From contig CP000070.1 in assembly GCA_000002445.1 (NCBI GenBank), forward strand, positions 704,001 to 768,000: a stretch of DNA of 64,000 nucleotides, written 5' to 3'. This stretch comes from Trypanosoma brucei (taxonomy: Eukaryota). Of this stretch, positions 1 through 64,000 are shown one piece after another (positions within the stretch are counted from its first letter, which is position 1; every line of letters starts with the position of its first letter). Position numbers and translations under genes: made by a program. The notes beneath the pieces are model-generated. The model had not been told where the DNA came from. It saw only the letters and a program-made list of their open reading frames with translations, and did no database searches.

Positions 1-1098
1 AGTATACATATCCTGCACTTCCTTGTTGGTCTCGAAGCACCTGCGCCACGCCGTACGCTGAGCTGTGGGGGCTGGCTGCGGAAGTTGTGCCACGTAACCC
101 TGAGTTAATGGTTTGCTAAACAGGAAAAGAAAGAATGTCCTTCGGTGCATATCGTCTGGAATCGCGATATCACCACCCCTTCTGTATGACCAATCTATTC
201 TGTTCCTTCCTCGTTTTCTTTTCGTAACAAGTTAAAAAATAGCAAGTGAGAAAACGGGGTCGCAGGGAAACGTAACTTTACGCTGTGAGACGGCAATATA
301 TAGGATGGAACTAGCAACTCAAACTCTCTCCCCACAAACCAACCTGTTGGGACCTAATCAACGACACTCTCAGTGTCGTGTAGGTTAACTACAAGAAAAC
401 AGCAAAGAGGGGAAAAAGCGAAGACCCGATACTATACAACTTGGACAAATACTTTGGCGTACTGCCCCCCCCGTTCTCATTTCCACGCACAAACACGTAC
501 ATACCGTCCATAGGGGGAAATGTGAAATAGCGAACGAATTTTCATAAACGGTCCCGTGAGAATACATCACCCACAAGCCTCACGAGGCAAGAGGGACAGC
601 AACCACTATGAGATCGTGGCAACCTTACGTAGGCGCTGCTTGCAACACACACATTACATAAGCAGGAACTCAGTTGATGGCATGCTTACCAGATCACCGA
701 GGAATAAATTTATATAACATCGCGGGGGCACTTTAAAGAACGAATCCACTACAATGAACGATATCAAACGTCGTGCTGCCTCACCCACTCCGTCGGCGGC
801 ACCGATGCGGAGTAAAGGGGTTAACTATAATCCCACAGGTGGAGAGAGTAGACGCCGACCGAGCGCCACACCTTGTACAAGTATGTGGAGTATAACAGTC
901 CTACCAACAGCCCACATGCTGGCAACTTGTAATCGTTATCACTGGGGCGTCAGAAACGATCAAAGCTCCTGGGACTCACCGAGTTGCCGAATGTGTTAAT
1001 CCTTCCTGTCAAACGAGGCATAAAGTACATGTCGTCCGGACACCCAAAGGACCTTGTAGAAAACAAAGAAGCGCATCAGCCACCGACTGGAGAGTTAG

Positions 1099-1115
1099 CC
1101 CCCTCCCCCCCCCCC
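1099..1115. repeat. oligo-C tract followed by A12
   Basis: ccccctccccccccccc at ~1099-1115 and aaaaaaaaaaaa at ~1154-1165, downstream of the minus-strand reductase gene. Confidence 0.8.
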
Positions 1116-1593
1116 AGCGCGGTGTCACCTTCGTGTGGACGATCTAACGCCTTCAAAAAAAAAAAATAGATGATATAATGAAACGTAGTAAAGTATCAGT
1201 GGACGAGTCTCACCCATTTTCAAATATAGTCGTCCATTGCACTTCATAATAAAACATCCCCAAGGTAAATTTAAAGGGAAAAAGCACCGATATACGCGAA
1301 TGTTTTATTCCATCAATACGGGAAAAATAAATAAGGGGTGCACAAGACAAAAGAGAAATACATTTGGTAACGATAACAAAGAAAAAGTTATGATGAAAAA
1401 CCACTCGCGCGCCCACAGCCAACCTTAAAACAAGCCACTAACGCGGATCAAAAGGCGGCATTTCATACAACATTAAGTATGTCATACAAAACAATTATTG
1501 ATTTGGTAAAGGTATGTCTTCCTCCGTGCACTCAAGCTTGTCGAAGTTTTCGGCAGCACTCGTAGAAATGTCAAGCTCAATTTCTGTCACATC

Positions 1594-2457
1594 TCAAAAC
1601 TTGTAAACCATAGCCTCTGGGTAGCCCAATTCCTTCAGATACCCACTAAGAGGACCTTGTGAACGCCCTTGCTTCTCTCCGCTGATTGTTTTCATAAAAC
1701 CTGGTGGACCACTAACAAGCAATATCGCCTTGTCAACGCAGTTAGGACTGGGCATCGTCTCTTCGATAACTTTTTTCGTTATATGACCCCTGTAACCTCT
1801 CCAATACCAAGGTGGTGACGTCAGCGAATGAAACACAAACAGCTTACCAGGGTTATCGTTGGCCAACTGACCGAAGCGATCCGCCAACAACATTTCCGCC
1901 TTCGAGTGGTTGGAACAAACCAATGAGAACTTTGTCGTATTAGAGGGCCTTCCGAGGAAGTTACGGGCAATTTGATACATTGGAGTAACACCAGTACCCC
2001 CAGCCAGCATACCAATGTGCTCATACTGACCAGACTTAATATCCATTGTCTTCCATGGGCCCTGAACTTCAATCGAGTCACCGACCTTCATGTTGTGAAG
2101 GTGCGATCCCATCCTCGAGTTGGGATATGACTTCACCAGTAACTCAAAACTTCCCTTGTCGGATTCCAGGTTCAAAGGGGTGTATGGCCGCACAACTTCC
2201 TTCCCCTTGTCGTCCACATACCGCAGAGTTATACATGATGGCGCTTCGAAATTAAGCTCCATATCCTTTTCAGGAAGGGCGAAAGTGAAAATCTTCGTGT
2301 CATGTGATTCATCCTGTACACAAACCAGCTTATACGAGTGATATACTGACTGGGAAAAGGGACTTTTTGCTGCAGCCTTGGCCTCAACCGCTCGATCAAC
2401 TTTAAAATATCCAGAGGCAACCATCCCAGTAACAGCAGCAGCTGCAAATACCTTCAT
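1594..2457 (-). CDS. NADH-cytochrome b5 reductase (FAD/NAD-binding oxidoreductase), N-terminal membrane anchor
   Basis: 287-aa ORF. It has the RPYTP (RxY[ST]) FAD-binding motif, the GGTGVTP glycine-rich NADH motif and the C-terminal CGPPGF motif typical of the cytochrome b5 reductase / ferredoxin-NADP reductase family. The N-terminus is hydrophobic. Confidence 0.8.
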   Translation of the reverse strand: MKVFAAAAVTGMVASGYFKVDRAVEAKAAAKSPFSQSVYHSYKLVCVQDESHDTKIFTFALPEKDMELNFEAPSCITLRYVDDKGKEVVRPYTPLNLESDKGSFELLVKSYPNSRMGSHLHNMKVGDSIEVQGPWKTMDIKSGQYEHIGMLAGGTGVTPMYQIARNFLGRPSNTTKFSLVCSNHSKAEMLLADRFGQLANDNPGKLFVFHSLTSPPWYWRGYRGHITKKVIEETMPSPNCVDKAILLVSGPPGFMKTISGEKQGRSQGPLSGYLKELGYPEAMVYKF

Positions 2458-2913
2458 CTTGAACCCTTTGCTTTACCGATTACAAGCAACAAAAAAGTGC
2501 TGATGAGAGTTGTGAGGAGAAAAAAAGTTGACTGCGATTTTCCGCAATATAAAAATATATAGGTTTCAACCCACACTATGAGAATCTAAAAGAAACTTCC
2601 GGTATTCCTAAGTGTATATTACAGCGACAACACACCTTTCCCTGTAACCGTCGTTGATCCTTCACCAACTATTTTTAGTGACGTACCCACAAATCGCTCA
2701 CTCCTTTCTCCTGCCACGATAAGTCAGAAAAAACAACGGGTGGATTACCAACCCAGCCCACTATATTTCTTTCTTTTTTTTCTTTTCACATGAAGTACTA
2801 GTTGAAGTACCCCCTTAAAGTCACCGGCATGGTGGTAAGTGGTAGATCTGTGAGAAGAATGCCATATATAATTTGGAAGATCCTGACTACCTACTGCAGT
2901 ATGAAAGACAAAA

Positions 2914-3777
2914 CTAAATTTTAAACACCATTTTCTGTATGTAACCAAGTTCACTTAATACACCTTTGAGGTCACCCTGCTCGGCCGGGCTGGTACCATT
3001 CTCTTTATTCCCCGATATTGAATCCAAGAATGGAGGCGGCCCAGAGACAAGTATGATAGAATCCCCGACACGGTTTGGCGCTGGCATCAGCGCTTTGACC
3101 ATTTCCTTGGTAATGTGTCCGACCCCACCCATCCAGTCCGAAGGCGCCTTGGATAAAACAAAGTATGGCGAAAAAAGTGGGTATGTCTGCATTAGCTCAT
3201 TCAGTTCATTTCCCAAAAGAACGTCCTCTTTGCGAGTATTTTCATAAATCAGTGAAATTTCTGTTTTGTTATTCGGTGCCCGTAATACATTCCTGGCGAC
3301 CTGATAAACGGGGGCGATACCAGTATCACTCGCTAATATGCCAATCTTTTTATATCGATTGGATTTTATTGGTACTCGCACGAACGGTCCCTTGAACTCC
3401 GCAGCGTCCCCTTTCTTAAGGGAAAAAAGATAATTTCCCACTTTCGAATTCTGGTAATTTTTCACTAATATTTCAAAGTAACCACGCTGATTACTACTGT
3501 TGATGGGCGCAAAAGGACGCACAAGAACACTACCATCTTTACCGACGTGCCGCAGTTCCACGAATGACAATACCTCAAGGTTCAAAGACATGTCGGCCTC
3601 CGGTAACGCGAAACGAAATACTCTCGTATCGTGTGACTCATCATAAAAGTTCATCAGTGTATATTGACGGAAATCCACATGTGAAAACGGACTTTTCGAA
3701 GCTGCACAGTTCACTGAACTAAAGTTATACCAACTTGATGCAAAAGCACCCACTGCGGAGGCAAACAGAGCTTTCAT
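2914..3777 (-). CDS. NADH-cytochrome b5 reductase paralog (tandem copy)
   Basis: Same motif set as the first copy (RPFAP, SDTGIAPVYQ, VSGPPPF), roughly 45-50% identical to it. The start was chosen at the internal ATG at 3777 (MKALFASAVG...), which parallels the MKVFAAAAVTG start of the neighbour and also gives 287 aa. The full six-frame ORF extends to 3867. Confidence 0.7.
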   Translation of the reverse strand: MKALFASAVGAFASSWYNFSSVNCAASKSPFSHVDFRQYTLMNFYDESHDTRVFRFALPEADMSLNLEVLSFVELRHVGKDGSVLVRPFAPINSSNQRGYFEILVKNYQNSKVGNYLFSLKKGDAAEFKGPFVRVPIKSNRYKKIGILASDTGIAPVYQVARNVLRAPNNKTEISLIYENTRKEDVLLGNELNELMQTYPLFSPYFVLSKAPSDWMGGVGHITKEMVKALMPAPNRVGDSIILVSGPPPFLDSISGNKENGTSPAEQGDLKGVLSELGYIQKMVFKI

Positions 3778-3997
3778 GGCACCTTGCTTAAGGAAAAGTG
3801 AGGAGATATGGGGAAAGTGAAACAAAATGAGGTGGACCAAAAAACACAAAGCGCTGCAGTGTAACAAAGCAAATTGACAATGAATTCACAGCCCTCTGCT
3901 ACCCGCACAAAATTCAACGGCATTTTCACCACCAATTTTTCTTCGAGTTACGTCGTCCTTGTATGCTAAAACAAAAAAGCTGGCTCAATCGGTTACC

Positions 3998-6031
3998 TCA
4001 TGCACAGCGTTCAGCTATTAAATGATGGGGGAAACCTAACTCAACTTCCAGAAGCTTTTTTAGTTTTACCAGCCAGTTGCCTCCAAGGTGAACCTCCAAG
4101 GCTATTTTTGTCCCTGGTTTCAAATTTTGCATTCCTTTGGACGGGTCAAAAATACTACAAGAAGTAGAAAACTGATGTTTCCACTTATTTGAAAGAGAAA
4201 AAAGATCAAAACCAAAATCGTCAAGGTGTTTAACTGCAGTTACTATCTTGTTTCCAGAGCGTTTTTCGGTGTATATTAAGACCTTGGGTAGTGTACCTCT
4301 CTTAGTAAGCTGAGTAACTGTAGGGGCTGACGACGATCCGCCAGTGATAACCGCACTCGTCTCAAGAGTTATTTTATGAACAGGCACGAAGAGTTTCTGC
4401 AAAATTAGCTCTTCCAGCTCAGTAATCGGAATTTCTTTGACAGAGCCCCTAACCAAAGGTCCAAGAAACTCATCTAGCAACACACAAGGAATCCCTGATC
4501 GATCCCCCGAGATGTTTAAAATATTTTTAGATGAAATGTAACTTCTCAGCATATCGCATAACTGTTTCTTCGAGTACAAGTCATCTAGATATTCATCATC
4601 ATCACCGCTACCTTTATGATTATCAAATTTATCCGACGATCCATTGACTGTTCCGGAAACAACACCACCTTGTTCAAGAAGGATCCCAGTGCACAAGAAA
4701 AGTTGTATGTTCAACAAACTTCTTCCCCTCGGAGAATAAAGAGCTTCTACCGATTTGATACGACGCTGAAGCCCCTTCTTTACGCCACCTCTAAGCGCTT
4801 GTTGTTCCAGCACTAGACGTTCCTCCTCCTTCAACGGTATATGAAAAAGTTTCAAAAAATCAGCATAACTTCGTCTGTGGGTTCGATAGAGATCACTCTT
4901 TTTATTTACGGAAACGATAAAATGTTCTCCCTTCTTCTCTTCGGAAATTATCAAGGTTTCATCTCTCACTGTTAAATAAGACAGTGCTTTCCTGTATTTT
5001 GTCCCTTTAAAGTCGAAACGCATTTGCACATTCGGAAATCTTGGATAGTTCGAGAGCAACAGGGGCACAAACTCGCCAACGGGCAGGGGAAGCGCTGACA
5101 CGTTGAGCTCCCTTATCGCCTCACAAAGTGCAAAATCTAGTACATTATCCTCATCCTCCAGTAAACTCAAAGCAGCTTTCATTACACGCTCATCCTCACA
5201 GGAAGCGCCCGCTGCGTCATCTGTCAAGTCGGCCTCTCCGTTGAGACTGGTTTCCCCTCTAGTTCTCTCACAGACAGGGTGCATTTGAGAAGATACGATT
5301 TCAACCACCTCAGAATCACGAAATGTTGAAGGAACAACAGATATTGAAGAAGAGCAATACTCATGAAATGCATCGAAGCACAAATTCCACAAGCCATCCT
5401 TGTATGAGTGAATAACGTACACACCCTTTCCTCGTTGATTAGAGCCTGCCAGACCATCCGTTGCCAATCCAACAGCGTATGGAAAGAGGTTGCCAAGAGA
5501 ATAAATAAATACAAGATCACCTTTGCGGACAGGTGTATCGGTCTGGGTTCTCCTTTCAATAATTCCTGGTAACATCAAATGCGCCCCAGAAAGTATAAAT
5601 CTGGACGTTGGTCCGTGACAGAAAACCCGCGCACCAAAGAGGGAACCAAAGTCGGTGTCTTCTTTTTTGTAATAACACCTCATCAACGACAGCATGAACA
5701 GTGTAGGTACGATAGTAAATTGATTTTCCAAACAAACGCTATCCGCATCCTCAGACAAACGATTTACCGATATCACCAACGGTACCTTGTTAATCGAGTA
5801 GAGTACTGCGGAACCGCCACCTGAAAACTCCCAGAGGGTGCGGACGACGGAGTCATTCCTCCTCCAAAAAGAATCAAGACAACTTAAGTTATCTTCCCCG
5901 ACAATGCCATAGATATTATCCCATAAACATTTGGACTCTTTCTTACTTACAGAAACTTGCCCTTTCACGACATATTTCTTGTGAAACATAACTTTTAACA
6001 GAAAAAAAATAAAAATAGGTGACGAATACAA
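3998..6031 (-). CDS. eIF2D/ligatin-like translation factor (PUA domain + C-terminal SUI1 domain)
   Basis: N-terminal region carries an MCT-1/eIF2D-type PUA signature (SGAHLMLPGII ... FPYAVGLATDG ... GKGVYVIHSYKDGLW). The C-terminal ~90 aa look like a SUI1/eIF1 fold (KVLIYTEKRSGNKIVTAVKHLDDFGFDL...). The true start may be a downstream Met. Confidence 0.6.
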   Translation of the reverse strand: MYSSPIFIFFLLKVMFHKKYVVKGQVSVSKKESKCLWDNIYGIVGEDNLSCLDSFWRRNDSVVRTLWEFSGGGSAVLYSINKVPLVISVNRLSEDADSVCLENQFTIVPTLFMLSLMRCYYKKEDTDFGSLFGARVFCHGPTSRFILSGAHLMLPGIIERRTQTDTPVRKGDLVFIYSLGNLFPYAVGLATDGLAGSNQRGKGVYVIHSYKDGLWNLCFDAFHEYCSSSISVVPSTFRDSEVVEIVSSQMHPVCERTRGETSLNGEADLTDDAAGASCEDERVMKAALSLLEDEDNVLDFALCEAIRELNVSALPLPVGEFVPLLLSNYPRFPNVQMRFDFKGTKYRKALSYLTVRDETLIISEEKKGEHFIVSVNKKSDLYRTHRRSYADFLKLFHIPLKEEERLVLEQQALRGGVKKGLQRRIKSVEALYSPRGRSLLNIQLFLCTGILLEQGGVVSGTVNGSSDKFDNHKGSGDDDEYLDDLYSKKQLCDMLRSYISSKNILNISGDRSGIPCVLLDEFLGPLVRGSVKEIPITELEELILQKLFVPVHKITLETSAVITGGSSSAPTVTQLTKRGTLPKVLIYTEKRSGNKIVTAVKHLDDFGFDLFSLSNKWKHQFSTSCSIFDPSKGMQNLKPGTKIALEVHLGGNWLVKLKKLLEVELGFPHHLIAERCA

Positions 6032-6232
6032 GCAAATAGCAAAATGTCAATGAATCTATCGCGGAAAATATCAAAAATAATTCACTTCTATGATAGTTAC
6101 AATGAGCTAAATACACACAGGCAAAACACCTTCGCATTCCTGCAAGACAATATTTCCTACCACGAAATTCCCGTAATCAAGCGATGTACGGGACGGTGGA
6201 AATAAGTTTTATATGCCACATCAGATGGAAAG

Positions 6233-7156
6233 CTACGAAGCGTTCTTTTTCCTGGAATTTCTCCCTTTTTTCATCACACCTTTTGGCGGTTGAGGCACCC
6301 TTTTCTCAAGTATTTTGTCAAGAACTCTAAAAAGTTCCTCGGGGATATCATCGTTTTGCCGAAGCCAGAGAGTGTGTAAACTGGTATTGAACTCTTTCAC
6401 ATCGCTCTCACTTTCTTGTAAACCTTCCATGATGTGGCCAAAAGAACTTTGGCGCTCCTTTTCGCTGCTCTCCGACTTTGCCGAAGTAAACTCCTTCAAG
6501 GAAGACTCTAAACCCTTTTCAGAACCAGTGTACAGCGTAGTTCCTGCAGAAACAGCATCGCGAAGCTCAGGTGAGAGCAAGTCCACAACATGTTCAAGTG
6601 CAGAAACTAGTTTGTAAGCACCAAGGAACGTCAGTCGGTTTCCACGTAAGTTTAATGTTTTAATCTTTGATGAGCTTGGAAGCGAAGAAGCGAGCGCCAC
6701 CGCACCAGCATCATGTATACCGTTACAAGAAGCATGCAGAGACTCCAAATTCCCAATACATTTAGAGGCAGCAACCGCTCCCCTATCACCAATGTAGTTC
6801 CCATTGACATTCAAGTGTTTCAAACACCTGTTACGTTTGATACACGAAAAGAATCTAACGGCCCCTTCCTCTTGCATATCACACATAGACAAATCTAGGG
6901 AAGTAACGGTGTGGTTCAGTATCAACATTCGGCCAATATTAACGCATTTTTCGGGCCCCCAAAATGTTGAGGAGCAGCACAATTTTATTCCCCATGGCTC
7001 TGGGGGGTTCAAGTATCGGTTGCAAGCTATGGCAGCCTCCTCGCTGGGTCTCAGACGCCATTTGAAACTGTTTGGAGCATCAGGGTCTGGGGGTGCTGTG
7101 CTTCCCTCAATCGTTTCAATCGCCCTCTTGTACACAGATTCAACTTCTTCTATCAT
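6233..7156 (-). CDS. leucine-rich repeat protein (ribonuclease-inhibitor-like LRRs)
   Basis: Repeated LxxLxLxxNxIgdxGaxaLa units (LNVNGNYIGDRGAVAAS..., LHASCNGIHDAGAVALAS..., LNLRGNRLTFLGAYKL). This is the first gene of the leftward gene cluster. Confidence 0.55.
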   Translation of the reverse strand: MIEEVESVYKRAIETIEGSTAPPDPDAPNSFKWRLRPSEEAAIACNRYLNPPEPWGIKLCCSSTFWGPEKCVNIGRMLILNHTVTSLDLSMCDMQEEGAVRFFSCIKRNRCLKHLNVNGNYIGDRGAVAASKCIGNLESLHASCNGIHDAGAVALASSLPSSSKIKTLNLRGNRLTFLGAYKLVSALEHVVDLLSPELRDAVSAGTTLYTGSEKGLESSLKEFTSAKSESSEKERQSSFGHIMEGLQESESDVKEFNTSLHTLWLRQNDDIPEELFRVLDKILEKRVPQPPKGVMKKGRNSRKKNAS

Positions 7157-9718
7157 TCACCTAAAACAAGTAAACAAGGAACAGAAAGAATAAATTGTTA
7201 TCTTCATGAGCAATAATAATAATAACAACAAAAGGTGGTACCCTAAGCGTAAACCTCGTTGCTCTCCACCACACATACACAGAGAAGAAAATGGCGATGG
7301 CGGGAAGCAATCACAAGATGATCTGCCTGTGGCTGACACCATTTCTTAGACCCAAGTAACGGATACGCTAAATCGACAGTAACAACAGCAAAAAGGGAAA
7401 GAAAAAGAGAGAGATCTTGTTGAGCACAACGCATCTTTTACCACTTATCAGGAGGCTCTCCCGCACCACCAAAATCCCACGACCTTACATTCCCGGCCCG
7501 ATCCGGGGGACTGGACAAGGACGAGCACGGGAGCCTCAATCATCCACTTTCCCTTCAGCGGAGACAGAGTTGTGAATATTCAAAATGAAAAACGAATCTC
7601 AAACTTGATATACAGATGCGGTCACATGCGCATGTGAGCATGAACGTCTGCACATATATGCAGGAAATGTAGACAAATATTTTGACGAAAACAAGGGGCG
7701 CTGACAGCGATTCGAGGCCACCAAACCTCACAACAAACGACTGTCGATGCGCGGAAAACGGCAAGAACCAGTGCGAACACACGCGAAACACGCCACCCGC
7801 GCCACAAGGCCAAATAGGCACCCATCCCCGGAGAGGCACGACTCGCCCAACGGATCACGGACCACACACCCTCAGGGGAAACCGCAGTTAACTAGCCGTT
7901 CCGGCCAGGTGCCAACCACAGCCGCGCCACTCAACTACCAGCGAGGATGCGAGCAGAAGAGGTCACACAAGGGGAAGGCTGTACTAACGCAGCAAGGGGG
8001 CGTGGAACGCACTTGCAATCGGGAAAGCGTCTGCATCAGCAGGTCCCCGAATGTATGCGCGCGGGTACCCAGTAACTGCTAACGTTGAACCTGTCCCTCC
8101 CCCTCCTTCCGACTGAAAATCGAAGGGAAAGGGGGTAGCGATCTCTGGTAAATGAATCGGGATACTCGAGAAACGGTCTTAAAGTGGCCAACGAAGCATC
8201 GCAGCCAGGTATGACAAAAAAGATTGAGCTCAGTCTCTCGCAAGCGCGGTCTCCCCATCAAACTTTCCGCGTACTCCACTGACAGTGGTCAGAGAACATC
8301 CACCGAGAAAGGGGCTAAGTAAACACGGTTGTGAACCCGAAACCGTATGAGAAACCATCCACAAAAATGCCGCAAATATCAAAGACAGAATTTCCAGGGG
8401 TGAGGAGCCGTGAACCCCGAGCCGCTTACAACAAGGAAACCGAAGTTGGCATCAAGCCGATTGCCCACACGAGCTGCGCCAGCAAGAGAAAATGTATATG
8501 AATGGGGATTGCAGAACCACAGTACACTGGTAATTCCAGCCGCTTCCACGTGAATCCTGGGTCCGGTTCGCTGCCTGTGTGGAGAGAGCCAAGGATTAGC
8601 GGTGCTTCCCACCTGGGGGGAAATGGTCTCCTCCCCCCTCGGCATCACACGGTGCAGGGGCCTGCCACGCCTTCGTGCGACACCGTTTGGTCATTGGCCC
8701 CTGGGTACGTGCCAGCTTGCATCCAGAAGAAACTCTGTAGCAAAAAGGAAGAAACGCTTTCTGGGCTGCATAACTGCCGCATGGGGCACGGCATAATACC
8801 TAAAATATTTTGAGAGGGGCGATAAAATACCATTGTTGGGGGTGGGGAGCAAGCAAGCTCGCAGAGGTGACACCATTCCGAACAGCAACCGTGAGAAGTA
8901 CCCTCTGTGAGTCGGTCAAAGCTGATTTCCAGGAGAATAGAAGATAACATGGAGTAGTTGCTTCCATTAAGGCGATTGTGGTTCATACCAGAGCAGCAAG
9001 CGGCAGGCGCACAGGCTTAGACGTTTGGAAAAGCAAGCTGGAGGAATTAGAAAGCAGCGGCTGCCTTCATAGATCATGAAAGAACGGCCGGTTTAATGGA
9101 TCATGGGCGCAGAATTGCAGTCCCGAATTGCCTCAAAGGGCGTCCCTACTTCACAGGATATATAGAACAGTTTCCACATAATCGAAAATTGGAAATGAAG
9201 ATGGGAAATGTGTAGCCAGGAGACTTCTTCGATCTTTGCGGTGCGACACAAATTTGTCCTCGGATCACTTCTGCTCACTGTGATAATGGACGAACCAGAA
9301 GGGGTGCCGACCGGAGCGCCGGGTATATAGGCATAGCTTCTTTGCAAGCAATCTAATCATCATTCGCCTTGGCGCAGGTATAAAAAGATAATTTCGGCAA
9401 AAAAAAAAGGGCGGCGGAGGATCCACAAAAGAAGTTGCCAAAGTGAGGGCCATCCCATGCTCTGTGTAGAGATTGAAGATGAAACCGCTAAGATCAATTC
9501 ACACCACTCTTCGACCACACAAAGAAACTTATGCTGCAGCGTATGTTTCTGGTAAATTTTTGCCTCACCTTTGTGTGAGAAGATTCAATAACGCACAAGT
9601 GTGAGAACTGCATACACGAAAACTAGTTTATAAAGCCAACGAGTGGGGAAGACGTACCAAAAGAAGTTAGTCTCATTCCAATGGCAGATCATTTATTCAA
9701 AAGGGTGCCAGGCCCCTG

Positions 9719-9737
9719 TATATATATATATATATAT
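9719..9737. repeat. (TA)n microsatellite
   Basis: tatatatatatatatatat, read directly. Confidence 0.9.
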
Positions 9738-12014
9738 CCGGAGGAGGAGAGGCAACTTCGAGTGTCCGCAAAAACAACTTTACTCGTAAGAACGATAGGT
9801 GTTAAAGTAGATTCAAGGGGGAAAGAGCAGATGCCGCAGAAGATTAAAAGTATAAACAAGCAAAGAGGAGAGTGAGGAACCTTGGATGATACGCCTACCA
9901 GGGTTGGAAGCACTGGATGGCAACGCCAGACAATTCTTCGGGAGCTGCGAGGCCACATTGTAGAGAAACGAAGGACGAAAATACGCGAAAAGGCGTGTTC
10001 CGTGGACGCTTCGATGGCGACACCGCCATACAAGATTGCGGAACCAGCAGTCCCTCACCTCCCCCATAAAATCTAACATAAGCGCGTTCATTAGACGGTG
10101 TGGCGGAGTTGCCGGCAGGGGGCTTATTGTAGGGAGTCCATGCACATCCGCTACAGTGGTCACCTGTGAGGGTACTAGGCGAAGCATGTGAGCCGAAAGC
10201 GCTGTGGAAGGGGATCCGGCGCTTTGTGGAGGCCTACCGCGTTTCCCCCGCCACGTTTTTGAAGTTTAATTTCACAGGTATGGAAGAAGAAAAGCCGCAA
10301 ACCCTTTCCAAGGTTTGAACAAATACAGGTTGGAGGGGCTGAGAATCACCATTAGCTGGAAAAGTAATGTCTGAGACTTCCGCTGAAGCAGAAGTTGCTG
10401 TAGACGCCATCACTCCGGGTACAAATCGGCTTGGCAAAGGAGTTTGTGTAACACCAACGTCCCAGAATATAGCGTTGCTAAGGAAGTACAAAGCAAAAAA
10501 AAACCGGTTTTGGGTGGGGCTGAGTTGTAAGGCGGAGAGTGCTCTTCGCTTTCAGCGAATAGTAGACGGAGTGCTCACAATGGGACATGTGAAGATGGAA
10601 GGTGTGTTGAAGAAAAAGCAAAGGAAGACGGGGAAACCATCGAGGGTAGTTTCGGAAAGGACTGTAAAGACATGTGGAAATTCTGTATCCGACAAGATTG
10701 GAGGACGGAAACTGAGAACAATACGCCATTTCTTTAAACACGAGTAGGTGACACCAACCTAACTGAACTGAGGCACCGCTTCCCCTTCGCGCTTCAGTGA
10801 CTAGCAACCTACCCCTGTACATTTCGCTTGCGGGTGAATGGTGCCTCTCTTCCTCTCCTAAAAAGAAGAAAATGCTCAACGCCTGTTTGCAACTTTTGGT
10901 GGCGGTTCACGACCATTGAAAGGGTTTGCTAAAGTTTACTCCGCACTACTAGAAACCTTTTTAAGTGTTTTTTCATTCCTCCGAAACTATTTTTGTTTCT
11001 TGAGCTTACAGTATGGAAGGTACAATCCATTTTTTTCCAGCATTCACCAAGTTTGGCCGCTGTTGCAACCTATGCGACGCCGTTTCTGACAACTGTTTTG
11101 GGAGGTAGTATGTTCGCAGAAAATGTTCCTCTTTCCCCGTTGACGCCGATTGTTTCAATACAGCGGTGACTGTCACCGTGTCCTAAGTGTAACCTAAGCA
11201 GTGGCGTTGTCCTTTGCAAGCCTTAGTGGAGTTGGTTATTGAGTTGAGCCCCGGAAGCCAGTGGTGTATGTGCCGTTAACGGGCCTCTTGATTGAAGTGC
11301 TGCCGCGCGTCGTCCTTACGGTCGCCACACTGGTATGCCTTAGGTCTCCAGCTTGCTTGCGTAGTGGCTAGGGGGGCTCTGACGGTTTGAGCTCTGAATA
11401 TTGTTGGAAATTGGGTAGCTTCTCTCCCTTCCCCCGCCCCCCTCCGAGTGAGGTCGCTGCAGTTGAGCCGGCTCCCCCCAGAGAACTTGAGGTCGGCCAC
11501 GGACCCCGCCGAAGCCGATTAAAAGCCTTTCCCAGAAGGTGCGTCAGCCACATCGCGAGCGGGCGGGGCTAGCGGCAAGGTGAAAAGCAAAAAGGGAGAC
11601 GGCACAGCCAAACTTTGCGTAACACGGATAGAGACCCGGCGTGCTAGGCATCTCCCTCGGACATTTGAGGCAGAAGTATTTTTTTAGAGGTGCGGACCGT
11701 TGGTTTCCGACGAAACAGGTTGGTCTTTATATCCTCTCGCGGATGGTTAGTAACTCCTCCCAGTTGTGTGTAGCTGGTTTTGCGTCCTTGATCACTGTTT
11801 TGTGTTTTTGGTGCGCTCGGTACGCCGATCAGGAAGCCCGGAGGCGGCGGTGGTGGCAGTTTTTTCTGGGGTTGATCACCCCTTTGAAGGTTCGGGGGCA
11901 GTCTCGCTGCAACAACTGTGTCCTCAGAAAAAACGGGGTCCGGCGGAGGTTGACCCTGGCGGCAGCCTCTATACTGCTTCCCGGCCGACAGGGTGCTGCG
12001 TCATTATTGCTCGC

Positions 12015-12035
12015 TTTTTTTTTTTTGGGGGGGGG
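12015..12035 (+). repeat. T13-G9 homopolymer junction (oligo-G run)
   Basis: tttttttttttt followed by ggggggggg, read directly. A second T13 tract lies at 12061-12073. Confidence 0.9.
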
Positions 12036-12952
12036 AATGACGTTTCTGTTTTGTCTCTCTCTTTTTTTTTTTCGGATTTAGCAGCGGTGCGTTGTGCCGC
12101 CTTGGGGTGGTTTGCCGCGTTCACCGCTTTCAGGGCCGTGACAGAGTTTAGATTGAGGTTGGGTTGCGCGCGCGTACCTCACTCTCCACTGCCCCTGCGA
12201 CGCAGCTGCCTTGCTAGTTCCTTTCCTTTTCGTTTTTGTTTACAAAAATGACGTCGCCACAACTCGGGTGAAATCAGGCTCCAGCCGACAGCCCCGCGCT
12301 GCGGGAGATGGACTCTCCGCCCCCTTTCTTTGTCTAAGGGGCGGCGGAGGCGTAGTGCCTGTCGTTGGCAGGTTGACGCGTGCAAGGGGAAAGCCGGGCG
12401 GTCTCGTTGATGTGCGCTGACGTGCGTTCTCTGGGCGCTATCCGCTCTCTGGCAGTAGGGCGCGCACCTTTCGCTCCTGCAGGAATTTTCTGTTGCTTTA
12501 AGTTTTCAACACCCTCCTCACTTCTCACTGCTTACCCACGCGTTTCTTGTGGGTTATGGATGAAAGGAAGCGGTGGGAGAACTGTAGTTATTTTATATCT
12601 GTGTGCTGCGTTTCCTATATTCTGTACCTGCAGGGCGGCGGAGGGATGTTTGAGGACGCCGATTCTCCTTCTCTTTGCCGCTACCTTGTACACTTTCAAC
12701 TATTCGCCCTTTCTGGATGGAAAGACGTAGGAAACCCCATTTCATCTGTTATGTTTTGGTGTGGTCTTTTTTTGTTCAGCACCCGTTTAGTAATTGTTCC
12801 GAATCCTTGTTTCTTCGTAGGGTGCGTCCGGACGTTTTACACTTTATATTTGTAGCCCTTCATAATTACTTGTCTGTTTCCTCGCCTCGTAGCGTAATTT
12901 GTGTGTAGTGTGCCCTCGCCGATTTGACATGCTCTCCTTCTCGAAATAGAAG

Positions 12953-13495
12953 ATGGAATACCAAGGTTCTCCACAGCAAGAGGAAGGCGACGCTGCGCTT
13001 GCTAAGCGCCTCCACGAAGAGTTAAACCGTTCCGAAGCCTCCGGTCATCAAGAGCCAAGTGACCAAACTGGAGGCAGGCGACAGGTGGAATGCCCTATGT
13101 GCTCATCGGTAAGTGTTGTTGTTGGTGCCGCTGATGGGGTTCAGCAGGTTTGTGAGCGCTGTAAAGCCACTACTCACGGTGGTTTTGCAAGTGGTGAGGA
13201 TAACGAAAATTATAGTATGCAAAAGCTGTTGTTGTGCAATATTTGTCAATCCTACAACAGGGTTCCAAAGGGTACATTTGATGCCATCCTCTGCGGAGCA
13301 TGCGGTAATCAATTGAAAGCTGGGGGATCGGTGACTGAGAATTTGTCACCCGAAGATACACGGGTTCGGACGCAGGAAATTCGTGTGCGGTGCCCTAAGT
13401 GTTCTAGTATTAACACGGTAGAGGCCAACACTGATGCACTTAGTGTTCGCTTTGAATGTGGTTCGTGCCGATATGCTAATGAAGTTTTTTTTTAG
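12953..13495 (+). CDS. hypothetical zinc-ribbon protein (six CxxC pairs)
   Basis: 180-aa ORF with CPMC, CERC, CNIC, CGAC, CPKC, CGSC pairs spaced as three zinc-ribbon modules. It is the first ORF of the plus-strand unit. Confidence 0.45.
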   Translation: MEYQGSPQQEEGDAALAKRLHEELNRSEASGHQEPSDQTGGRRQVECPMCSSVSVVVGAADGVQQVCERCKATTHGGFASGEDNENYSMQKLLLCNICQSYNRVPKGTFDAILCGACGNQLKAGGSVTENLSPEDTRVRTQEIRVRCPKCSSINTVEANTDALSVRFECGSCRYANEVFF

Positions 13496-13609
13496 TGATT
13501 AGGTAAGGGAAGATGTAGCGTTTGTCTTCTAGATACTCCTGTGCTTGCGTAGGTGTTTTAAACGAAAACACACAGAACGGGGGTTCATTGCATCAAATTT
13601 ACCTCAATA

Positions 13610-14683
13610 TTGTGTAACCACAACGGTACTTGTGAGTGTACGCTGACCACCTTAAAACCTTATCGTTTGTTGGAAATCTGTTTAAATATTTGTAGTGTAG
13701 AAGGTGGAATCTCGCCTGGGGCACTTTTTGACGCTTGTAACGCTGTAGAAGCTGCGCATTCCATGGGAATAGTAGGAGAGTATGAAATATTAGAAACTCT
13801 AGGAACTGGTGCATTTAGCAAGGTAAAGTTGGTGCGGCACCTACCCACGAATGTGTATTTTGTTGCCAAGATCATCCAGAAGAGCAATCAACAGGTAGAA
13901 ACGGATGTCAGACTGGAAATATCGATCCTTCGGAGGTTGAGACATCGCAACATTGTGCAACTAATAGAAATTTTGGAAAGTTCTAATAACTATTACATCA
14001 TACTGGAACCCGTCCTTGGTGGCGATGTTTGCAGTCTTGTATTGTCCCAAGAGGGCGGCCTTGCCGAAGATTTTGTTGCCAACCTTTTCTTCCAGCTCGT
14101 GGCAGGGTTGCGTGCATGCCACCAAAATGGAGTTGCTCATCGAGACTTAAAGCCGGAAAATTTGCTGTTAACTGGAGAAAAAGTACTGAAGATATCAGAT
14201 TTTGGGTTAAGCCGCCTGCACAAACAAAGTAATTTCCATGCGGAAGCGGAAGAATATGCTCATACTCTTACAGGCACTTTAGCGTACGTTGCGCCTGAAG
14301 TCCTTGATGGAAATTATGATGCATTTAAAGCAGATATATGGTCAATTGGATGTATACTTTATGTTATGCTTACGGGTCAGTTCCCCTTCGGCCCCACAAC
14401 CGATGCTTGTGAGCTCGGTGAGCGAATAAAAGATGGCAGGGTCTGTGAAATGCCCAAGTCAGTTAGTGAAAATGCACGGGAGTTGACAATGTGGCTATTG
14501 TCCCGTGATCCGGCCAGTAGGCCTTCACTGGATGAGGTGGCAACTCACGCATTTCTTAGACAACATGTCCCTGCGAAGAACATTATGGCACTTACACGTA
14601 GTAGACAAGCGAAAATATTGGCGCCCGACCCCTCAGAATTTAGTAGCGCAATACCGGAGGAGAAACAAGTTGCAAACAGCTAA
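13610..14683 (+). CDS. serine/threonine protein kinase (CAMK/AMPK-like catalytic domain)
   Basis: Glycine loop LGTGAFSKV, VAK lysine, catalytic HRDLKPENLLL, DFGLS, activation-loop GTLAYVAPE, DIWSIG. A probable alternative start is the ATG at 13763 (MGIVGEYEIL...). Confidence 0.8.
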   Translation: MCNHNGTCECTLTTLKPYRLLEICLNICSVEGGISPGALFDACNAVEAAHSMGIVGEYEILETLGTGAFSKVKLVRHLPTNVYFVAKIIQKSNQQVETDVRLEISILRRLRHRNIVQLIEILESSNNYYIILEPVLGGDVCSLVLSQEGGLAEDFVANLFFQLVAGLRACHQNGVAHRDLKPENLLLTGEKVLKISDFGLSRLHKQSNFHAEAEEYAHTLTGTLAYVAPEVLDGNYDAFKADIWSIGCILYVMLTGQFPFGPTTDACELGERIKDGRVCEMPKSVSENARELTMWLLSRDPASRPSLDEVATHAFLRQHVPAKNIMALTRSRQAKILAPDPSEFSSAIPEEKQVANS

Positions 14684-15443
14684 CTACCTTGGGTGCATAA
14701 GGTCAACTAAGAGTACTTTTTGTGGCAAGTGCTTTCGAGAACTGCCGGAAAGGGGTTTGACATTCTCATATGACAATTTTAAGAAGCTGATTACCCGTGG
14801 TATTTTTTAAAGGCACAACCCTTATATGAGAATACTGAAACAATGCGGTCCTGTTTACTACGCAATTCTGTTAACGCGCCTGGTGCACGGGGAAGGGGAG
14901 CGAACGTCTGAGGAATGTTGGATGCATGCATGAAGTTGGACCATTAAAATTGAGTCTGATGCAAACATGCATGCACAAATGTGGTGAAATTAAGAAGAAA
15001 ATCGTTGAGAAACCTTTTGTTCGTTCCTTGCGCCCCAACGCTGGTGGAAAATGGAGTCTCGACGAAGGTGCTTCATTTTCTTAATAAAACTCTAGAAGTG
15101 TTGCGGGGGTACACTTTCCTCGGGAAAGCTGTACCGGAACCACTTGACTTTGACCGCATACATCGAGAAGGAATGAACCGCTGTGTGAGCAAGGCTTTTT
15201 ATATTTCTTTTTTGATCGAATTATCTTTAACCGTTGTGTTGTTTAATGCTTTTATGCTTATTTGATTTACGCCTGCTGATGACTATTGGCTGTCTCTAAC
15301 CGTATGCTACGCACTGATTCGGGCAGTATTTCACTTTTATCCTTCCTGATTCCTTTTTTTGAAACTAACCTAACCCTTTTTTATTGAAGGCCGAAGGGGG
15401 CAGTTTTTAAGCGTTAACTACCCGAGAAAGGGGGAAAAATACA

Positions 15444-16280
15444 ATGCCAAGACCTGCCCCACGTTTCGCGATGGGGCACATGCTTCCTCATCGAAGTAAT
15501 GTTGGTTCCCAATTTTTGCATACCCAAAGGCACGGATCCCGGAGCACTTGGTACAAAAAACACTATTTTTCCCTGCGTCCGTTTGCAATCCAACGCCATC
15601 ACGGGACTACTCCCCGTATTTTACTTGATCGCAGTTTATGGAAATCTCTCTGGATTACCAAATTGCAACTACCAGATATTAACAGGTGGGAACGTGTTGT
15701 AAACAGCCAAAGGGTCACCGAAGATCGTTATGCTTTCGTGGAGGAAGAGGGTGTGATGCACAAGGTGAACTGGGGTCTTTATTGTGAACGGCTCGAAACA
15801 GAGTTGACTGTCACACAAGAGAGGCTTCCGCAACACACACTACTGATGAAAGCAGCGCCTTCTAGTTGGAAAAAATTGGATATCGATATTAGTGTTATTC
15901 GTGGCCTATCCTTACGTGAAGCAATGGCACAGTGCAAACTTTCGTTGCGCAAAGGACACCAGATTGTCTTCCGTGCTCTGGAGATGGCGCAACAGGGAGC
16001 AGAGGCAAAGGGCCTTGACAAGGAGCATCTACGCGTAGCTCACATTTCATGTTACCCTGGCCCAACTGACAAACAGATTGATATTCGTAGCAAAGGCTAT
16101 TACGCCTGGAAGACAAAAAAGTCGTCTCATTTGGTTCTTACTTTAGCTGAGGATCCTGAGATGGTGCTTCCTGACCGTACATGCCTTCCGTATTCTTCGC
16201 TAATGTCAATGAAGCGTGCCGGGCTTTCCGCCCAACCTACGGTAATTGACGTACCCGCTATTACTGCTGAGGGCATTTAG
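15444..16280 (+). CDS. ribosomal protein L22 (uL22)-like, probably mitochondrial
   Basis: The C-terminal half matches the uL22 fold pattern: ...LRKGHQIVFRALEMAQQGAEAKGLDKEHLRVAHISCYPGPTDKQIDIRSKGYYAWKTKKSSHLVLTL, compare bacterial ...GLDxDxLxVxxxxVDEGPxxKRxxPRAxGRAxxIxKRTSHITVVV. The long N-terminal extension is typical of kinetoplastid mitoribosomal proteins. Confidence 0.45.
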   Translation: MPRPAPRFAMGHMLPHRSNVGSQFLHTQRHGSRSTWYKKHYFSLRPFAIQRHHGTTPRILLDRSLWKSLWITKLQLPDINRWERVVNSQRVTEDRYAFVEEEGVMHKVNWGLYCERLETELTVTQERLPQHTLLMKAAPSSWKKLDIDISVIRGLSLREAMAQCKLSLRKGHQIVFRALEMAQQGAEAKGLDKEHLRVAHISCYPGPTDKQIDIRSKGYYAWKTKKSSHLVLTLAEDPEMVLPDRTCLPYSSLMSMKRAGLSAQPTVIDVPAITAEGI

Positions 16281-16459
16281 CTAGTTTAAGTAGCAGCACA
16301 TTACTTGTGGGGTAAAAAAAAAAGCCTGGCTGAACAGTTGGAGAGATGTGCCAGTGACTTAGTTGCGTACTACTTGGTGACCGTTGTTGAAAGAATATTG
16401 GGTGTTTTCTCCTATCGAAATAACTTATATACGGGTCTTCACTCATTACCCCGGTTCGT

Positions 16460-17779
16460 GTGAAAGCTTTCTGTAATAACGCTCGTTCCCTTCGTTTTTT
16501 ATTATTGAAACTTCGGCAACCATGCGGGAGAACGGTATGGTTTACAGGTGTAATGTTTAGGAAACGTTACAGACCCCTTGACCCTGCGGAGGAACGCTCT
16601 GTGGGTGTCGAGCAGGCGCTTCATGTTGGTTTTCTGAGGGATGAACAGTCGTATTGCTTCAGGTGGCCGGATGCCCCGCTTACGGCGATGCTGCGGCGGT
16701 CGGACGATTCCCTAGTTCTAGGCATGCAGAGTGGCTCCGGTTCCGGCACTCAGAACGCCGTTGTACTTCCTCCTGTACCAAGGTTGAGTGCCGTGTTAGC
16801 TGAACACGACAAAGCTGAATTGTTTAGTTCCCTCTCTACCAACAATACAGCTATTTCGTTTTCAGCCGATTCCTCTTCGGCAAGTGGCATCGTGCTAAAT
16901 CGAGGGAAGCGGCAGTTCTCGGCACCGGCGTCGACTTGTGTCGACGATAGCGTGTTCTCTTTCAGTTCTTTCCAAATGAAAGAGTTGGAATCATCGGGTG
17001 CTTTAAAGGCTTTCTATGAAGCTCATGCATTCTCAACAGTTTCCGCTACGGGTGATGGATGTGACAAGGTGCTAAAGGTTCTGGCAAGACGGAGAATGGA
17101 GGAGGAAATAGTACGTTTGGAGTGGCGTGCGTATTATGAAACGGAAAAGGTATCTCCCGCAATACAACGAATTTTGCTTCTAACAGTGGCGGTGCCCTTC
17201 CTTGATAACTTCGAAAGCAGCGTACTAGCCTCTACCGAAGGTGAGGCAAAGTGGCAGCGGATTATTTACGAACTATGGGTAAAATGGCGGATTGGATCCG
17301 TGAAGGCCGGAGAAGTAGCAACTGCATCTGATGGTACCCCGTGGGGGGCGCCATTGTTACCCGGCTCTTTTGTATCCTCCCTTTCAAGAGAGTACTTCAC
17401 AACTGTGGGCCCGGACCGCAGTGGTGCACTTAGGGGAGTTAGGGCTAACGATGCTAAGGGTGCTGATGGCGAAGGCTGTCAAGTGCTCTCTTCGGCAGCA
17501 GTGGGACGCCGAGGTGCGTACGGATATCTTAGATGGCGCATTGATCTCTACGAACCTCGACTGCGCGCGGTGCCTAAAGAGGGCGATGATGAGTATGGGT
17601 TGAGTAGTTCCACCAAACTTGTGGGGGCTGCCGAAGTGAATAATATTGTTGAAGAAAAAGTTCCATCAGTCCTGTGTGATGTGAGGCTTGGTGGGCGTGT
17701 TGACCCTCTCGACGCGCTGGCATTAACCGACATCCGCAGCGATGTGGGGACTTGGAGACAGTGGCTTGCTCATGTGTGA
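16460..17779 (+). CDS. hypothetical protein
   Basis: 439-aa ORF in the plus-strand unit with sustained coding-like codon usage. No recognisable motif. Confidence 0.5.
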   Translation: MKAFCNNARSLRFLLLKLRQPCGRTVWFTGVMFRKRYRPLDPAEERSVGVEQALHVGFLRDEQSYCFRWPDAPLTAMLRRSDDSLVLGMQSGSGSGTQNAVVLPPVPRLSAVLAEHDKAELFSSLSTNNTAISFSADSSSASGIVLNRGKRQFSAPASTCVDDSVFSFSSFQMKELESSGALKAFYEAHAFSTVSATGDGCDKVLKVLARRRMEEEIVRLEWRAYYETEKVSPAIQRILLLTVAVPFLDNFESSVLASTEGEAKWQRIIYELWVKWRIGSVKAGEVATASDGTPWGAPLLPGSFVSSLSREYFTTVGPDRSGALRGVRANDAKGADGEGCQVLSSAAVGRRGAYGYLRWRIDLYEPRLRAVPKEGDDEYGLSSSTKLVGAAEVNNIVEEKVPSVLCDVRLGGRVDPLDALALTDIRSDVGTWRQWLAHV

Positions 17780-18273
17780 GTTGTGTGACCCTTTGTCGCC
17801 GAAGTAACTACTCATTTGTTAATGGCACGGTCGTCCTCGCGGGTTAATGTACGCACACCCTCCAATAAACGTTGGAGAAGCTGTGAAATACCTTCTGATG
17901 TATAGCACATAAAGTGGCGTCTCATATGTCACCACAAAGTGGTGTTGTTATGTATGCGCTACACGCGGGGAAGGTAAAGAATGGAGGGGATGGCATGTAC
18001 GATGCTAAACCGGGCTACGTCATTTTTTGAGTTTTTTCCCCATACGTCACGCAGTTGGTGGGCACGCGACCAATGTTTTCGTTCGCAGAGCGGTTTCTCT
18101 TAGTTCTTCGAGTTCACCACTTACTACTATCAACGCTTATTTCATCCATTCCTTTGTTCCCCCTCAGCAAAGCGAAGGCTAGTGAGACCGACCAAAAGCG
18201 AAAACCTAACAAGAAACGGTAATATAGAACTGACACGGGTGGTAAAGTGGTGACATTGAGGAGTGAATAAAAA

Positions 18274-18660
18274 GTGGCCAAATCATATAGAGGCAAAGAC
18301 AGCCAAATGTCTAAAGCTCCTTCGCAACCAGCCAAGAAGTGGATGAGCGCTCGCACCCTTGCGAAGTCGGAAGATGCGACTAACCGTAAAAGTAATACGG
18401 CGGCCCCAGCGTCTCAACCTTCACAACAGCCGGCGTCGGTTATGCATGAGCGACCTACGCCGCCTCCTCCGGCCCCAGTTCAACTGCCTCAATCCGTTTT
18501 CTTTGAGCGACAGGAAGCGGTTGATACGTTAAGTAACCTTTATCGCAATGCGCAGAGTGTTAAAAAGATCGAAACCGGTCCAGCTGCGTTTGAAGCACGG
18601 GATATCTCCAAGGTTCATGAGGAGTTAATGGATTGTCTCAGGCCGGCAGCGGCGGCATAG
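18274..18660 (+). CDS. hypothetical small Pro/Gln-rich protein
   Basis: 128-aa ORF in the unit orientation, within a 1.8 kb gap between larger genes. Confidence 0.3.
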   Translation: MAKSYRGKDSQMSKAPSQPAKKWMSARTLAKSEDATNRKSNTAAPASQPSQQPASVMHERPTPPPPAPVQLPQSVFFERQEAVDTLSNLYRNAQSVKKIETGPAAFEARDISKVHEELMDCLRPAAAA

Positions 18661-19548
18661 CACGACCAATGGCTGCACATGGGATGTTCTTGTCGTCCAG
18701 ACGAGCTTTTCGTGGTGTTTTCACTATTGTGACCGGGTTTGATGCTCCACCTTAAGAGGAATAAAAGAGAAGATGAGGAAAAGAAAGTGTACAGGAAATG
18801 AGTCATGAGGATTTTGGGGGAAGGTAGAAGAGAGAGCACACATCAGGTGTTGTAATGAAACCTACTTTTATTGTTCCCCACGTCGCTTCAACTTTCTGTA
18901 GCCATCACTATTTTTCGGTGAAGCCTTGCTAGTGAGGGACGATTTGAACTGTTTGTAGTGCTTATTGTAGTGTCTTCTTCGTGACTCTCACTCTGTTCCC
19001 TTTATTTTTTTCATTCTTTTCGTTGCCTGTTTAACGTTTTCCTTATTATAGTTTGCTGGTGGCTCAGGGTGCAGAGTAGAAAGAAAAAGACTTTGGCGTT
19101 AACCATCAGGCGGTCCACTCCATCGCGAGAGTGCATATACTTGAGGGTACAAGACTCACTCACTTGTTCGACAGTGGCTCGTGGTAAGGTTCGTTTCGAG
19201 CGAACTGATCTTAAGAAAGGGGGATAAGTTTGTTTGAAACACTGCTCTTTGTCCAGGCATAAAGTTAGAGGGGGTGTCGGAGCCTTTGGACGGTGGCAGG
19301 TACCAAACTAGCTGCGGAGTTTGTCGTGCGCTGTTGAAGACAGGGCTGAAAAAAAAAGTGGTGGATTGAGCTCCAACTCGTGGGGTTTACATGTTATATT
19401 TTCCAGAACAATGCTTCTTTTTTTTTTTTTGCTTTTGTGCCGCATGTGGTTGCTTTCTTTATATATATGAACAGTTTGGAACTGAAAATCATATGACAGT
19501 GAAGTTTTTAACCCACTTTTTTGTAAAAATAAAAAAAGGAAGAAAAAC

Positions 19549-21663
19549 GTGGAGCGAATGGACGGGGATGATGGCATGCCGCCGTCAGAACATTCTGGGA
19601 CGCCGTTTTCGCAGTTTGAAGAGGACCAAGAACAGGAGGACCTCCTACGGGAAGAGATACCGGAGGAGGCAGGGGAATCGGAGTTGCCCGAAGGTGACGA
19701 TCAGACAGACATTGCCTTGCTGCCGAATGACTCGGAATATGCCGCTAACACCAGTGAGCTGGAAGGCTTCGGAACTGAGGTAAGGACTACCGATATGGAG
19801 CTGGAGGATTCGGTTGATCCTGAGCTTGACATGGTCGGGGCGGAGGTTGCTCCGGTCACGAAACCAAGTGAATCTGTCGAGGAGCTTCCGCTTACGGCGC
19901 AGGCTGTGGACAGTGAATTGGCGGATGTGATGCCGGAACGTGAACAGCCCTCTTATGGTGTACAGACTCAACTGGATGTCGAGGACATTACAGAGGAGTC
20001 TTCACAACAACCGACAGCCGAGAGTTCAGAAGTAGAAGCACACCAGTTGTCTCCAAATGAATATATAGTGTCCGCTGATATTGAAGTCAGTGTTTTCGTT
20101 ACAGTGCAGCCAATGGGGTTTCAAGTCACCGTGAAAGCACCTGGGGGGAGTAGAGGCGATGTTTATTCAGGATTTTTGTATGAGTGCATTGCCTCGCGGT
20201 TTGGTGTACATCCGGAGTCATTGCGGCTTCGATGGCGTGGAGAACGACTTCGGTTTGGTGTTACAGTTCCTTATGAAGCAGGTCCAGGTCCGCGGGAGGG
20301 GCGGCTATGGATTGATGCCTTCTTCAATGAAGGGATGATACCAGAACATCTAATGTCGATTGAGAAGGACAACCACTACGTGCGTTGTGTAACGGTGCGT
20401 GCGCGTTTGGAGCAAATCGGACCTTCAGACCTCATTTCTGCCCGTCGTCGCGGTTTAACTTTTGACGAGGCCATTAATGAGGTGCGGGAAAGTACTAAGC
20501 CTCAAAACTATATGACCATATCTATTGTGCATGATCCAATGGGGATTCGGCTGCCTTTCCTGGGTGGTTATCGCCTAAAGAAGGATCATTCCCGAATATT
20601 TCGTCATGCTGCCACACAACTTTCTTCTCCTGGGGACACAACTTTGGCTGATTTGCAGTATGGCCCTATTGTACGGAATAGGGTGTCAAGAAAAACTCAG
20701 ACTTACGGGGTCTCCCGAAGCACTCAGACGCTTCGAGAGGGCCGAACACAGACGGCGCGTCCGGATTACGAGGTGGACGAGAAATTTGACGAGGCGATAA
20801 CAGCAAAACCTTACTTCTCCTCCCAAGAGCTTCTCGCTTTACAGTCGACAATGATTGTTGTGATACAGAAAATGTACCGGAAGTGGAAGGCGCGAAGGGT
20901 CTTCCGCGAGGTTGCTGCCTTGCGTCAGGACTTCCTAAACAAGGCTGCACAGCAGGCTGCCGAAGAAGAAGCCGAGAAACGCCGCCGTGAGGAGTTTGAA
21001 CTAAGGCGACGAGCGGTTCCCCGGACGGCGGATGATTTCAAGACACTCCGGAAGGAATTAGAGGCGTGGCGCGCGGCCGAAGCGGAGCGTATTTTGGCTG
21101 ATACTAGTCTTAGCGAGGCGCAGAAACGCACCGCGCTCACCCATCTCACGAACAAGGAAGTCAAATTACTCAGAGAGCTGGAGACACTTCGCGGCACCGT
21201 GCTCAACAACCGGCGCATGCACCGTTTCGAAACTATCTTACAAGCGATGACGTGTGCCAAGGATTGTGGGCCCGTGTCTGTCACCACCCAGGCTGCTGAG
21301 CGGGCATGCGAACTGCGTCAACTCTACGCTTCTTTCACTGAACCACCAAAAACGGTCGAGGGGCGTCTTGATATCCTTCTTCACGTTAAATGGACTGTGA
21401 AGGAGTTCGATGTGCCCCTTACTCGCCAGATAGTAGAACTTATTGACCGTGAAGCCGATCTCCTGCAAAGGGGTCGCACTATGTGCTCACTAAAAGGGCT
21501 TCATACACGTCTAGAGAATTTATTGAAGCGTTTCATTGCCACCCCAGAATATAACCCCGCCGTCGAGGAGGTGGTAAGAGGTCCAAAATTTGGTGTCGCC
21601 GACGGCCTCGACGCTCCGAAAATTTCGTCCTCTCGACGTTTGAAGCCGTCAAACGTGCTGTGA
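19549..21663 (+). CDS. hypothetical protein with acidic N-terminus, IQ calmodulin-binding motif and C-terminal coiled coil
   Basis: 704-aa ORF. The IQ-like motif is VIQKMYRKWKARRVFREV. The N-terminal 170 aa are Asp/Glu-rich. The C-terminal region is a charged heptad-like coiled coil. Confidence 0.55.
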   Translation: MERMDGDDGMPPSEHSGTPFSQFEEDQEQEDLLREEIPEEAGESELPEGDDQTDIALLPNDSEYAANTSELEGFGTEVRTTDMELEDSVDPELDMVGAEVAPVTKPSESVEELPLTAQAVDSELADVMPEREQPSYGVQTQLDVEDITEESSQQPTAESSEVEAHQLSPNEYIVSADIEVSVFVTVQPMGFQVTVKAPGGSRGDVYSGFLYECIASRFGVHPESLRLRWRGERLRFGVTVPYEAGPGPREGRLWIDAFFNEGMIPEHLMSIEKDNHYVRCVTVRARLEQIGPSDLISARRRGLTFDEAINEVRESTKPQNYMTISIVHDPMGIRLPFLGGYRLKKDHSRIFRHAATQLSSPGDTTLADLQYGPIVRNRVSRKTQTYGVSRSTQTLREGRTQTARPDYEVDEKFDEAITAKPYFSSQELLALQSTMIVVIQKMYRKWKARRVFREVAALRQDFLNKAAQQAAEEEAEKRRREEFELRRRAVPRTADDFKTLRKELEAWRAAEAERILADTSLSEAQKRTALTHLTNKEVKLLRELETLRGTVLNNRRMHRFETILQAMTCAKDCGPVSVTTQAAERACELRQLYASFTEPPKTVEGRLDILLHVKWTVKEFDVPLTRQIVELIDREADLLQRGRTMCSLKGLHTRLENLLKRFIATPEYNPAVEEVVRGPKFGVADGLDAPKISSSRRLKPSNVL

Positions 21664-22180
21664 TTGGTGAAGAATTGATGTTGGTAGGACTTTACAGGAG
21701 TATGGAAATACACATTGTGGACGAAGAGAGGGTAGAATGGAGTGTTTGCAATCTTCTCTACTTGCACAGTGCACATTACTGGTGTGAGTGAGAAATCATG
21801 CTTCCTTTCTGCGGAAATGGATGTTGTTGGGCGTCTTTACTCTTCCCTTATTAGACAGATATGTAAACAAAGATGTTATGTACATTTTACCATTTTTTTT
21901 TTTTTTGGAAGGAGCAAACGGTGCAACTTAGTCGGATACTTCTCTCTAAGTGGAGCCGGCTTCCCCTATCTTCTTTGTTCCATGCTTTCCGTCGTCGTAC
22001 CACTAAAGCTTAGATATTCCCTCATTTACAATAGGTGAACACACTTCTTCGTCCGGCGGTGACTCTTTCCGGTGCGAGGGGACTAAGGGAGAAATCTACA
22101 GCTGGGCTCTTGATAATAAAACAACTTGTCAGACCTGCCAGGATAGCAATAGCGGCCCACTTACGGTTTTAGGCGTGTGA

Positions 22181-23473
22181 ATGAGTTTTGATGGCCTTCG
22201 GGGACGCTTGAAGAAAAAAACGTCAGCCCCTACAACAGACGGATTAGGGGTCTCGGGGAATTCAATAGATCTTTCAGATTCCGTCTACGCGGCAGCCGTG
22301 CAAGAGGCTTGTACCAACCACCGAAGTCGTAAACGGCAGCGCTCTCCGATTAGTGATGTGCTAACAGAACAACTGGTTGGGGAAGGTAATGCGGGAGGAA
22401 CAACCTCCACCCCTGCCGTAGCTGAGGTTTCTATCACTCCGGTCGCACGTCCAAGACATCTCACGGAGGAAGAATTTCTCGAAAGATGTGTGGTGTCTGA
22501 AAAGGCATTGGGAAGGTGTGTTGAAAGGATGTCTCGCGCGCTGGTGGAACCAGCCGTTTTCGGCAGTCTGGAGATAAGGGACCAAGACATCGCTGGCGAC
22601 GACGTTGTGTTGTTGGGGTCTCGTGTGAGTGCGTTGCCCCTCCCACTCTGTCGTTTCCTTGTCCAGAGGCTACAGTGCGTGTCTACTTCTTCAGTTGTTT
22701 CAGATGCGGCATACCAGGAAGAGGAGTACAACTTGTTGTTTGCACTTGGAGAGGTGGAGGCATGCCAACGGCAGGCGTGCGTGTCCATCCCCGAACAACT
22801 TGAAGGACTTATCGCAGTGCTACAAACTTACTGGCTTGCGCTATGCCTATATTGGCGAGCTGCTCTCTGTGGTTCCGTATCAGGAAACCCCTCTCACCAG
22901 GGCGGTTGGTCGTATGACGTCTATTTGCTCCAACATCACGCTTTGCCTGATACGGTGCGACACACGCATGGGAGGCAGGTGGCCCTTGGGCTGGAAGCGT
23001 GGCGGAAGGCAACCCGTGTCCGGCAGGATGCCTTTGACTTTCTGGCACTGGTGCTGCATGACATGTTAGTTCTTACGCGTCGCCTGTTGAGGGGAGGAGT
23101 TTCAGGGGTTAGTGATGAGGAGTCGTGCGCGATTCCCGTGGATATGGCGAAGAATCTCTTTCTGCTGCAAAAGCTCCTGCGTAGTCGTGATTTTCCAGGT
23201 TGCCGACAGCTGTATGTCGACCTTACTCTGGGAACAGCGAATTGGAAGCTGGGTCTATTTTCAGGTGGAGAAGTGCACATGCGGCGCTCGATGGAACGCA
23301 TTGAGCGCCGACGCATTGCCCATTTGCTCCACAACGAGAACGCACTACGGCTTTTGCATGCTGTGCGCGAGTTAATGGACTTCGTGCAGCAGCACGAGGC
23401 AGTGTTACAGGACTGTTTTTTTTTTACCTTCAATTCTGATGAAAATGGGCCGAACAAGGAAACAGCGGGATAA
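22181..23473 (+). CDS. hypothetical protein
   Basis: 430-aa ORF in the unit orientation. No recognisable motif. Confidence 0.5.
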   Translation: MSFDGLRGRLKKKTSAPTTDGLGVSGNSIDLSDSVYAAAVQEACTNHRSRKRQRSPISDVLTEQLVGEGNAGGTTSTPAVAEVSITPVARPRHLTEEEFLERCVVSEKALGRCVERMSRALVEPAVFGSLEIRDQDIAGDDVVLLGSRVSALPLPLCRFLVQRLQCVSTSSVVSDAAYQEEEYNLLFALGEVEACQRQACVSIPEQLEGLIAVLQTYWLALCLYWRAALCGSVSGNPSHQGGWSYDVYLLQHHALPDTVRHTHGRQVALGLEAWRKATRVRQDAFDFLALVLHDMLVLTRRLLRGGVSGVSDEESCAIPVDMAKNLFLLQKLLRSRDFPGCRQLYVDLTLGTANWKLGLFSGGEVHMRRSMERIERRRIAHLLHNENALRLLHAVRELMDFVQQHEAVLQDCFFFTFNSDENGPNKETAG

Positions 23474-23683
23474 CTACTAGCAGTCAGTTGCCACCTTCCT
23501 GCTGGTACTGCCAAATAAACATTTCTTTTTATTCCCTTTTATATTCTTGCTTCCCCCTTGCGATGTCTATGTTATCGTGTCGCCACCTCTTTAACTTGAC
23601 CCTTCTTCACTTCCGTTAAGATTTCCTCACTGCGACCGTGGTCCTGACCACCGCAACAAAATCAATTTAAAGGGTTTGAGAGG

Positions 23684-24724
23684 ATGCGCGACTCGGGTGT
23701 GGCAACCGCCACCACTTATGTGGCACCTGTTGGGGGCCATGTGCATCCCAGTCTACAACGGTACATGCCCGGGCAACTTCCAAAGCGGATGAAACGGCTG
23801 TGTACCGGAGAAACAAACTTAAAAGTCCACAACCGAATGCACATGGATTCAATTCGAACTGAGATAGCGCCTATTTTACCGTCTTCAGAACACCTGCGAC
23901 AAACCCTGCTGCCCTCTATCACGGTACAGAGGGCCGCTGGAAGAAGCAATGTAACGCCACGCGCTGGCCCGAAGGAAAAGCAACCTTCAGGCGTGAATGA
24001 GTCTTCGGAGGCCAACAACAAGAAAAACGAGGCGGTTATGGGCGTCTGGTGTAGACTTCCCCACGAGGACGAGGTTGTGGTAAGATCACTCGTTGAGTCC
24101 AATAACAAGGGGAAGCACAATGCATTTTCCAACGAAGCATTTTACTTCGGCAGCCACCATACAGGGGGTGCGGGCCAACTTGAATACGCTCATCATAACA
24201 TGACGCACAACAACAACCACTCCGTCTCAGCATGGAAACAGCGGCAGCACTACCATCCGGATATTTGGCACACTAGAGCCCAACAACATCCACCACCAAA
24301 AAAAGAAGCGAACACCACAGAAGAAATGCAAAAACATTCAATCCACGGCACACAAAACGATGAAATACGCGGTGAAAGCACGCACTCTGTACACCCAAAA
24401 GAAAAATGTGGAAACGTCGAAAAAGAAATGACAAAAAAGGCGATGGATTACAATGCTGCCAAAAATAAAAAATATGAAAACCTTAGCTGGATACAAAAAA
24501 GTACAACATTCGACACTAGCAAAATGACAGCGCCGAAGCTACGTTTCGAGCTAACTGATTACCACAACACAATGCCAATAACACAAACAGCGCCATCTAC
24601 ATCTCAATACATCGAAGAAAGCAGAAGATTCGAAACAATAAACGGTAAACCACTTACAACAGACAACGACAAAAAGAACATCAAATACGCTCGAAGAAGA
24701 TACGACACCACCACCAAGCATTAA
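23684..24724 (+). CDS. hypothetical low-complexity (His/Asn/Lys-rich) protein. It may be spurious.
   Basis: 346-aa ORF. The 3' half lies in A-rich low-complexity DNA just upstream of the H2A array. Confidence 0.25.
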   Translation: MRDSGVATATTYVAPVGGHVHPSLQRYMPGQLPKRMKRLCTGETNLKVHNRMHMDSIRTEIAPILPSSEHLRQTLLPSITVQRAAGRSNVTPRAGPKEKQPSGVNESSEANNKKNEAVMGVWCRLPHEDEVVVRSLVESNNKGKHNAFSNEAFYFGSHHTGGAGQLEYAHHNMTHNNNHSVSAWKQRQHYHPDIWHTRAQQHPPPKKEANTTEEMQKHSIHGTQNDEIRGESTHSVHPKEKCGNVEKEMTKKAMDYNAAKNKKYENLSWIQKSTTFDTSKMTAPKLRFELTDYHNTMPITQTAPSTSQYIEESRRFETINGKPLTTDNDKKNIKYARRRYDTTTKH

Positions 24725-24822
24725 TCAGCCATCAAAAAGAAGGGAAAATAAATCAGAAATGTACAAATTACTACTCTAGAAAAAAAGAAACAAAAGTAAT
24801 TACAAAAAAAAATTAAAATTAA

Positions 24823-25386
<564 letters not shown>

Positions 25387-25456
25387 ATAGAGTAACTCAC
25401 AGTCGGTCTGGTGAATATCCCGCGACCTGGAAATAGTTAGATGCCTATGCGGATCC

Positions 25457-25491
25457 CTCACTGCATCCCTTACGGGATTGTTGCGAGTGAG
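25457..25491 (+). promoter_or_regulatory. conserved imperfect hairpin in the H2A 3' UTR. Representative; present in all 13 units.
   Basis: CTCAC-tgc-ATCCC-ttac-GGGAT-tgttgc-GAGTGAG. The inner 5-bp stem has a 4-nt loop and the outer 5-bp stem pairs ctcac with gtgag. It lies ~70 nt after the stop codon and is invariant between copies. Confidence 0.4.
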
Positions 25492-25720
25492 CCCGCAAAC
25501 TGTTTACTTCACTCCCTTTTTTTTCTTGTTTTTTCTTGATTGTGTGTGTTGTTGGCACTTTTGTCCACAAATCACATTCACCATTTTCTCAATAATTGTT
25601 GTGTGGCTCGGTTGTATTTATCGACAATGTGTGCCTCCATTTGTGTGAGGTGGTGCGGACTTGCCGTGTGCACACACAATGTGGTTGTTGTGCATGTGCA
25701 CGTGTCTGTGCTTCCTTTAG

Positions 25721-26296
<576 letters not shown>

Positions 26297-26629
26297 ATAG
26301 AGTAACTCACAGTCGGTCTGGTGAATATCCCGCGACCTGGAAATAGTTAGATGCCTATGCGGATCCCTCACTGCATCCCTTACGGGATTGTTGCGAGTGA
26401 GCCCGCAAACTGTTTACTTCACTCCCTTTTTTTCTTGTTTTTTCTTGATTGTGTGTGTTGTTGGCACTTTTGTCCACAAATCACATTCACCATTTTCTCA
26501 ATAATTGTTGTGTGGCTCGGTTGTATTTATCGACAATGTGTGCCTCCATTTGTGTGAGGTGGTGCGGACTTGCCGTGTGCACACACAATGTGGTTGTTGT
26601 GCATGTGCACGTGTCTGTGCTTCCTTTAG

Positions 26630-27205
<576 letters not shown>

Positions 27206-27539
27206 ATAGAGTAACTCACAGTCGGTCTGGTGAATATCCCGCGACCTGGAAATAGTTAGATGCCTATGCGGATCCCTCACTGCATCCCTTACGGGATTGT
27301 TGCGAGTGAGCCCGCAAACTGTTTACTTCACTCCCTTTTTTTTCTTGTTTTTTCTTGATTGTATGTGTTGTTGGCACTTTTGTCCACAAATCACATTCAC
27401 CATTTTCTCAATAATTGTTGTGTGGCTCGGTTGTATTTATCGACAATGTGTGCCTCCATTTGTGTGAGGTGGTGCGGACTTGCCGTGTGCACACACAATG
27501 TGGTTGTTGTGCATGTGCACGTATCTGTGCTTCCTTTAG

Positions 27540-28115
<576 letters not shown>

Positions 28116-28448
28116 ATAGAGTAACTCACAGTCGGTCTGGTGAATATCCCGCGACCTGGAAATAGTTAGATGCCTATGCGGATCCCTCACTGCATCCCTT
28201 ACGGGATTGTTGCGAGTGAGCCCGCAAACTGTTTACTTCACTCCCTTTTTTTTTGTTTTTTTCTTGATTGTGTGTGTTGTTGGCACTTTTGTCCACAAAT
28301 CACATTCACCATTTTCTCAATAATTGTTGTGTGGCTCGGTTGTATTTATCGACAATGTGTGCCTCCATTTGTGTGAGGTGGTGCGGACTTGCCGTGTGCA
28401 CACACAATGTGGTTGTTGTGCATGTGCACGTGTCTGTGCTTCCTTTAG

Positions 28449-29024
<576 letters not shown>

Positions 29025-29358
29025 ATAGAGTAACTCACAGTCGGTCTGGTGAATATCCCGCGACCTGGAAATAGTTAGATGCCTATGCGGATCCCTCACT
29101 GCATCCCTTACGGGATTGTTGCGAGTGAGCCCGCAAACTGTTTACTTCACTCCCTTTTTTTTCTTGTTTTTTCTTGATTGTATGTGTTGTTGGCACTTTT
29201 GTCCACAAATCACATTCACCATTTTCTCAATAATTGTTGTGTGGCTCGGTTGTATTTATCGACAATGTGTGCCTCCATTTGTGTGAGGTGGTGCGGACTT
29301 GCCGTGTGCACACACAATGTGGTTGTTGTGCATGTGCACGTATCTGTGCTTCCTTTAG

Positions 29359-29934
<576 letters not shown>

Positions 29935-30267
29935 ATAGAGTAACTCACAGTCGGTCTGGTGAATATCCCGCGACCTGGAAATAGTTAGATGCCTATGCGG
30001 ATCCCTCACTGCATCCCTTACGGGATTGTTGCGAGTGAGCCCGCAAACTGTTTACTTCACTCCCTTTTTTTCTTGTTTTTTCTTGATTGTGTGTGTTGTT
30101 GGCACTTTTGTCCACAAATCACATTCACCATTTTCTCAATAATTGTTGTGTGGCTCGGTTGTATTTATCGACAATGTGTGCCTCCATTTGTGTGAGGTGG
30201 TGCGGACTTGCCGTGTGCACACACAATGTGGTTGTTGTGCATGTGCACGTGTCTGTGCTTCCTTTAG

Positions 30268-30843
<576 letters not shown>

Positions 30844-31176
30844 ATAGAGTAACTCACAGTCGGTCTGGTGAATATCCCGCGACCTGGAAATAGTTAGATG
30901 CCTATGCGGATCCCTCACTGCATCCCTTACGGGATTGTTGCGAGTGAGCCCGCAAACTGTTTACTTCACTCCCTTTTTTTCTTGTTTTTTCTTGATTGTA
31001 TGTGTTGTTGGCACTTTTGTCCACAAATCACATTCACCATTTTCTCAATAATTGTTGTGTGGCTCGGTTGTATTTATCGACAATGTGTGCCTCCATTTGT
31101 GTGAGGTGGTGCGGACTTGCCGTGTGCACACACAATGTGGTTGTTGTGCATGTGCACGTGTCTGTGCTTCCTTTAG

Positions 31177-31752
<576 letters not shown>

Positions 31753-32086
31753 ATAGAGTAACTCACAGTCGGTCTGGTGAATATCCCGCGACCTGGAAAT
31801 AGTTAGATGCCTATGCGGATCCCTCACTGCATCCCTTACGGGATTGTTGCGAGTGAGCCCGCAAACTGTTTACTTCACTCCCTTTTTTTTCTTGTTTTTT
31901 CTTGATTGTATGTGTTGTTGGCACTTTTGTCCACAAATCACATTCACCATTTTCTCAATAATTGTTGTGTGGCTCGGTTGTATTTATCGACAATGTGTGC
32001 CTCCATTTGTGTGAGGTGGTGCGGACTTGCCGTGTGCACACACAATGTGGTTGTTGTGCATGTGCACGTATCTGTGCTTCCTTTAG

Positions 32087-32662
<576 letters not shown>

Positions 32663-32995
32663 ATAGAGTAACTCACAGTCGGTCTGGTGAATATCCCGCG
32701 ACCTGGAAATAGTTAGATGCCTATGCGGATCCCTCACTGCATCCCTTACGGGATTGTTGCGAGTGAGCCCGCAAACTGTTTACTTCACTCCCTTTTTTTC
32801 TTGTTTTTTCTTGATTGTGTGTGTTGTTGGCACTTTTGTCCACAAATCACATTCACCATTTTCTCAATAATTGTTGTGTGGCTCGGTTGTATTTATCGAC
32901 AATGTGTGCCTCCATTTGTGTGAGGTGGTGCGGACTTGCCGTGTGCACACACAATGTGGTTGTTGTGCATGTGCACGTATCTGTGCTTCCTTTAG

Positions 32996-33571
<576 letters not shown>

Positions 33572-33904
33572 ATAGAGTAACTCACAGTCGGTCTGGTGAA
33601 TATCCCGCGACCTGGAAATAGTTAGATGCCTATGCGGATCCCTCACTGCATCCCTTACGGGATTGTTGCGAGTGAGCCCGCAAACTGTTTACTTCACTCC
33701 CTTTTTTTCTTGTTTTTTCTTGATTGTATGTGTTGTTGGCACTTTTGTCCACAAATCACATTCACCATTTTCTCAATAATTGTTGTGTGGCTCGGTTGTA
33801 TTTATCGACAATGTGTGCCTCCATTTGTGTGAGGTGGTGCGGACTTGCCGTGTGCACACACAATGTGGTTGTTGTGCATGTGCACGTATCTGTGCTTCCT
33901 TTAG

Positions 33905-34480
<576 letters not shown>

Positions 34481-34812
34481 ATAGAGTAACTCACAGTCGG
34501 TCTGGTGAATATCCCGCGACCTGGAAATAGTTAGATGCCTATGCGGATCCCTCACTGCATCCCTTACGGGATTGTTGCGAGTGAGCCCGCAAACTGTTTA
34601 CTTCACTCCCTTTTTTTTGTTTTTTTCTTGATTGTATGTGTTGTTGGCACTTTTGTCCACAAATCACATTCACCATTTTCTCAATAATTGTTGTGTGGCT
34701 CGGTTGTATTTATCGACAATGTGTGCCTCCATTTGTGTGAGGTGGTGCGGACTTGCCGTGTGCACACACAATGTGGTTGTTGTGCATGTGCACGTGTCTG
34801 TGCTTCCTTTAG

Positions 34813-35388
<576 letters not shown>

Positions 35389-35721
35389 ATAGAGTAACTC
35401 ACAGTCGGTCTGGTGAATATCCCGCGACCTGGAAATAGTTAGATGCCTATGCGGATCCCTCACTGCATCCCTTACGGGATTGTTGCGAGTGAGCCCGCAA
35501 ACTGTTTACTTCACTCCCTTTTTTTTTGTTTTTTTCTTGATTGTATGTGTTGTTGGCACTTTTGTCCACAAATCACATTCACCATTTTCTCAATAATTGT
35601 TGTGTGGCTCGGTTGTATTTATCGACAATGTGTGCCTCCATTTGTGTGAGGTGGTGCGGACTTGCCGTGTGCACACACAATGTGGTTGTTGTGCATGTGC
35701 ACGTGTCTGTGCTTCCTTTAG

Positions 35722-36297
<576 letters not shown>

Positions 36298-36635
36298 ATA
36301 GAGTAACTCACAGTCGGTCTGGTGAATATCCCGCGACCTGGAAATAGTTAGATGCCTATGCGGATCCCTCACTGCATCCCTTACGGGATTGTTGCGAGTG
36401 AGCCCGCAAACTGTTTACTTCACTCCCTTTTTTTTCTTGTTTTTTCTTGATTGTGTGTGTTGTTGGCACTTTTGTCCACAAATCACATTCACCATTTTCT
36501 CAATAATTGTTGTGTGGCTCGGTTGTATTTATCGACAATGTGTGCCTCCATTTGTGTGAGGTGGTGCGGACTTGCCGTGTGCGGACAAATATATTTTTTA
36601 TTAGCTTTTCCTTTTTTTCTTTTTTTTTTTAGGTC

Positions 36636-38648
36636 ATGTTTACATCTTTTTTAATAGTTTTAAATTTTTTTAGCAATTTTTCAATGTTGTTATATAATGC
36701 TTTTCAATATTTTGGTGCCTTATCATTTCACAATGAAATATTATTAATATTTGTTTTAGTTTTTTTTTCTGCTGCTGGCGTCGTGCTTTCCGAAGTCTGT
36801 AGAGTTGTAAATTTTTATTTTTCGAGTGGTGGCTCTGTTTTTGTGGAACGCCGTATATCTGTTTATTTGTCTACACATGTTGTGATAGCTGTCTGTGATC
36901 GTAATGCTTTGTTACAGAATGCTATATTTTATTATATGTACGAGAAGTTCCTTGTGTCACCTGTTGGCTCATCGTGTTGGCGTAACATGTCGTCTGTTAT
37001 CTTGCTAATTGATCCGATGCGTAGTGCGTATGAGGAGAGTTATGATTCTCCTTTTCGTGTGGATGATGATGATTCTGATGACGCTGGGCGGTGGGAAAGT
37101 GTGAACTGGAGGTGTCAAAAGCAACTTCGCCGTTTTTTTATTATTAGGGTCCCCACGGATGGATGTTGGTTGCCTGTGGGAAATGATGGTGTGGAGCTGA
37201 CGTATGAGAGGAAACGGGAGACAGTGGATGGCTCTGAGGGTGTTGTTCGGACTATTGTGTTACGGGCGAAAGGTGCCACAGATGCGGCAACTAGGATTGA
37301 CAAATTTGTTGAAACCGCCTTAGATTATTACATAATGAATTTGCCTGATGTAATGAACGAAGGAAAAGTATTTCTTGAGCTTCAGGCACCTTCTTCGTGT
37401 CGTGACGAGGGCGGCCTGTTATTCAAACGGTACCCCCTTGGTTGTGGAAAAACGTTTGATACTCTTTTTTTTCCTGAGAAATCACGCGTCCTTAAGTTGC
37501 TTGACGACTTCATGGGGAAAGGGGGAAGATTTTCGACAGAGGGTTTTCCTCAGAAGTTGGGGTTTCTACTCTATGGACCGCCTGGTACTGGCAAAACGTC
37601 GTTTGTGGGAGCCCTTGCCGAGTATACGCGTCGTCATGTTATATCTATTCATCTTCCCTTCTTGAAGTCGAATCACTCGCTCTATGACGTTTTCTTAAAT
37701 CCCACGTTTCGTTGCATCGGCGAGTCTGACCCTACTTCTTTGGCTGTCGAGGATGTCATTTTCCTCCTTGATGACGTGGATGCCTCTTCCCCACTTGTGC
37801 GTGCTCGTGTGCGTTCTGGACGGACCATTTGTAGGCGGCACCACGCCACGTTGGTATCGGACGGTTCTGTTGCTGATGACTTTGTGGGTGTTGAATCGCC
37901 GGTTCTCGATTCCGAGGTGGATGAGGAGGAGGGTGAGCATGGTGGGTTAGCCCCTGAACCGGAAAACCCAGTGGATCTTGTAAACCAGTTGTTGAAAGCT
38001 ACGTTCGGAAAACGATATACAGGAAAAGTAGGGACAACGAGGGGCGGCGCCGAGAATGAAACATCACTGTTAAAGTGGCTTCGGCCATCGGATGAGCTCA
38101 ACTTATCCGGTTTGTTGAACGTACTGGACGGCGCCGTGGACACACCAGGGCGTATCGTCGTGATGATCACAAATTTCCCAGAAAGACTTGACCCTGCGCT
38201 GGTGCGACCAGGCCGGTTCGGCACGAAGTTGCGTATGGATTACTTGCAACTGCCAGCTCTTTTGGATATGCTCGGTCTACACTTTGGCGCTGTGCTCCGT
38301 GAGAGCGGCGAAAGCGGGACAGATGAGAGTAGTGATGGTAATGATAACGCCGGCGGGGGAGTCAGCCAGCCACTTCGTGCAATTCGAACGTTTGAGAGAG
38401 GGGAGGCAGACAGCGTAAACACCTCAGCACCCCCAAAGCTCAGTGCTTACGATGTGGCGCGCGTGCGTGATGTTGTTGCAGCGCTCAACGACAGTCGAAA
38501 GGGTCGGGAAGGCGAAGACGTTTCAGGTCTCATGATATCTCCTGCCGAGGTGGAATCAATGTGCGCGGTTTCAACGACACTTGATGAGTTTCTTTTGCGC
38601 TTCTCGAGTCGGTTTGGTGCGCCACAGGCTTCTGCCAACGTGCAGTGA
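36636..38648 (+). CDS. BCS1-like AAA+ ATPase (mitochondrial-chaperone-BCS1 family), with a long insertion
   Basis: Walker A LLYGPPGTGKTSFVGALA, Walker B IFLLDDVDA, and the BCS1-type second region LLNVLDGAVDTPGRIVVMITNFPERLDPALVRPGRFGTKLRMDY. A hydrophobic N-terminal segment resembles the BCS1 N-domain. The true start is probably an internal Met, because the first ~60 codons run through AT-rich DNA at the array boundary. Confidence 0.7.
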   Translation: MFTSFLIVLNFFSNFSMLLYNAFQYFGALSFHNEILLIFVLVFFSAAGVVLSEVCRVVNFYFSSGGSVFVERRISVYLSTHVVIAVCDRNALLQNAIFYYMYEKFLVSPVGSSCWRNMSSVILLIDPMRSAYEESYDSPFRVDDDDSDDAGRWESVNWRCQKQLRRFFIIRVPTDGCWLPVGNDGVELTYERKRETVDGSEGVVRTIVLRAKGATDAATRIDKFVETALDYYIMNLPDVMNEGKVFLELQAPSSCRDEGGLLFKRYPLGCGKTFDTLFFPEKSRVLKLLDDFMGKGGRFSTEGFPQKLGFLLYGPPGTGKTSFVGALAEYTRRHVISIHLPFLKSNHSLYDVFLNPTFRCIGESDPTSLAVEDVIFLLDDVDASSPLVRARVRSGRTICRRHHATLVSDGSVADDFVGVESPVLDSEVDEEEGEHGGLAPEPENPVDLVNQLLKATFGKRYTGKVGTTRGGAENETSLLKWLRPSDELNLSGLLNVLDGAVDTPGRIVVMITNFPERLDPALVRPGRFGTKLRMDYLQLPALLDMLGLHFGAVLRESGESGTDESSDGNDNAGGGVSQPLRAIRTFERGEADSVNTSAPPKLSAYDVARVRDVVAALNDSRKGREGEDVSGLMISPAEVESMCAVSTTLDEFLLRFSSRFGAPQASANVQ

Positions 38649-38881
38649 GGGTGACAGGTTTGGAGGCTTGTCAATGAAATTTGTCGTTAAGGTCTTGAAA
38701 CTGACAGAATGTGGAAGAGAATCGAGATGAATATGTGGACCTTTTCTTTTTTTCTTCTCTTCTGTCTTTCCTTCGTATGCGATGGACTTACATGCAGCAG
38801 TTAAGCGTGTAGCTGTACGTCGACTTTTTTGTTTAACGCCTAACCGCCACCTCGTGTCGGCTGGCGCGGCCGCACCTCTTC

Positions 38882-40252
38882 ATGGCGGGCATCAGGTTTG
38901 CTGCGACAGGAGCCTTCTTCGCCGCTGTGGGCTACTTTTCTGTCGATAGATTTATAAACAGCGCCTCATGGTGGGCGCTGTTGCGCTCTAGTGGAGAGGC
39001 CTCCGCTGAGGATGGTGGCAGTGGCGGATGTATCCGCCGCCGGCTCGGAAGTGCAGGAAGCGTTTGGCAGCGTTTCAACCAGTACTCAACACCCGGTGCT
39101 GCAGGGGTCCAAGTGCTGCGTTTTCTTGACTTTGTGGCGTGTGTCTGCCTCTTGGATGAAGAGGACAGGCAACGTCTCCACAGCCGTCTGTGTGGTGCTC
39201 CAACTGAAGGACGAGAGGACCTTTGTAGCCTCTTCAAACTCGTAGATACGAATGCAAGTGGGACGATTACGTATGATGAGTTTTGTGTGCTCATCACACT
39301 TCTGTCGGCATGCCAAAGACATTTGAAGATAGCGTTTGGTGCTTTTGACGTAACGGAAGAGGATTCCCTCTCGAGGGATGGATTTAGACGCATAATAAAT
39401 ACACTCATGGTCGATCCAACTGTTCAGATCGTTGAGAGGACGGGTCATGAGAGTGATGTGCACTCACATGGAGGTGGGAGACGCGATGGGGGTTTGACCA
39501 GTAGTGAGTTTCTCTCATCAAATCTCGTTAAGCTCTTTTTCGGCGTGGATGAAGATGCACGAATTTCGTTCGACGACTTTTGGACAGTGGTTAGAAGAAT
39601 CCAGTGGATGGTAAGGAGGGTTGAGTTTCAGCTGTATGACACACAAAACACCGGTAGAATAAAACTTCACCAGCTTCAAAAGATATTATTTCCCGACAGG
39701 TACTGCTCAACTCAATGTGAGGAGGGGCATAGCGATGAAGAAAGTCGTTACGTCAGCAGTCGCTTAAACTGTTTAAAAGATAAATTTGTTAGCTGGGACC
39801 TGTACATGAAGGTTTTTGATGTGCTCTGCGAGACGGAGAGTATTGTGCGTGGGATGAATCTCGCCTTAAATGCCAGAGACCCGGAAGGGCGGAATGACCA
39901 TACATCCTGTCTTTGTCATCGTGACGACAGTATGACTCCTATTGTATCGGTACTTGCGGATACGGCAGCAGGGCTCACCACGTCTCACTCAGGTAGGGAT
40001 CGTGAACTTGATTATGTCGAGTTCCACCGAGTGTTGCAGAGCTGCGACCATCTGAAACACTTGACTAAAAGTGATGCGGAGGAGATTGTTGAGATATTTG
40101 ATATTGACGGATCGGGGAAGTTATCGCCCGATGAGTTTGGGAAGATGAGTAGAATGTGTACTTCCTTTTTTATGCGGTCCACGCCCCTTTTCTTGGAACC
40201 CCGGAGAAATACCATTCAGAGGTTCGTTTATTGCATGCAACAGCTCAGGTGA
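38882..40252 (+). CDS. EF-hand calcium-binding protein (two canonical EF loops). It may be MICU-like.
   Basis: EF loops DTNASGTITYDE and DIDGSGKLSPDE, 12-residue loops with D/N/S/G/E at the canonical positions. The hydrophobic N-terminus MAGIRFAATGAFFAAVGYF resembles a targeting or anchor sequence. Confidence 0.55.
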   Translation: MAGIRFAATGAFFAAVGYFSVDRFINSASWWALLRSSGEASAEDGGSGGCIRRRLGSAGSVWQRFNQYSTPGAAGVQVLRFLDFVACVCLLDEEDRQRLHSRLCGAPTEGREDLCSLFKLVDTNASGTITYDEFCVLITLLSACQRHLKIAFGAFDVTEEDSLSRDGFRRIINTLMVDPTVQIVERTGHESDVHSHGGGRRDGGLTSSEFLSSNLVKLFFGVDEDARISFDDFWTVVRRIQWMVRRVEFQLYDTQNTGRIKLHQLQKILFPDRYCSTQCEEGHSDEESRYVSSRLNCLKDKFVSWDLYMKVFDVLCETESIVRGMNLALNARDPEGRNDHTSCLCHRDDSMTPIVSVLADTAAGLTTSHSGRDRELDYVEFHRVLQSCDHLKHLTKSDAEEIVEIFDIDGSGKLSPDEFGKMSRMCTSFFMRSTPLFLEPRRNTIQRFVYCMQQLR

Positions 40253-40792
40253 AGAAAAGTGTTGCATTGCGCACCGTTCTTTCCAATTTTGTTCAACATA
40301 TTTGTTTTTAGGGGTGGTAGAGGGCTTGAACTTCCCTTACCTCATCATCTGGCCTCAGATGTTTGTTTGCGCGAGCCGTTGAATAGTTCACTTTCTCCCT
40401 TTGCTCCTTTGTTAGGGTCTACCTTGCTTGATGGTACAAGTCGACGTCTTCCGCGACTTTGAATGAGTAACTGTACACTTCATGTAATAATTCGTTTGCT
40501 TGTGCGCACTTATTTTCCTTATTTCGCATCAAATCTCATACGTTTTCTCGCTCTTAACTCGTTGAATCCAGTTGCTTGCCCTGTTCAGGACTTTTTTTTT
40601 TTGAGAGTTGAATTACTTGAAAGATTACTTAGCGGCGGTTCGGTTTGAATCAGCTACTGGGTATTTGTTTGTTTCCCTGCAGGCAGTGCCCCCCCCCCCC
40701 ACAAAAACAACAACAACAAACAACTGACGAGGTACCCGCTGTGTGCGCAGGTTCGCGGAAAATAAGAAGGGAAGTGATCACAAGTTTGCGCC

Positions 40793-43267
40793 ATGCCCGT
40801 CTCCCTTACTTCAGTCACCACCGATGGAAGAACCAACACCGTCCCGAAACTTCGTCCGTACCAGCAGGAGCTGTTTGAGAAGGCGATACGTGGAGACTCT
40901 ATTATTTACCTTCCAACTGGTGGGGGTAAGACAGTGGTTGCTGCGGCGATCGCACACTATATGCGACGTAAACACGAGAAACGGATAGTCTTCGTCGTGA
41001 ATCGTGTTCCATTGGTGGCACAACAGGCAAAAGTGCTTGAAAGCGTTTTGGGGAAAGGGTCTCGGGTGGCGACAGTTCGTGGCGGTAAGAAATCCGTAAA
41101 GAGCTGGAGTGTGTTGGTGGATGAAGGATGCGATGGCGTTGTTATCACCGATTCCATATTTCACGAGTGGATTATCGGTTCCCCCAAAGCAATCACGGAG
41201 GACACGTGCCTGGTGGTCATCGACGAAGTTCATAACGCTACTGGTGGCTGTCTAAAAAAAATTTTCGAGTATATACATAGAATATGTCCCCGAGAGCCGC
41301 AAAGGTGTGCCTCCAATGATGGCGTCAGCGAACCAACTCTTCCCCTCCTTCTTGGTCTTACTGCTTCACCCGTTTTGTCCTTCACCAGGTCGGACTCGCT
41401 GAACAAACTCATCGACGTGACGCGCTGTCGCATCGTGAATGTGACGGAGAAGATGGACAATCTGCTTCAAGAAGTGCCTTTACCGTTAACTGTAGGAGTG
41501 GAGTATTACCTCTCGCCTCCCGAAGAAGCATTTCTGTTTTATTTGCAGAGAGCCGCAGTGGCCCTACAGGATAATCTCAAAGTAAAGAAAAATGCACATT
41601 TAAGGGCGGGGTTTGCTTGTCCGGTGGCTTCTGATGGTTACATTAATAGGTGTAATGAGATAAAAGTAAAAGCGTGCAGTGGGACAAGCGGCGAGGTTGA
41701 TAGGTTTGCGTACAGTATTGCTACGTTCTTACTTTGTGTGTCCCAAGCTTTCGTTAAACTAAACGAGGTCTCGCTCGGTAGTGCATACAAAACCGTCATG
41801 GATGATAAATTGTTTAAGTCGTTGCAAGAAAGTCCAGAATCGGCGGAGCTTGTTGTACCGATTCTTGAGGGTCTGATGAAGTTGCTACGGGAAAGCAGGC
41901 ACAAGTATCCGGAAAGAGATCCAGGGCAGGACGATTCCTCAGTGGGTTTTGACCCATTTGAGGTATCTTCAAGGGTCCAGTTTTTATTGCAGTTGCTTAG
42001 TTGGATTGGCAAACATGTGGAAGCTAATCATGTAGAAGTGGCTGGCATCATTTTCTGCGATACTCGTGCTTCCGTGTTCCGTATTACTGAAGCTATTGAG
42101 AAGATTCCCACGCTGAGCTCATTGTATAAGCCCCGAGCGCTCGTAGGGAAGGGGAAAACGCTAGTTGATGGGGAAGAAAAGGGTATGACCGATGCCCAAC
42201 AGAGGGATGTTATAGATGAATTCCGGAAGGGCAATACAAGGCTTTTGGTGGCGACGTCCCTAGCTGAAGAGGGACTAGACATCGCCCAGTGCAACCTTGT
42301 TATTAGATATGACTCTTGTGTTTCACTTCGTAGTTTCGTACAAAGTCGTGGGAGGGCCAGGCGGAGGAATGCACTCTTTATCGTTTTTGAGCATGCCCGT
42401 CGGGAGATTAAAGTTGCGGCTGTGGCGATGAAGGCGGTGCGTCTCCAGGATTTTCTTGTGAACGCTGTCCGTGATGCGATTGAGGTGGGGACTCGGCGGG
42501 CCCCCAGAGTTTGGGAGGAATCTCCGAAGTTTTGGTTACGTCGGTTTGAGCGCCGCCACAATGCACCGATTGAGAGGAAGGAGACGGACTGCCGTACGGA
42601 TTTTGGAAGCCACACGCACCCGTTTATTGTAGAGCTCACTGTTACGATACCAAATAACTCTAGTCCTGAAAAAATTGTGATTCCTAAACCGTACGAGGGG
42701 AAGACCATTTCTGTAAAAGCGTCGGGCGGCCGTGTGAAAGCGCGGCAGTATGCCGAATATCAACTCTGTGAGGAACTAGACAAGAGGGGGATACTCATTG
42801 GTGAGGATGGTGAAAGGGCCCGCAGCATTTCAACGATGAAGATGCTGTCCAACGGAATTTTGGTATGTGAGGAGGGATCCCTCTCTACGTCGGAGCTTCG
42901 GAAGCTTTTTTCTCGGAATCCAACTGCAATAGAAACTTATGATAGGAAGGACTGGGGGCCCCACACTCCCTCTTCTGTCCTGCGGGATTCTCTCCGTCGT
43001 CGTCGTTTGCCTGCGCCAGAAATTCACATCAATCGCTCAGGGGACGAGACTAGAGCTGAAATTTATGTGTATATGCGGAGGGACGAAAAAATTGAGCAAA
43101 GAAGGTTTGCTGCAAGCGGGGTTTGTGCTTTGGAGGAGGCAGCGATGAAGGCGCTAAAACATATGAAAATTCAGCTATTTACTGGCACTGGCCACGTCGA
43201 GACCACGGATGACATTGGTAGCAGGGATTTAGCTTGGGAAAGTGAAACCAGCGAATCCGAGAATTAA
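40793..43267 (+). CDS. DExH-box helicase of the Dicer/RIG-I/FANCM superfamily-2 clade, with C-terminal dsRBD-like segment(s)
   Basis: Motif I YLPTGGGKT, motif II VVIDEVHNATGG, motif VI QSRGRARRR with LVATSLAEEGLDIAQCNLVIRYD (Dicer/RLR-type). The C-terminal SVKASGGRVKARQYAEYQLCEEL resembles the end of a dsRBD. No RNase III signature was seen. Confidence 0.7.
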   Translation: MPVSLTSVTTDGRTNTVPKLRPYQQELFEKAIRGDSIIYLPTGGGKTVVAAAIAHYMRRKHEKRIVFVVNRVPLVAQQAKVLESVLGKGSRVATVRGGKKSVKSWSVLVDEGCDGVVITDSIFHEWIIGSPKAITEDTCLVVIDEVHNATGGCLKKIFEYIHRICPREPQRCASNDGVSEPTLPLLLGLTASPVLSFTRSDSLNKLIDVTRCRIVNVTEKMDNLLQEVPLPLTVGVEYYLSPPEEAFLFYLQRAAVALQDNLKVKKNAHLRAGFACPVASDGYINRCNEIKVKACSGTSGEVDRFAYSIATFLLCVSQAFVKLNEVSLGSAYKTVMDDKLFKSLQESPESAELVVPILEGLMKLLRESRHKYPERDPGQDDSSVGFDPFEVSSRVQFLLQLLSWIGKHVEANHVEVAGIIFCDTRASVFRITEAIEKIPTLSSLYKPRALVGKGKTLVDGEEKGMTDAQQRDVIDEFRKGNTRLLVATSLAEEGLDIAQCNLVIRYDSCVSLRSFVQSRGRARRRNALFIVFEHARREIKVAAVAMKAVRLQDFLVNAVRDAIEVGTRRAPRVWEESPKFWLRRFERRHNAPIERKETDCRTDFGSHTHPFIVELTVTIPNNSSPEKIVIPKPYEGKTISVKASGGRVKARQYAEYQLCEELDKRGILIGEDGERARSISTMKMLSNGILVCEEGSLSTSELRKLFSRNPTAIETYDRKDWGPHTPSSVLRDSLRRRRLPAPEIHINRSGDETRAEIYVYMRRDEKIEQRRFAASGVCALEEAAMKALKHMKIQLFTGTGHVETTDDIGSRDLAWESETSESEN

Positions 43268-44549
43268 TTATGTATCCCCTCAGCGAAAAACATTCTGTAT
43301 GAACGGTGGTTGTTCCGATTGTTAGGAATGGGGTTGGTGGGGGGACGTTTCACATGCGTGGCAATCGTCCCTCTTATTATTCCTCCTCGTAAACTCCACT
43401 GCCCATCTGAGGCATTGCCCCAAGAACCATATTTCTGGACGTGGTAAGCGCATGTGAACAAAAGGGACGATATCATCTCCATCAGGTGAGGATATTCTCT
43501 TTTCTACGAATCATGGATATGCGAGGGAGACAATAACGGATAAACTTACCGACGTCACCACTCACTTTAGGAAAATGGCAGTTGCGGAGATGTTAAAGGC
43601 CCAAGCATGTTTTCTACCTTTTCCTTTTAAAAAAAGAACGGAATATGAGAGGGAAAATAAACGGAAAGGGGGTAAGAGCCTCAGTTCAAGGGAGAAGAGA
43701 ATACTAGACCTCTTTTAACACCCTGATGTACAGCATCACCGCCACCGACTTTCAGCCGCAGGTTTTTCCCTTCCCTCACTTGTCGTGGCGAAAATTGTGT
43801 GTGGCTACAATGGAGCAAGGTAACTTGCACCGCATGTTTCTCATTTTGAAAGGATTGTTGGCATTAATATTGCTTTCTCGTTTTGTTTTGTTGTTACAAT
43901 ACAGAGCCTCTGCACCGAGGCGACTTATGAGTGTGTGTTTTACATAAAAATATGTGCATGTCTTCGTCACCCTGCTGCTCCCAGTGAAAGAATGCGTCCT
44001 GTAGGGTAAAACCCTGAAGTAGTCCGTGACTTTGCCACTCTCTTAGATCACAGTTGTTAATTATTAAATTATCTACTGACATGGCTGCTCCTACATGAAG
44101 TAAGGGTAGAGATCAAATAGTTTATAATAAAATACTTCTCGTAAACACTTGCTTGCTTTTTGCGTGTTACAAACCTGTCTTCACCAAGGAAAAAAAGTCA
44201 CTCAATCTTGTTATTCTCATTAGTCTTTCGACACCCCTTCATTTTGAGGAAACAACGAATCATTACGATTTCTTTATTTATATTGTAGACAATTGCTCCC
44301 TCATTCAAGTCCTATGCATGATCTACAATTTTCTCGGATCTCTTCCACATTTCACAGAAGGGTCACGTCACGAAGGAGAACATGTGTATGCATACCGGTT
44401 CACTGCCGCTTTGTCAAATACGTACTGTGTTTTTGTACTAGCACCCAAACTCTTCCCTTCCCTTTATCCTTCTCTCTGCCCCAGTGTCATTTTAAGCAAC
44501 AAAGACTAACCAAACAGGAATATTAATATATCTTACAAACGTTTTCACC

Positions 44550-45122
44550 ATGCGCCGGTCTGTATATCAGCTAAGCAAGGAACTCCCAATCTCTGAGGAC
44601 GAGGTTGCGTGTCTGGTGAAGAAGGTGATGCGTGAATGCCCATCAGCCTTCAATTCCCAATCCTCACGTGCTGTGATCCTCTTTGGAGAGCAACACACAA
44701 AGCTATGGAACCTAACGAAGGATAAGCTAAAGGCGACAGTGAAACCCGATTCCTACAATGAGGCCGCCAAGAAGATTGATGGGTGCTTCGCCCCCGCTGC
44801 CGGTACCATATTGTTTTTCGAGGATAAAAGTGTTGTTGAAGGACTTGTCAAGTCGTACCCCGCATACGCAGAAGGTTTCCCAGTGTGGTCAACTGAATCA
44901 TCAGGTATGGCTCAATTCGCCGTGTGGACAGCACTTGCAGAAAAAGGTATCGGTGCGTCTCTGCAGCACTACACATCACTGATCGGTGAGGCGGTGACGG
45001 CGGAGTGGAAGCTTCCGGCAACATGGGAGATGCATGCACAAATGCCATTTGGAAAGCCACTGGAGAAGTGTGGCGAGAAGACGTACATGCCGGATGAAGA
45101 ACGCTTTAAGGTGTTTAAATAA
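44550..45122 (+). CDS. nitroreductase-like protein (Frm2/Hbn1-type, type II nitroreductase family), copy A
   Basis: 190 aa. N-terminal RRS motif, then AFNSQSSRAVILFGE, GTILFFEDK, SLQHY and a C-terminal ..DEERFKVFK. These are characteristic of the small fungal and protist Frm2/Hbn1 nitroreductase-like proteins. Confidence 0.6.
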   Translation: MRRSVYQLSKELPISEDEVACLVKKVMRECPSAFNSQSSRAVILFGEQHTKLWNLTKDKLKATVKPDSYNEAAKKIDGCFAPAAGTILFFEDKSVVEGLVKSYPAYAEGFPVWSTESSGMAQFAVWTALAEKGIGASLQHYTSLIGEAVTAEWKLPATWEMHAQMPFGKPLEKCGEKTYMPDEERFKVFK

Positions 45123-46782
45123 AGTTCGTTGATATTTTTACCGTACTTGATCACACACATGTATTCCTCCATGGACTGATCTTATTTACACTCTTGGTGT
45201 TATTCACCCTCCTTTAAGCACCAATTTCTTTGCAATACATGCATATACATGTTGGTTTTGGGGCACCTTTATATTGTTATCCAACTGCTTTTTTTGTTCG
45301 CCACGCTTTTCCACTTCTTACCTTTTACACACTAGGTTAATTTGGGCACCGCGTGAGGTTAATATGACCAAATGTATGTTTCTCATGTTTTCCCTTCGTT
45401 TAGCGAGGCAAATGTATTGAAGAAAGTGTCGTGGTTGGGGTAAGTGGTGTTACACGCACGACGTGTTCGTTACCCACCCTTTCCACCCTCTTCTCATGCT
45501 TCTGCACTTCTTTACTTTTTTGTTCATTCGTTTATATACATATATACATATATATTTACGTGTTCTGGCTTCTACGATTTTTAAAAAACACGTATCGCTA
45601 TAATTATAAGCGTGTACGCACTTATTTTTTTGTTATCGCTCTATATACATGTGGTGCATAATACAAGGTGTCTCATTATCACTAGAGGTTTCTTAGGTAC
45701 CGTACCCCGGTCATGTAGCATGATGTAGAGGGATGAGAGTCGATATGAATATAATAAATGATGCTTGTAAGGATGATTTGACCAACTACCGCTTTCGTAC
45801 ACGTGTGTATTTTTGCATGCTTGTGTTTTATCTGCTTTGTTTATTGTAACCCATTTAAATCATATTTTTTTGTTCACTTCTGTTGTCTTTTTGTCACTGT
45901 TGAATTGTTCCCATTGAGTTAGCTGAATTTCATTGGTTTTTGGAGTTATCACATGATGTACGTGCTTGTAGCCGTGGCCATGTTGGCAATATTCTTCGCA
46001 GCTTTAGTGCTGTTTTTACGCGGTAAGTTATCTGCTGGATCAGTTGCCACGAGCAACGGTGGAATTGGCAGTGATTCTGGGCTGATGCCCGGTGAGTCAG
46101 TCACTACGAGAGTTCGTCGTGCTCGGAAGGAGGAATAACGATTATCATCCAACAGTGAATATGAGCGGTTGGTGGCGCCTCAGGTGACACGGTTTGTTCG
46201 CAAGATTCGTGCCGCCGCGTTATTTGTTTCCGATTGAGCGCATATGCCGCAGTTAGGTAAATGTTCGGTTGGTGTTGCTGTGGATCTACTGATGTGATCT
46301 GTTGTTGTTGTGTTGTTTTTGAAGAACATTTTTTTAAATACCTTATATTTGTTTTTAATTCTCTCTTCCTTTTTTGTTACACTAATGTGGCCGTAAAGCA
46401 TCCTTAATTAATATTTTGGTTGCCATTGTTAGGTGTCTCCGCAGTTATGTTTACTGTTGGTAATGAAACTATTCTTATTATTATTATTATTATTATTCTT
46501 TTTCTATCCCTTGGCCTTCACCATTATCTTTTTTTTCTTACTTTTGTGACTTCTATGTTTTCAATGGCTACTCAACCTCCCTCCACAGCAGTGCTGTGAT
46601 CTTATCATTTCTCCTGCAAATCCCTGCCGTACATTGTGGTGCTTTCTATATTCTGTCGGCGGAAGCACTCGTGGTAAAAGAGGGGGTAGGGAAAGAGGGA
46701 AACGTGACGAAAGAAGTGGATAGCGTTGAATAACTTGAGAGGCACAATTGTGGAGAGGTTAGATACGAAAGAGTAGTGGAGG

Positions 46783-47721
46783 GTGGGGATCATGTCAAAC
46801 CCACCTAAGCACTACAGTGTGGAGTCATTGCGGACGGTTGGGCTTCTGCCTGCGCAACTGGCCTTGTCCCGTAAGCCACGTCTTCGCCCACACGTAGGTA
46901 ATCTCAAGGGTCTTGTTTACCCTCTACCGTATTACGCAATGTGGCGTGGTAATCACAACAAATACACATATAACAAAAGCACTGTGTGTCTATGGGGAGA
47001 AGGCGATACCCGTTCCATGTACCATCAACATTATGCTCATGCAAAGTGCCCGACGGACTACGGGCGTGGTGGAAGAGAATTTGAATACCTTACAGTGAAG
47101 CGTGGTAAGATGTTACAGAAACCGCTACCGCGGGTGCAATACGTGGCGGAAGGGTCCAAGCCGGTGTGGCTCTTCAAGTCGTGGCATACGCCTCTCAGCT
47201 CACCAAGCATGTGGGAACGAGAGGTTCAGTACGCCGAGCATACACCAGAGCATATTGGTGCCAAGCGGCCGCTTGCAGTAGTCGCACCACGTACAATGCA
47301 TCGCTACCTGTTTCTTATGCATATGGAAAAGGTGACCATTACTGTATCCCCTCTGTTGTTTGGTTATGGTCACACCATACAGAAAGCTGTGTTGGATTTC
47401 TACCGCCGTGCTATAAGTGCTCGCTCTCCATTCCCAAAGGATAAAGTGTTTCTCTTTTATGCCATTGATCACATTACACCTCGTATTGAAGTGACATGGC
47501 TGGATGGGACGTCATATGTTCCACCTGTGTTGGAGGGTGCAAGTTCGCAAGACCTCATTCAGATGGTGATGGAAGAGGCTTGGTTGGCTGCAGATCGCAT
47601 GGCTGCGGAAGGCCGTGTGCTCAATCCGTTAGCAATTGACGATTATAAGTGGGATCAGTTGGTTGTGTTTAAAAAGGTACGGGATAAGGAAGCGAGCAAG
47701 GGTGGTGGCAGAAAGAAGTAA
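46783..47721 (+). CDS. hypothetical protein (312 aa), copy A
   Basis: Long ORF with coding-like composition, duplicated intact. No motif recognised. Confidence 0.5.
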   Translation: MGIMSNPPKHYSVESLRTVGLLPAQLALSRKPRLRPHVGNLKGLVYPLPYYAMWRGNHNKYTYNKSTVCLWGEGDTRSMYHQHYAHAKCPTDYGRGGREFEYLTVKRGKMLQKPLPRVQYVAEGSKPVWLFKSWHTPLSSPSMWEREVQYAEHTPEHIGAKRPLAVVAPRTMHRYLFLMHMEKVTITVSPLLFGYGHTIQKAVLDFYRRAISARSPFPKDKVFLFYAIDHITPRIEVTWLDGTSYVPPVLEGASSQDLIQMVMEEAWLAADRMAAEGRVLNPLAIDDYKWDQLVVFKKVRDKEASKGGGRKK

Positions 47722-49376
47722 GGGATAGGAATTTGTTTGGGTTAGGGGTGGTGGCACCGTGGCCGATTTTTATTTTCCAGTTGTGGTTGTTGTTTTATGG
47801 TACCTCACTTACCCCTTTCCTTTAATTCACAGCTCTTACCGTAGTGTAACTCCTTGTTTTTGCACTTTACGCCAGGTGTGGATGTTGAGTGTTACATTGG
47901 GTTGGTCATTGCCATGCTGATATATATGTGTGCTTTCATTGAAAGTTCATACGGATACTAATATCTTTTCTTTTCATTTACGTTATCACGATATGACGGT
48001 GGTGTTTGTGCCGTTATTGTATTTTGCATCGTGTATGATCCCTTTTCATTTCTCTCTTTCCTCTTTTTCCTCTATTTCACAACACTACTTTAACCTACCG
48101 ACTGACCGAAGTTTAGTGAAGAGGATTGAAACACGACAGGATTAAGCAAAAGGAAAGAAACAGGAAACAGTGTAAGGTGGAAAGGTAGAGTTGTAGGAGG
48201 GACCAAGAAAACGTGTTTGGGCGAAAGGGAAGTTGGGGATTTCTGCATTAAAGGGGAAGTAATGTTTGGCTTTTCAAATTGATTTGTTGGAATTTTGTTT
48301 TTGTGCAAGGTGTGTTGCCGTGTCACTATGTTTATAATGGAGGCTAATTCTATGGGTGCTTGCCTTGTTTGTGCAATCTTTTCCATTTCGTGTTGTATCT
48401 GATCTTATGAACTTCGTCTGGTTTATCCGCTAATAACGTTGTTAATGTAAATGGCAACCATGCGTCGCCCTTTCGGTTTTAAAAAAAACGAACAACTATA
48501 TTCTTTGCCCTTGGTATTTCCATTCCTCAATTTCTCTTTTCTTTTTGTCGCCTTCTCTAGGTGTAGTAAACGCACCGGACTACGCGAAATATAAGACGAC
48601 GGAGGGAAAGAGGATTACATACACGCTACACGAAGGAAAGGGCTTATCATTATTAATTTTCGTGCATTACTTTATTTATCCCGATTTCTCATTCCCCTCT
48701 TTCGTTAGCACCTCCTCTTCCCCTCCCCTTGAGAGTGAAGGGAAGGGAGGTAACGGGTGATTACCAACTGTTTTCGGTGTGACGTGGCCGATCCACCCGT
48801 GTAAGGAACCGGCTTTCACTTTGAGAGACTCTAACGTTCCCGTGTTGGGTCTAAGGAGGGAGGAAACCGGTAGCGACGGGGTATTTAAGACAACTACTTT
48901 TTTTGCGGTAAAAGTGGGCTGGACGTTAGGAAGAAGACGAAGAGGAACCGTGCGTAAAAAAGGTTGTTGTGAGTGAGGTTCCGCTATAGAGGCTAAATAA
49001 GGGTGAGGAGGGTTGTAGGCCCGAAGGGTAGTTGGGTGCTGTGTCACCTGCAGGGAGGAGGTGCGACTACAATTTCGTCAATAGCATCGCTAGTGTTAGT
49101 TACGTTTAGTGTAAAGGCAGAACTGTTTCTAGGGATTGGACTCCGCTAGAACAACGGAACGTGAAGAGTTGCATTTACACAACTCAGTGAGAATTGAGGG
49201 TTGAGGACCCGACGAGAAACCTACGGAGCCGGGGAAAAGAAATCAGTTGCCACAGAACGTTATTTTCATACCCACCATATACTACAGTTTTCCTTAATAT
49301 ATTATTGACTGTTTTTTTTTTTTTAAAGCTACCCAACGACGTGGGTTTCGACTCCTGATAGATTGCAGCCTCTTGC

Positions 49377-52300
49377 TTGCAGTATTCAACGGGGATGACG
49401 TCTCAAACGTCGGCCGTCCTCGTTGCAGTGCGCGTCCGCCCGTTCAACTCCCGGGAGGCTCCTCACGAATGTACAGTTACCGTCACGGATCCGCGTACCA
49501 TCACGCTGACTGATGTCGGTCAGGTTAATCGGTTTAGCACAAGTGTAAGTGGCAGCATGCAACGCCACGTCTTTACGTTCGACAAAATTTTCTGGAGTGT
49601 TCCCGGTTGTGTTCTACCACTTCCTACGACACCCAGTGGGCACAGTCAACAGATGCCGTCCGCGAGCTCCATTAGGTTATCAGTAGCGGATAGTTCTTCG
49701 ACACATTCCCCCTCCCCTACAGAGTCGCCAACGGTGCGAAGGAGTAGCAACAGCAGTGATGCAAGTGTGCCTTGTGCTGCTCCGACGGCGGAGGTTTCTG
49801 TCAGTGCAATAACATGCGTAAGACCTTCATTTCATCGTTTGCCGTGCTTTGCGCAGACCCCAAGTTGTGATAATCAGACTTCTGTCTATTCATTTATCGG
49901 CCCGCTAATGTATGACTCGGTTATGACCGGGTATAACTCATGTTTGTTTGCGTACGGTCAGACAGGGAGCGGCAAAACCTACAGCATGATTGGGCCCCAT
50001 GACAGTTTTTCGGAGAAGGGTGATCAGAGAGGGATTATTCAGCGACTGTGCGAAGACCTCTTCGATATGATGAGGCGTGAGCGTGAAGAGGATGAAGGAA
50101 TCTCCTACAACGTGGAATGTAGCTTTTTGGAGATTTATTGTGAACGCGTGCGTGATCTACTCACCCACACCACGTTTCACAGTACTAATGACGATTATTC
50201 TGCTCCTAACGTTACCACGATGGGCCCACCGTCGAATTTGCGCTCTAAGACCTCGCCGTCTCAGTCGTTGGTGCTGACACCTCGGCAAGGTTCTTCTAAT
50301 CCCTCCCCTCAACTTCGAATTCGGCAGCACCCGACGCATGGACCATATGTCGAGGGTCTTTCCCATGTTAAGGTGCGTGACGTGGAAGGTGTCATGCACC
50401 AACTGACTTGTGGAATGCGAGAACGTGCCACCGCGGAAACACGTATGAACGAACACAGCAGCAGGAGCCATGCATTACTGCAGCTCAATATCACACGTGT
50501 GTCGGCCGTGCGAGAGGAGGAAGCTGTTGTCACACGAACGCGTGTATGTAAGGTTAGTCTCGTGGATCTCGCGGGAAGTGAACGGATTTCGCAGTCAGGT
50601 GCTACAGGTGACCGCTTCGAGGAGGCTCGTAACATCAACCTATCCCTTACAACACTTACTCGTGTAATAATGCAACTCACGGACAAACAGGCGGGGAAGA
50701 ACGTGGTGCCTAGTTACAGGGACAGCGCGCTCACGTGGCTTCTATCAGACAGCCTGGGTGGTAACAGCAAGACAATTATGCTTGCTACGGTGGCTCCTAG
50801 CGCGTACTGCTATCAGCAGACGCTGAATACACTTCGTTTTGCCGGCGTTGCGAAGACGGTGATCAATGTGGCCACGGTCAACGAAGACCAGCGCTTCCAG
50901 AAATTGATTACGTCCTTGAGGGAGCAGATTGTAAAGCTCACTATGCAGGTAGAGGAGGGGAGGATACTTGATCCTCAAAATAGCGAAATAAGGAAGTTGC
51001 GTCGAGATAAAGGTGAGCTGGAGACGCAGCTTGAAGCCATGCGGATAAAAGTGTCCAAAATGGTGCCCGCAACTGATTTGGAGATTCTCCGGCGGCGTGT
51101 GGCAGAGACTGAGGAAGAGAACACACGACTTCACGCGGAAAAGTGCAATTTACAGCGGCAGCTTATGACCACCACGACGAATCTCCGTGAAGAGTTGATA
51201 AGGCGGCGATCGGAGATTGTTAAATTGCAGGAGATGCTCTCAAAGAAGGACGTAGAGGTGCAGGAGTGGAAGCGTCGTCACCATTCGGAAGTGTTGCGAG
51301 GCGGCAAAGCGACACCACAGTCAACTGTACAATTGTCTCGAGGTCGTGCCGCTTCTGGAGGAAGGGCAGCGTCACCCAGTGGTGCCTTCAAATCCAATAA
51401 TAGCTCAAAATGTGGTATGCTCAAGACTGATGTTGCTAGTATTAGCAGTGATTCGATTGTTGAGGGAGATGCCGACTCCGGTTGCGCAGCTGTTGGCGAG
51501 CTGCAGTTTCGCAACCAACAATTAGAGCGTCGGGTAGAGAAGCTAACGGAGAGTGTGAAAGAGGAGCAGAAGCGCCGTGAAGACGTGGAAAAGGTGAATC
51601 ATAATCTGCGATTTGAACTACGCGAGCTGCAGAAGCTACGTGATGCTACAAGAGGACAGTTAGAGGAGGCACAACGTCGGCTCACTGAAAAGTCTCATGC
51701 ACTGGAGGCCGCAGAGAGTGATTTGGCGTCCACGCGGACGTTACTAAGTACTGAGCGGAATGGGAGCTGTGCCAGTGAAAGGGAAGCCCTACTCACCACA
51801 CAGTTGGAAGACCTTCGTGTGGAGTACTTGGGGGAAAAACAGTCCAATGTGGGCCTACTAATGCGTGTGTCTCACATGGAACAACAGTTGTTTCTTTCCC
51901 AGCAGGAGGCAGAAATAAAGTCACGGGATGTTGGTGAGCTTGAGCAAATGCTCTTGGAGGAGACGGAGACATCTGAGCGGTACTATATTTTTCAACTTTA
52001 TTACAGTGGGAAGGCCAACATATGTCACGCTTTCCATCAGAAGATCCTACTCGTTAAAAGTCTCGAACCCACAAATAGTGTTGGGGTCGTCACTGGAGTG
52101 ACACGGCGCTCTTCCTTCTCCGACGGGCCAAGCGTGTGCGTACGAGCGCTGCGCGACTGCGAGTGTAATGAGGGATGTAGACGGCTGCTGCTAGTGGAAG
52201 AGTGGTTCAATACCGTGTTGGACCTTGCAGCGCAACGGCACGCGATGTGGAGATGGTCGGCTTCCGCGTTAAGTGACGAGATACTGTCACTGCGGATTAA

Positions 52301-53423
52301 CTTTGCAGAGGGTGAGGAAAAGCAGCAACGACTTCTTCGGAAGTTAGAGACTGCGGAAATTTCCCTGGAGGAGGCGATAGCGGTCAGAAATTCCGTTCAG
52401 GCGACACTCAGTACCACTGTGGAGCAATGCGAGGAACTTAAACGACAGGTAGAGGACTTGAAGGAGGAGCTTCAGGCGCAGCAGCAGCGCAACGAGATGC
52501 TTATCACCAGAATTGCGGAGGTACAGGCAGTGCGTGACGTGTTCGGTGAACCGTCGCTGAGTGTTGACGATCCTGTTAGTGGTCTCACCTTAGATGGTAG
52601 AGGTGAGGAATACCAACGTTTTAGCCGAGGTAGTGGTGAAAGGAGTTTAGAAGATCTATCGAGTGAGATGACACTGTACAAAGAGAGGGTAGATATGTTA
52701 AGTGCCCAACTAGAAAGTGAACGCAATCGCAGTCACGATCTTCAAGTCGAGATGGAGCGTGAGTTGGAAATACGGCAGCAGGAGGTACAGCGTGTGAAGA
52801 GTAGTTGTAAGGCCTCATTGTTTGAGAGCACGCAAATTGTGCGAGAGTACGAGGCGCGGTTACAGGAATTGCAGGATGTGATTGAGACGTTGCGTACTGC
52901 CTTAGCGGAGGAGAGCAACAACGTGGACATCGCGCAGGAGGAAGTGCGGCAGGCCAAAGTAAGACACTGCACTTTGACGACTGAGCTGCATCGCGTTGTT
53001 GAAGTTAAAGAGTCGCTTGAGCGTAGGCTGGAAGACACGGAGCTTCAGTTTTCTACCATACAGCAGGAGCAACAAAAGTTAAAAAGAGAATTCTGTGAGG
53101 TGGAGCGGCGGTTGCTTGATTTAAGTCAGATGCACGAAGCGGATGTCTACCTCAACGTCAGATGTGGAGGCGAAGACAGCGAGTGGCTCGAAAAGGCAGC
53201 GCGTGAAAAGGAAGCCATTGAGCAGCAGAAGCGTTTAGTTCAAAAGCTTAACAAGGAGCTTCTGGAAGCAATAACGGAACAGAAAGCCTCTCTCCTTGAT
53301 ATGGATCGCCAGATTGCCCTTATGCAGCGAGGGGCGACCTCTCATAATGGTGAGGCGAACCTAACACAAGAGTCTAATGGCGGGGTAAGCCAATTCCAGG
53401 GTTGTATCGACGGGGAGGGATGA
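49377..53423 (+). CDS. kinesin motor protein (N-terminal motor, long C-terminal coiled coil)
   Basis: VAVRVRPFNSRE, P-loop AYGQTGSGKTYSM, switch I NEHSSRSHA, switch II SLVDLAGSER. The C-terminal ~800 aa are heptad-rich. Two Ser/Pro-rich insertions sit within the motor domain. Confidence 0.85.
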   Translation: MQYSTGMTSQTSAVLVAVRVRPFNSREAPHECTVTVTDPRTITLTDVGQVNRFSTSVSGSMQRHVFTFDKIFWSVPGCVLPLPTTPSGHSQQMPSASSIRLSVADSSSTHSPSPTESPTVRRSSNSSDASVPCAAPTAEVSVSAITCVRPSFHRLPCFAQTPSCDNQTSVYSFIGPLMYDSVMTGYNSCLFAYGQTGSGKTYSMIGPHDSFSEKGDQRGIIQRLCEDLFDMMRREREEDEGISYNVECSFLEIYCERVRDLLTHTTFHSTNDDYSAPNVTTMGPPSNLRSKTSPSQSLVLTPRQGSSNPSPQLRIRQHPTHGPYVEGLSHVKVRDVEGVMHQLTCGMRERATAETRMNEHSSRSHALLQLNITRVSAVREEEAVVTRTRVCKVSLVDLAGSERISQSGATGDRFEEARNINLSLTTLTRVIMQLTDKQAGKNVVPSYRDSALTWLLSDSLGGNSKTIMLATVAPSAYCYQQTLNTLRFAGVAKTVINVATVNEDQRFQKLITSLREQIVKLTMQVEEGRILDPQNSEIRKLRRDKGELETQLEAMRIKVSKMVPATDLEILRRRVAETEEENTRLHAEKCNLQRQLMTTTTNLREELIRRRSEIVKLQEMLSKKDVEVQEWKRRHHSEVLRGGKATPQSTVQLSRGRAASGGRAASPSGAFKSNNSSKCGMLKTDVASISSDSIVEGDADSGCAAVGELQFRNQQLERRVEKLTESVKEEQKRREDVEKVNHNLRFELRELQKLRDATRGQLEEAQRRLTEKSHALEAAESDLASTRTLLSTERNGSCASEREALLTTQLEDLRVEYLGEKQSNVGLLMRVSHMEQQLFLSQQEAEIKSRDVGELEQMLLEETETSERYYIFQLYYSGKANICHAFHQKILLVKSLEPTNSVGVVTGVTRRSSFSDGPSVCVRALRDCECNEGCRRLLLVEEWFNTVLDLAAQRHAMWRWSASALSDEILSLRINFAEGEEKQQRLLRKLETAEISLEEAIAVRNSVQATLSTTVEQCEELKRQVEDLKEELQAQQQRNEMLITRIAEVQAVRDVFGEPSLSVDDPVSGLTLDGRGEEYQRFSRGSGERSLEDLSSEMTLYKERVDMLSAQLESERNRSHDLQVEMERELEIRQQEVQRVKSSCKASLFESTQIVREYEARLQELQDVIETLRTALAEESNNVDIAQEEVRQAKVRHCTLTTELHRVVEVKESLERRLEDTELQFSTIQQEQQKLKREFCEVERRLLDLSQMHEADVYLNVRCGGEDSEWLEKAAREKEAIEQQKRLVQKLNKELLEAITEQKASLLDMDRQIALMQRGATSHNGEANLTQESNGGVSQFQGCIDGEG

Positions 53424-54694
53424 TGCCGGTCTGTCGCTATGGTGCAAAATGCCTTTCCGCAACTTTTCTGAGGTGCCGTATTTGTCAGCAGATTTATGTC
53501 CTCACTCCTCGCTTTTCTTTTATTTCCCACGCTGCGTGTTTTGTCCTCTTTTCACTCTTTCTCTTTTTTTTTTTTGCAGCTACGTGGGCCTAGGTCGTGA
53601 AAGTGACAAAGAGTTCCTCAGTAATTTCCGATTCGTTACATTTTCCCACTTCTTTCCTTATGTTCCAGTCGGTACACATCTTTTTTACCCTTTGGTTTGT
53701 TTACCGTGCTCGTTCAGCCTGTGTGTGCGTATTTGCATTTGGTGAGCTGGGGAGGCGGGGGCCTGGCGGTAATTTTTTCATGTAATAAAAAATGATGGAA
53801 TACATAGTTCTGAGAGAAGTACAGGGTCGACAACGGGGGAGAACGAGACTTCTATGCATAAAGTTTCTTTTTTCAGGGGAGTCGATTTACATTGGAGCGA
53901 AGTTGTGGTGGAGAGAAAAAGGGATATGGTTAGAGTAACGATGTAAACACAAAGAAAGCACGCTTCTGCACGGCACGAAGAGTGGGTTGAAGGGTCCCAT
54001 ATCGTCGGTGGGTGGATTTCGAGGGTTATACGAGTCGATGAACGCGGTTGTCCGATAGTTTGTCCACTACACTATCAAGATATTACAGCGGAAGGAAAGA
54101 GAGAAGTTGGAGAAAAGCGTAGTAAATTAAAGTGTAACGGAGTCAGTGATCGGGTTGTACCATTACTATCATTATTTTGCTACCGCTATTACACAAGTGT
54201 CCCAGTGGTTTTCGTTTGCTATTTGATTCTTTTAGCTGTTCATCCCCCCTTGACCTTCTTCACTCCCCTTCCCAAGGGGTCGCGGAAGGTCAGGTGTGGG
54301 AAGTTATCAAAACTTTCTTTGTTTGGTGTGAACCATGGGAGTAAAGGAGTGGTGGCGGAGCGGGGAAACAGGGAACAAGCTGTTCTCGTGTATTCCTGTT
54401 TTCTTGTCCTCTTATGGTAACGTGTGTTATTTTCGTTCTGTGAAGGCATGCGGGTGAGCACAAGAATGCCCAAATACAAAGAGATGTGCACATGTACACA
54501 CTCTATGCAACACTTTATTTGTGATTGCGGCCACTTCATCCAAAACCAACTGCCCCAATCGCTACACTAAAACTACCGTGTTGTGCGGGTGTATCTCACT
54601 TCTGTCAGGTCATCCTTTTCTTCCTCTGCATTCTCTCCACCTGTGGTGAGCAGTATTTCGGTGGTTGGTTATACATAAACACATATATTAGAAG

Positions 54695-56965
54695 GTGATA
54701 ACGCAGCACCGAAGGGAGTATGAAATGAAGTTCCACCTTCAAAGCGTGCTCTTAATGGCACTGGACGTGGTTAAAGGGCCTTACCTCAGTTGCTTTGCAC
54801 CAGTTAACCCAGTTGAACAAGGAGGGGACGACCAACCTCGTGATGTACAAGGTGACGTAAACAAGGATAGCAGCAGGAACAAAGACATGTTGCACCTTCC
54901 AACGAATGCTGGCCGTTTTAAAGCATTTAGCGATGTCTTTGTGCCGAAATCTGAGTTCTGCCGTCGCGTAATGTGCCTGGTGGAAGCTGAGTCCGGAATC
55001 CTGTACTTGTTTTATCCAGAAGAGATATCTGGTGTCCACTATGAACGAAAAACATTGCGGTACACACTGTGCTTCGCCTTTGCCGTTGACACCAATCTTG
55101 TCACGGCTACTGCAGCGACGGTAGAGCGGCTTCTCCGACCGTATAGCTTTGTCTTGACGAGAATCGTAGAGGGGCTTCGCGAAGCGGAGCAGCGCTCCGG
55201 TTACATGTCTCGCGGCCTTTCCCACAGGCTTTCTACGCATTGTCCCAGCCGTGGAGATTGCCAACAGCAGCAGTCGAAAAATGACCTGATCGGCCAGCCC
55301 TCTCGCAGTGATTTTCACGAATATGGTGGTGGGGTAAGTGCTGAAATACACAGCGTGGTAGGTACAACGTCTTTTGCTTCCCCACCAACCGGGGACGAAG
55401 CGCTCTTTAGGTATGCCAAGGGAACGTCACGGGTCAACGTTTTCTTAACACCACCTCAGGATTCCTCCGGGATGCAGTGGACATCTCTCGAGGCGCTAAT
55501 GGGGGAACTCTTCACGTTTTTAGGAACTGACCCAAAGGAGGGTGAAACTAAGTGCCCGCGACCATGGGCGACAGAAAATACCGTTTCCTTAAGGTTGTGC
55601 GAAACGTTCTTCATTCCCGTGGGTCACAGGGCGCCACCCCATCTACCCCAGCAGCACGCCCTCGATGAAGTGCCCGTTCCCGTAGCCGCGTATGAGCCGG
55701 AGGTATTTGAACACGTGGATTTAGTTATGCACGACGTTTTTAGGATTGTTGATGGGAGGCGTACAATTCGCCAAATTGTACAGGTACTCGCTGCGGAGTG
55801 CGAACGGTACGAAGACAGTGATGAGCTACTCCAAAGGCAAGGACGTATATTTTCTCCCGCAAGCAGCCAGTGTGCTATACATTCGGTATTCGCGCATTCG
55901 CTGCATCCTGTGAACTTTCCCGGAAGCAGGAGCGCCCCGGAGGTTGGCGGTCTCGCATCATCAACTGCGTCAACAAATGCACATCCCAGGGATGCCTTGA
56001 ATACGCAGCGGGCAACCCCTGGGTTGCTCTCCCCGCCGTCAGCAGCAGATATATGTCTTACGTCCCCGTTCCCAAACACAGTATGCTCTGGTACGTGCTT
56101 CAGCGCTCCCACGGTATGCACGTGGTCGAGAACCCTACAGACGTCCCGGTACCTCCCCGAGCGGCAGAATGCTGAAGAAGCAGCAAACAACTCCATCAGC
56201 GACAAGCTCAGCGTTTGGTGTGAGTTGGAGTTACTGGTTGTTGAGGCTCTCCAGCACTTGGAGGTGCACAACTACGTGAAGATCATTCGACCCATTAAAA
56301 TGAAGTACACCTACTTCGCAACGAACGCACTATACTCAATAATGTCCGACAGAAGCAGTCCTGCACGGCAGCTACTAGGAAAACGTATGCTTCTTGTGGA
56401 ATACATGTTTCACAAAGAGAAGGGACAACGCACCAGCTTACAGGGCTCCTCAGGCAATCAGAAGCGACTGCAAGAACTTGCTCCAGAGTACAGAAAAAAT
56501 TTGGAGGGTCTCAACTCTGCAACCCGTCTTACCCCGCCACTGGCTCCACTTAGCGCACATGATAAGGGAGTTGCGGTGGATGATGAAATATCCAGGGAAC
56601 AGCAGTATCATATAAAGCGGGAGCGTTCCAGCGACACTGCTTTGCCGTGTTCCACCTCACTGAGACACAGTTCTACAGAGTGTCTTCAGGATGGGGATTC
56701 ATCACACGATGACGTGGATGTGACTCCAGCCGCGGAAACAAATCCAGATAGACATGAGGCGACCTACACTGAGGTTCTCATTAACATGGCAGCTGCCGCG
56801 GCTCTCTGTGCGCTCGGTAAATTCAGTGGCTCCACAATTTTCAGTGTACAGAGGGATATGCAAGGACACCCTCAGTGGTCGAATGCCTTTGCTAACTGGG
56901 AAGAAAGCTGCTGCAAATCATTGGTCGAAATAGCCATAATTAACGGTTGGCTGGTTGCTCAATGA
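54695..56965 (+). CDS. hypothetical protein with NPR2/NPRL2-like (GATOR1 subunit) N-terminal region
   Basis: By-eye alignment to the NPRL2 family gives FSDVFV...YERKTLRYTLCFAFAVD against F-DTVQV...YSRNALLFNLGFVCD, VPVAAYEPEVF...IVDGRRTIRQI against VPVFTKDKEDF...YIDGFRHIQKI, and LELLVVEALQHLEVHNYVKII against [22 protein letters not shown]. The protein is 756 aa with long Ser/Pro-rich insertions. Confidence 0.4.
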   Translation: MITQHRREYEMKFHLQSVLLMALDVVKGPYLSCFAPVNPVEQGGDDQPRDVQGDVNKDSSRNKDMLHLPTNAGRFKAFSDVFVPKSEFCRRVMCLVEAESGILYLFYPEEISGVHYERKTLRYTLCFAFAVDTNLVTATAATVERLLRPYSFVLTRIVEGLREAEQRSGYMSRGLSHRLSTHCPSRGDCQQQQSKNDLIGQPSRSDFHEYGGGVSAEIHSVVGTTSFASPPTGDEALFRYAKGTSRVNVFLTPPQDSSGMQWTSLEALMGELFTFLGTDPKEGETKCPRPWATENTVSLRLCETFFIPVGHRAPPHLPQQHALDEVPVPVAAYEPEVFEHVDLVMHDVFRIVDGRRTIRQIVQVLAAECERYEDSDELLQRQGRIFSPASSQCAIHSVFAHSLHPVNFPGSRSAPEVGGLASSTASTNAHPRDALNTQRATPGLLSPPSAADICLTSPFPNTVCSGTCFSAPTVCTWSRTLQTSRYLPERQNAEEAANNSISDKLSVWCELELLVVEALQHLEVHNYVKIIRPIKMKYTYFATNALYSIMSDRSSPARQLLGKRMLLVEYMFHKEKGQRTSLQGSSGNQKRLQELAPEYRKNLEGLNSATRLTPPLAPLSAHDKGVAVDDEISREQQYHIKRERSSDTALPCSTSLRHSSTECLQDGDSSHDDVDVTPAAETNPDRHEATYTEVLINMAAAAALCALGKFSGSTIFSVQRDMQGHPQWSNAFANWEESCCKSLVEIAIINGWLVAQ

Positions 56966-57226
56966 ACTGTACCATAAGTTGTTCAGACGATTGGTTACAG
57001 CAAAGGTACGGTACACTATACATTCCTGCACATCAAGGGTCACATCACGAAGGAGAGCATGTGTATGCATACCGGTTCACTGCCGCTTTGTCAAATACGT
57101 ACTGTGTTTTTGTACTAGCACCCAAACTCTTCCCTTCCCTTTATCCTTCTCTCTGCCCCAGTGTCATTTTAAGCAACAAAGACTAACCAAACAGGAATAT
57201 TAATATATCTTACAAACGTTTTCACC

Positions 57227-57799
57227 ATGCGCCGGTCTGTATATCAGCTAAGCAAGGAACTCCCAATCTCTGAGGACGAGGTTGCGTGTCTGGTGAAGAA
57301 GGTGATGCGTGAATGCCCATCAGCCTTCAATTCCCAATCCTCACGTGCTGTGATCCTCTTTGGAGAGCAACACACAAAGCTATGGAACCTAACGAAGGAT
57401 AAGCTAAAGGCGACAGTGAAACCCGATTCCTACAATGAGGCCGCCAAGAAGATTGATGGGTGCTTCGCCCCCGCTGCCGGTACCATATTGTTTTTGGAGG
57501 ATAAAAGTGTTGTTGAAGGACTTGTCAAGTCGTACCCCGCATACGCAGAAGGTTTCCCAGTGTGGTCAACTGAATCATCAGGTATGGCTCAATTCGCCGT
57601 GTGGACAGCACTTGCAGAAAAAGGTATCGGTGCGTCTCTGCAGCACTACACATCACTGATCGGTGAGGCGGTGACGGCGGAGTGGAAGCTTCCGGCAACA
57701 TGGGAGATGCATGCACAAATGCCATTTGGAAAGCCACTGGAGAAGTGTGGCGAGAAGACGTACATGCCGGATGAAGAACGCTTTAAGGTGTTTAAATAA
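57227..57799 (+). CDS. nitroreductase-like protein (Frm2/Hbn1-type), copy B
   Basis: 190 aa, identical to copy A except ILFFEDK>ILFLEDK. Confidence 0.6.
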   Translation: MRRSVYQLSKELPISEDEVACLVKKVMRECPSAFNSQSSRAVILFGEQHTKLWNLTKDKLKATVKPDSYNEAAKKIDGCFAPAAGTILFLEDKSVVEGLVKSYPAYAEGFPVWSTESSGMAQFAVWTALAEKGIGASLQHYTSLIGEAVTAEWKLPATWEMHAQMPFGKPLEKCGEKTYMPDEERFKVFK

Positions 57800-59448
57800 A
57801 GTTCGTTGATATTTTTACCGTACTTGATCACACACATGTATTCCTCCATGGACTGATCTTATTTACACTCTTGGTGTTATTCACCCTCCTTTAAGCACCA
57901 ATTTCTTTGCAATACATGCATATACATGTTGGTTTTGGGGCACCTTTATATTGTTATCCAACTGCTTTTTTTGTTCGCCACGCTTTTCCACTTCTTACCT
58001 TTTACACACTAGGTTAATTTGGGCACCACGTGAGGTTAATATGAACAAATGTATGTTTCTCATGTTTTCCCTTCGTTTAGCGAGGCAAATGTATTGAAGA
58101 AAGTGTCGTGGTTGGGGTAAGTGGTGTTACACGCACGACGTGTTCGTTACCCACCCTTTCCACCCTCTTCTCATGCTTCTGCACTTCTTTACTTTTTTGT
58201 TCATTCGTTTATATACATATATATTTACGTGTTCTGGCTTCTACGATTTTTAAAAAACACGTATCGCTATAATTATAAGCGTGTACGCACTTATTTTTTT
58301 GTTATCGCTCTATATACATGTGGTGCATAATACAAGGTGTCTCATTATCACTAGAGGTTTCTTAGGTACCGTACCCCGGTCATGTAGCATGATGTAGAGG
58401 GATGAGAGTCGATATGAATATAATAAATGATGCTTGTAAGGATGATTTGACCAACTACCGCTTTCGTACACGTGTGTATTTTTGCATGCTTGTGTTTTAT
58501 CTGCTTTGTTTATTGTAACCCATTTAAATCATATTTTTTTGTTCACTTCTGTTGTCTTTTTGTCACTGTTGAATTGTTCCCATTGAGTTAGCTGAATTTC
58601 ATTGGTTTTTGGAGTTATCACATGATGTACGTGCTTGTAGCCGTGGCCATGTTGGCAATATTCTTCGCAGCTTTAGTGCTGTTTTTACGCGGTAAGTTAT
58701 CTGCTGGATCAGTTGCCACGAGCAACGGTGGAATTGGCAGTGATTCTGGGCTGATGCCCGGTGAGTCAGTCACTACGAGAGTTCGTCGTGCTCGGAAGGA
58801 GGAATAACGATTATCATCCAACAGTGAATATGAGCGGTTGGTGGCGCCTCAGGTGACACGGTTTGTTCGCAAGATTCGTGCCGCCGCGTTATTTGTTTCC
58901 GATTGAGCGCATATGCCGCAGTTAGGTAAATGTTCGGTTGGTGTTGCTGTGGATCTACTGATGTGATCTGTTGTTGTTGTGTTGTTTTTGAAGAACATTT
59001 TTTTAAATACCTTATATTTGTTTTTAATTCTCTCTTCCTTTTTTGTTACACTAATGTGGCCGTAAAGCATCCTTAATTAATATTTTGGTTGCCATTGTTA
59101 GGTGTCTCCGCAGTTATGTTTACTGTTGGTAATGAAACTATTCTTCTTATTATTATTATTATTCTTTTTCTATCCCTTGGCCTTCACCATTATCTTTTTT
59201 TTCTTACTTTTGTGACTTCTATGTTTTCAATGGCTACTCAACCTCCCTCCGCAGCAGTGCTGTGATCTTATCATTTCTCCTGCAAATCCCTGCCGTACAT
59301 TGTGGTGCTTTCTATATTCTGTCGGCGGAAGCACTCGTGGTAAAAGAGGGGGTAGGGAAAGAGGGAAACGTGACGAAAGAAGTGGATAGCGTTGAATAAC
59401 TTGAGAGGCACAATTGTGGAGAGGTTAGATACGAAAGAGTAGTGGAGG

Positions 59449-60387
59449 GTGGGGATCATGTCAAACCCACCTAAGCACTACAGTGTGGAGTCATTGCGGA
59501 CGGTTGGGCTTCTGCCTGCGCAACTGGCCTTGTCCCGTAAGCCACGTCTTCGCCCACACGTAGGTAATCTCAAGGGTCTTGTTTACCCTCTACCGTATTA
59601 CGCAATGTGGCGTGGTAATCACAACAAATACACATATAACAAAAGCACTGTGTGTCTATGGGGAGAAGGCGATACCCGTTCCATGTACCATCAACATTAT
59701 GCTCATGCAAAGTGCCCGACGGACTACGGGCGTGGTGGAAGAGAATTTGAATACCTTACAGTGAAGCGTGGTAAGATGTTACAGAAACCGCTACCGCGGG
59801 TGCAATACGTGGCGGAAGGGTCCAAGCCGGTGTGGCTCTTCAAGTCGTGGCATACGCCTCTCAGCTCACCAAGCATGTGGGAACGAGAGGTTCAGTACGC
59901 CGAGCATACACCAGAGCATATTGGTGCCAAGCGGCCGCTTGCAGTAGTCGCACCACGTACAATGCATCGCTACCTGTTTCTTATGCATATGGAAAAGGTG
60001 ACCATTACTGTATCCCCTCTGTTGTTTGGTTATGGTCACACCATACAGAAAGCTGTGTTGGATTTCTACCGCCGTGCTATAAGTGCTCGCTCTCCATTCC
60101 CAAAGGATAAAGTGTTTCTCTTTTATGCCATTGATCACATTACACCTCGTATTGAAGTGACATGGCTGGATGGGACGTCATATGTTCCACCTGTGTTGGA
60201 GGGTGCAAGTTCGCAAGACCTCATTCAGATGGTGATGGAAGAGGCTTGGTTGGCTGCAGATCGCATGGCTGCGGAAGGCCGTGTGCTCAATCCGTTAGCA
60301 ATTGACGATTATAAGTGGGATCAGTTGGTTGTGTTTAAAAAGGTACGGGATAAGGAAGCGAGCAAGGGTGGTGGCAGAAAGAAGTAA
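59449..60387 (+). CDS. hypothetical protein (312 aa), copy B
   Basis: Protein identical to copy A. Confidence 0.5.
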   Translation: MGIMSNPPKHYSVESLRTVGLLPAQLALSRKPRLRPHVGNLKGLVYPLPYYAMWRGNHNKYTYNKSTVCLWGEGDTRSMYHQHYAHAKCPTDYGRGGREFEYLTVKRGKMLQKPLPRVQYVAEGSKPVWLFKSWHTPLSSPSMWEREVQYAEHTPEHIGAKRPLAVVAPRTMHRYLFLMHMEKVTITVSPLLFGYGHTIQKAVLDFYRRAISARSPFPKDKVFLFYAIDHITPRIEVTWLDGTSYVPPVLEGASSQDLIQMVMEEAWLAADRMAAEGRVLNPLAIDDYKWDQLVVFKKVRDKEASKGGGRKK

Positions 60388-61162
60388 GGGATAGGAATTT
60401 GTTTGGGTTAGGGGTGGTGGCACCGTGGCCGATTTTTATTTTCCAGTTGTGGTTGTTGTTTTATGGTACCTCACTTACCCCTTTCCTTTAATTCACAGCT
60501 CTTACCGTAGTGTAACTCCTTGTTTTTGCACTTTACGCCAGGTGTGGATGTTGAGTGTTACATTGGGTTGGTCATTGCCATGCTGATATATATGTGTGCT
60601 TTCATTGAAAGTTCATACGGATACTAATATCTTTTCTTTTCATTTACGTTATCACGATATGACGGTGGTGTTTGTGCCGTTATTGTATTTTGCATCGTGT
60701 ATGATCCCTTTTCATTTCTCTCTTTCCTCTTTTTCCTCTATTTCACAACACTACTTTAACCTACCGACTGACCGAAGTTTAGTGAAGAGGATTGAAACAC
60801 GACAGGATTAAGCAAAAGGAAAGAAACAGGAAACAGTGTAAGGTGGAAAGGTAGAGTTGTAGGAGGGACCAAGAAAACGTGTTTGGGCGAAAGGGAAGTT
60901 GGGGATTTCAGGAGGTGAACTCAGGAGCAACATATATATATATCTTTGTTTTTGTGTGCGAGGGTGTTGATCGTTTGGGGAAGCGGGAAGGAGCTGCTAA
61001 GAGTTACTTCTTCGTTTCTTGAGGCAGAATCCTACTCTAGGGTTTGCTATCTTATCTGAGGGGAGGAGGCGACTTCCCGGATAGTGAAGGAGGAAAGAAA
61101 ATTATTGGTTGAAGTTAAGGAGAGTGATTGCATACACAGGGTCAAGTAGGAAACTGTCCTAG

Positions 61163-63070
61163 ATGATTGACCCATTTCGCTCTTCTTTTAGTGGTAGCAC
61201 CCCCTTCAATGGTGGTGCTATAGATCAACTGCAACACATGCAGCAACCTGTGTTTTCGCTTCACTCGGAGCCACTTCCTCCGTTGGTTAGCAACGTGGGA
61301 GCTAGTCATAACGGCGGTGTTGAAGAAAATACAACGCTGCATATGACTGTCACGGAGGAGGTGGACGCGTTTGATGAAGGCCAGTTGGAGAAACTTCGTA
61401 GGACGCTGCAGTTGTTGGAGGGTATTTCGCAAGGGCGTCACGCTGTGGATTGGAAAGGCCTTATCAATCCTAGCAAACCAGTGGAGTCGGCCAAAAACGT
61501 GAGCTCGATGTTAGCTAGGCCCACAACCCTTCCTAGCGCCATTGAATGTGTTGCAAAATGTATCACAACACCGGAACATTTGTCTATTGTTGCCAAGCTC
61601 GACCAGCCTTTCAGGTCTCAGGTGCGGGACGCCGTGCTCCAAGAGCTCCTCAATACACTAACCACGGAACGGGATCCGCCACCAATGCCCGTCTGCTCAG
61701 AGATGCTAGCGGAAATGGTTCAGTTGAACCTTGTTGTTCTCCGGGGTGTATCGCGGACACTGGAGACGTTACTGAGTGATACAAACACGCGGCGAGCAGC
61801 AATTGCCGTCTTAGGGAAGTTGGCTGACCGTAGCCGCGGTGATGCCGTTTTTGCACGGGCTGTGCAGAACCTTGAGCCGTTAGTGCGAGCTATTAACGAT
61901 ACGGAGTATGAATACGACCGTGTAGCAATTGCCCGACTTCTAAGGTGGGGCGGATCGGAAAGGGAAGCATCACTGGTGCTGGAGAGGATCATAGCGTCGC
62001 AGCCGCAGCAATATCAGGTAACCTCTATGGCATATATTGGCCAACGCGACGAGCTTGCTTCTGCCACATGCGACGGGTCGGTTGTTATTTGGGGGAGCCC
62101 CAACGCCGTGAGTAAAGAGGTCCGCCCAGCGACAAGCATAGACCTACCACAGAACTATGTGCCTGTAGCATTGGAGGCTCCGCCGAATGGTAGCTACATG
62201 GTAGTTGCCGGCATGCCGATTTCTTTAGCCAGTCAACAGGCCATGATGAAGGCGAGTGGGAGCGGCATCAGTGGCCACAACTGGGAGAAGAGGCGACAAG
62301 CTTCACCAAGTCGGGTGAGGGCACCTCTTCTTCGCTTTCTCACTTGTAATGAGGGAACTGGGGTGTGGATGAGTGGCGACACCACAATGCGGAAAGAGAA
62401 TACCGCACTGACTGCGGCGGTTGCGCTACCAAATATGGTGGTATGCACTGCAGAGAGCTACCCATCCGAGCGATCGTCGGAAGCGGGCATACAGCACAAT
62501 CTAGTTTTACTCAACGGTTGCGCGCCTCAACCTCTAGGTGTTTTTGAAGGAGCTCACGAGGACTACATTACTGTGCTTCGTGTTGGCGATGAGAGCGGTC
62601 ATACGCTGTTCACTGGATCCCGCGACTGTGTGGTGAAAATGTGGGACATTCGGAGTAATTCGACTCGATCCGTCTTCTCTCTAGGATCTGCAACAGCTCC
62701 ACATGCCGAGATACCGCTTCACCGTCTAGAGAATGCCCACACTGATACCGTTACGTCAATTTTCCCCCATCGCAAAGTGCTGCTTACGGCTTCCCTAGAC
62801 GGAAATCTCCTCATGTGGGACATTCGGCAGTTGTGTGCGCCAGTGCATGAAATGCAGCTGCATTCACCCATCCTGGATGTTGCCCCTGCAAGTGGTGGAT
62901 TCATGGTGGTCTCGACTGCGCGGAGTCTCAACTTACTATCGCTAGAGACGCTAAAGTTTCATGACATTGTGCCGAATGTGTCGTACACCCAACTGCGCAC
63001 AAACTTTGATGGTCGGGTTATGTTTGGCGCGGGTGGTACCGGCGTTAGTGTGTATTCCGTGAGAGACTGA
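61163..63070 (+). CDS. WD40-repeat protein
   Basis: The C-terminal half has WD repeats (LFTGSRDCVVKMWDIRS, LLTASLDGNLLMWDIRQ, CDGSVVIWG). The N-terminal ~250 aa have no recognised motif. Confidence 0.55.
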   Translation: MIDPFRSSFSGSTPFNGGAIDQLQHMQQPVFSLHSEPLPPLVSNVGASHNGGVEENTTLHMTVTEEVDAFDEGQLEKLRRTLQLLEGISQGRHAVDWKGLINPSKPVESAKNVSSMLARPTTLPSAIECVAKCITTPEHLSIVAKLDQPFRSQVRDAVLQELLNTLTTERDPPPMPVCSEMLAEMVQLNLVVLRGVSRTLETLLSDTNTRRAAIAVLGKLADRSRGDAVFARAVQNLEPLVRAINDTEYEYDRVAIARLLRWGGSEREASLVLERIIASQPQQYQVTSMAYIGQRDELASATCDGSVVIWGSPNAVSKEVRPATSIDLPQNYVPVALEAPPNGSYMVVAGMPISLASQQAMMKASGSGISGHNWEKRRQASPSRVRAPLLRFLTCNEGTGVWMSGDTTMRKENTALTAAVALPNMVVCTAESYPSERSSEAGIQHNLVLLNGCAPQPLGVFEGAHEDYITVLRVGDESGHTLFTGSRDCVVKMWDIRSNSTRSVFSLGSATAPHAEIPLHRLENAHTDTVTSIFPHRKVLLTASLDGNLLMWDIRQLCAPVHEMQLHSPILDVAPASGGFMVVSTARSLNLLSLETLKFHDIVPNVSYTQLRTNFDGRVMFGAGGTGVSVYSVRD

Positions 63071-63700
63071 GGGAAGGAGACGCTTGTTCCCATTTCGTAA
63101 TTTACTCAATTTTCTTTTCCCCCTTTCCATGTTCGATCTGTTAGTAATTCCTCGTACCCTCTGTCTATTTCTTTCCTTTTAGTTTTCGCGCCGTTAGCCA
63201 CTCTTTTCAGCATTCTTACTCTTGCTCATCTTTACGTTCATTTATCCTTCACAGGGTGCGTGCTGCTGTTGTTGTTGTTATTTAGTTTGCACTGATGCCC
63301 CTCATCCATTCGAATCTGTGGATTGTTTGGTTAATTTGTTACTTTCTGTTTTCACTTTAAAAAAAAAAAACTATAATTATATATAAAAATGAATATTTAT
63401 TTAATTTAACGTTTGTGACGGGTGTTGTAAAGACGACGAGGAGAAAACAAAAGGTATATTGGTGGAGGAAATCAGTTATTAGGAAAACTATTAAATAAAA
63501 AGAAAGAGCAAAAAAATTAAAGAGGCTCATTATGTAGGAGGCACAAGAGAAACACGATGGTGCAATGGGAAGATCATGAACAGTTGTTTTGTGTGCTGAA
63601 GCATCACAGCGGATAAGGATGGATCAATCCCTCCCCTTCACTGGCAAAATGGGAGGGGGAGAAGGATGAATTGAGATGACACTCACTCTTTTTTTTTTAT

Positions 63701-63720
63701 GTGTGTGTGTGTGTGTGTGT
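63701..63720. repeat. (GT)10 microsatellite
   Basis: gtgtgtgtgtgtgtgtgtgt, preceded by T10. Confidence 0.9.
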
Positions 63721-64000
63721 TTGCTCGTGTTTTAAAGTGGGATTGTATGGCGTTATGGGTTACACACGTCTCTCCGCCACTTGTGCCTCAAAATATTGAA
63801 AGTTCACACGTCATTTCCCCCTAACCCTTTCTATATTTCTCCATAAGCGTGATGGAGGGGAAATGTGAAGTACTGAGGAAACTACTCGGTTCATTCCATT
63901 TTTTTTTCCATCTCCATTACTTCTCTCTTTGTTTTTCCCCGTCACACATTGCTGCCTTTATTTCCGTTTCTTCACTTCACTTTACTATATTATCGTGTCA

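What the first reader, a model, noticed from the sequence alone, without database searches (positions are those of the whole stretch)
40793..43267. Dicer/RIG-I-clade DExH helicase with dsRBD-like tail but no RNase III domain
Motifs I (LPTGGGKT), II (DEVH) and especially VI (QSRGRARRR after LVATSLAEEGLDIAQCNLVIRYD) place this in the Dicer/RIG-I-like branch of superfamily 2 rather than among DEAD-box helicases. The C-terminal 250 aa contain at least one dsRBD-like terminus (ASGGRVKARQYAEYQLCEEL). No ERLEFLGD-type RNase III signature is present. From memory, T. brucei's Dicer-like nucleases (DCL1, DCL2) are RNase III proteins with no DExH helicase domain. If so, a separate Dicer-related-helicase-like protein, analogous to DRH proteins, would be a candidate missing helicase partner for the RNAi pathway. 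Alternatively it is a FANCM/Hef-like DNA repair helicase.
Basis: partly seen in the sequence, partly recalled or inferred. Interest (0 to 1): 0.55.

Follow-up and report, generated by a model that had tools for sequence, protein, structure and literature searches.

The report
Stand-alone Dicer-type helicase without nuclease
This Trypanosoma brucei gene (Tb927.7.2970) encodes the front half of a Dicer enzyme (ATP-driven helicase, DUF283 domain and a second dsRNA-binding-type domain) with no RNA-cutting part, so it is a testable candidate for the helicase and dsRNA-binding functions that the parasite's helicase-less Dicer-like nucleases lack.

Summary
Window 40793..43267 (+) is an intact 824-aa ORF identical to Tb927.7.2970. 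It has motifs I (LPTGGGKT), II (DEVH), III (TAS) and VI (QSRGRARR), and no RNase III or PAZ domain.

The helicase belongs to the Dicer/RLR clade. A family profile scores Dicer helicases at 9e-108 to 2e-89 and RLRs at about 1e-88. Hef scores 3e-52 and FANCM 6e-45. In an NJ tree the family is monophyletic (86%) and groups with Dicers (77%), not with Hef.

Alignments to Dicers continue past the helicase into DUF283. The tail holds two dsRBD-fold modules. Module 2 (aa 716-795) is a non-canonical dsRBD (Dus2 dsRBD E = 7e-6; DRB7.2 TM 0.76).

The architecture recurs across Euglenozoa: six Trypanosoma species, syntenic divergent Leishmaniinae orthologues, Bodo, diplonemids and Euglena. None has RNase III.

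An RNAi role is plausible but untested. No T. cruzi orthologue was found, but the gene is outside the published five-gene RNAi-cosegregating set. No publication on it was found.

Verdict: a new variant of a known kind, of moderate interest.

The parts
40793..43267 (+). Complete ORF, 824 aa plus TAA stop; equals Tb927.7.2970
40844..41512 (+). Hel1 (RecA-like domain 1), aa 18-240. Contains motif I LPTGGGKT (nt 40910-40933), motif Ia (nt 40988-41032), motif II DEVH (nt 41222-41233) and motif III TAS (nt 41360-41368).
   Evidence: Pfam DEAD/ResIII aa 19-167; AF2 secondary structure; motifs conserved family-wide
41516..42028 (+). All-helical insertion domain (Hel2i-like), aa 242-412, between the two RecA domains
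42035..42397 (+). Hel2 (RecA-like domain 2), aa 415-535, with motifs V/Va (LVATSLAEEGLDI) and VI QSRGRARR (nt 42341-42364)
   Evidence: Pfam Helicase_C aa 418-525
42413..42487 (+). Long 'pincer'-type helix after Hel2, aa 541-565
   Evidence: AF2 helix 541-565. Profile alignments to RLRs end at about this point, profile positions 546-576.
42506..42796 (+). Module 1: DUF283 (Dicer_dimer)-type dsRBD fold, aa 572-668.
   Evidence: AF2 a-b-b-b-a topology. Family-profile alignments to AncD1D2, AtDCL1 and Dcr-2 run through DUF283. Pfam dsrm is above threshold in orthologue P0073, and Dicer_dimer scores E 8e-4 to 5e-3 in P0073, P0081 and P0068. Module-only profile: Loqs 5e-6, AncD1D2 DUF283 6e-4.
42797..42937 (+). 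Linker, aa 669-715. Low model confidence, partly conserved within Trypanosoma.
   Evidence: pLDDT 46-62; alignment
42938..43177 (+). Module 2: non-canonical dsRBD with an N-terminal extension (YD..W..P), aa 716-795
   Evidence: Profile vs PDB: Dus2 dsRBD 7e-6 and 1e-3, then DRBM, DHX29, TRBP, Loqs, PACT, mL44, RNase III and RDE-4. AF2 pLDDT 93.7. Foldseek: DRB7.2 dsRBD TM 0.76 / 1.8 A, then Loqs, DCL4, Staufen, HYL1, Dus2, DHX9 and MLE. The KKxAK-type basic patch at the start of alpha2 is absent.
43178..43264 (+). Acidic, disordered C-terminal tail, aa 796-824
   Evidence: pLDDT < 50; 8 D/E vs 1 K/R; not conserved

Best explanation
**What is shown**
Tb927.7.2970 is a stand-alone Dicer-type helicase module. 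Its order is Hel1, helical insertion (Hel2i), Hel2, pincer helix, a DUF283-type dsRBD fold, a short linker, and a C-terminal non-canonical dsRBD. It has no PAZ domain and no RNase III domains. All ATPase motifs are intact, and they are conserved across Euglenozoa.

**Inferred mechanism**
- The C-shaped helicase clamps double-stranded RNA and uses ATP to translocate along it, as Dcr-2, plant DCLs and RLRs do.
- Module 1, which keeps part of the basic alpha2 motif, assists RNA handling next to the helicase.
- Module 2 has lost the canonical RNA-contact lysines. It is more likely a protein-protein or atypical RNA contact.

**Most likely role (inferred, not shown)**
The protein supplies in trans the helicase and dsRBD functions that the RNase III-only Dicer-like enzymes TbDCL1 and TbDCL2 lack. 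That would help recognition or processive dicing of long dsRNA, such as retroposon or repeat-derived dsRNA. It would act as an accessory factor, not an indispensable core factor.

**Confidence split**
- Classification and architecture: about 0.9.
- dsRNA-dependent ATPase or translocase: about 0.65.
- Functional link to DCL1/DCL2 or RNAi: about 0.35.
For: **Clade**
- Single-sequence phmmer vs PDB gives AncD1D2 2.7e-33, MDA5 9e-33, LGP2 2.5e-30 and RIG-I 1e-27. Hef scores 8.5e-21 and FANCM 6e-18.
- The 19-sequence family profile gives AncD1D2 9e-108, AtDCL1 2e-89 and RLRs about 1e-88 to 1e-77. Hef scores 3e-52 and FANCM 6e-45.
- The Foldseek top 50 are all RLR or Dicer.
- NJ tree with 200 bootstraps: family monophyletic 86%, family + Dicer (+ helicase-RdRP fusions) 77%, Hef separate 100%, family + RLR 1%.

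**Dicer-type architecture**
- Alignments to AncD1D2, AtDCL1 and Dcr-2 are single stretches that run through DUF283, to profile position about 650. RLR alignments stop at the pincer.
- Orthologues hit Pfam Dicer_dimer and dsrm in module 1.
- Module 1 alone hits the AncD1D2 DUF283 at 6e-4 and canonical dsRBDs at 5e-6.
- Module 2 is a dsRBD.

**No nuclease in any family member**
Shown: **Constraint**
Motifs Q, I, Ia, II, III, V and VI are conserved from Euglena and diplonemids to Trypanosoma.

**Orthology**
The AAA / EF-hand / helicase / kinesin neighbourhood is shared by T. brucei, T. rangeli, T. conorhini, Lotmaria and Novymonas.

**RNAi link, circumstantial**
- TbDCL1 has only RNase III domains (PMC7827160).
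- Dicers generally need dsRBP cofactors, and none with a dsRBD is known in T. brucei (PMC3359990).
- The six Trypanosoma species with the gene all have RNAi genes (PMC6201504; PMC5737535; MKGL is T. rangeli AM80).
- RNAi-less T. cruzi yielded no orthologue.
- The mRNA is expressed, at logCPM about 7.8 (PMC13056571 supplementary file 14).
Against: - No experiment or interaction data were found for this gene.
- It is not among the five genes present in all RNAi-positive and absent from all RNAi-negative trypanosomatids compared by Barnes et al. (PMC3359990). A 2026 survey of kinetoplastid RNAi effectors lists no helicase.
- Syntenic orthologues exist in the Leishmaniinae Lotmaria and Novymonas, whose RNAi status I could not determine.
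- No orthologue was retrieved from RNAi-positive T. theileri.
- The absences in T. cruzi and T. theileri rest on protein databases only, not genome DNA.
- The tree is NJ with limited sampling and no eukaryotic FANCM/Mph1.
- The T. conorhini copy carries a 1-nt frameshift in the assembly.
Confidence: 0.45

Rival explanations
1. The protein is the same kind of Dicer/RLR-clade dsRNA helicase, but it works independently of the Dicer-like nucleases and RNAi. Possible roles are a dsRNA or structured-RNA sensor or remodeller: control of endogenous RNA viruses, resolution of sense/antisense duplexes from polycistronic transcription, or snoRNA/rRNA precursor handling.
For: The gene is absent from the RNAi co-segregating set. 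Orthologues persist as positional orthologues in Leishmaniinae with a remodelled motif VI. RLRs and DRH-type helicases show that this helicase clade can act as sensors without cutting RNA. Module 2 most resembles the Dus2-type extended dsRBD, which belongs to a tRNA-modifying enzyme rather than an RNAi factor.
Against: It has no RLR-type C-terminal domain or signalling domains. The post-helicase module is specifically DUF283-like, a domain otherwise characteristic of Dicers. Within Trypanosoma the gene was found only in species that have RNAi genes.
Confidence: 0.35
2. It is an evolutionary relic: a Dicer paralogue that lost its nuclease half and persists mainly as a dsRNA-binding scaffold with little or no motor function.
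For: The architecture looks like Dicer minus platform-PAZ-RNase III. The sequence evolves fast (44% identity between T. brucei and T. congolense). Leishmaniinae copies carry large insertions and altered motifs I and VI. The T. conorhini copy has a frameshift.
Against: All ATPase motifs are invariant or nearly so across euglenids, diplonemids, bodonids and Trypanosoma. That is not expected for a non-enzymatic scaffold retained over so long a time.
Confidence: 0.1
3. It is a FANCM/Hef/Mph1-like DNA-repair translocase.
Against: The family profile scores Hef at 3e-52 and FANCM at 6e-45, against 9e-108 for a Dicer helicase. Hef forms a separate clade at 100% bootstrap. No family member has an ERCC4 or HhH domain, and the tail is DUF283 plus dsRBD. 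No FANCM or Hef entry appears in the Foldseek top 50.
Confidence: 0.03
4. It is a generic DEAD/DEAH-box RNA helicase, as the database name ('ATP-dependent DEAD/H RNA helicase, putative') implies.
For: The Pfam DEAD and Helicase_C hits are the basis of the database name.
Confidence: 0.02

Closest known systems
N-terminal half of Dicer: helicase + DUF283 (Drosophila Dcr-2, Arabidopsis DCL1/DCL4, the reconstructed AncD1D2 helicase construct)
   Same: The order Hel1, Hel2i, Hel2, pincer, DUF283 is the same. Motifs are DExH (DECH in the euglenid and diplonemid members). Profile alignments are colinear through DUF283. The family groups with Dicers in the tree at 77%. The ATPase motifs are intact, as in the ATP-dependent Dicers.
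   Different: There is no platform, PAZ, connector or RNase IIIa/b domain in any family member. DUF283 is followed after about 50 aa by a non-canonical dsRBD. It is a separate polypeptide of 824 aa.
RIG-I-like receptors (RIG-I, MDA5, LGP2) and nematode Dicer-related helicases DRH-1/DRH-3
   Same: They share the helicase clade, insertion domain and pincer, with very similar E-values and fold scores. They are stand-alone helicases without a nuclease. DRH-1 is annotated as a Dicer-related helicase bound to dsRNA (PDB 8t5s and 9t99). From my own knowledge, DRH-1 acts together with DCR-1, which is a precedent for a trans-acting helicase.
   Different: There is no RIG-I C-terminal regulatory domain (PF11648/PF18119) and no CARDs. 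The post-pincer domain is DUF283-type instead. Tree support for grouping with RLRs is 1%.
Hef / FANCM / Mph1 DNA translocases
   Different: Sequence-profile scores are much weaker and they form a separate clade. The ERCC4 and HhH domains of Hef/FANCM are absent. dsRBD-fold domains, typical of RNA proteins, are present.
dsRBD partner proteins of Dicers (Loqs-PD, R2D2, TRBP/PACT, DRB4, DRB7.2, RDE-4) and the extended dsRBD of Dus2
   Same: Modules 1 and 2 match these dsRBDs by profile and fold. Like the terminal dsRBDs of some of these partners, module 2 lacks the canonical basic RNA-contact motif.
   Different: Here the dsRBD folds are fused to the helicase rather than supplied by a separate small protein.
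TbDCL1 / TbDCL2, the Dicer-like RNase III enzymes of T. brucei
   Same: Same organism. They are presumed derivatives of the same ancestral Dicer system.
   Different: The domain content is complementary. The DCLs have RNase III domains but no helicase, DUF283 or dsRBD (PMC7827160). This protein has those domains but no RNase III.

Membership tests
Dicer/RLR ('RIG-I-like') family of SF2 helicases | Conserved motifs Q, I, Ia, II (DExH), III, V and VI (QxxGRxR) | tested here: met
   Present at aa 24, 40-47, 66-80, 144-147, 190-192, 482-506 and 517-524; conserved in 19-20 family members
Dicer/RLR ('RIG-I-like') family of SF2 helicases | Helical insertion domain (Hel2i) between the RecA domains, and a pincer helix after Hel2 | tested here: met
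   AF2 model: helices 242-412 and helix 541-565. Aligns with RLR and Dicer structures.
Dicer/RLR ('RIG-I-like') family of SF2 helicases | Closest relatives by sequence profile and phylogeny are Dicer or RLR, not Hef/FANCM, Ski2 or DEAD-box | tested here: met
Dicer (bona fide endoribonuclease) | Two RNase III domains | tested here: not met
   No PF00636 or PF14622 hit at E <= 10 in T. brucei or at E <= 1 in 19 family members. No signature motif found.
Dicer (bona fide endoribonuclease) | Platform-PAZ cassette | tested here: not met
   No PF02170 hit. Only about 50 residues lie between module 1 and module 2.
Dicer (bona fide endoribonuclease) | DUF283 / Dicer dimerisation domain directly after the helicase | tested here: met
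   Colinear profile alignment to the DUF283 of AncD1D2, AtDCL1 and Dcr-2. Pfam Dicer_dimer scores 8e-4 to 5e-3 in orthologues and 0.25 in T. brucei. Module-only profile hits AncD1D2 DUF283 at 6e-4.
RIG-I-like receptors / DRH proteins | RIG-I-type C-terminal regulatory domain after the pincer | tested here: not met
   No PF11648 or PF18119 hit in any family member. RLR alignments end at the pincer.
Hef / FANCM / Mph1 | ERCC4-type nuclease (active or degenerate) and HhH2 domains C-terminal to the helicase; helicase core clusters with Hef/FANCM | tested here: not met
   No PF02732, PF12826 or PF14520 hit. Hef is a separate clade at 100% bootstrap. Profile E-values are 3e-52 and 6e-45, against 9e-108 for Dicer.
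dsRBD (double-stranded RNA-binding domain superfamily) | [quoted passage not shown] | tested here: met
   Module 1. Module 2. Module 1 vs module 2 by hhalign: probability 86%, E 5.6e-6.
dsRBD (double-stranded RNA-binding domain superfamily) | Canonical RNA-contact residues (basic KKxAK-type start of alpha2) | tested here: inconclusive
   Module 1 keeps K/R at 37-63% of sequences in three positions (RVKAR in T. brucei). Module 2 is acidic or neutral there.
dsRBD (double-stranded RNA-binding domain superfamily) | Binding of double-stranded RNA | not testable with these tools
   Needs biochemistry
Core RNAi machinery of trypanosomatids (AGO1, DCL1, DCL2, RIF4, RIF5) | Present in all RNAi-positive and absent from all RNAi-negative trypanosomatids | tested here: inconclusive
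   Not in the published five-gene set (PMC3359990). Found in six RNAi-gene-bearing Trypanosoma species and not in T. cruzi. Also not found in T. theileri. Present in Lotmaria and Novymonas, whose RNAi status is unknown. Genomes could not be searched at DNA level.
Core RNAi machinery of trypanosomatids (AGO1, DCL1, DCL2, RIF4, RIF5) | Loss of function abolishes or weakens RNAi | not testable with these tools
   No published phenotype found

The most novel reading that the evidence does not exclude
A 'split Dicer'. In the euglenozoan ancestor the Dicer functions came to be divided between two kinds of gene. One kind encodes a helicase-DUF283-dsRBD protein (this family). The other encodes the RNase III-only Dicer-like proteins DCL1 and DCL2. 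The two would reassemble non-covalently into a working holo-Dicer. The helicase protein would then provide dsRNA end recognition, ATP-driven threading and partner docking for DCL1 and/or DCL2. It would be a sixth, so far overlooked, RNAi factor in T. brucei.
Probability: 0.22. Interest if true: 0.8.

Novelty: new variant of a known kind. Interest (0 to 1): 0.55.

Why it matters
Trypanosome RNAi is a major research tool and a model of a minimal, early-diverging silencing pathway. Its two Dicer-like nucleases have no helicase, DUF283 or dsRBD, and the only known DCL1 cofactor (RIF5) has no recognisable domains.

A conserved, catalytically intact protein that carries exactly the missing Dicer modules gives a concrete candidate. 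It can be tested with one gene knockout or a Walker A point mutant. The open questions it addresses are how trypanosome Dicers recognise and process long dsRNA, and how many components are needed to rebuild RNAi in RNAi-negative parasites.

Independently of RNAi, it shows that the Dicer helicase-DUF283 unit can exist and persist as a separate gene across a whole eukaryotic phylum. That bears on how Dicer was assembled and disassembled in evolution.

It also corrects misleading database names: 'DEAD/H RNA helicase', 'ERCC4-related helicase', and 'Protein Dicer' for a diplonemid member that has no RNase III.

Tried and rejected
2. **'Absent from Leishmaniinae'.** This was my interim inference. 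It was overturned when multi-stretch hits P0076 and P0078 proved to be Lotmaria and Novymonas proteins. They are colinear with the family HMM and syntenic.
3. **'Intact in RNAi-dead T. rangeli, therefore unrelated to RNAi'.** Withdrawn. The sequence is from strain AM80, whose RNAi genes are reported intact. The pseudogenes were described in strain SC58.
4. **Hidden RNase III in long diplonemid relatives** (P0085 'Protein Dicer', 2245 aa; P0083, 1924 aa). Their C-terminal halves are low-complexity P/Q repeats with no nuclease signature.
5. **Early negative scans of the tail.** Single-sequence Pfam scans were negative or sub-threshold. The 7-sequence profile of module 1 found nothing in PDB. Only deeper alignments worked.
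6. **Word-indexed homologue searches.** They missed known family members such as T. grayi and T. vivax, so their negatives are weak evidence.
7. **Searches that led nowhere.**
   - No paper names Tb927.7.2970.
   - The TrypTag supplements held contain no entry for it.
   - The RIT-seq paper, Patrick 2009, Matveyev 2017 and Gargantini 2012 are not held.
   - The AFDB50 fold library is not installed.
   - Naming the organisms behind contigs L006 and L007 through neighbouring genes failed.
Full report
**1. The observation**

Window 40793..43267 (+) is a single ORF of 824 codons ending in TAA. It is 100% identical over its full length to Tb927.7.2970 of Trypanosoma brucei brucei TREU927. Databases call it 'hypothetical protein' or 'ATP-dependent DEAD/H RNA helicase, putative'.

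- LPTGGGKT at aa 40-47
- DEVH at aa 144-147
- LVATSLAEEGLDIAQCNLVIRYD followed by QSRGRARR at aa 517-524
- ASGGRVKARQYAEYQLCEEL at aa 643-662

Pfam finds only DEAD, ResIII and Helicase_C. It finds no RNase III, PAZ, RIG-I_C, Dicer_dimer or dsrm at E <= 10 for the full protein. A pattern search for the RNase III signature is also negative. The dsRBD part needed more sensitive methods.

**2. The helicase core**

Against all PDB sequences the single protein hits Dicer and RLR best:

| Target | E-value |
|---|---|
| Reconstructed ancestral Dicer helicase AncD1D2 | 2.7e-33 |
| MDA5 | 9e-33 |
| LGP2 | 2.5e-30 |
| RIG-I | 1e-27 |
| Plant DCL1 | 4e-23 |
| Hef | 8.5e-21 |
| FANCM | 6e-18 |
| DEAD-box proteins | about 1e-7 |

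A profile built from 19 family members widens the gap:

| Target | E-value |
|---|---|
| AncD1D2 | 9e-108 |
| AtDCL1 | 2e-89 |
| RLRs | 4e-88 to 5e-77 |
| Dcr-2 | 1e-60 |
| DRH-1 | 1e-53 |
| Hef | 3e-52 |
| FANCM | 6e-45 |

The AlphaFold2 model (pLDDT 75.9) shows:
- RecA domain 1 at aa 18-240
- an all-helical insertion at aa 242-412
- RecA domain 2 at aa 415-535
- a long helix at aa 541-565 in the position of the RLR/Dicer pincer

The Foldseek top 50 PDB matches are all MDA5, LGP2, RIG-I, ancestral Dicer helicase, Dcr-2 or DCL4.

I built a neighbour-joining tree of 48 helicase cores (484 columns, 200 bootstraps). The results were:
- family monophyletic: 86%
- Hef clade separate: 100%
- family + Dicers (+ some helicase-RdRP fusion proteins): 77%
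- family + RLRs: 1%

The tree has limits. It uses NJ, Dicer sampling is mostly fungal and plant, and no eukaryotic FANCM is included.

**3. The tail: two dsRBD-fold modules, the first of DUF283 type**

The model shows two alpha-beta-beta-beta-alpha units, at aa 578-664 and 726-790.

- Family-profile alignments to AncD1D2, AtDCL1 and Dcr-2 are single stretches. They continue from the helicase through the pincer into the Dicer DUF283 domain, to profile position about 650. Alignments to RLRs stop at about 550-576.
- In more distant orthologues the same module reaches Pfam dsrm above the gathering threshold (P0073: 24.1 vs 23 bits). It also hits Dicer_dimer (PF03368) at 8e-4 to 5e-3, and at 0.25 in T. 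brucei.
- A profile of module 1 alone hits Loqs, MLE, Staufen, TRBP, DHX9 and PKR dsRBDs at 5e-6 to 1e-2. It hits the DUF283 of AncD1D2 over nearly the whole domain at 6e-4.

*Module 2 (aa 716-795)*
- Its 17-sequence profile hits the Dus2 dsRBD at 7e-6 and 1e-3. Weaker hits are DRBM, DHX29, TRBP, Loqs, PACT, mL44, RNase III and RDE-4.
- Modelled alone it reaches pLDDT 93.7.
- It superposes on the DRB7.2 dsRBD at TM 0.76 and 1.8 A, followed by Loqs, DCL4, Staufen, HYL1, Dus2, DHX9 and MLE dsRBDs.

The two module profiles align to each other (hhalign probability 86%, E 5.6e-6).

Module 1 keeps a partly basic start of alpha2 (RVKAR). Module 2 is acidic or neutral there and has a basic RRR at the end of alpha1. 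This pattern is typical of non-canonical dsRBDs, which often mediate protein contacts. That last point is an inference.

**4. The family and its distribution**

An exhaustive profile search of 1.84 billion representatives, plus cluster look-ups, shows full-length relatives in these groups:
- *Trypanosoma:* T. congolense, T. vivax, T. grayi, T. rangeli and T. conorhini
- *Bodonids:* Bodo saltans and bodonid-like environmental contigs
- *Diplonemids:* Diplonema papillatum, Rhynchopus humris and Namystynia karyoxenos
- *Euglenids:* Euglena gracilis
- *Leishmaniinae:* Lotmaria passim and Novymonas esmeraldas, in very divergent form with large insertions

None of the members scanned has RNase III or PAZ. 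The diplonemid proteins of 1,900-2,250 aa owe their length to low-complexity P/Q repeats. One of them is auto-named 'Protein Dicer'.

The ATPase motifs are conserved throughout. Euglenids and diplonemids have DECH, the classic Dicer/RLR form, and kinetoplastids have DEVH. Leishmaniinae have a derived motif VI, QCCGRLR, which still keeps G-R-x-R.

Orthology is positional. The helicase lies between AAA-ATPase and EF-hand genes upstream and a kinesin gene downstream in T. brucei. The same holds in T. rangeli, Lotmaria and Novymonas, and T. conorhini shares the upstream genes and the kinase.

**5. Relation to RNAi**

*Established from the literature*
- TbDCL1 'contain[s] just two RNase III domains' (PMC7827160).
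- Dicers generally need dsRBP cofactors. The known DCL1 cofactor RIF5 has no recognisable domain (PMC3359990).
[quoted passage not shown] Tb927.7.2970 is not among them.
- A 2026 preprint still lists no helicase among kinetoplastid RNAi effectors.

*Species status*
- T. grayi and T. theileri have all five genes (PMC5737535).
- T. conorhini and T. rangeli AM80 have them intact. T. rangeli SC58 has pseudogenes, and T. cruzi has none (PMC6201504 and PMC4169256).
- The T. rangeli helicase found here is from AM80 (MKGL).

*What follows*
- Every Trypanosoma species in which I found the helicase has RNAi genes.
- T. cruzi, with many deposited proteomes, gave no orthologue in four searches.
- T. theileri also gave none. 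The RNAi status of Lotmaria and Novymonas, and the presence of the gene in Leishmania proper, could not be determined.
- All absences rest on protein databases. The word-indexed search also missed known members, so they are provisional.
- The pattern is compatible with an accessory RNAi role. It does not prove one, and it excludes a role as a universally required core factor, at least as orthology was scored in 2012.

**6. Mechanism proposed**

*Shown*
- A catalytically intact Dicer-clade helicase, fused to a DUF283-type module and a non-canonical dsRBD, without a nuclease.
- The architecture is conserved in Euglenozoa.
- The mRNA is expressed, at logCPM about 7.8 (PMC13056571 supplement).

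*Inferred from the family*
- ATP-dependent clamping of dsRNA and translocation along it.
- Module 1 assists RNA handling, and module 2 serves as a docking surface.

*Inferred with lower confidence, about 0.35*
- The protein acts in trans with the helicase-less DCL1 and/or DCL2.

The main rival is an RNAi-independent dsRNA or structured-RNA helicase (0.35). The relic/scaffold (0.1), FANCM-like (0.03) and generic DEAD-box (0.02) readings are less likely.

**7. Comparison with known families, and novelty**

The protein works like, and is homologous to, the helicase-DUF283 half of Dicer. It is not a Dicer, because RNase III and PAZ were tested and are absent. It is not an RLR or DRH, because the C-terminal regulatory domain was tested and is absent. 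It is not Hef or FANCM.

I found no publication describing this gene or this architecture in the library available. The gene itself is annotated in public databases. I rate it a new variant of a known kind.

It is interesting mainly because it makes the question 'where are the helicase and dsRBD functions of trypanosome Dicers?' directly testable.

Noticed in passing
window 24853-36297 (+): Thirteen tandem copies of a histone H2A gene with a period of about 909 bp (Pfam Histone_H2A_C 5e-11). They lie directly upstream of the AAA / EF-hand / helicase block. An H2A gene occupies the same relative position in T. rangeli (L005:219-626). TRF with maximum period 500 did not report the array.
   Followed up: partly
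window 44358-47721 and 57035-60387 (+): A segmental duplication of about 3.4 kb, 95-99% identical, with spacing of about 12.67 kb. Each copy carries a 190-aa nitroreductase-family ORF (PF00881, 5e-17) and a 312-aa ORF with no Pfam hit.
   Followed up: partly
window 43268-49376 compared with L005:8359-11893, L003:13685-18504 and L008:13874-17077: In T. rangeli, T. conorhini, Lotmaria and Novymonas a protein-kinase gene sits between the helicase and the kinesin gene. In T. brucei that slot holds the nitroreductase + 312-aa ORF block instead. The 312-aa ORF shows no similarity to the kinase.
   Followed up: partly
window about 7200-11600: Probable divergent strand-switch region. Long ORFs are on the minus strand up to about 7.2 kb and on the plus strand from about 11.6 kb. 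GC skew changes sign near 8 kb.
   Followed up: no
L009:2830-2900 (T. conorhini MKKU01000035.1): The T. conorhini orthologue is annotated as a truncated 730-aa protein lacking motif I. The assembly has a 1-nt deletion just before the LPTGGGKT codons ('ttcctcccacgg' vs 'ttccttcccacgg' in T. rangeli). The N-terminal 40 codons are conserved in another frame. This could be a sequencing error or an incipient pseudogene.
   Followed up: partly
proteins P0235 (1343 aa) and P0262 (1346 aa; 598 member sequences): Fusion proteins combine a Dicer-clade helicase with a eukaryotic RNA-dependent RNA polymerase domain (PF05183). They are the best non-family scorers against the family's helicase HMM (333 and 292 bits) and group with Dicers in the tree. 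Source organisms are unknown.
   Followed up: no
proteins P0085 (Diplonema papillatum, 2245 aa) and P0083 (1924 aa): Diplonemid-type family members carry C-terminal extensions of more than 900 aa made of P/Q-rich low-complexity repeats. The D. papillatum protein is named 'Protein Dicer' in NCBI although no RNase III domain or signature is detectable.
   Followed up: yes
window 40811-41233, 41638-42012 and 42028-42708 (-): Three antisense ORFs of 124-226 aa lie inside the helicase gene. Nothing suggests they are genes. They are most likely chance ORFs on the opposite strand of a long coding region.
   Followed up: no

What the first reader, a model, noticed from the sequence alone, without database searches (positions are those of the whole stretch)
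44357..60909. A 3.9 kb direct segmental duplication at >99% identity brackets the kinesin and NPRL2-like genes
Blocks 44357-48243 and 57034-60909 are near-identical. Each carries a nitroreductase-like gene, a small TM ORF and a 312-aa hypothetical gene. They lie 12.67 kb apart in direct orientation and enclose an 8.8 kb unique segment with the kinesin and the NPR2-like gene. Divergence is confined to microsatellite indels (TA and ATT tracts near 45530/58210 and 46480/59145) and three or four SNPs, one of them nonsynonymous (F>L). That implies either a very recent duplication or ongoing gene conversion. Direct repeats of this size are substrates for homologous recombination. That could loop out the kinesin/NPRL2 segment, or amplify it as a tandem or circular episome as kinetoplastids do under selection. 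The left boundary of copy B abuts the NPRL2-like stop within ~70 bp. The left boundary of copy A lies in noncoding DNA. A false join in the assembly is also possible.
Basis: seen in the sequence. Interest (0 to 1): 0.6.

Follow-up and report, generated by a model that had tools for sequence, protein, structure and literature searches.

The report
Gene-converted 3.9 kb duplication, T. brucei
This is a real but ordinary 3.9 kb three-gene duplication on Trypanosoma brucei chromosome 7 (a nitroreductase, a small membrane protein and the mitochondrial ribosomal protein mL53); it arose only in the T. brucei lineage and recombination between the two copies keeps them nearly identical.

Summary
Blocks 44358-48243 and 57035-60909 are direct repeats with 7 mismatches and 2 microsatellite indels, 12,677 bp apart, and enclose 8,791 bp of unique DNA.

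The window is T. brucei brucei TREU927 chromosome 7. The genes are already annotated as paralogue pairs: nitroreductase Tb927.7.2980/3020 and Tb927.7.2990/3030. The "hypothetical" 309-aa protein is mitoribosomal protein mL53. The enclosed genes are the kinesin TbKINX1B (Tb927.7.3000) and NPR2 (Tb927.7.3010).

- **Not an assembly artefact.** All four junctions recur in T. b. gambiense, and all four lie on a gap-free T. b. equiperdum contig.
- **Origin.** Outgroups show copy B at the ancestral site. T. vivax (DNA) and T. congolense (accession order) are single-copy, with helicase next to kinesin. Copy A is therefore a Trypanozoon-specific insertion.
- **Not recent.** Both copies share 25 lineage-specific substitutions in TREU927 against the other lineage. 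Only one edge SNP tracks position. This is concerted evolution by gene conversion.
- **Loop-out or episome.** This remains untested. Published work finds no stable amplification in T. brucei, and the kinesin is essential in bloodstream forms.

Verdict: an ordinary low-copy repeat of low interest.

The parts
44358..48243 (+). Copy A of the 3.9 kb block (derived copy, inserted in the ancestral helicase-kinesin spacer)
   Evidence: Self-BLASTN. The helicase is directly followed by the kinesin in T. vivax and in T. congolense by accession order.
57035..60909 (+). Copy B of the block (ancestral position, between NPR2-like and WD40 genes)
   Evidence: Self-BLASTN. The order NPR2L-NTR-mL53-WD40 is seen in T. 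melophagium and T. vivax. T. cruzi has NPR2L-mL53-WD40 without the NTR.
44550..45122 (+). Nitroreductase-family gene, copy A (Tb927.7.2980, AAZ12362), 190 aa
   Evidence: Pfam PF00881 E=5.5e-17. Closest solved relatives are 8cqv, CinD 4bn6 and Frm2 4urp. Accession; gene ID from PMC5879877.
57227..57799 (+). Nitroreductase-family gene, copy B (Tb927.7.3020, AAZ12366), 190 aa, carries F90L
   Evidence: This exact sequence is found only in TREU927.
45953..46138 (+). 61-aa ORF with a hydrophobic N-terminal segment, copy A
   Evidence: ORF list. tblastn finds it at the syntenic NTR/NPR2L-mL53 spacer in T. melophagium (E=3.5e-5) and T. cruzi (E=1.3e-5). It was called as a gene in T. b. equiperdum.
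58622..58807 (+). 61-aa ORF, copy B (identical protein)
46792..47721 (+). mL53, mitoribosomal large-subunit protein, copy A (Tb927.7.2990, AAZ12363), 309 aa
   Evidence: PDB 6HIV chain Ap 'mL53', E=8e-217 over residues 1-309. Accessions.
59458..60387 (+). mL53, copy B (Tb927.7.3030, AAZ12367), protein identical to copy A
   Evidence: PMC5724185 predicted it to be a mitoribosome subunit.
44450..44482 (+). 33-nt polypyrimidine tract followed by AG (44483): inferred trans-splice acceptor of NTR-A. The twin in copy B is at 57127-57159.
   Evidence: The function is inferred from the known polyY/AG rule of trypanosome trans-splicing.
48039..48078 (+). 40-nt polypyrimidine tract with AG at 48110 near the 3' end of the block. 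The twin at 60705-60744 (AG at 60776) is the only polyY tract upstream of the WD40 ATG, so it is probably that gene's splice acceptor and sets the mL53 poly(A) site.
   Evidence: inference
48244..57034 (+). Unique 8,791-bp segment between the copies, holding TbKINX1B kinesin (49395-53423, 1342 aa, Tb927.7.3000) and the NPR2-like gene (first ATG at 54725, ends 56965, Tb927.7.3010)
   Evidence: PMC8906236 and PMC5879877.
43268..44357 (+). Left half of the former helicase-kinesin spacer. The right half is 48244-49394.
   Evidence: There is no kinase, NTR or mL53 relic, and no target-site duplication or microhomology at the junctions.
44380..44380 (+). Position-specific SNP 22 bp inside the left edge: A in copy A and G in copy B (57057) in TREU927, T. 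b. equiperdum and T. b. gambiense
45533..45540 (+). One extra TATATACA unit in copy A. There is also one extra 3-bp unit at 46475-46477.

Best explanation
A three-gene cassette was copied once in the ancestor of the T. brucei group (Trypanozoon), after the split from T. congolense. The cassette holds a CinD/Frm2-like nitroreductase, a 61-aa membrane ORF and mitoribosomal protein mL53, together with its own flanking RNA-processing signals. Its original site is between the NPR2-like gene and the WD40 gene (copy B). The copy went 12.7 kb upstream, into the spacer between helicase Tb927.7.2970 and kinesin TbKINX1B (copy A).

Both copies lie in the same polycistronic transcription unit. They presumably double the dose of two genes in an organism that regulates little by transcription (inference).

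Since the duplication, the two copies have been repeatedly homogenised by intrachromosomal (interlocus) gene conversion. They therefore evolve in concert and look young.

What is shown: that the duplication is real, its boundaries, which copy is ancestral, its restriction to the T. brucei lineage, and the concerted-evolution pattern.

What is inferred: the copying mechanism. It could be a template-switch or ectopic-repair insertion, or a 12.7 kb tandem duplication followed by deletion of the first kinesin-NPR2L pair. The benefit of the extra dosage is also inferred.
For: 1. Identity of the locus. The helicase is 100% identical to Tb927.7.2970. GenBank accessions AAZ12361-68 run in the window's gene order.

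2. The duplication is real.
- The T. b. equiperdum contig CM010678.1 carries both copies with the same boundaries across 32.8 kb without N.
- T. b. gambiense contigs reproduce all four junctions: helicase|A, A|kinesin spacer, NPR2L|B and B|WD40.
- T. equiperdum OVI reproduces helicase|A, block|WD40 and A|kinesin spacer.

3. Ancestral order.
- T. vivax, on a 468-kb contig, has H2A-AAA-EFhand-helicase-kinesin-NPR2L-NTR-mL53-WD40. It is single copy and shows no self-repeat apart from H2A.
- T. congolense contig 899 has helicase CCD17439, kinesin CCD17440 and mL53 CCD17443.
- T. melophagium has kinesin-NPR2L-NTR-mL53-WD40.

4. Concerted evolution.
- Within-genome A/B mismatches are 7 (TREU927), 9 (T. 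b. equiperdum) and 14 (T. b. gambiense). Between TREU927 and the other two genomes there are 30-45.
- At 25 sites both TREU927 copies differ from all four other copies. At 3 sites both gambiense copies share a private allele.
- One site is position-specific in all three genomes, and one further site (46351) is A-specific in two.
- Between genomes the block has diverged about 0.85%, comparable to the unique flanks at 0.7-1.5%.

5. The block runs from the NTR polyY/AG to a second polyY/AG.

6. Both NTR genes are reported about 50-fold up in procyclic forms (PMC5879877).
Against: - The T. congolense single-copy state rests on accession order and a single mL53 entry, not on DNA.
- Within-genome copy differences in any assembly may be understated by consensus polishing, or blurred by heterozygosity in a diploid.
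- CM010678.1 and DAL972 copies are not resolved from each other. The concerted signal therefore rests on essentially two lineages (TREU927/OVI against T. b. equiperdum/gambiense), plus the three gambiense-specific shared sites.
- There is no direct evidence on expression of each copy separately, or on any fitness benefit.
- The junctions carry no microhomology or target-site duplication, so the copying mechanism is unresolved.
Confidence: 0.88

Rival explanations
1. A very recent duplication with no gene conversion: the copies are near-identical simply because they are young.
For: Only 7 SNPs and 2 microsatellite indels separate the copies in the window.
Against: - The same structure with the same boundaries occurs in T. 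b. gambiense, T. b. equiperdum and T. equiperdum OVI.
- The block differs by 30-45 sites between lineages while both copies in a genome share those alleles.
- An edge SNP (44380/57057) is position-specific in all three genomes, so the duplication predates their split.
Confidence: 0.03
2. An assembly artefact: a false join or an artificially expanded repeat in the reference.
For: Two draft assemblies show the repeat collapsed. DAL972 has helicase-[block]-WD40, with the kinesin contig parked 59 kb away between 100-N gaps. OVI has the kinesin after an N gap.
Against: - The collapsed drafts still contain the internal junctions A|kinesin-spacer and NPR2L|B. DAL972 holds about 2 block equivalents in total.
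- CM010678.1 spans the whole structure without gaps.
- The window has no N.
- Position-specific edge SNPs exist.
Confidence: 0.02
3. The repeat pair is a working recombination substrate. It generates loop-out deletions, or circular or tandem amplicons of the kinesin/NPR2L segment, that matter for adaptation, as in Leishmania. This is not exclusive of the best explanation.
For: - Direct repeats of 3.9 kb at 99.8% identity are ideal substrates for homologous recombination. The gene conversion shown here proves that the copies do interact.
- Ubeda 2014 detected rearrangements by PCR at selected T. brucei repeats (PMC4028189).
- The DAL972 and OVI contig layouts are what a deletion allele plus a circle would also produce.
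Against: - The same paper states that no stable amplification is observed in T. brucei, possibly because the extrachromosomal DNA cannot replicate.
- TbKINX1B is essential in bloodstream forms, so a homozygous loop-out would be lethal.
- The draft-assembly layouts are fully explained by one assembler mis-join.
- No read-depth or junction data are available here.
Confidence: 0.07

Closest known systems
Tandem gene arrays and segmental duplications of T. brucei under concerted evolution (Jackson 2007, PMC1855330; Jackson et al. 2010, PMC2854126)
   Same: Duplicated genes sit in one polycistronic unit and are interpreted as dosage increase. The duplicates are homogenised by gene conversion. Such repeats caused assembly problems in the DAL972 draft.
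   Different: - There are only two copies, and they are not head-to-tail: 8.8 kb with two unrelated single-copy genes lies between them.
- The locus was not in those surveys, which covered arrays of more than 3 copies and subspecies-specific duplications.
- Jackson 2007 found T. b. brucei and T. b. gambiense array copies usually interspersed. Here the copies group by lineage even within T. brucei.
Repeat-mediated extrachromosomal amplification in Leishmania (Ubeda et al. 2014, PMC4028189)
   Same: A chromosomal segment is bracketed by direct repeats in a kinetoplastid. RAD51-type recombination between the repeats is plausible.
   Different: - No amplicon or deletion has been shown here.
- The paper's T. 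brucei repeats are described as intergenic (Figure S8 legend). This repeat is a 3.9 kb gene-bearing block.
- T. brucei is reported not to maintain such amplicons.
Low-copy repeats with interlocus gene conversion in other eukaryotes (my own knowledge: human segmental duplications, yeast dispersed repeats)
   Same: Kilobase-scale direct repeats about 10 kb apart show within-genome identity higher than between-lineage identity. Divergence survives only at the repeat edges.
   Different: None in principle; this is a textbook example in a trypanosome.

Membership tests
Segmental duplication evolving in concert (interlocus gene conversion) | Two long, near-identical copies in one genome, far beyond chance | tested here: met
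   3,886 columns, 99.54% identity, bit score 7066. It is the only non-tandem repeat in the window.
Segmental duplication evolving in concert (interlocus gene conversion) | The same junctions appear in independent assemblies, so the repeat is not an artefact | tested here: met
   CM010678.1 spans the structure gap-free. DAL972 contigs hold all four junctions and OVI holds three.
Segmental duplication evolving in concert (interlocus gene conversion) | Single copy in outgroups, which gives polarity and age | tested here: met
   T. vivax DNA is single copy and collinear. T. congolense is single copy by accession order only.
Segmental duplication evolving in concert (interlocus gene conversion) | Paralogues group by genome rather than by position, although the duplication predates the split | tested here: met
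   There are 25 sites (plus 1 tri-allelic) with pattern 927(A,B) against others(A,B), and 3 with both gambiense copies private. One site is position-specific in all three genomes, and one more (46351) is A-specific in two.
Segmental duplication evolving in concert (interlocus gene conversion) | Direct observation of conversion events or tracts in phased haplotypes or experimental lines | not testable with these tools
   No read-level or population data are available.
Tandem gene array (sense of Jackson 2007) | Head-to-tail repeat units with no unrelated genes between them, and more than 3 copies in that survey | tested here: not met
   There are two copies separated by 8,791 bp that carry TbKINX1B and NPR2L.
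Repeat-bracketed amplification/deletion locus (Leishmania type) | Direct repeats bracketing a chromosomal segment | tested here: met
Repeat-bracketed amplification/deletion locus (Leishmania type) | A detectable circle or deletion junction, or altered read depth of the bracketed segment | not testable with these tools
   The repeat is longer than any short contig. The collapsed DAL972 and OVI layouts are ambiguous.
Transposon- or retroposon-mediated duplication | Target-site duplication, terminal repeats, a poly(A) tail or a mobile-element ORF at the block ends | tested here: not met
   There are 0 bp of shared sequence at the junctions and no inverted repeats. The only Pfam domain in the block is Nitroreductase. 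No comparison with ingi/RIME consensus sequences was made.
Mitoribosomal protein mL53 (kinetoplastid) | Full-length sequence match to the chain modelled as mL53 in the T. brucei mitoribosome structures | tested here: met
   6HIV_Ap, E=8e-217, residues 1-309 of 309. The Leishmania chain 7AIH_Ae gives E=6e-169.
Nitroreductase family PF00881 (CinD/Frm2-like subgroup) | Pfam match above the gathering score and full-length similarity to solved members | tested here: met
   62.9 bits against a cutoff of 23.5. 8cqv E=9e-61, CinD 4bn6 E=5.5e-47, Frm2 4urp E=1.2e-29. Enzyme activity was not tested.

The most novel reading that the evidence does not exclude
The "collapsed" layouts in the T. b. gambiense DAL972 and T. 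equiperdum OVI drafts might not be pure assembler errors. These layouts are helicase-[A/B hybrid block]-WD40, plus a separate contig whose ends overlap inside the block. They could reflect a real recombination product: a heterozygous loop-out allele and/or a 12.7 kb circle carrying TbKINX1B and NPR2L. That would mean copy-number polymorphism of an essential flagellar-pocket kinesin and a nutrient-signalling gene in clonal trypanosome lineages.
Probability: 0.06. Interest if true: 0.4.

Novelty: new member of a known kind. Interest (0 to 1): 0.17.

Why it matters
Mostly it matters for housekeeping.

- Tb927.7.2980/3020 and Tb927.7.2990/3030 are indistinguishable to short reads. RNA-seq, RIT-seq and proteomics cannot assign signal to one copy; Tb927.7.2990 was missing from the RIT-seq screen (PMC4445814).
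- A knockout of the nitroreductase or of mL53 needs four alleles removed.
- The locus is a clean, datable example of interlocus gene conversion between dispersed repeats in T. brucei. It could serve as a natural reporter of ectopic recombination rate.
- It also explains mis-assemblies in two public draft genomes.
- It opens no new biological question.

Tried and rejected
1. **"Copy A replaced a protein kinase gene."**
- T. rangeli, T. conorhini, T. cruzi and L. major all have an orthologous 358-399-aa kinase just upstream of the kinesin. T. brucei has no relic of it.
- T. vivax and T. congolense already lack the kinase and have helicase next to kinesin. The kinase loss is therefore older and unrelated. 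Rejected.

2. **The DAL972 arrangement as a genuine translocation.** The kinesin contig has 100-N gaps on both sides, and its ends overlap in repeat coordinates. One mis-join explains this.

3. **Hidden RNA cargo.** Rfam and tRNA scans of 43-61.5 kb found nothing.

4. **Junction signatures.** I looked for a target-site duplication or microhomology and found none.

5. **TREU927 DNA from the contig index.** The exact helicase is not on record there. Identification therefore rests on protein identity and accession order.

6. **Literature.** Searches for the gene IDs and for T. brucei duplications found no paper that describes this duplication as such. A search for the assembly accession GCA_003543875 found nothing.

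7. **Spacer comparison.** Nucleotide comparison of the T. brucei spacers with the T. vivax spacer showed they are too diverged to align.


Full report
**Observation**

A self-BLASTN of the window returns one non-tandem repeat pair. It runs 44358-48243 against 57035-60909, in direct orientation. Identity is 99.54% over 3,886 columns, with 7 mismatches and 2 gap openings.

A base-by-base alignment places the differences as follows:
- SNPs at 44367, 44380, 44819, 45351, 45368, 46480 and 46585.
- One extra 8-bp TATATACA unit at 45533-45540.
- One extra 3-bp unit at 46475-46477.

The edges are sharp. The bases just outside the blocks differ, and there is no shared sequence at the junctions. Spacing is 12,677 bp and the enclosed unique DNA is 8,791 bp. 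The one coding difference is F90L in the copy-B nitroreductase, and the mL53 products are identical.

**What the genes are**

The window is T. brucei brucei TREU927 chromosome 7. Three results support this:
- The helicase at 40793-43267 is 100% identical to Tb927.7.2970.
- GenBank protein accessions AAZ12361 to AAZ12368 follow the window's gene order. AAZ12362/66 are the two nitroreductases and AAZ12363/67 are the two copies of the 309-aa protein.
- The L90 nitroreductase variant exists only in TREU927.

The 309-aa "hypothetical" protein is mitoribosomal large-subunit protein mL53 (PDB 6HIV chain Ap, E=8e-217, full length).

The 190-aa protein is a Pfam Nitroreductase family member. Its closest solved relatives are bacterial CinD-like enzymes and yeast Frm2.

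The 61-aa hydrophobic ORF between them is weakly conserved at the syntenic spot in T. melophagium and T. cruzi (E about 1e-5), so it is probably a real small gene.

The enclosed genes are TbKINX1B and NPR2:
- TbKINX1B is Tb927.7.3000, 1342 aa from the ATG at 49395. It is a BILBO1 partner and is essential in bloodstream forms (PMC8906236).
- NPR2 is Tb927.7.3010 (PMC5879877).

The literature already cites "nitroreductase (Tb927.7.2980 and Tb927.7.3020)" as a pair that is about 50-fold up-regulated in procyclic forms. Tb927.7.3030 was predicted to be a mitoribosome subunit (PMC5724185).

**Is it real?**

Yes.
- The T. b. equiperdum chromosome CM010678.1 (locus tags DPX39) carries both copies with the same boundaries. 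The sequence is contiguous for 32.8 kb without N.
- In T. b. gambiense DAL972, one contig reads helicase-block-WD40. Another reads from repeat offset about 2522 of copy A, through the kinesin and NPR2L, to offset about 2716 of copy B.
- That second contig is bounded by 100-N gaps on both sides. It is parked among unrelated minus-strand genes about 59 kb upstream.
- A single assembler mis-join across the repeat accounts for this layout. All four junctions are present and the total block content is about two copies.
- The T. equiperdum OVI scaffold is collapsed in the same way. The kinesin follows an N gap, and the sequence resumes 32 bp inside the block's right end.
- The window itself has no N.

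**Polarity and age**

| Species | Gene order |
|---|---|
| T. vivax (468-kb contig) | H2A-AAA-EFhand-helicase-kinesin-NPR2L-NTR-mL53-WD40; single copy, no self-repeat except H2A |
| T. melophagium | kinesin-NPR2L-NTR-mL53-WD40 |
| T. cruzi | kinase-kinesin-NPR2L-mL53-WD40 |
| T. congolense IL3000 (contig 899) | helicase CCD17439, kinesin CCD17440, mL53 CCD17443 |

In T. congolense the helicase and kinesin are therefore adjacent, and exactly two genes precede a single mL53. This rests on accession order, not DNA. The same numbering logic reproduces the TREU927 gene order.

Copy B is therefore in the ancestral place. Copy A is an insertion into the helicase-kinesin spacer that happened in the T. 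brucei lineage after it split from T. congolense.

I first suspected that copy A had replaced a conserved protein kinase. That kinase lies between helicase (or EF-hand gene) and kinesin in T. rangeli, T. conorhini, T. cruzi and L. major. T. vivax and T. congolense already lack it, so its loss is older and unrelated to the duplication.

**Recent duplication or gene conversion?**

I aligned six copies: A and B from TREU927 and from T. b. equiperdum, plus reconstructed A and B from T. b. gambiense.

| Comparison | Mismatches |
|---|---|
| TREU927 A vs B | 7 |
| T. b. equiperdum A vs B | 9 |
| T. b. gambiense A vs B | 14 |
| TREU927 vs the other two genomes | 30-45 |

The site patterns were:
- At 25 sites, plus the tri-allelic site 44819, both TREU927 copies carry one allele and all four other copies carry another.
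- At 3 sites both gambiense copies share a private allele.
- Only one site, 44380/57057, 22 bp from the left edge, separates A from B in all three genomes.
- One more site (46351) is A-specific in two genomes.

Between genomes the block has diverged about 0.85%, which is similar to the unique flanks at 0.7-1.5%.

A duplication that predates the lineage split, without exchange between copies, would give mostly position-specific sites. The observed pattern is the opposite. The copies have been homogenised since the split, and divergence survives at the extreme edges, where conversion tracts rarely reach. This is standard concerted evolution.

Caveats:
- T. b. equiperdum and T. b. gambiense copies are not resolved from each other, so the signal rests on essentially two lineages.
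- Consensus polishing or heterozygosity may distort the small within-genome counts.

**Anatomy and likely function**

The block starts about 90 bp upstream of a 33-nt polypyrimidine tract with an AG (44450-44483), which lies about 67 nt before the nitroreductase ATG. The block ends about 130 bp after a 40-nt polypyrimidine tract with an AG (48039-48110 / 60705-60776). In copy B that second tract is the only candidate splice acceptor for the WD40 gene.

Trans-splicing and upstream polyadenylation are coupled in trypanosomes (established knowledge). The block is therefore a self-contained processing module, and both copies should give identical mRNAs (inference). All genes here are on the + strand of one polycistronic unit. 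The simplest functional reading is a doubled dose of a strongly procyclic-induced nitroreductase and of mL53 (inference).

No Rfam family or tRNA lies in the region.

**Mechanism of origin**

This is unresolved. There are two routes to the same structure:
- A templated insertion, by ectopic break repair or template switching.
- A 12.7 kb tandem duplication followed by deletion of the first kinesin-NPR2L pair.

The junctions carry no microhomology, target-site duplication or mobile-element signature.

**Loop-out or episome idea**

The copies clearly recombine, since they undergo gene conversion. No deletion or circle can be tested with the data available.

Ubeda et al. 2014 catalogued 773 direct or inverted repeats in T. 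brucei. They detected rearrangements by PCR at selected ones. They observed no stable amplification, possibly because extrachromosomal DNA cannot replicate (PMC4028189). A homozygous loop-out would delete a kinesin that is essential in bloodstream forms.

**Comparison with what is known**

Tandem arrays and segmental duplications under concerted evolution are well described in T. brucei (PMC1855330, PMC2854126). This two-copy, interspersed duplication falls outside those surveys.

It also differs in one respect. Jackson 2007 found T. b. brucei and T. b. gambiense array copies usually interspersed, whereas these copies group by lineage within T. brucei.

No paper found here describes the duplication as such. 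Its genes are nonetheless annotated and cited as pairs.

**Verdict**

This is a real but ordinary low-copy repeat: a new, well-documented member of a known kind. Interest is low.

Noticed in passing
window 24830-36730: There are 13 tandem copies of a 909-910 bp unit at 98-100% identity, with a decayed 14th copy (69%) at 36430. This is the histone H2A gene array of chromosome 7: related loci annotate 134-aa H2A genes just upstream of the AAA/EF-hand/helicase genes. Jackson 2007 lists histone H2A as an invariant array.
   Followed up: partly
L001 4504-4512 / L002 16705-16713, equivalent to window 51269-51711: In the T. b. equiperdum assembly CM010678.1, the TbKINX1B orthologue lacks 443 bp between short microhomologies (..GCAGGAGTG / ..GCAGAGAGTG). 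This causes a frameshift and loss of aa 626-775, which overlaps the published BILBO1-binding domain (aa 517-715). No kinesin gene was called there. T. b. gambiense and T. equiperdum OVI have the intact ORF. It could be a pseudogene of a gene reported essential in bloodstream forms, a heterozygous allele, or an assembly error.
   Followed up: partly
L011 9694-10893, L012 9921-11120, L014 7768-8967, L015 4056-5132 (no counterpart in the window): A conserved 358-399-aa protein kinase lies immediately upstream of the kinesin in T. rangeli, T. conorhini, T. cruzi and L. major (51-78% identity among them). It is absent from this position in T. vivax, T. congolense (by accession order) and T. brucei. 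This points to a loss or relocation specific to the salivarian trypanosomes. The only kinase hit in the window is a 29%-identical paralogue at 13778-14539.
   Followed up: partly
L003, L004 and L017 (FN554970.1, about 736.7-767.6 kb and 806-826.6 kb): The T. b. gambiense DAL972 chromosome 7 pseudomolecule is mis-assembled at this locus. The repeat is collapsed at its true site. The kinesin-NPR2L contig, with two truncated mL53 fragments annotated as separate genes (CBH12345, 260 aa, labelled 'unlikely'; CBH12350, 96 aa), sits between 100-N gaps about 59 kb upstream.
   Followed up: yes
L014 (T. cruzi) 5951-8967 and 17400-18909; L015 (L. major): Gene content around the locus varies. In T. cruzi no helicase is called between the EF-hand gene and the kinase, and no nitroreductase is detectable between NPR2L and mL53. 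L. major also has no nitroreductase hit downstream of the kinesin, and its NPR2-like gene is 1976 aa.
   Followed up: partly
L006 1-387 (Logan contig ERR7929161_920): The contig matches the window only from the nitroreductase start codon onward, and that codon reads TTG instead of ATG. The first about 382 nt encode the start of an unrelated ORF on the opposite strand, only 4 nt away. It is probably a chimeric short-read contig or an engineered locus.
   Followed up: no
window 1-24000: GC skew and AT skew change sign near 8 kb and again near 24 kb. This may mark a strand-switch region or transcription-unit boundary upstream of the H2A array.
   Followed up: no
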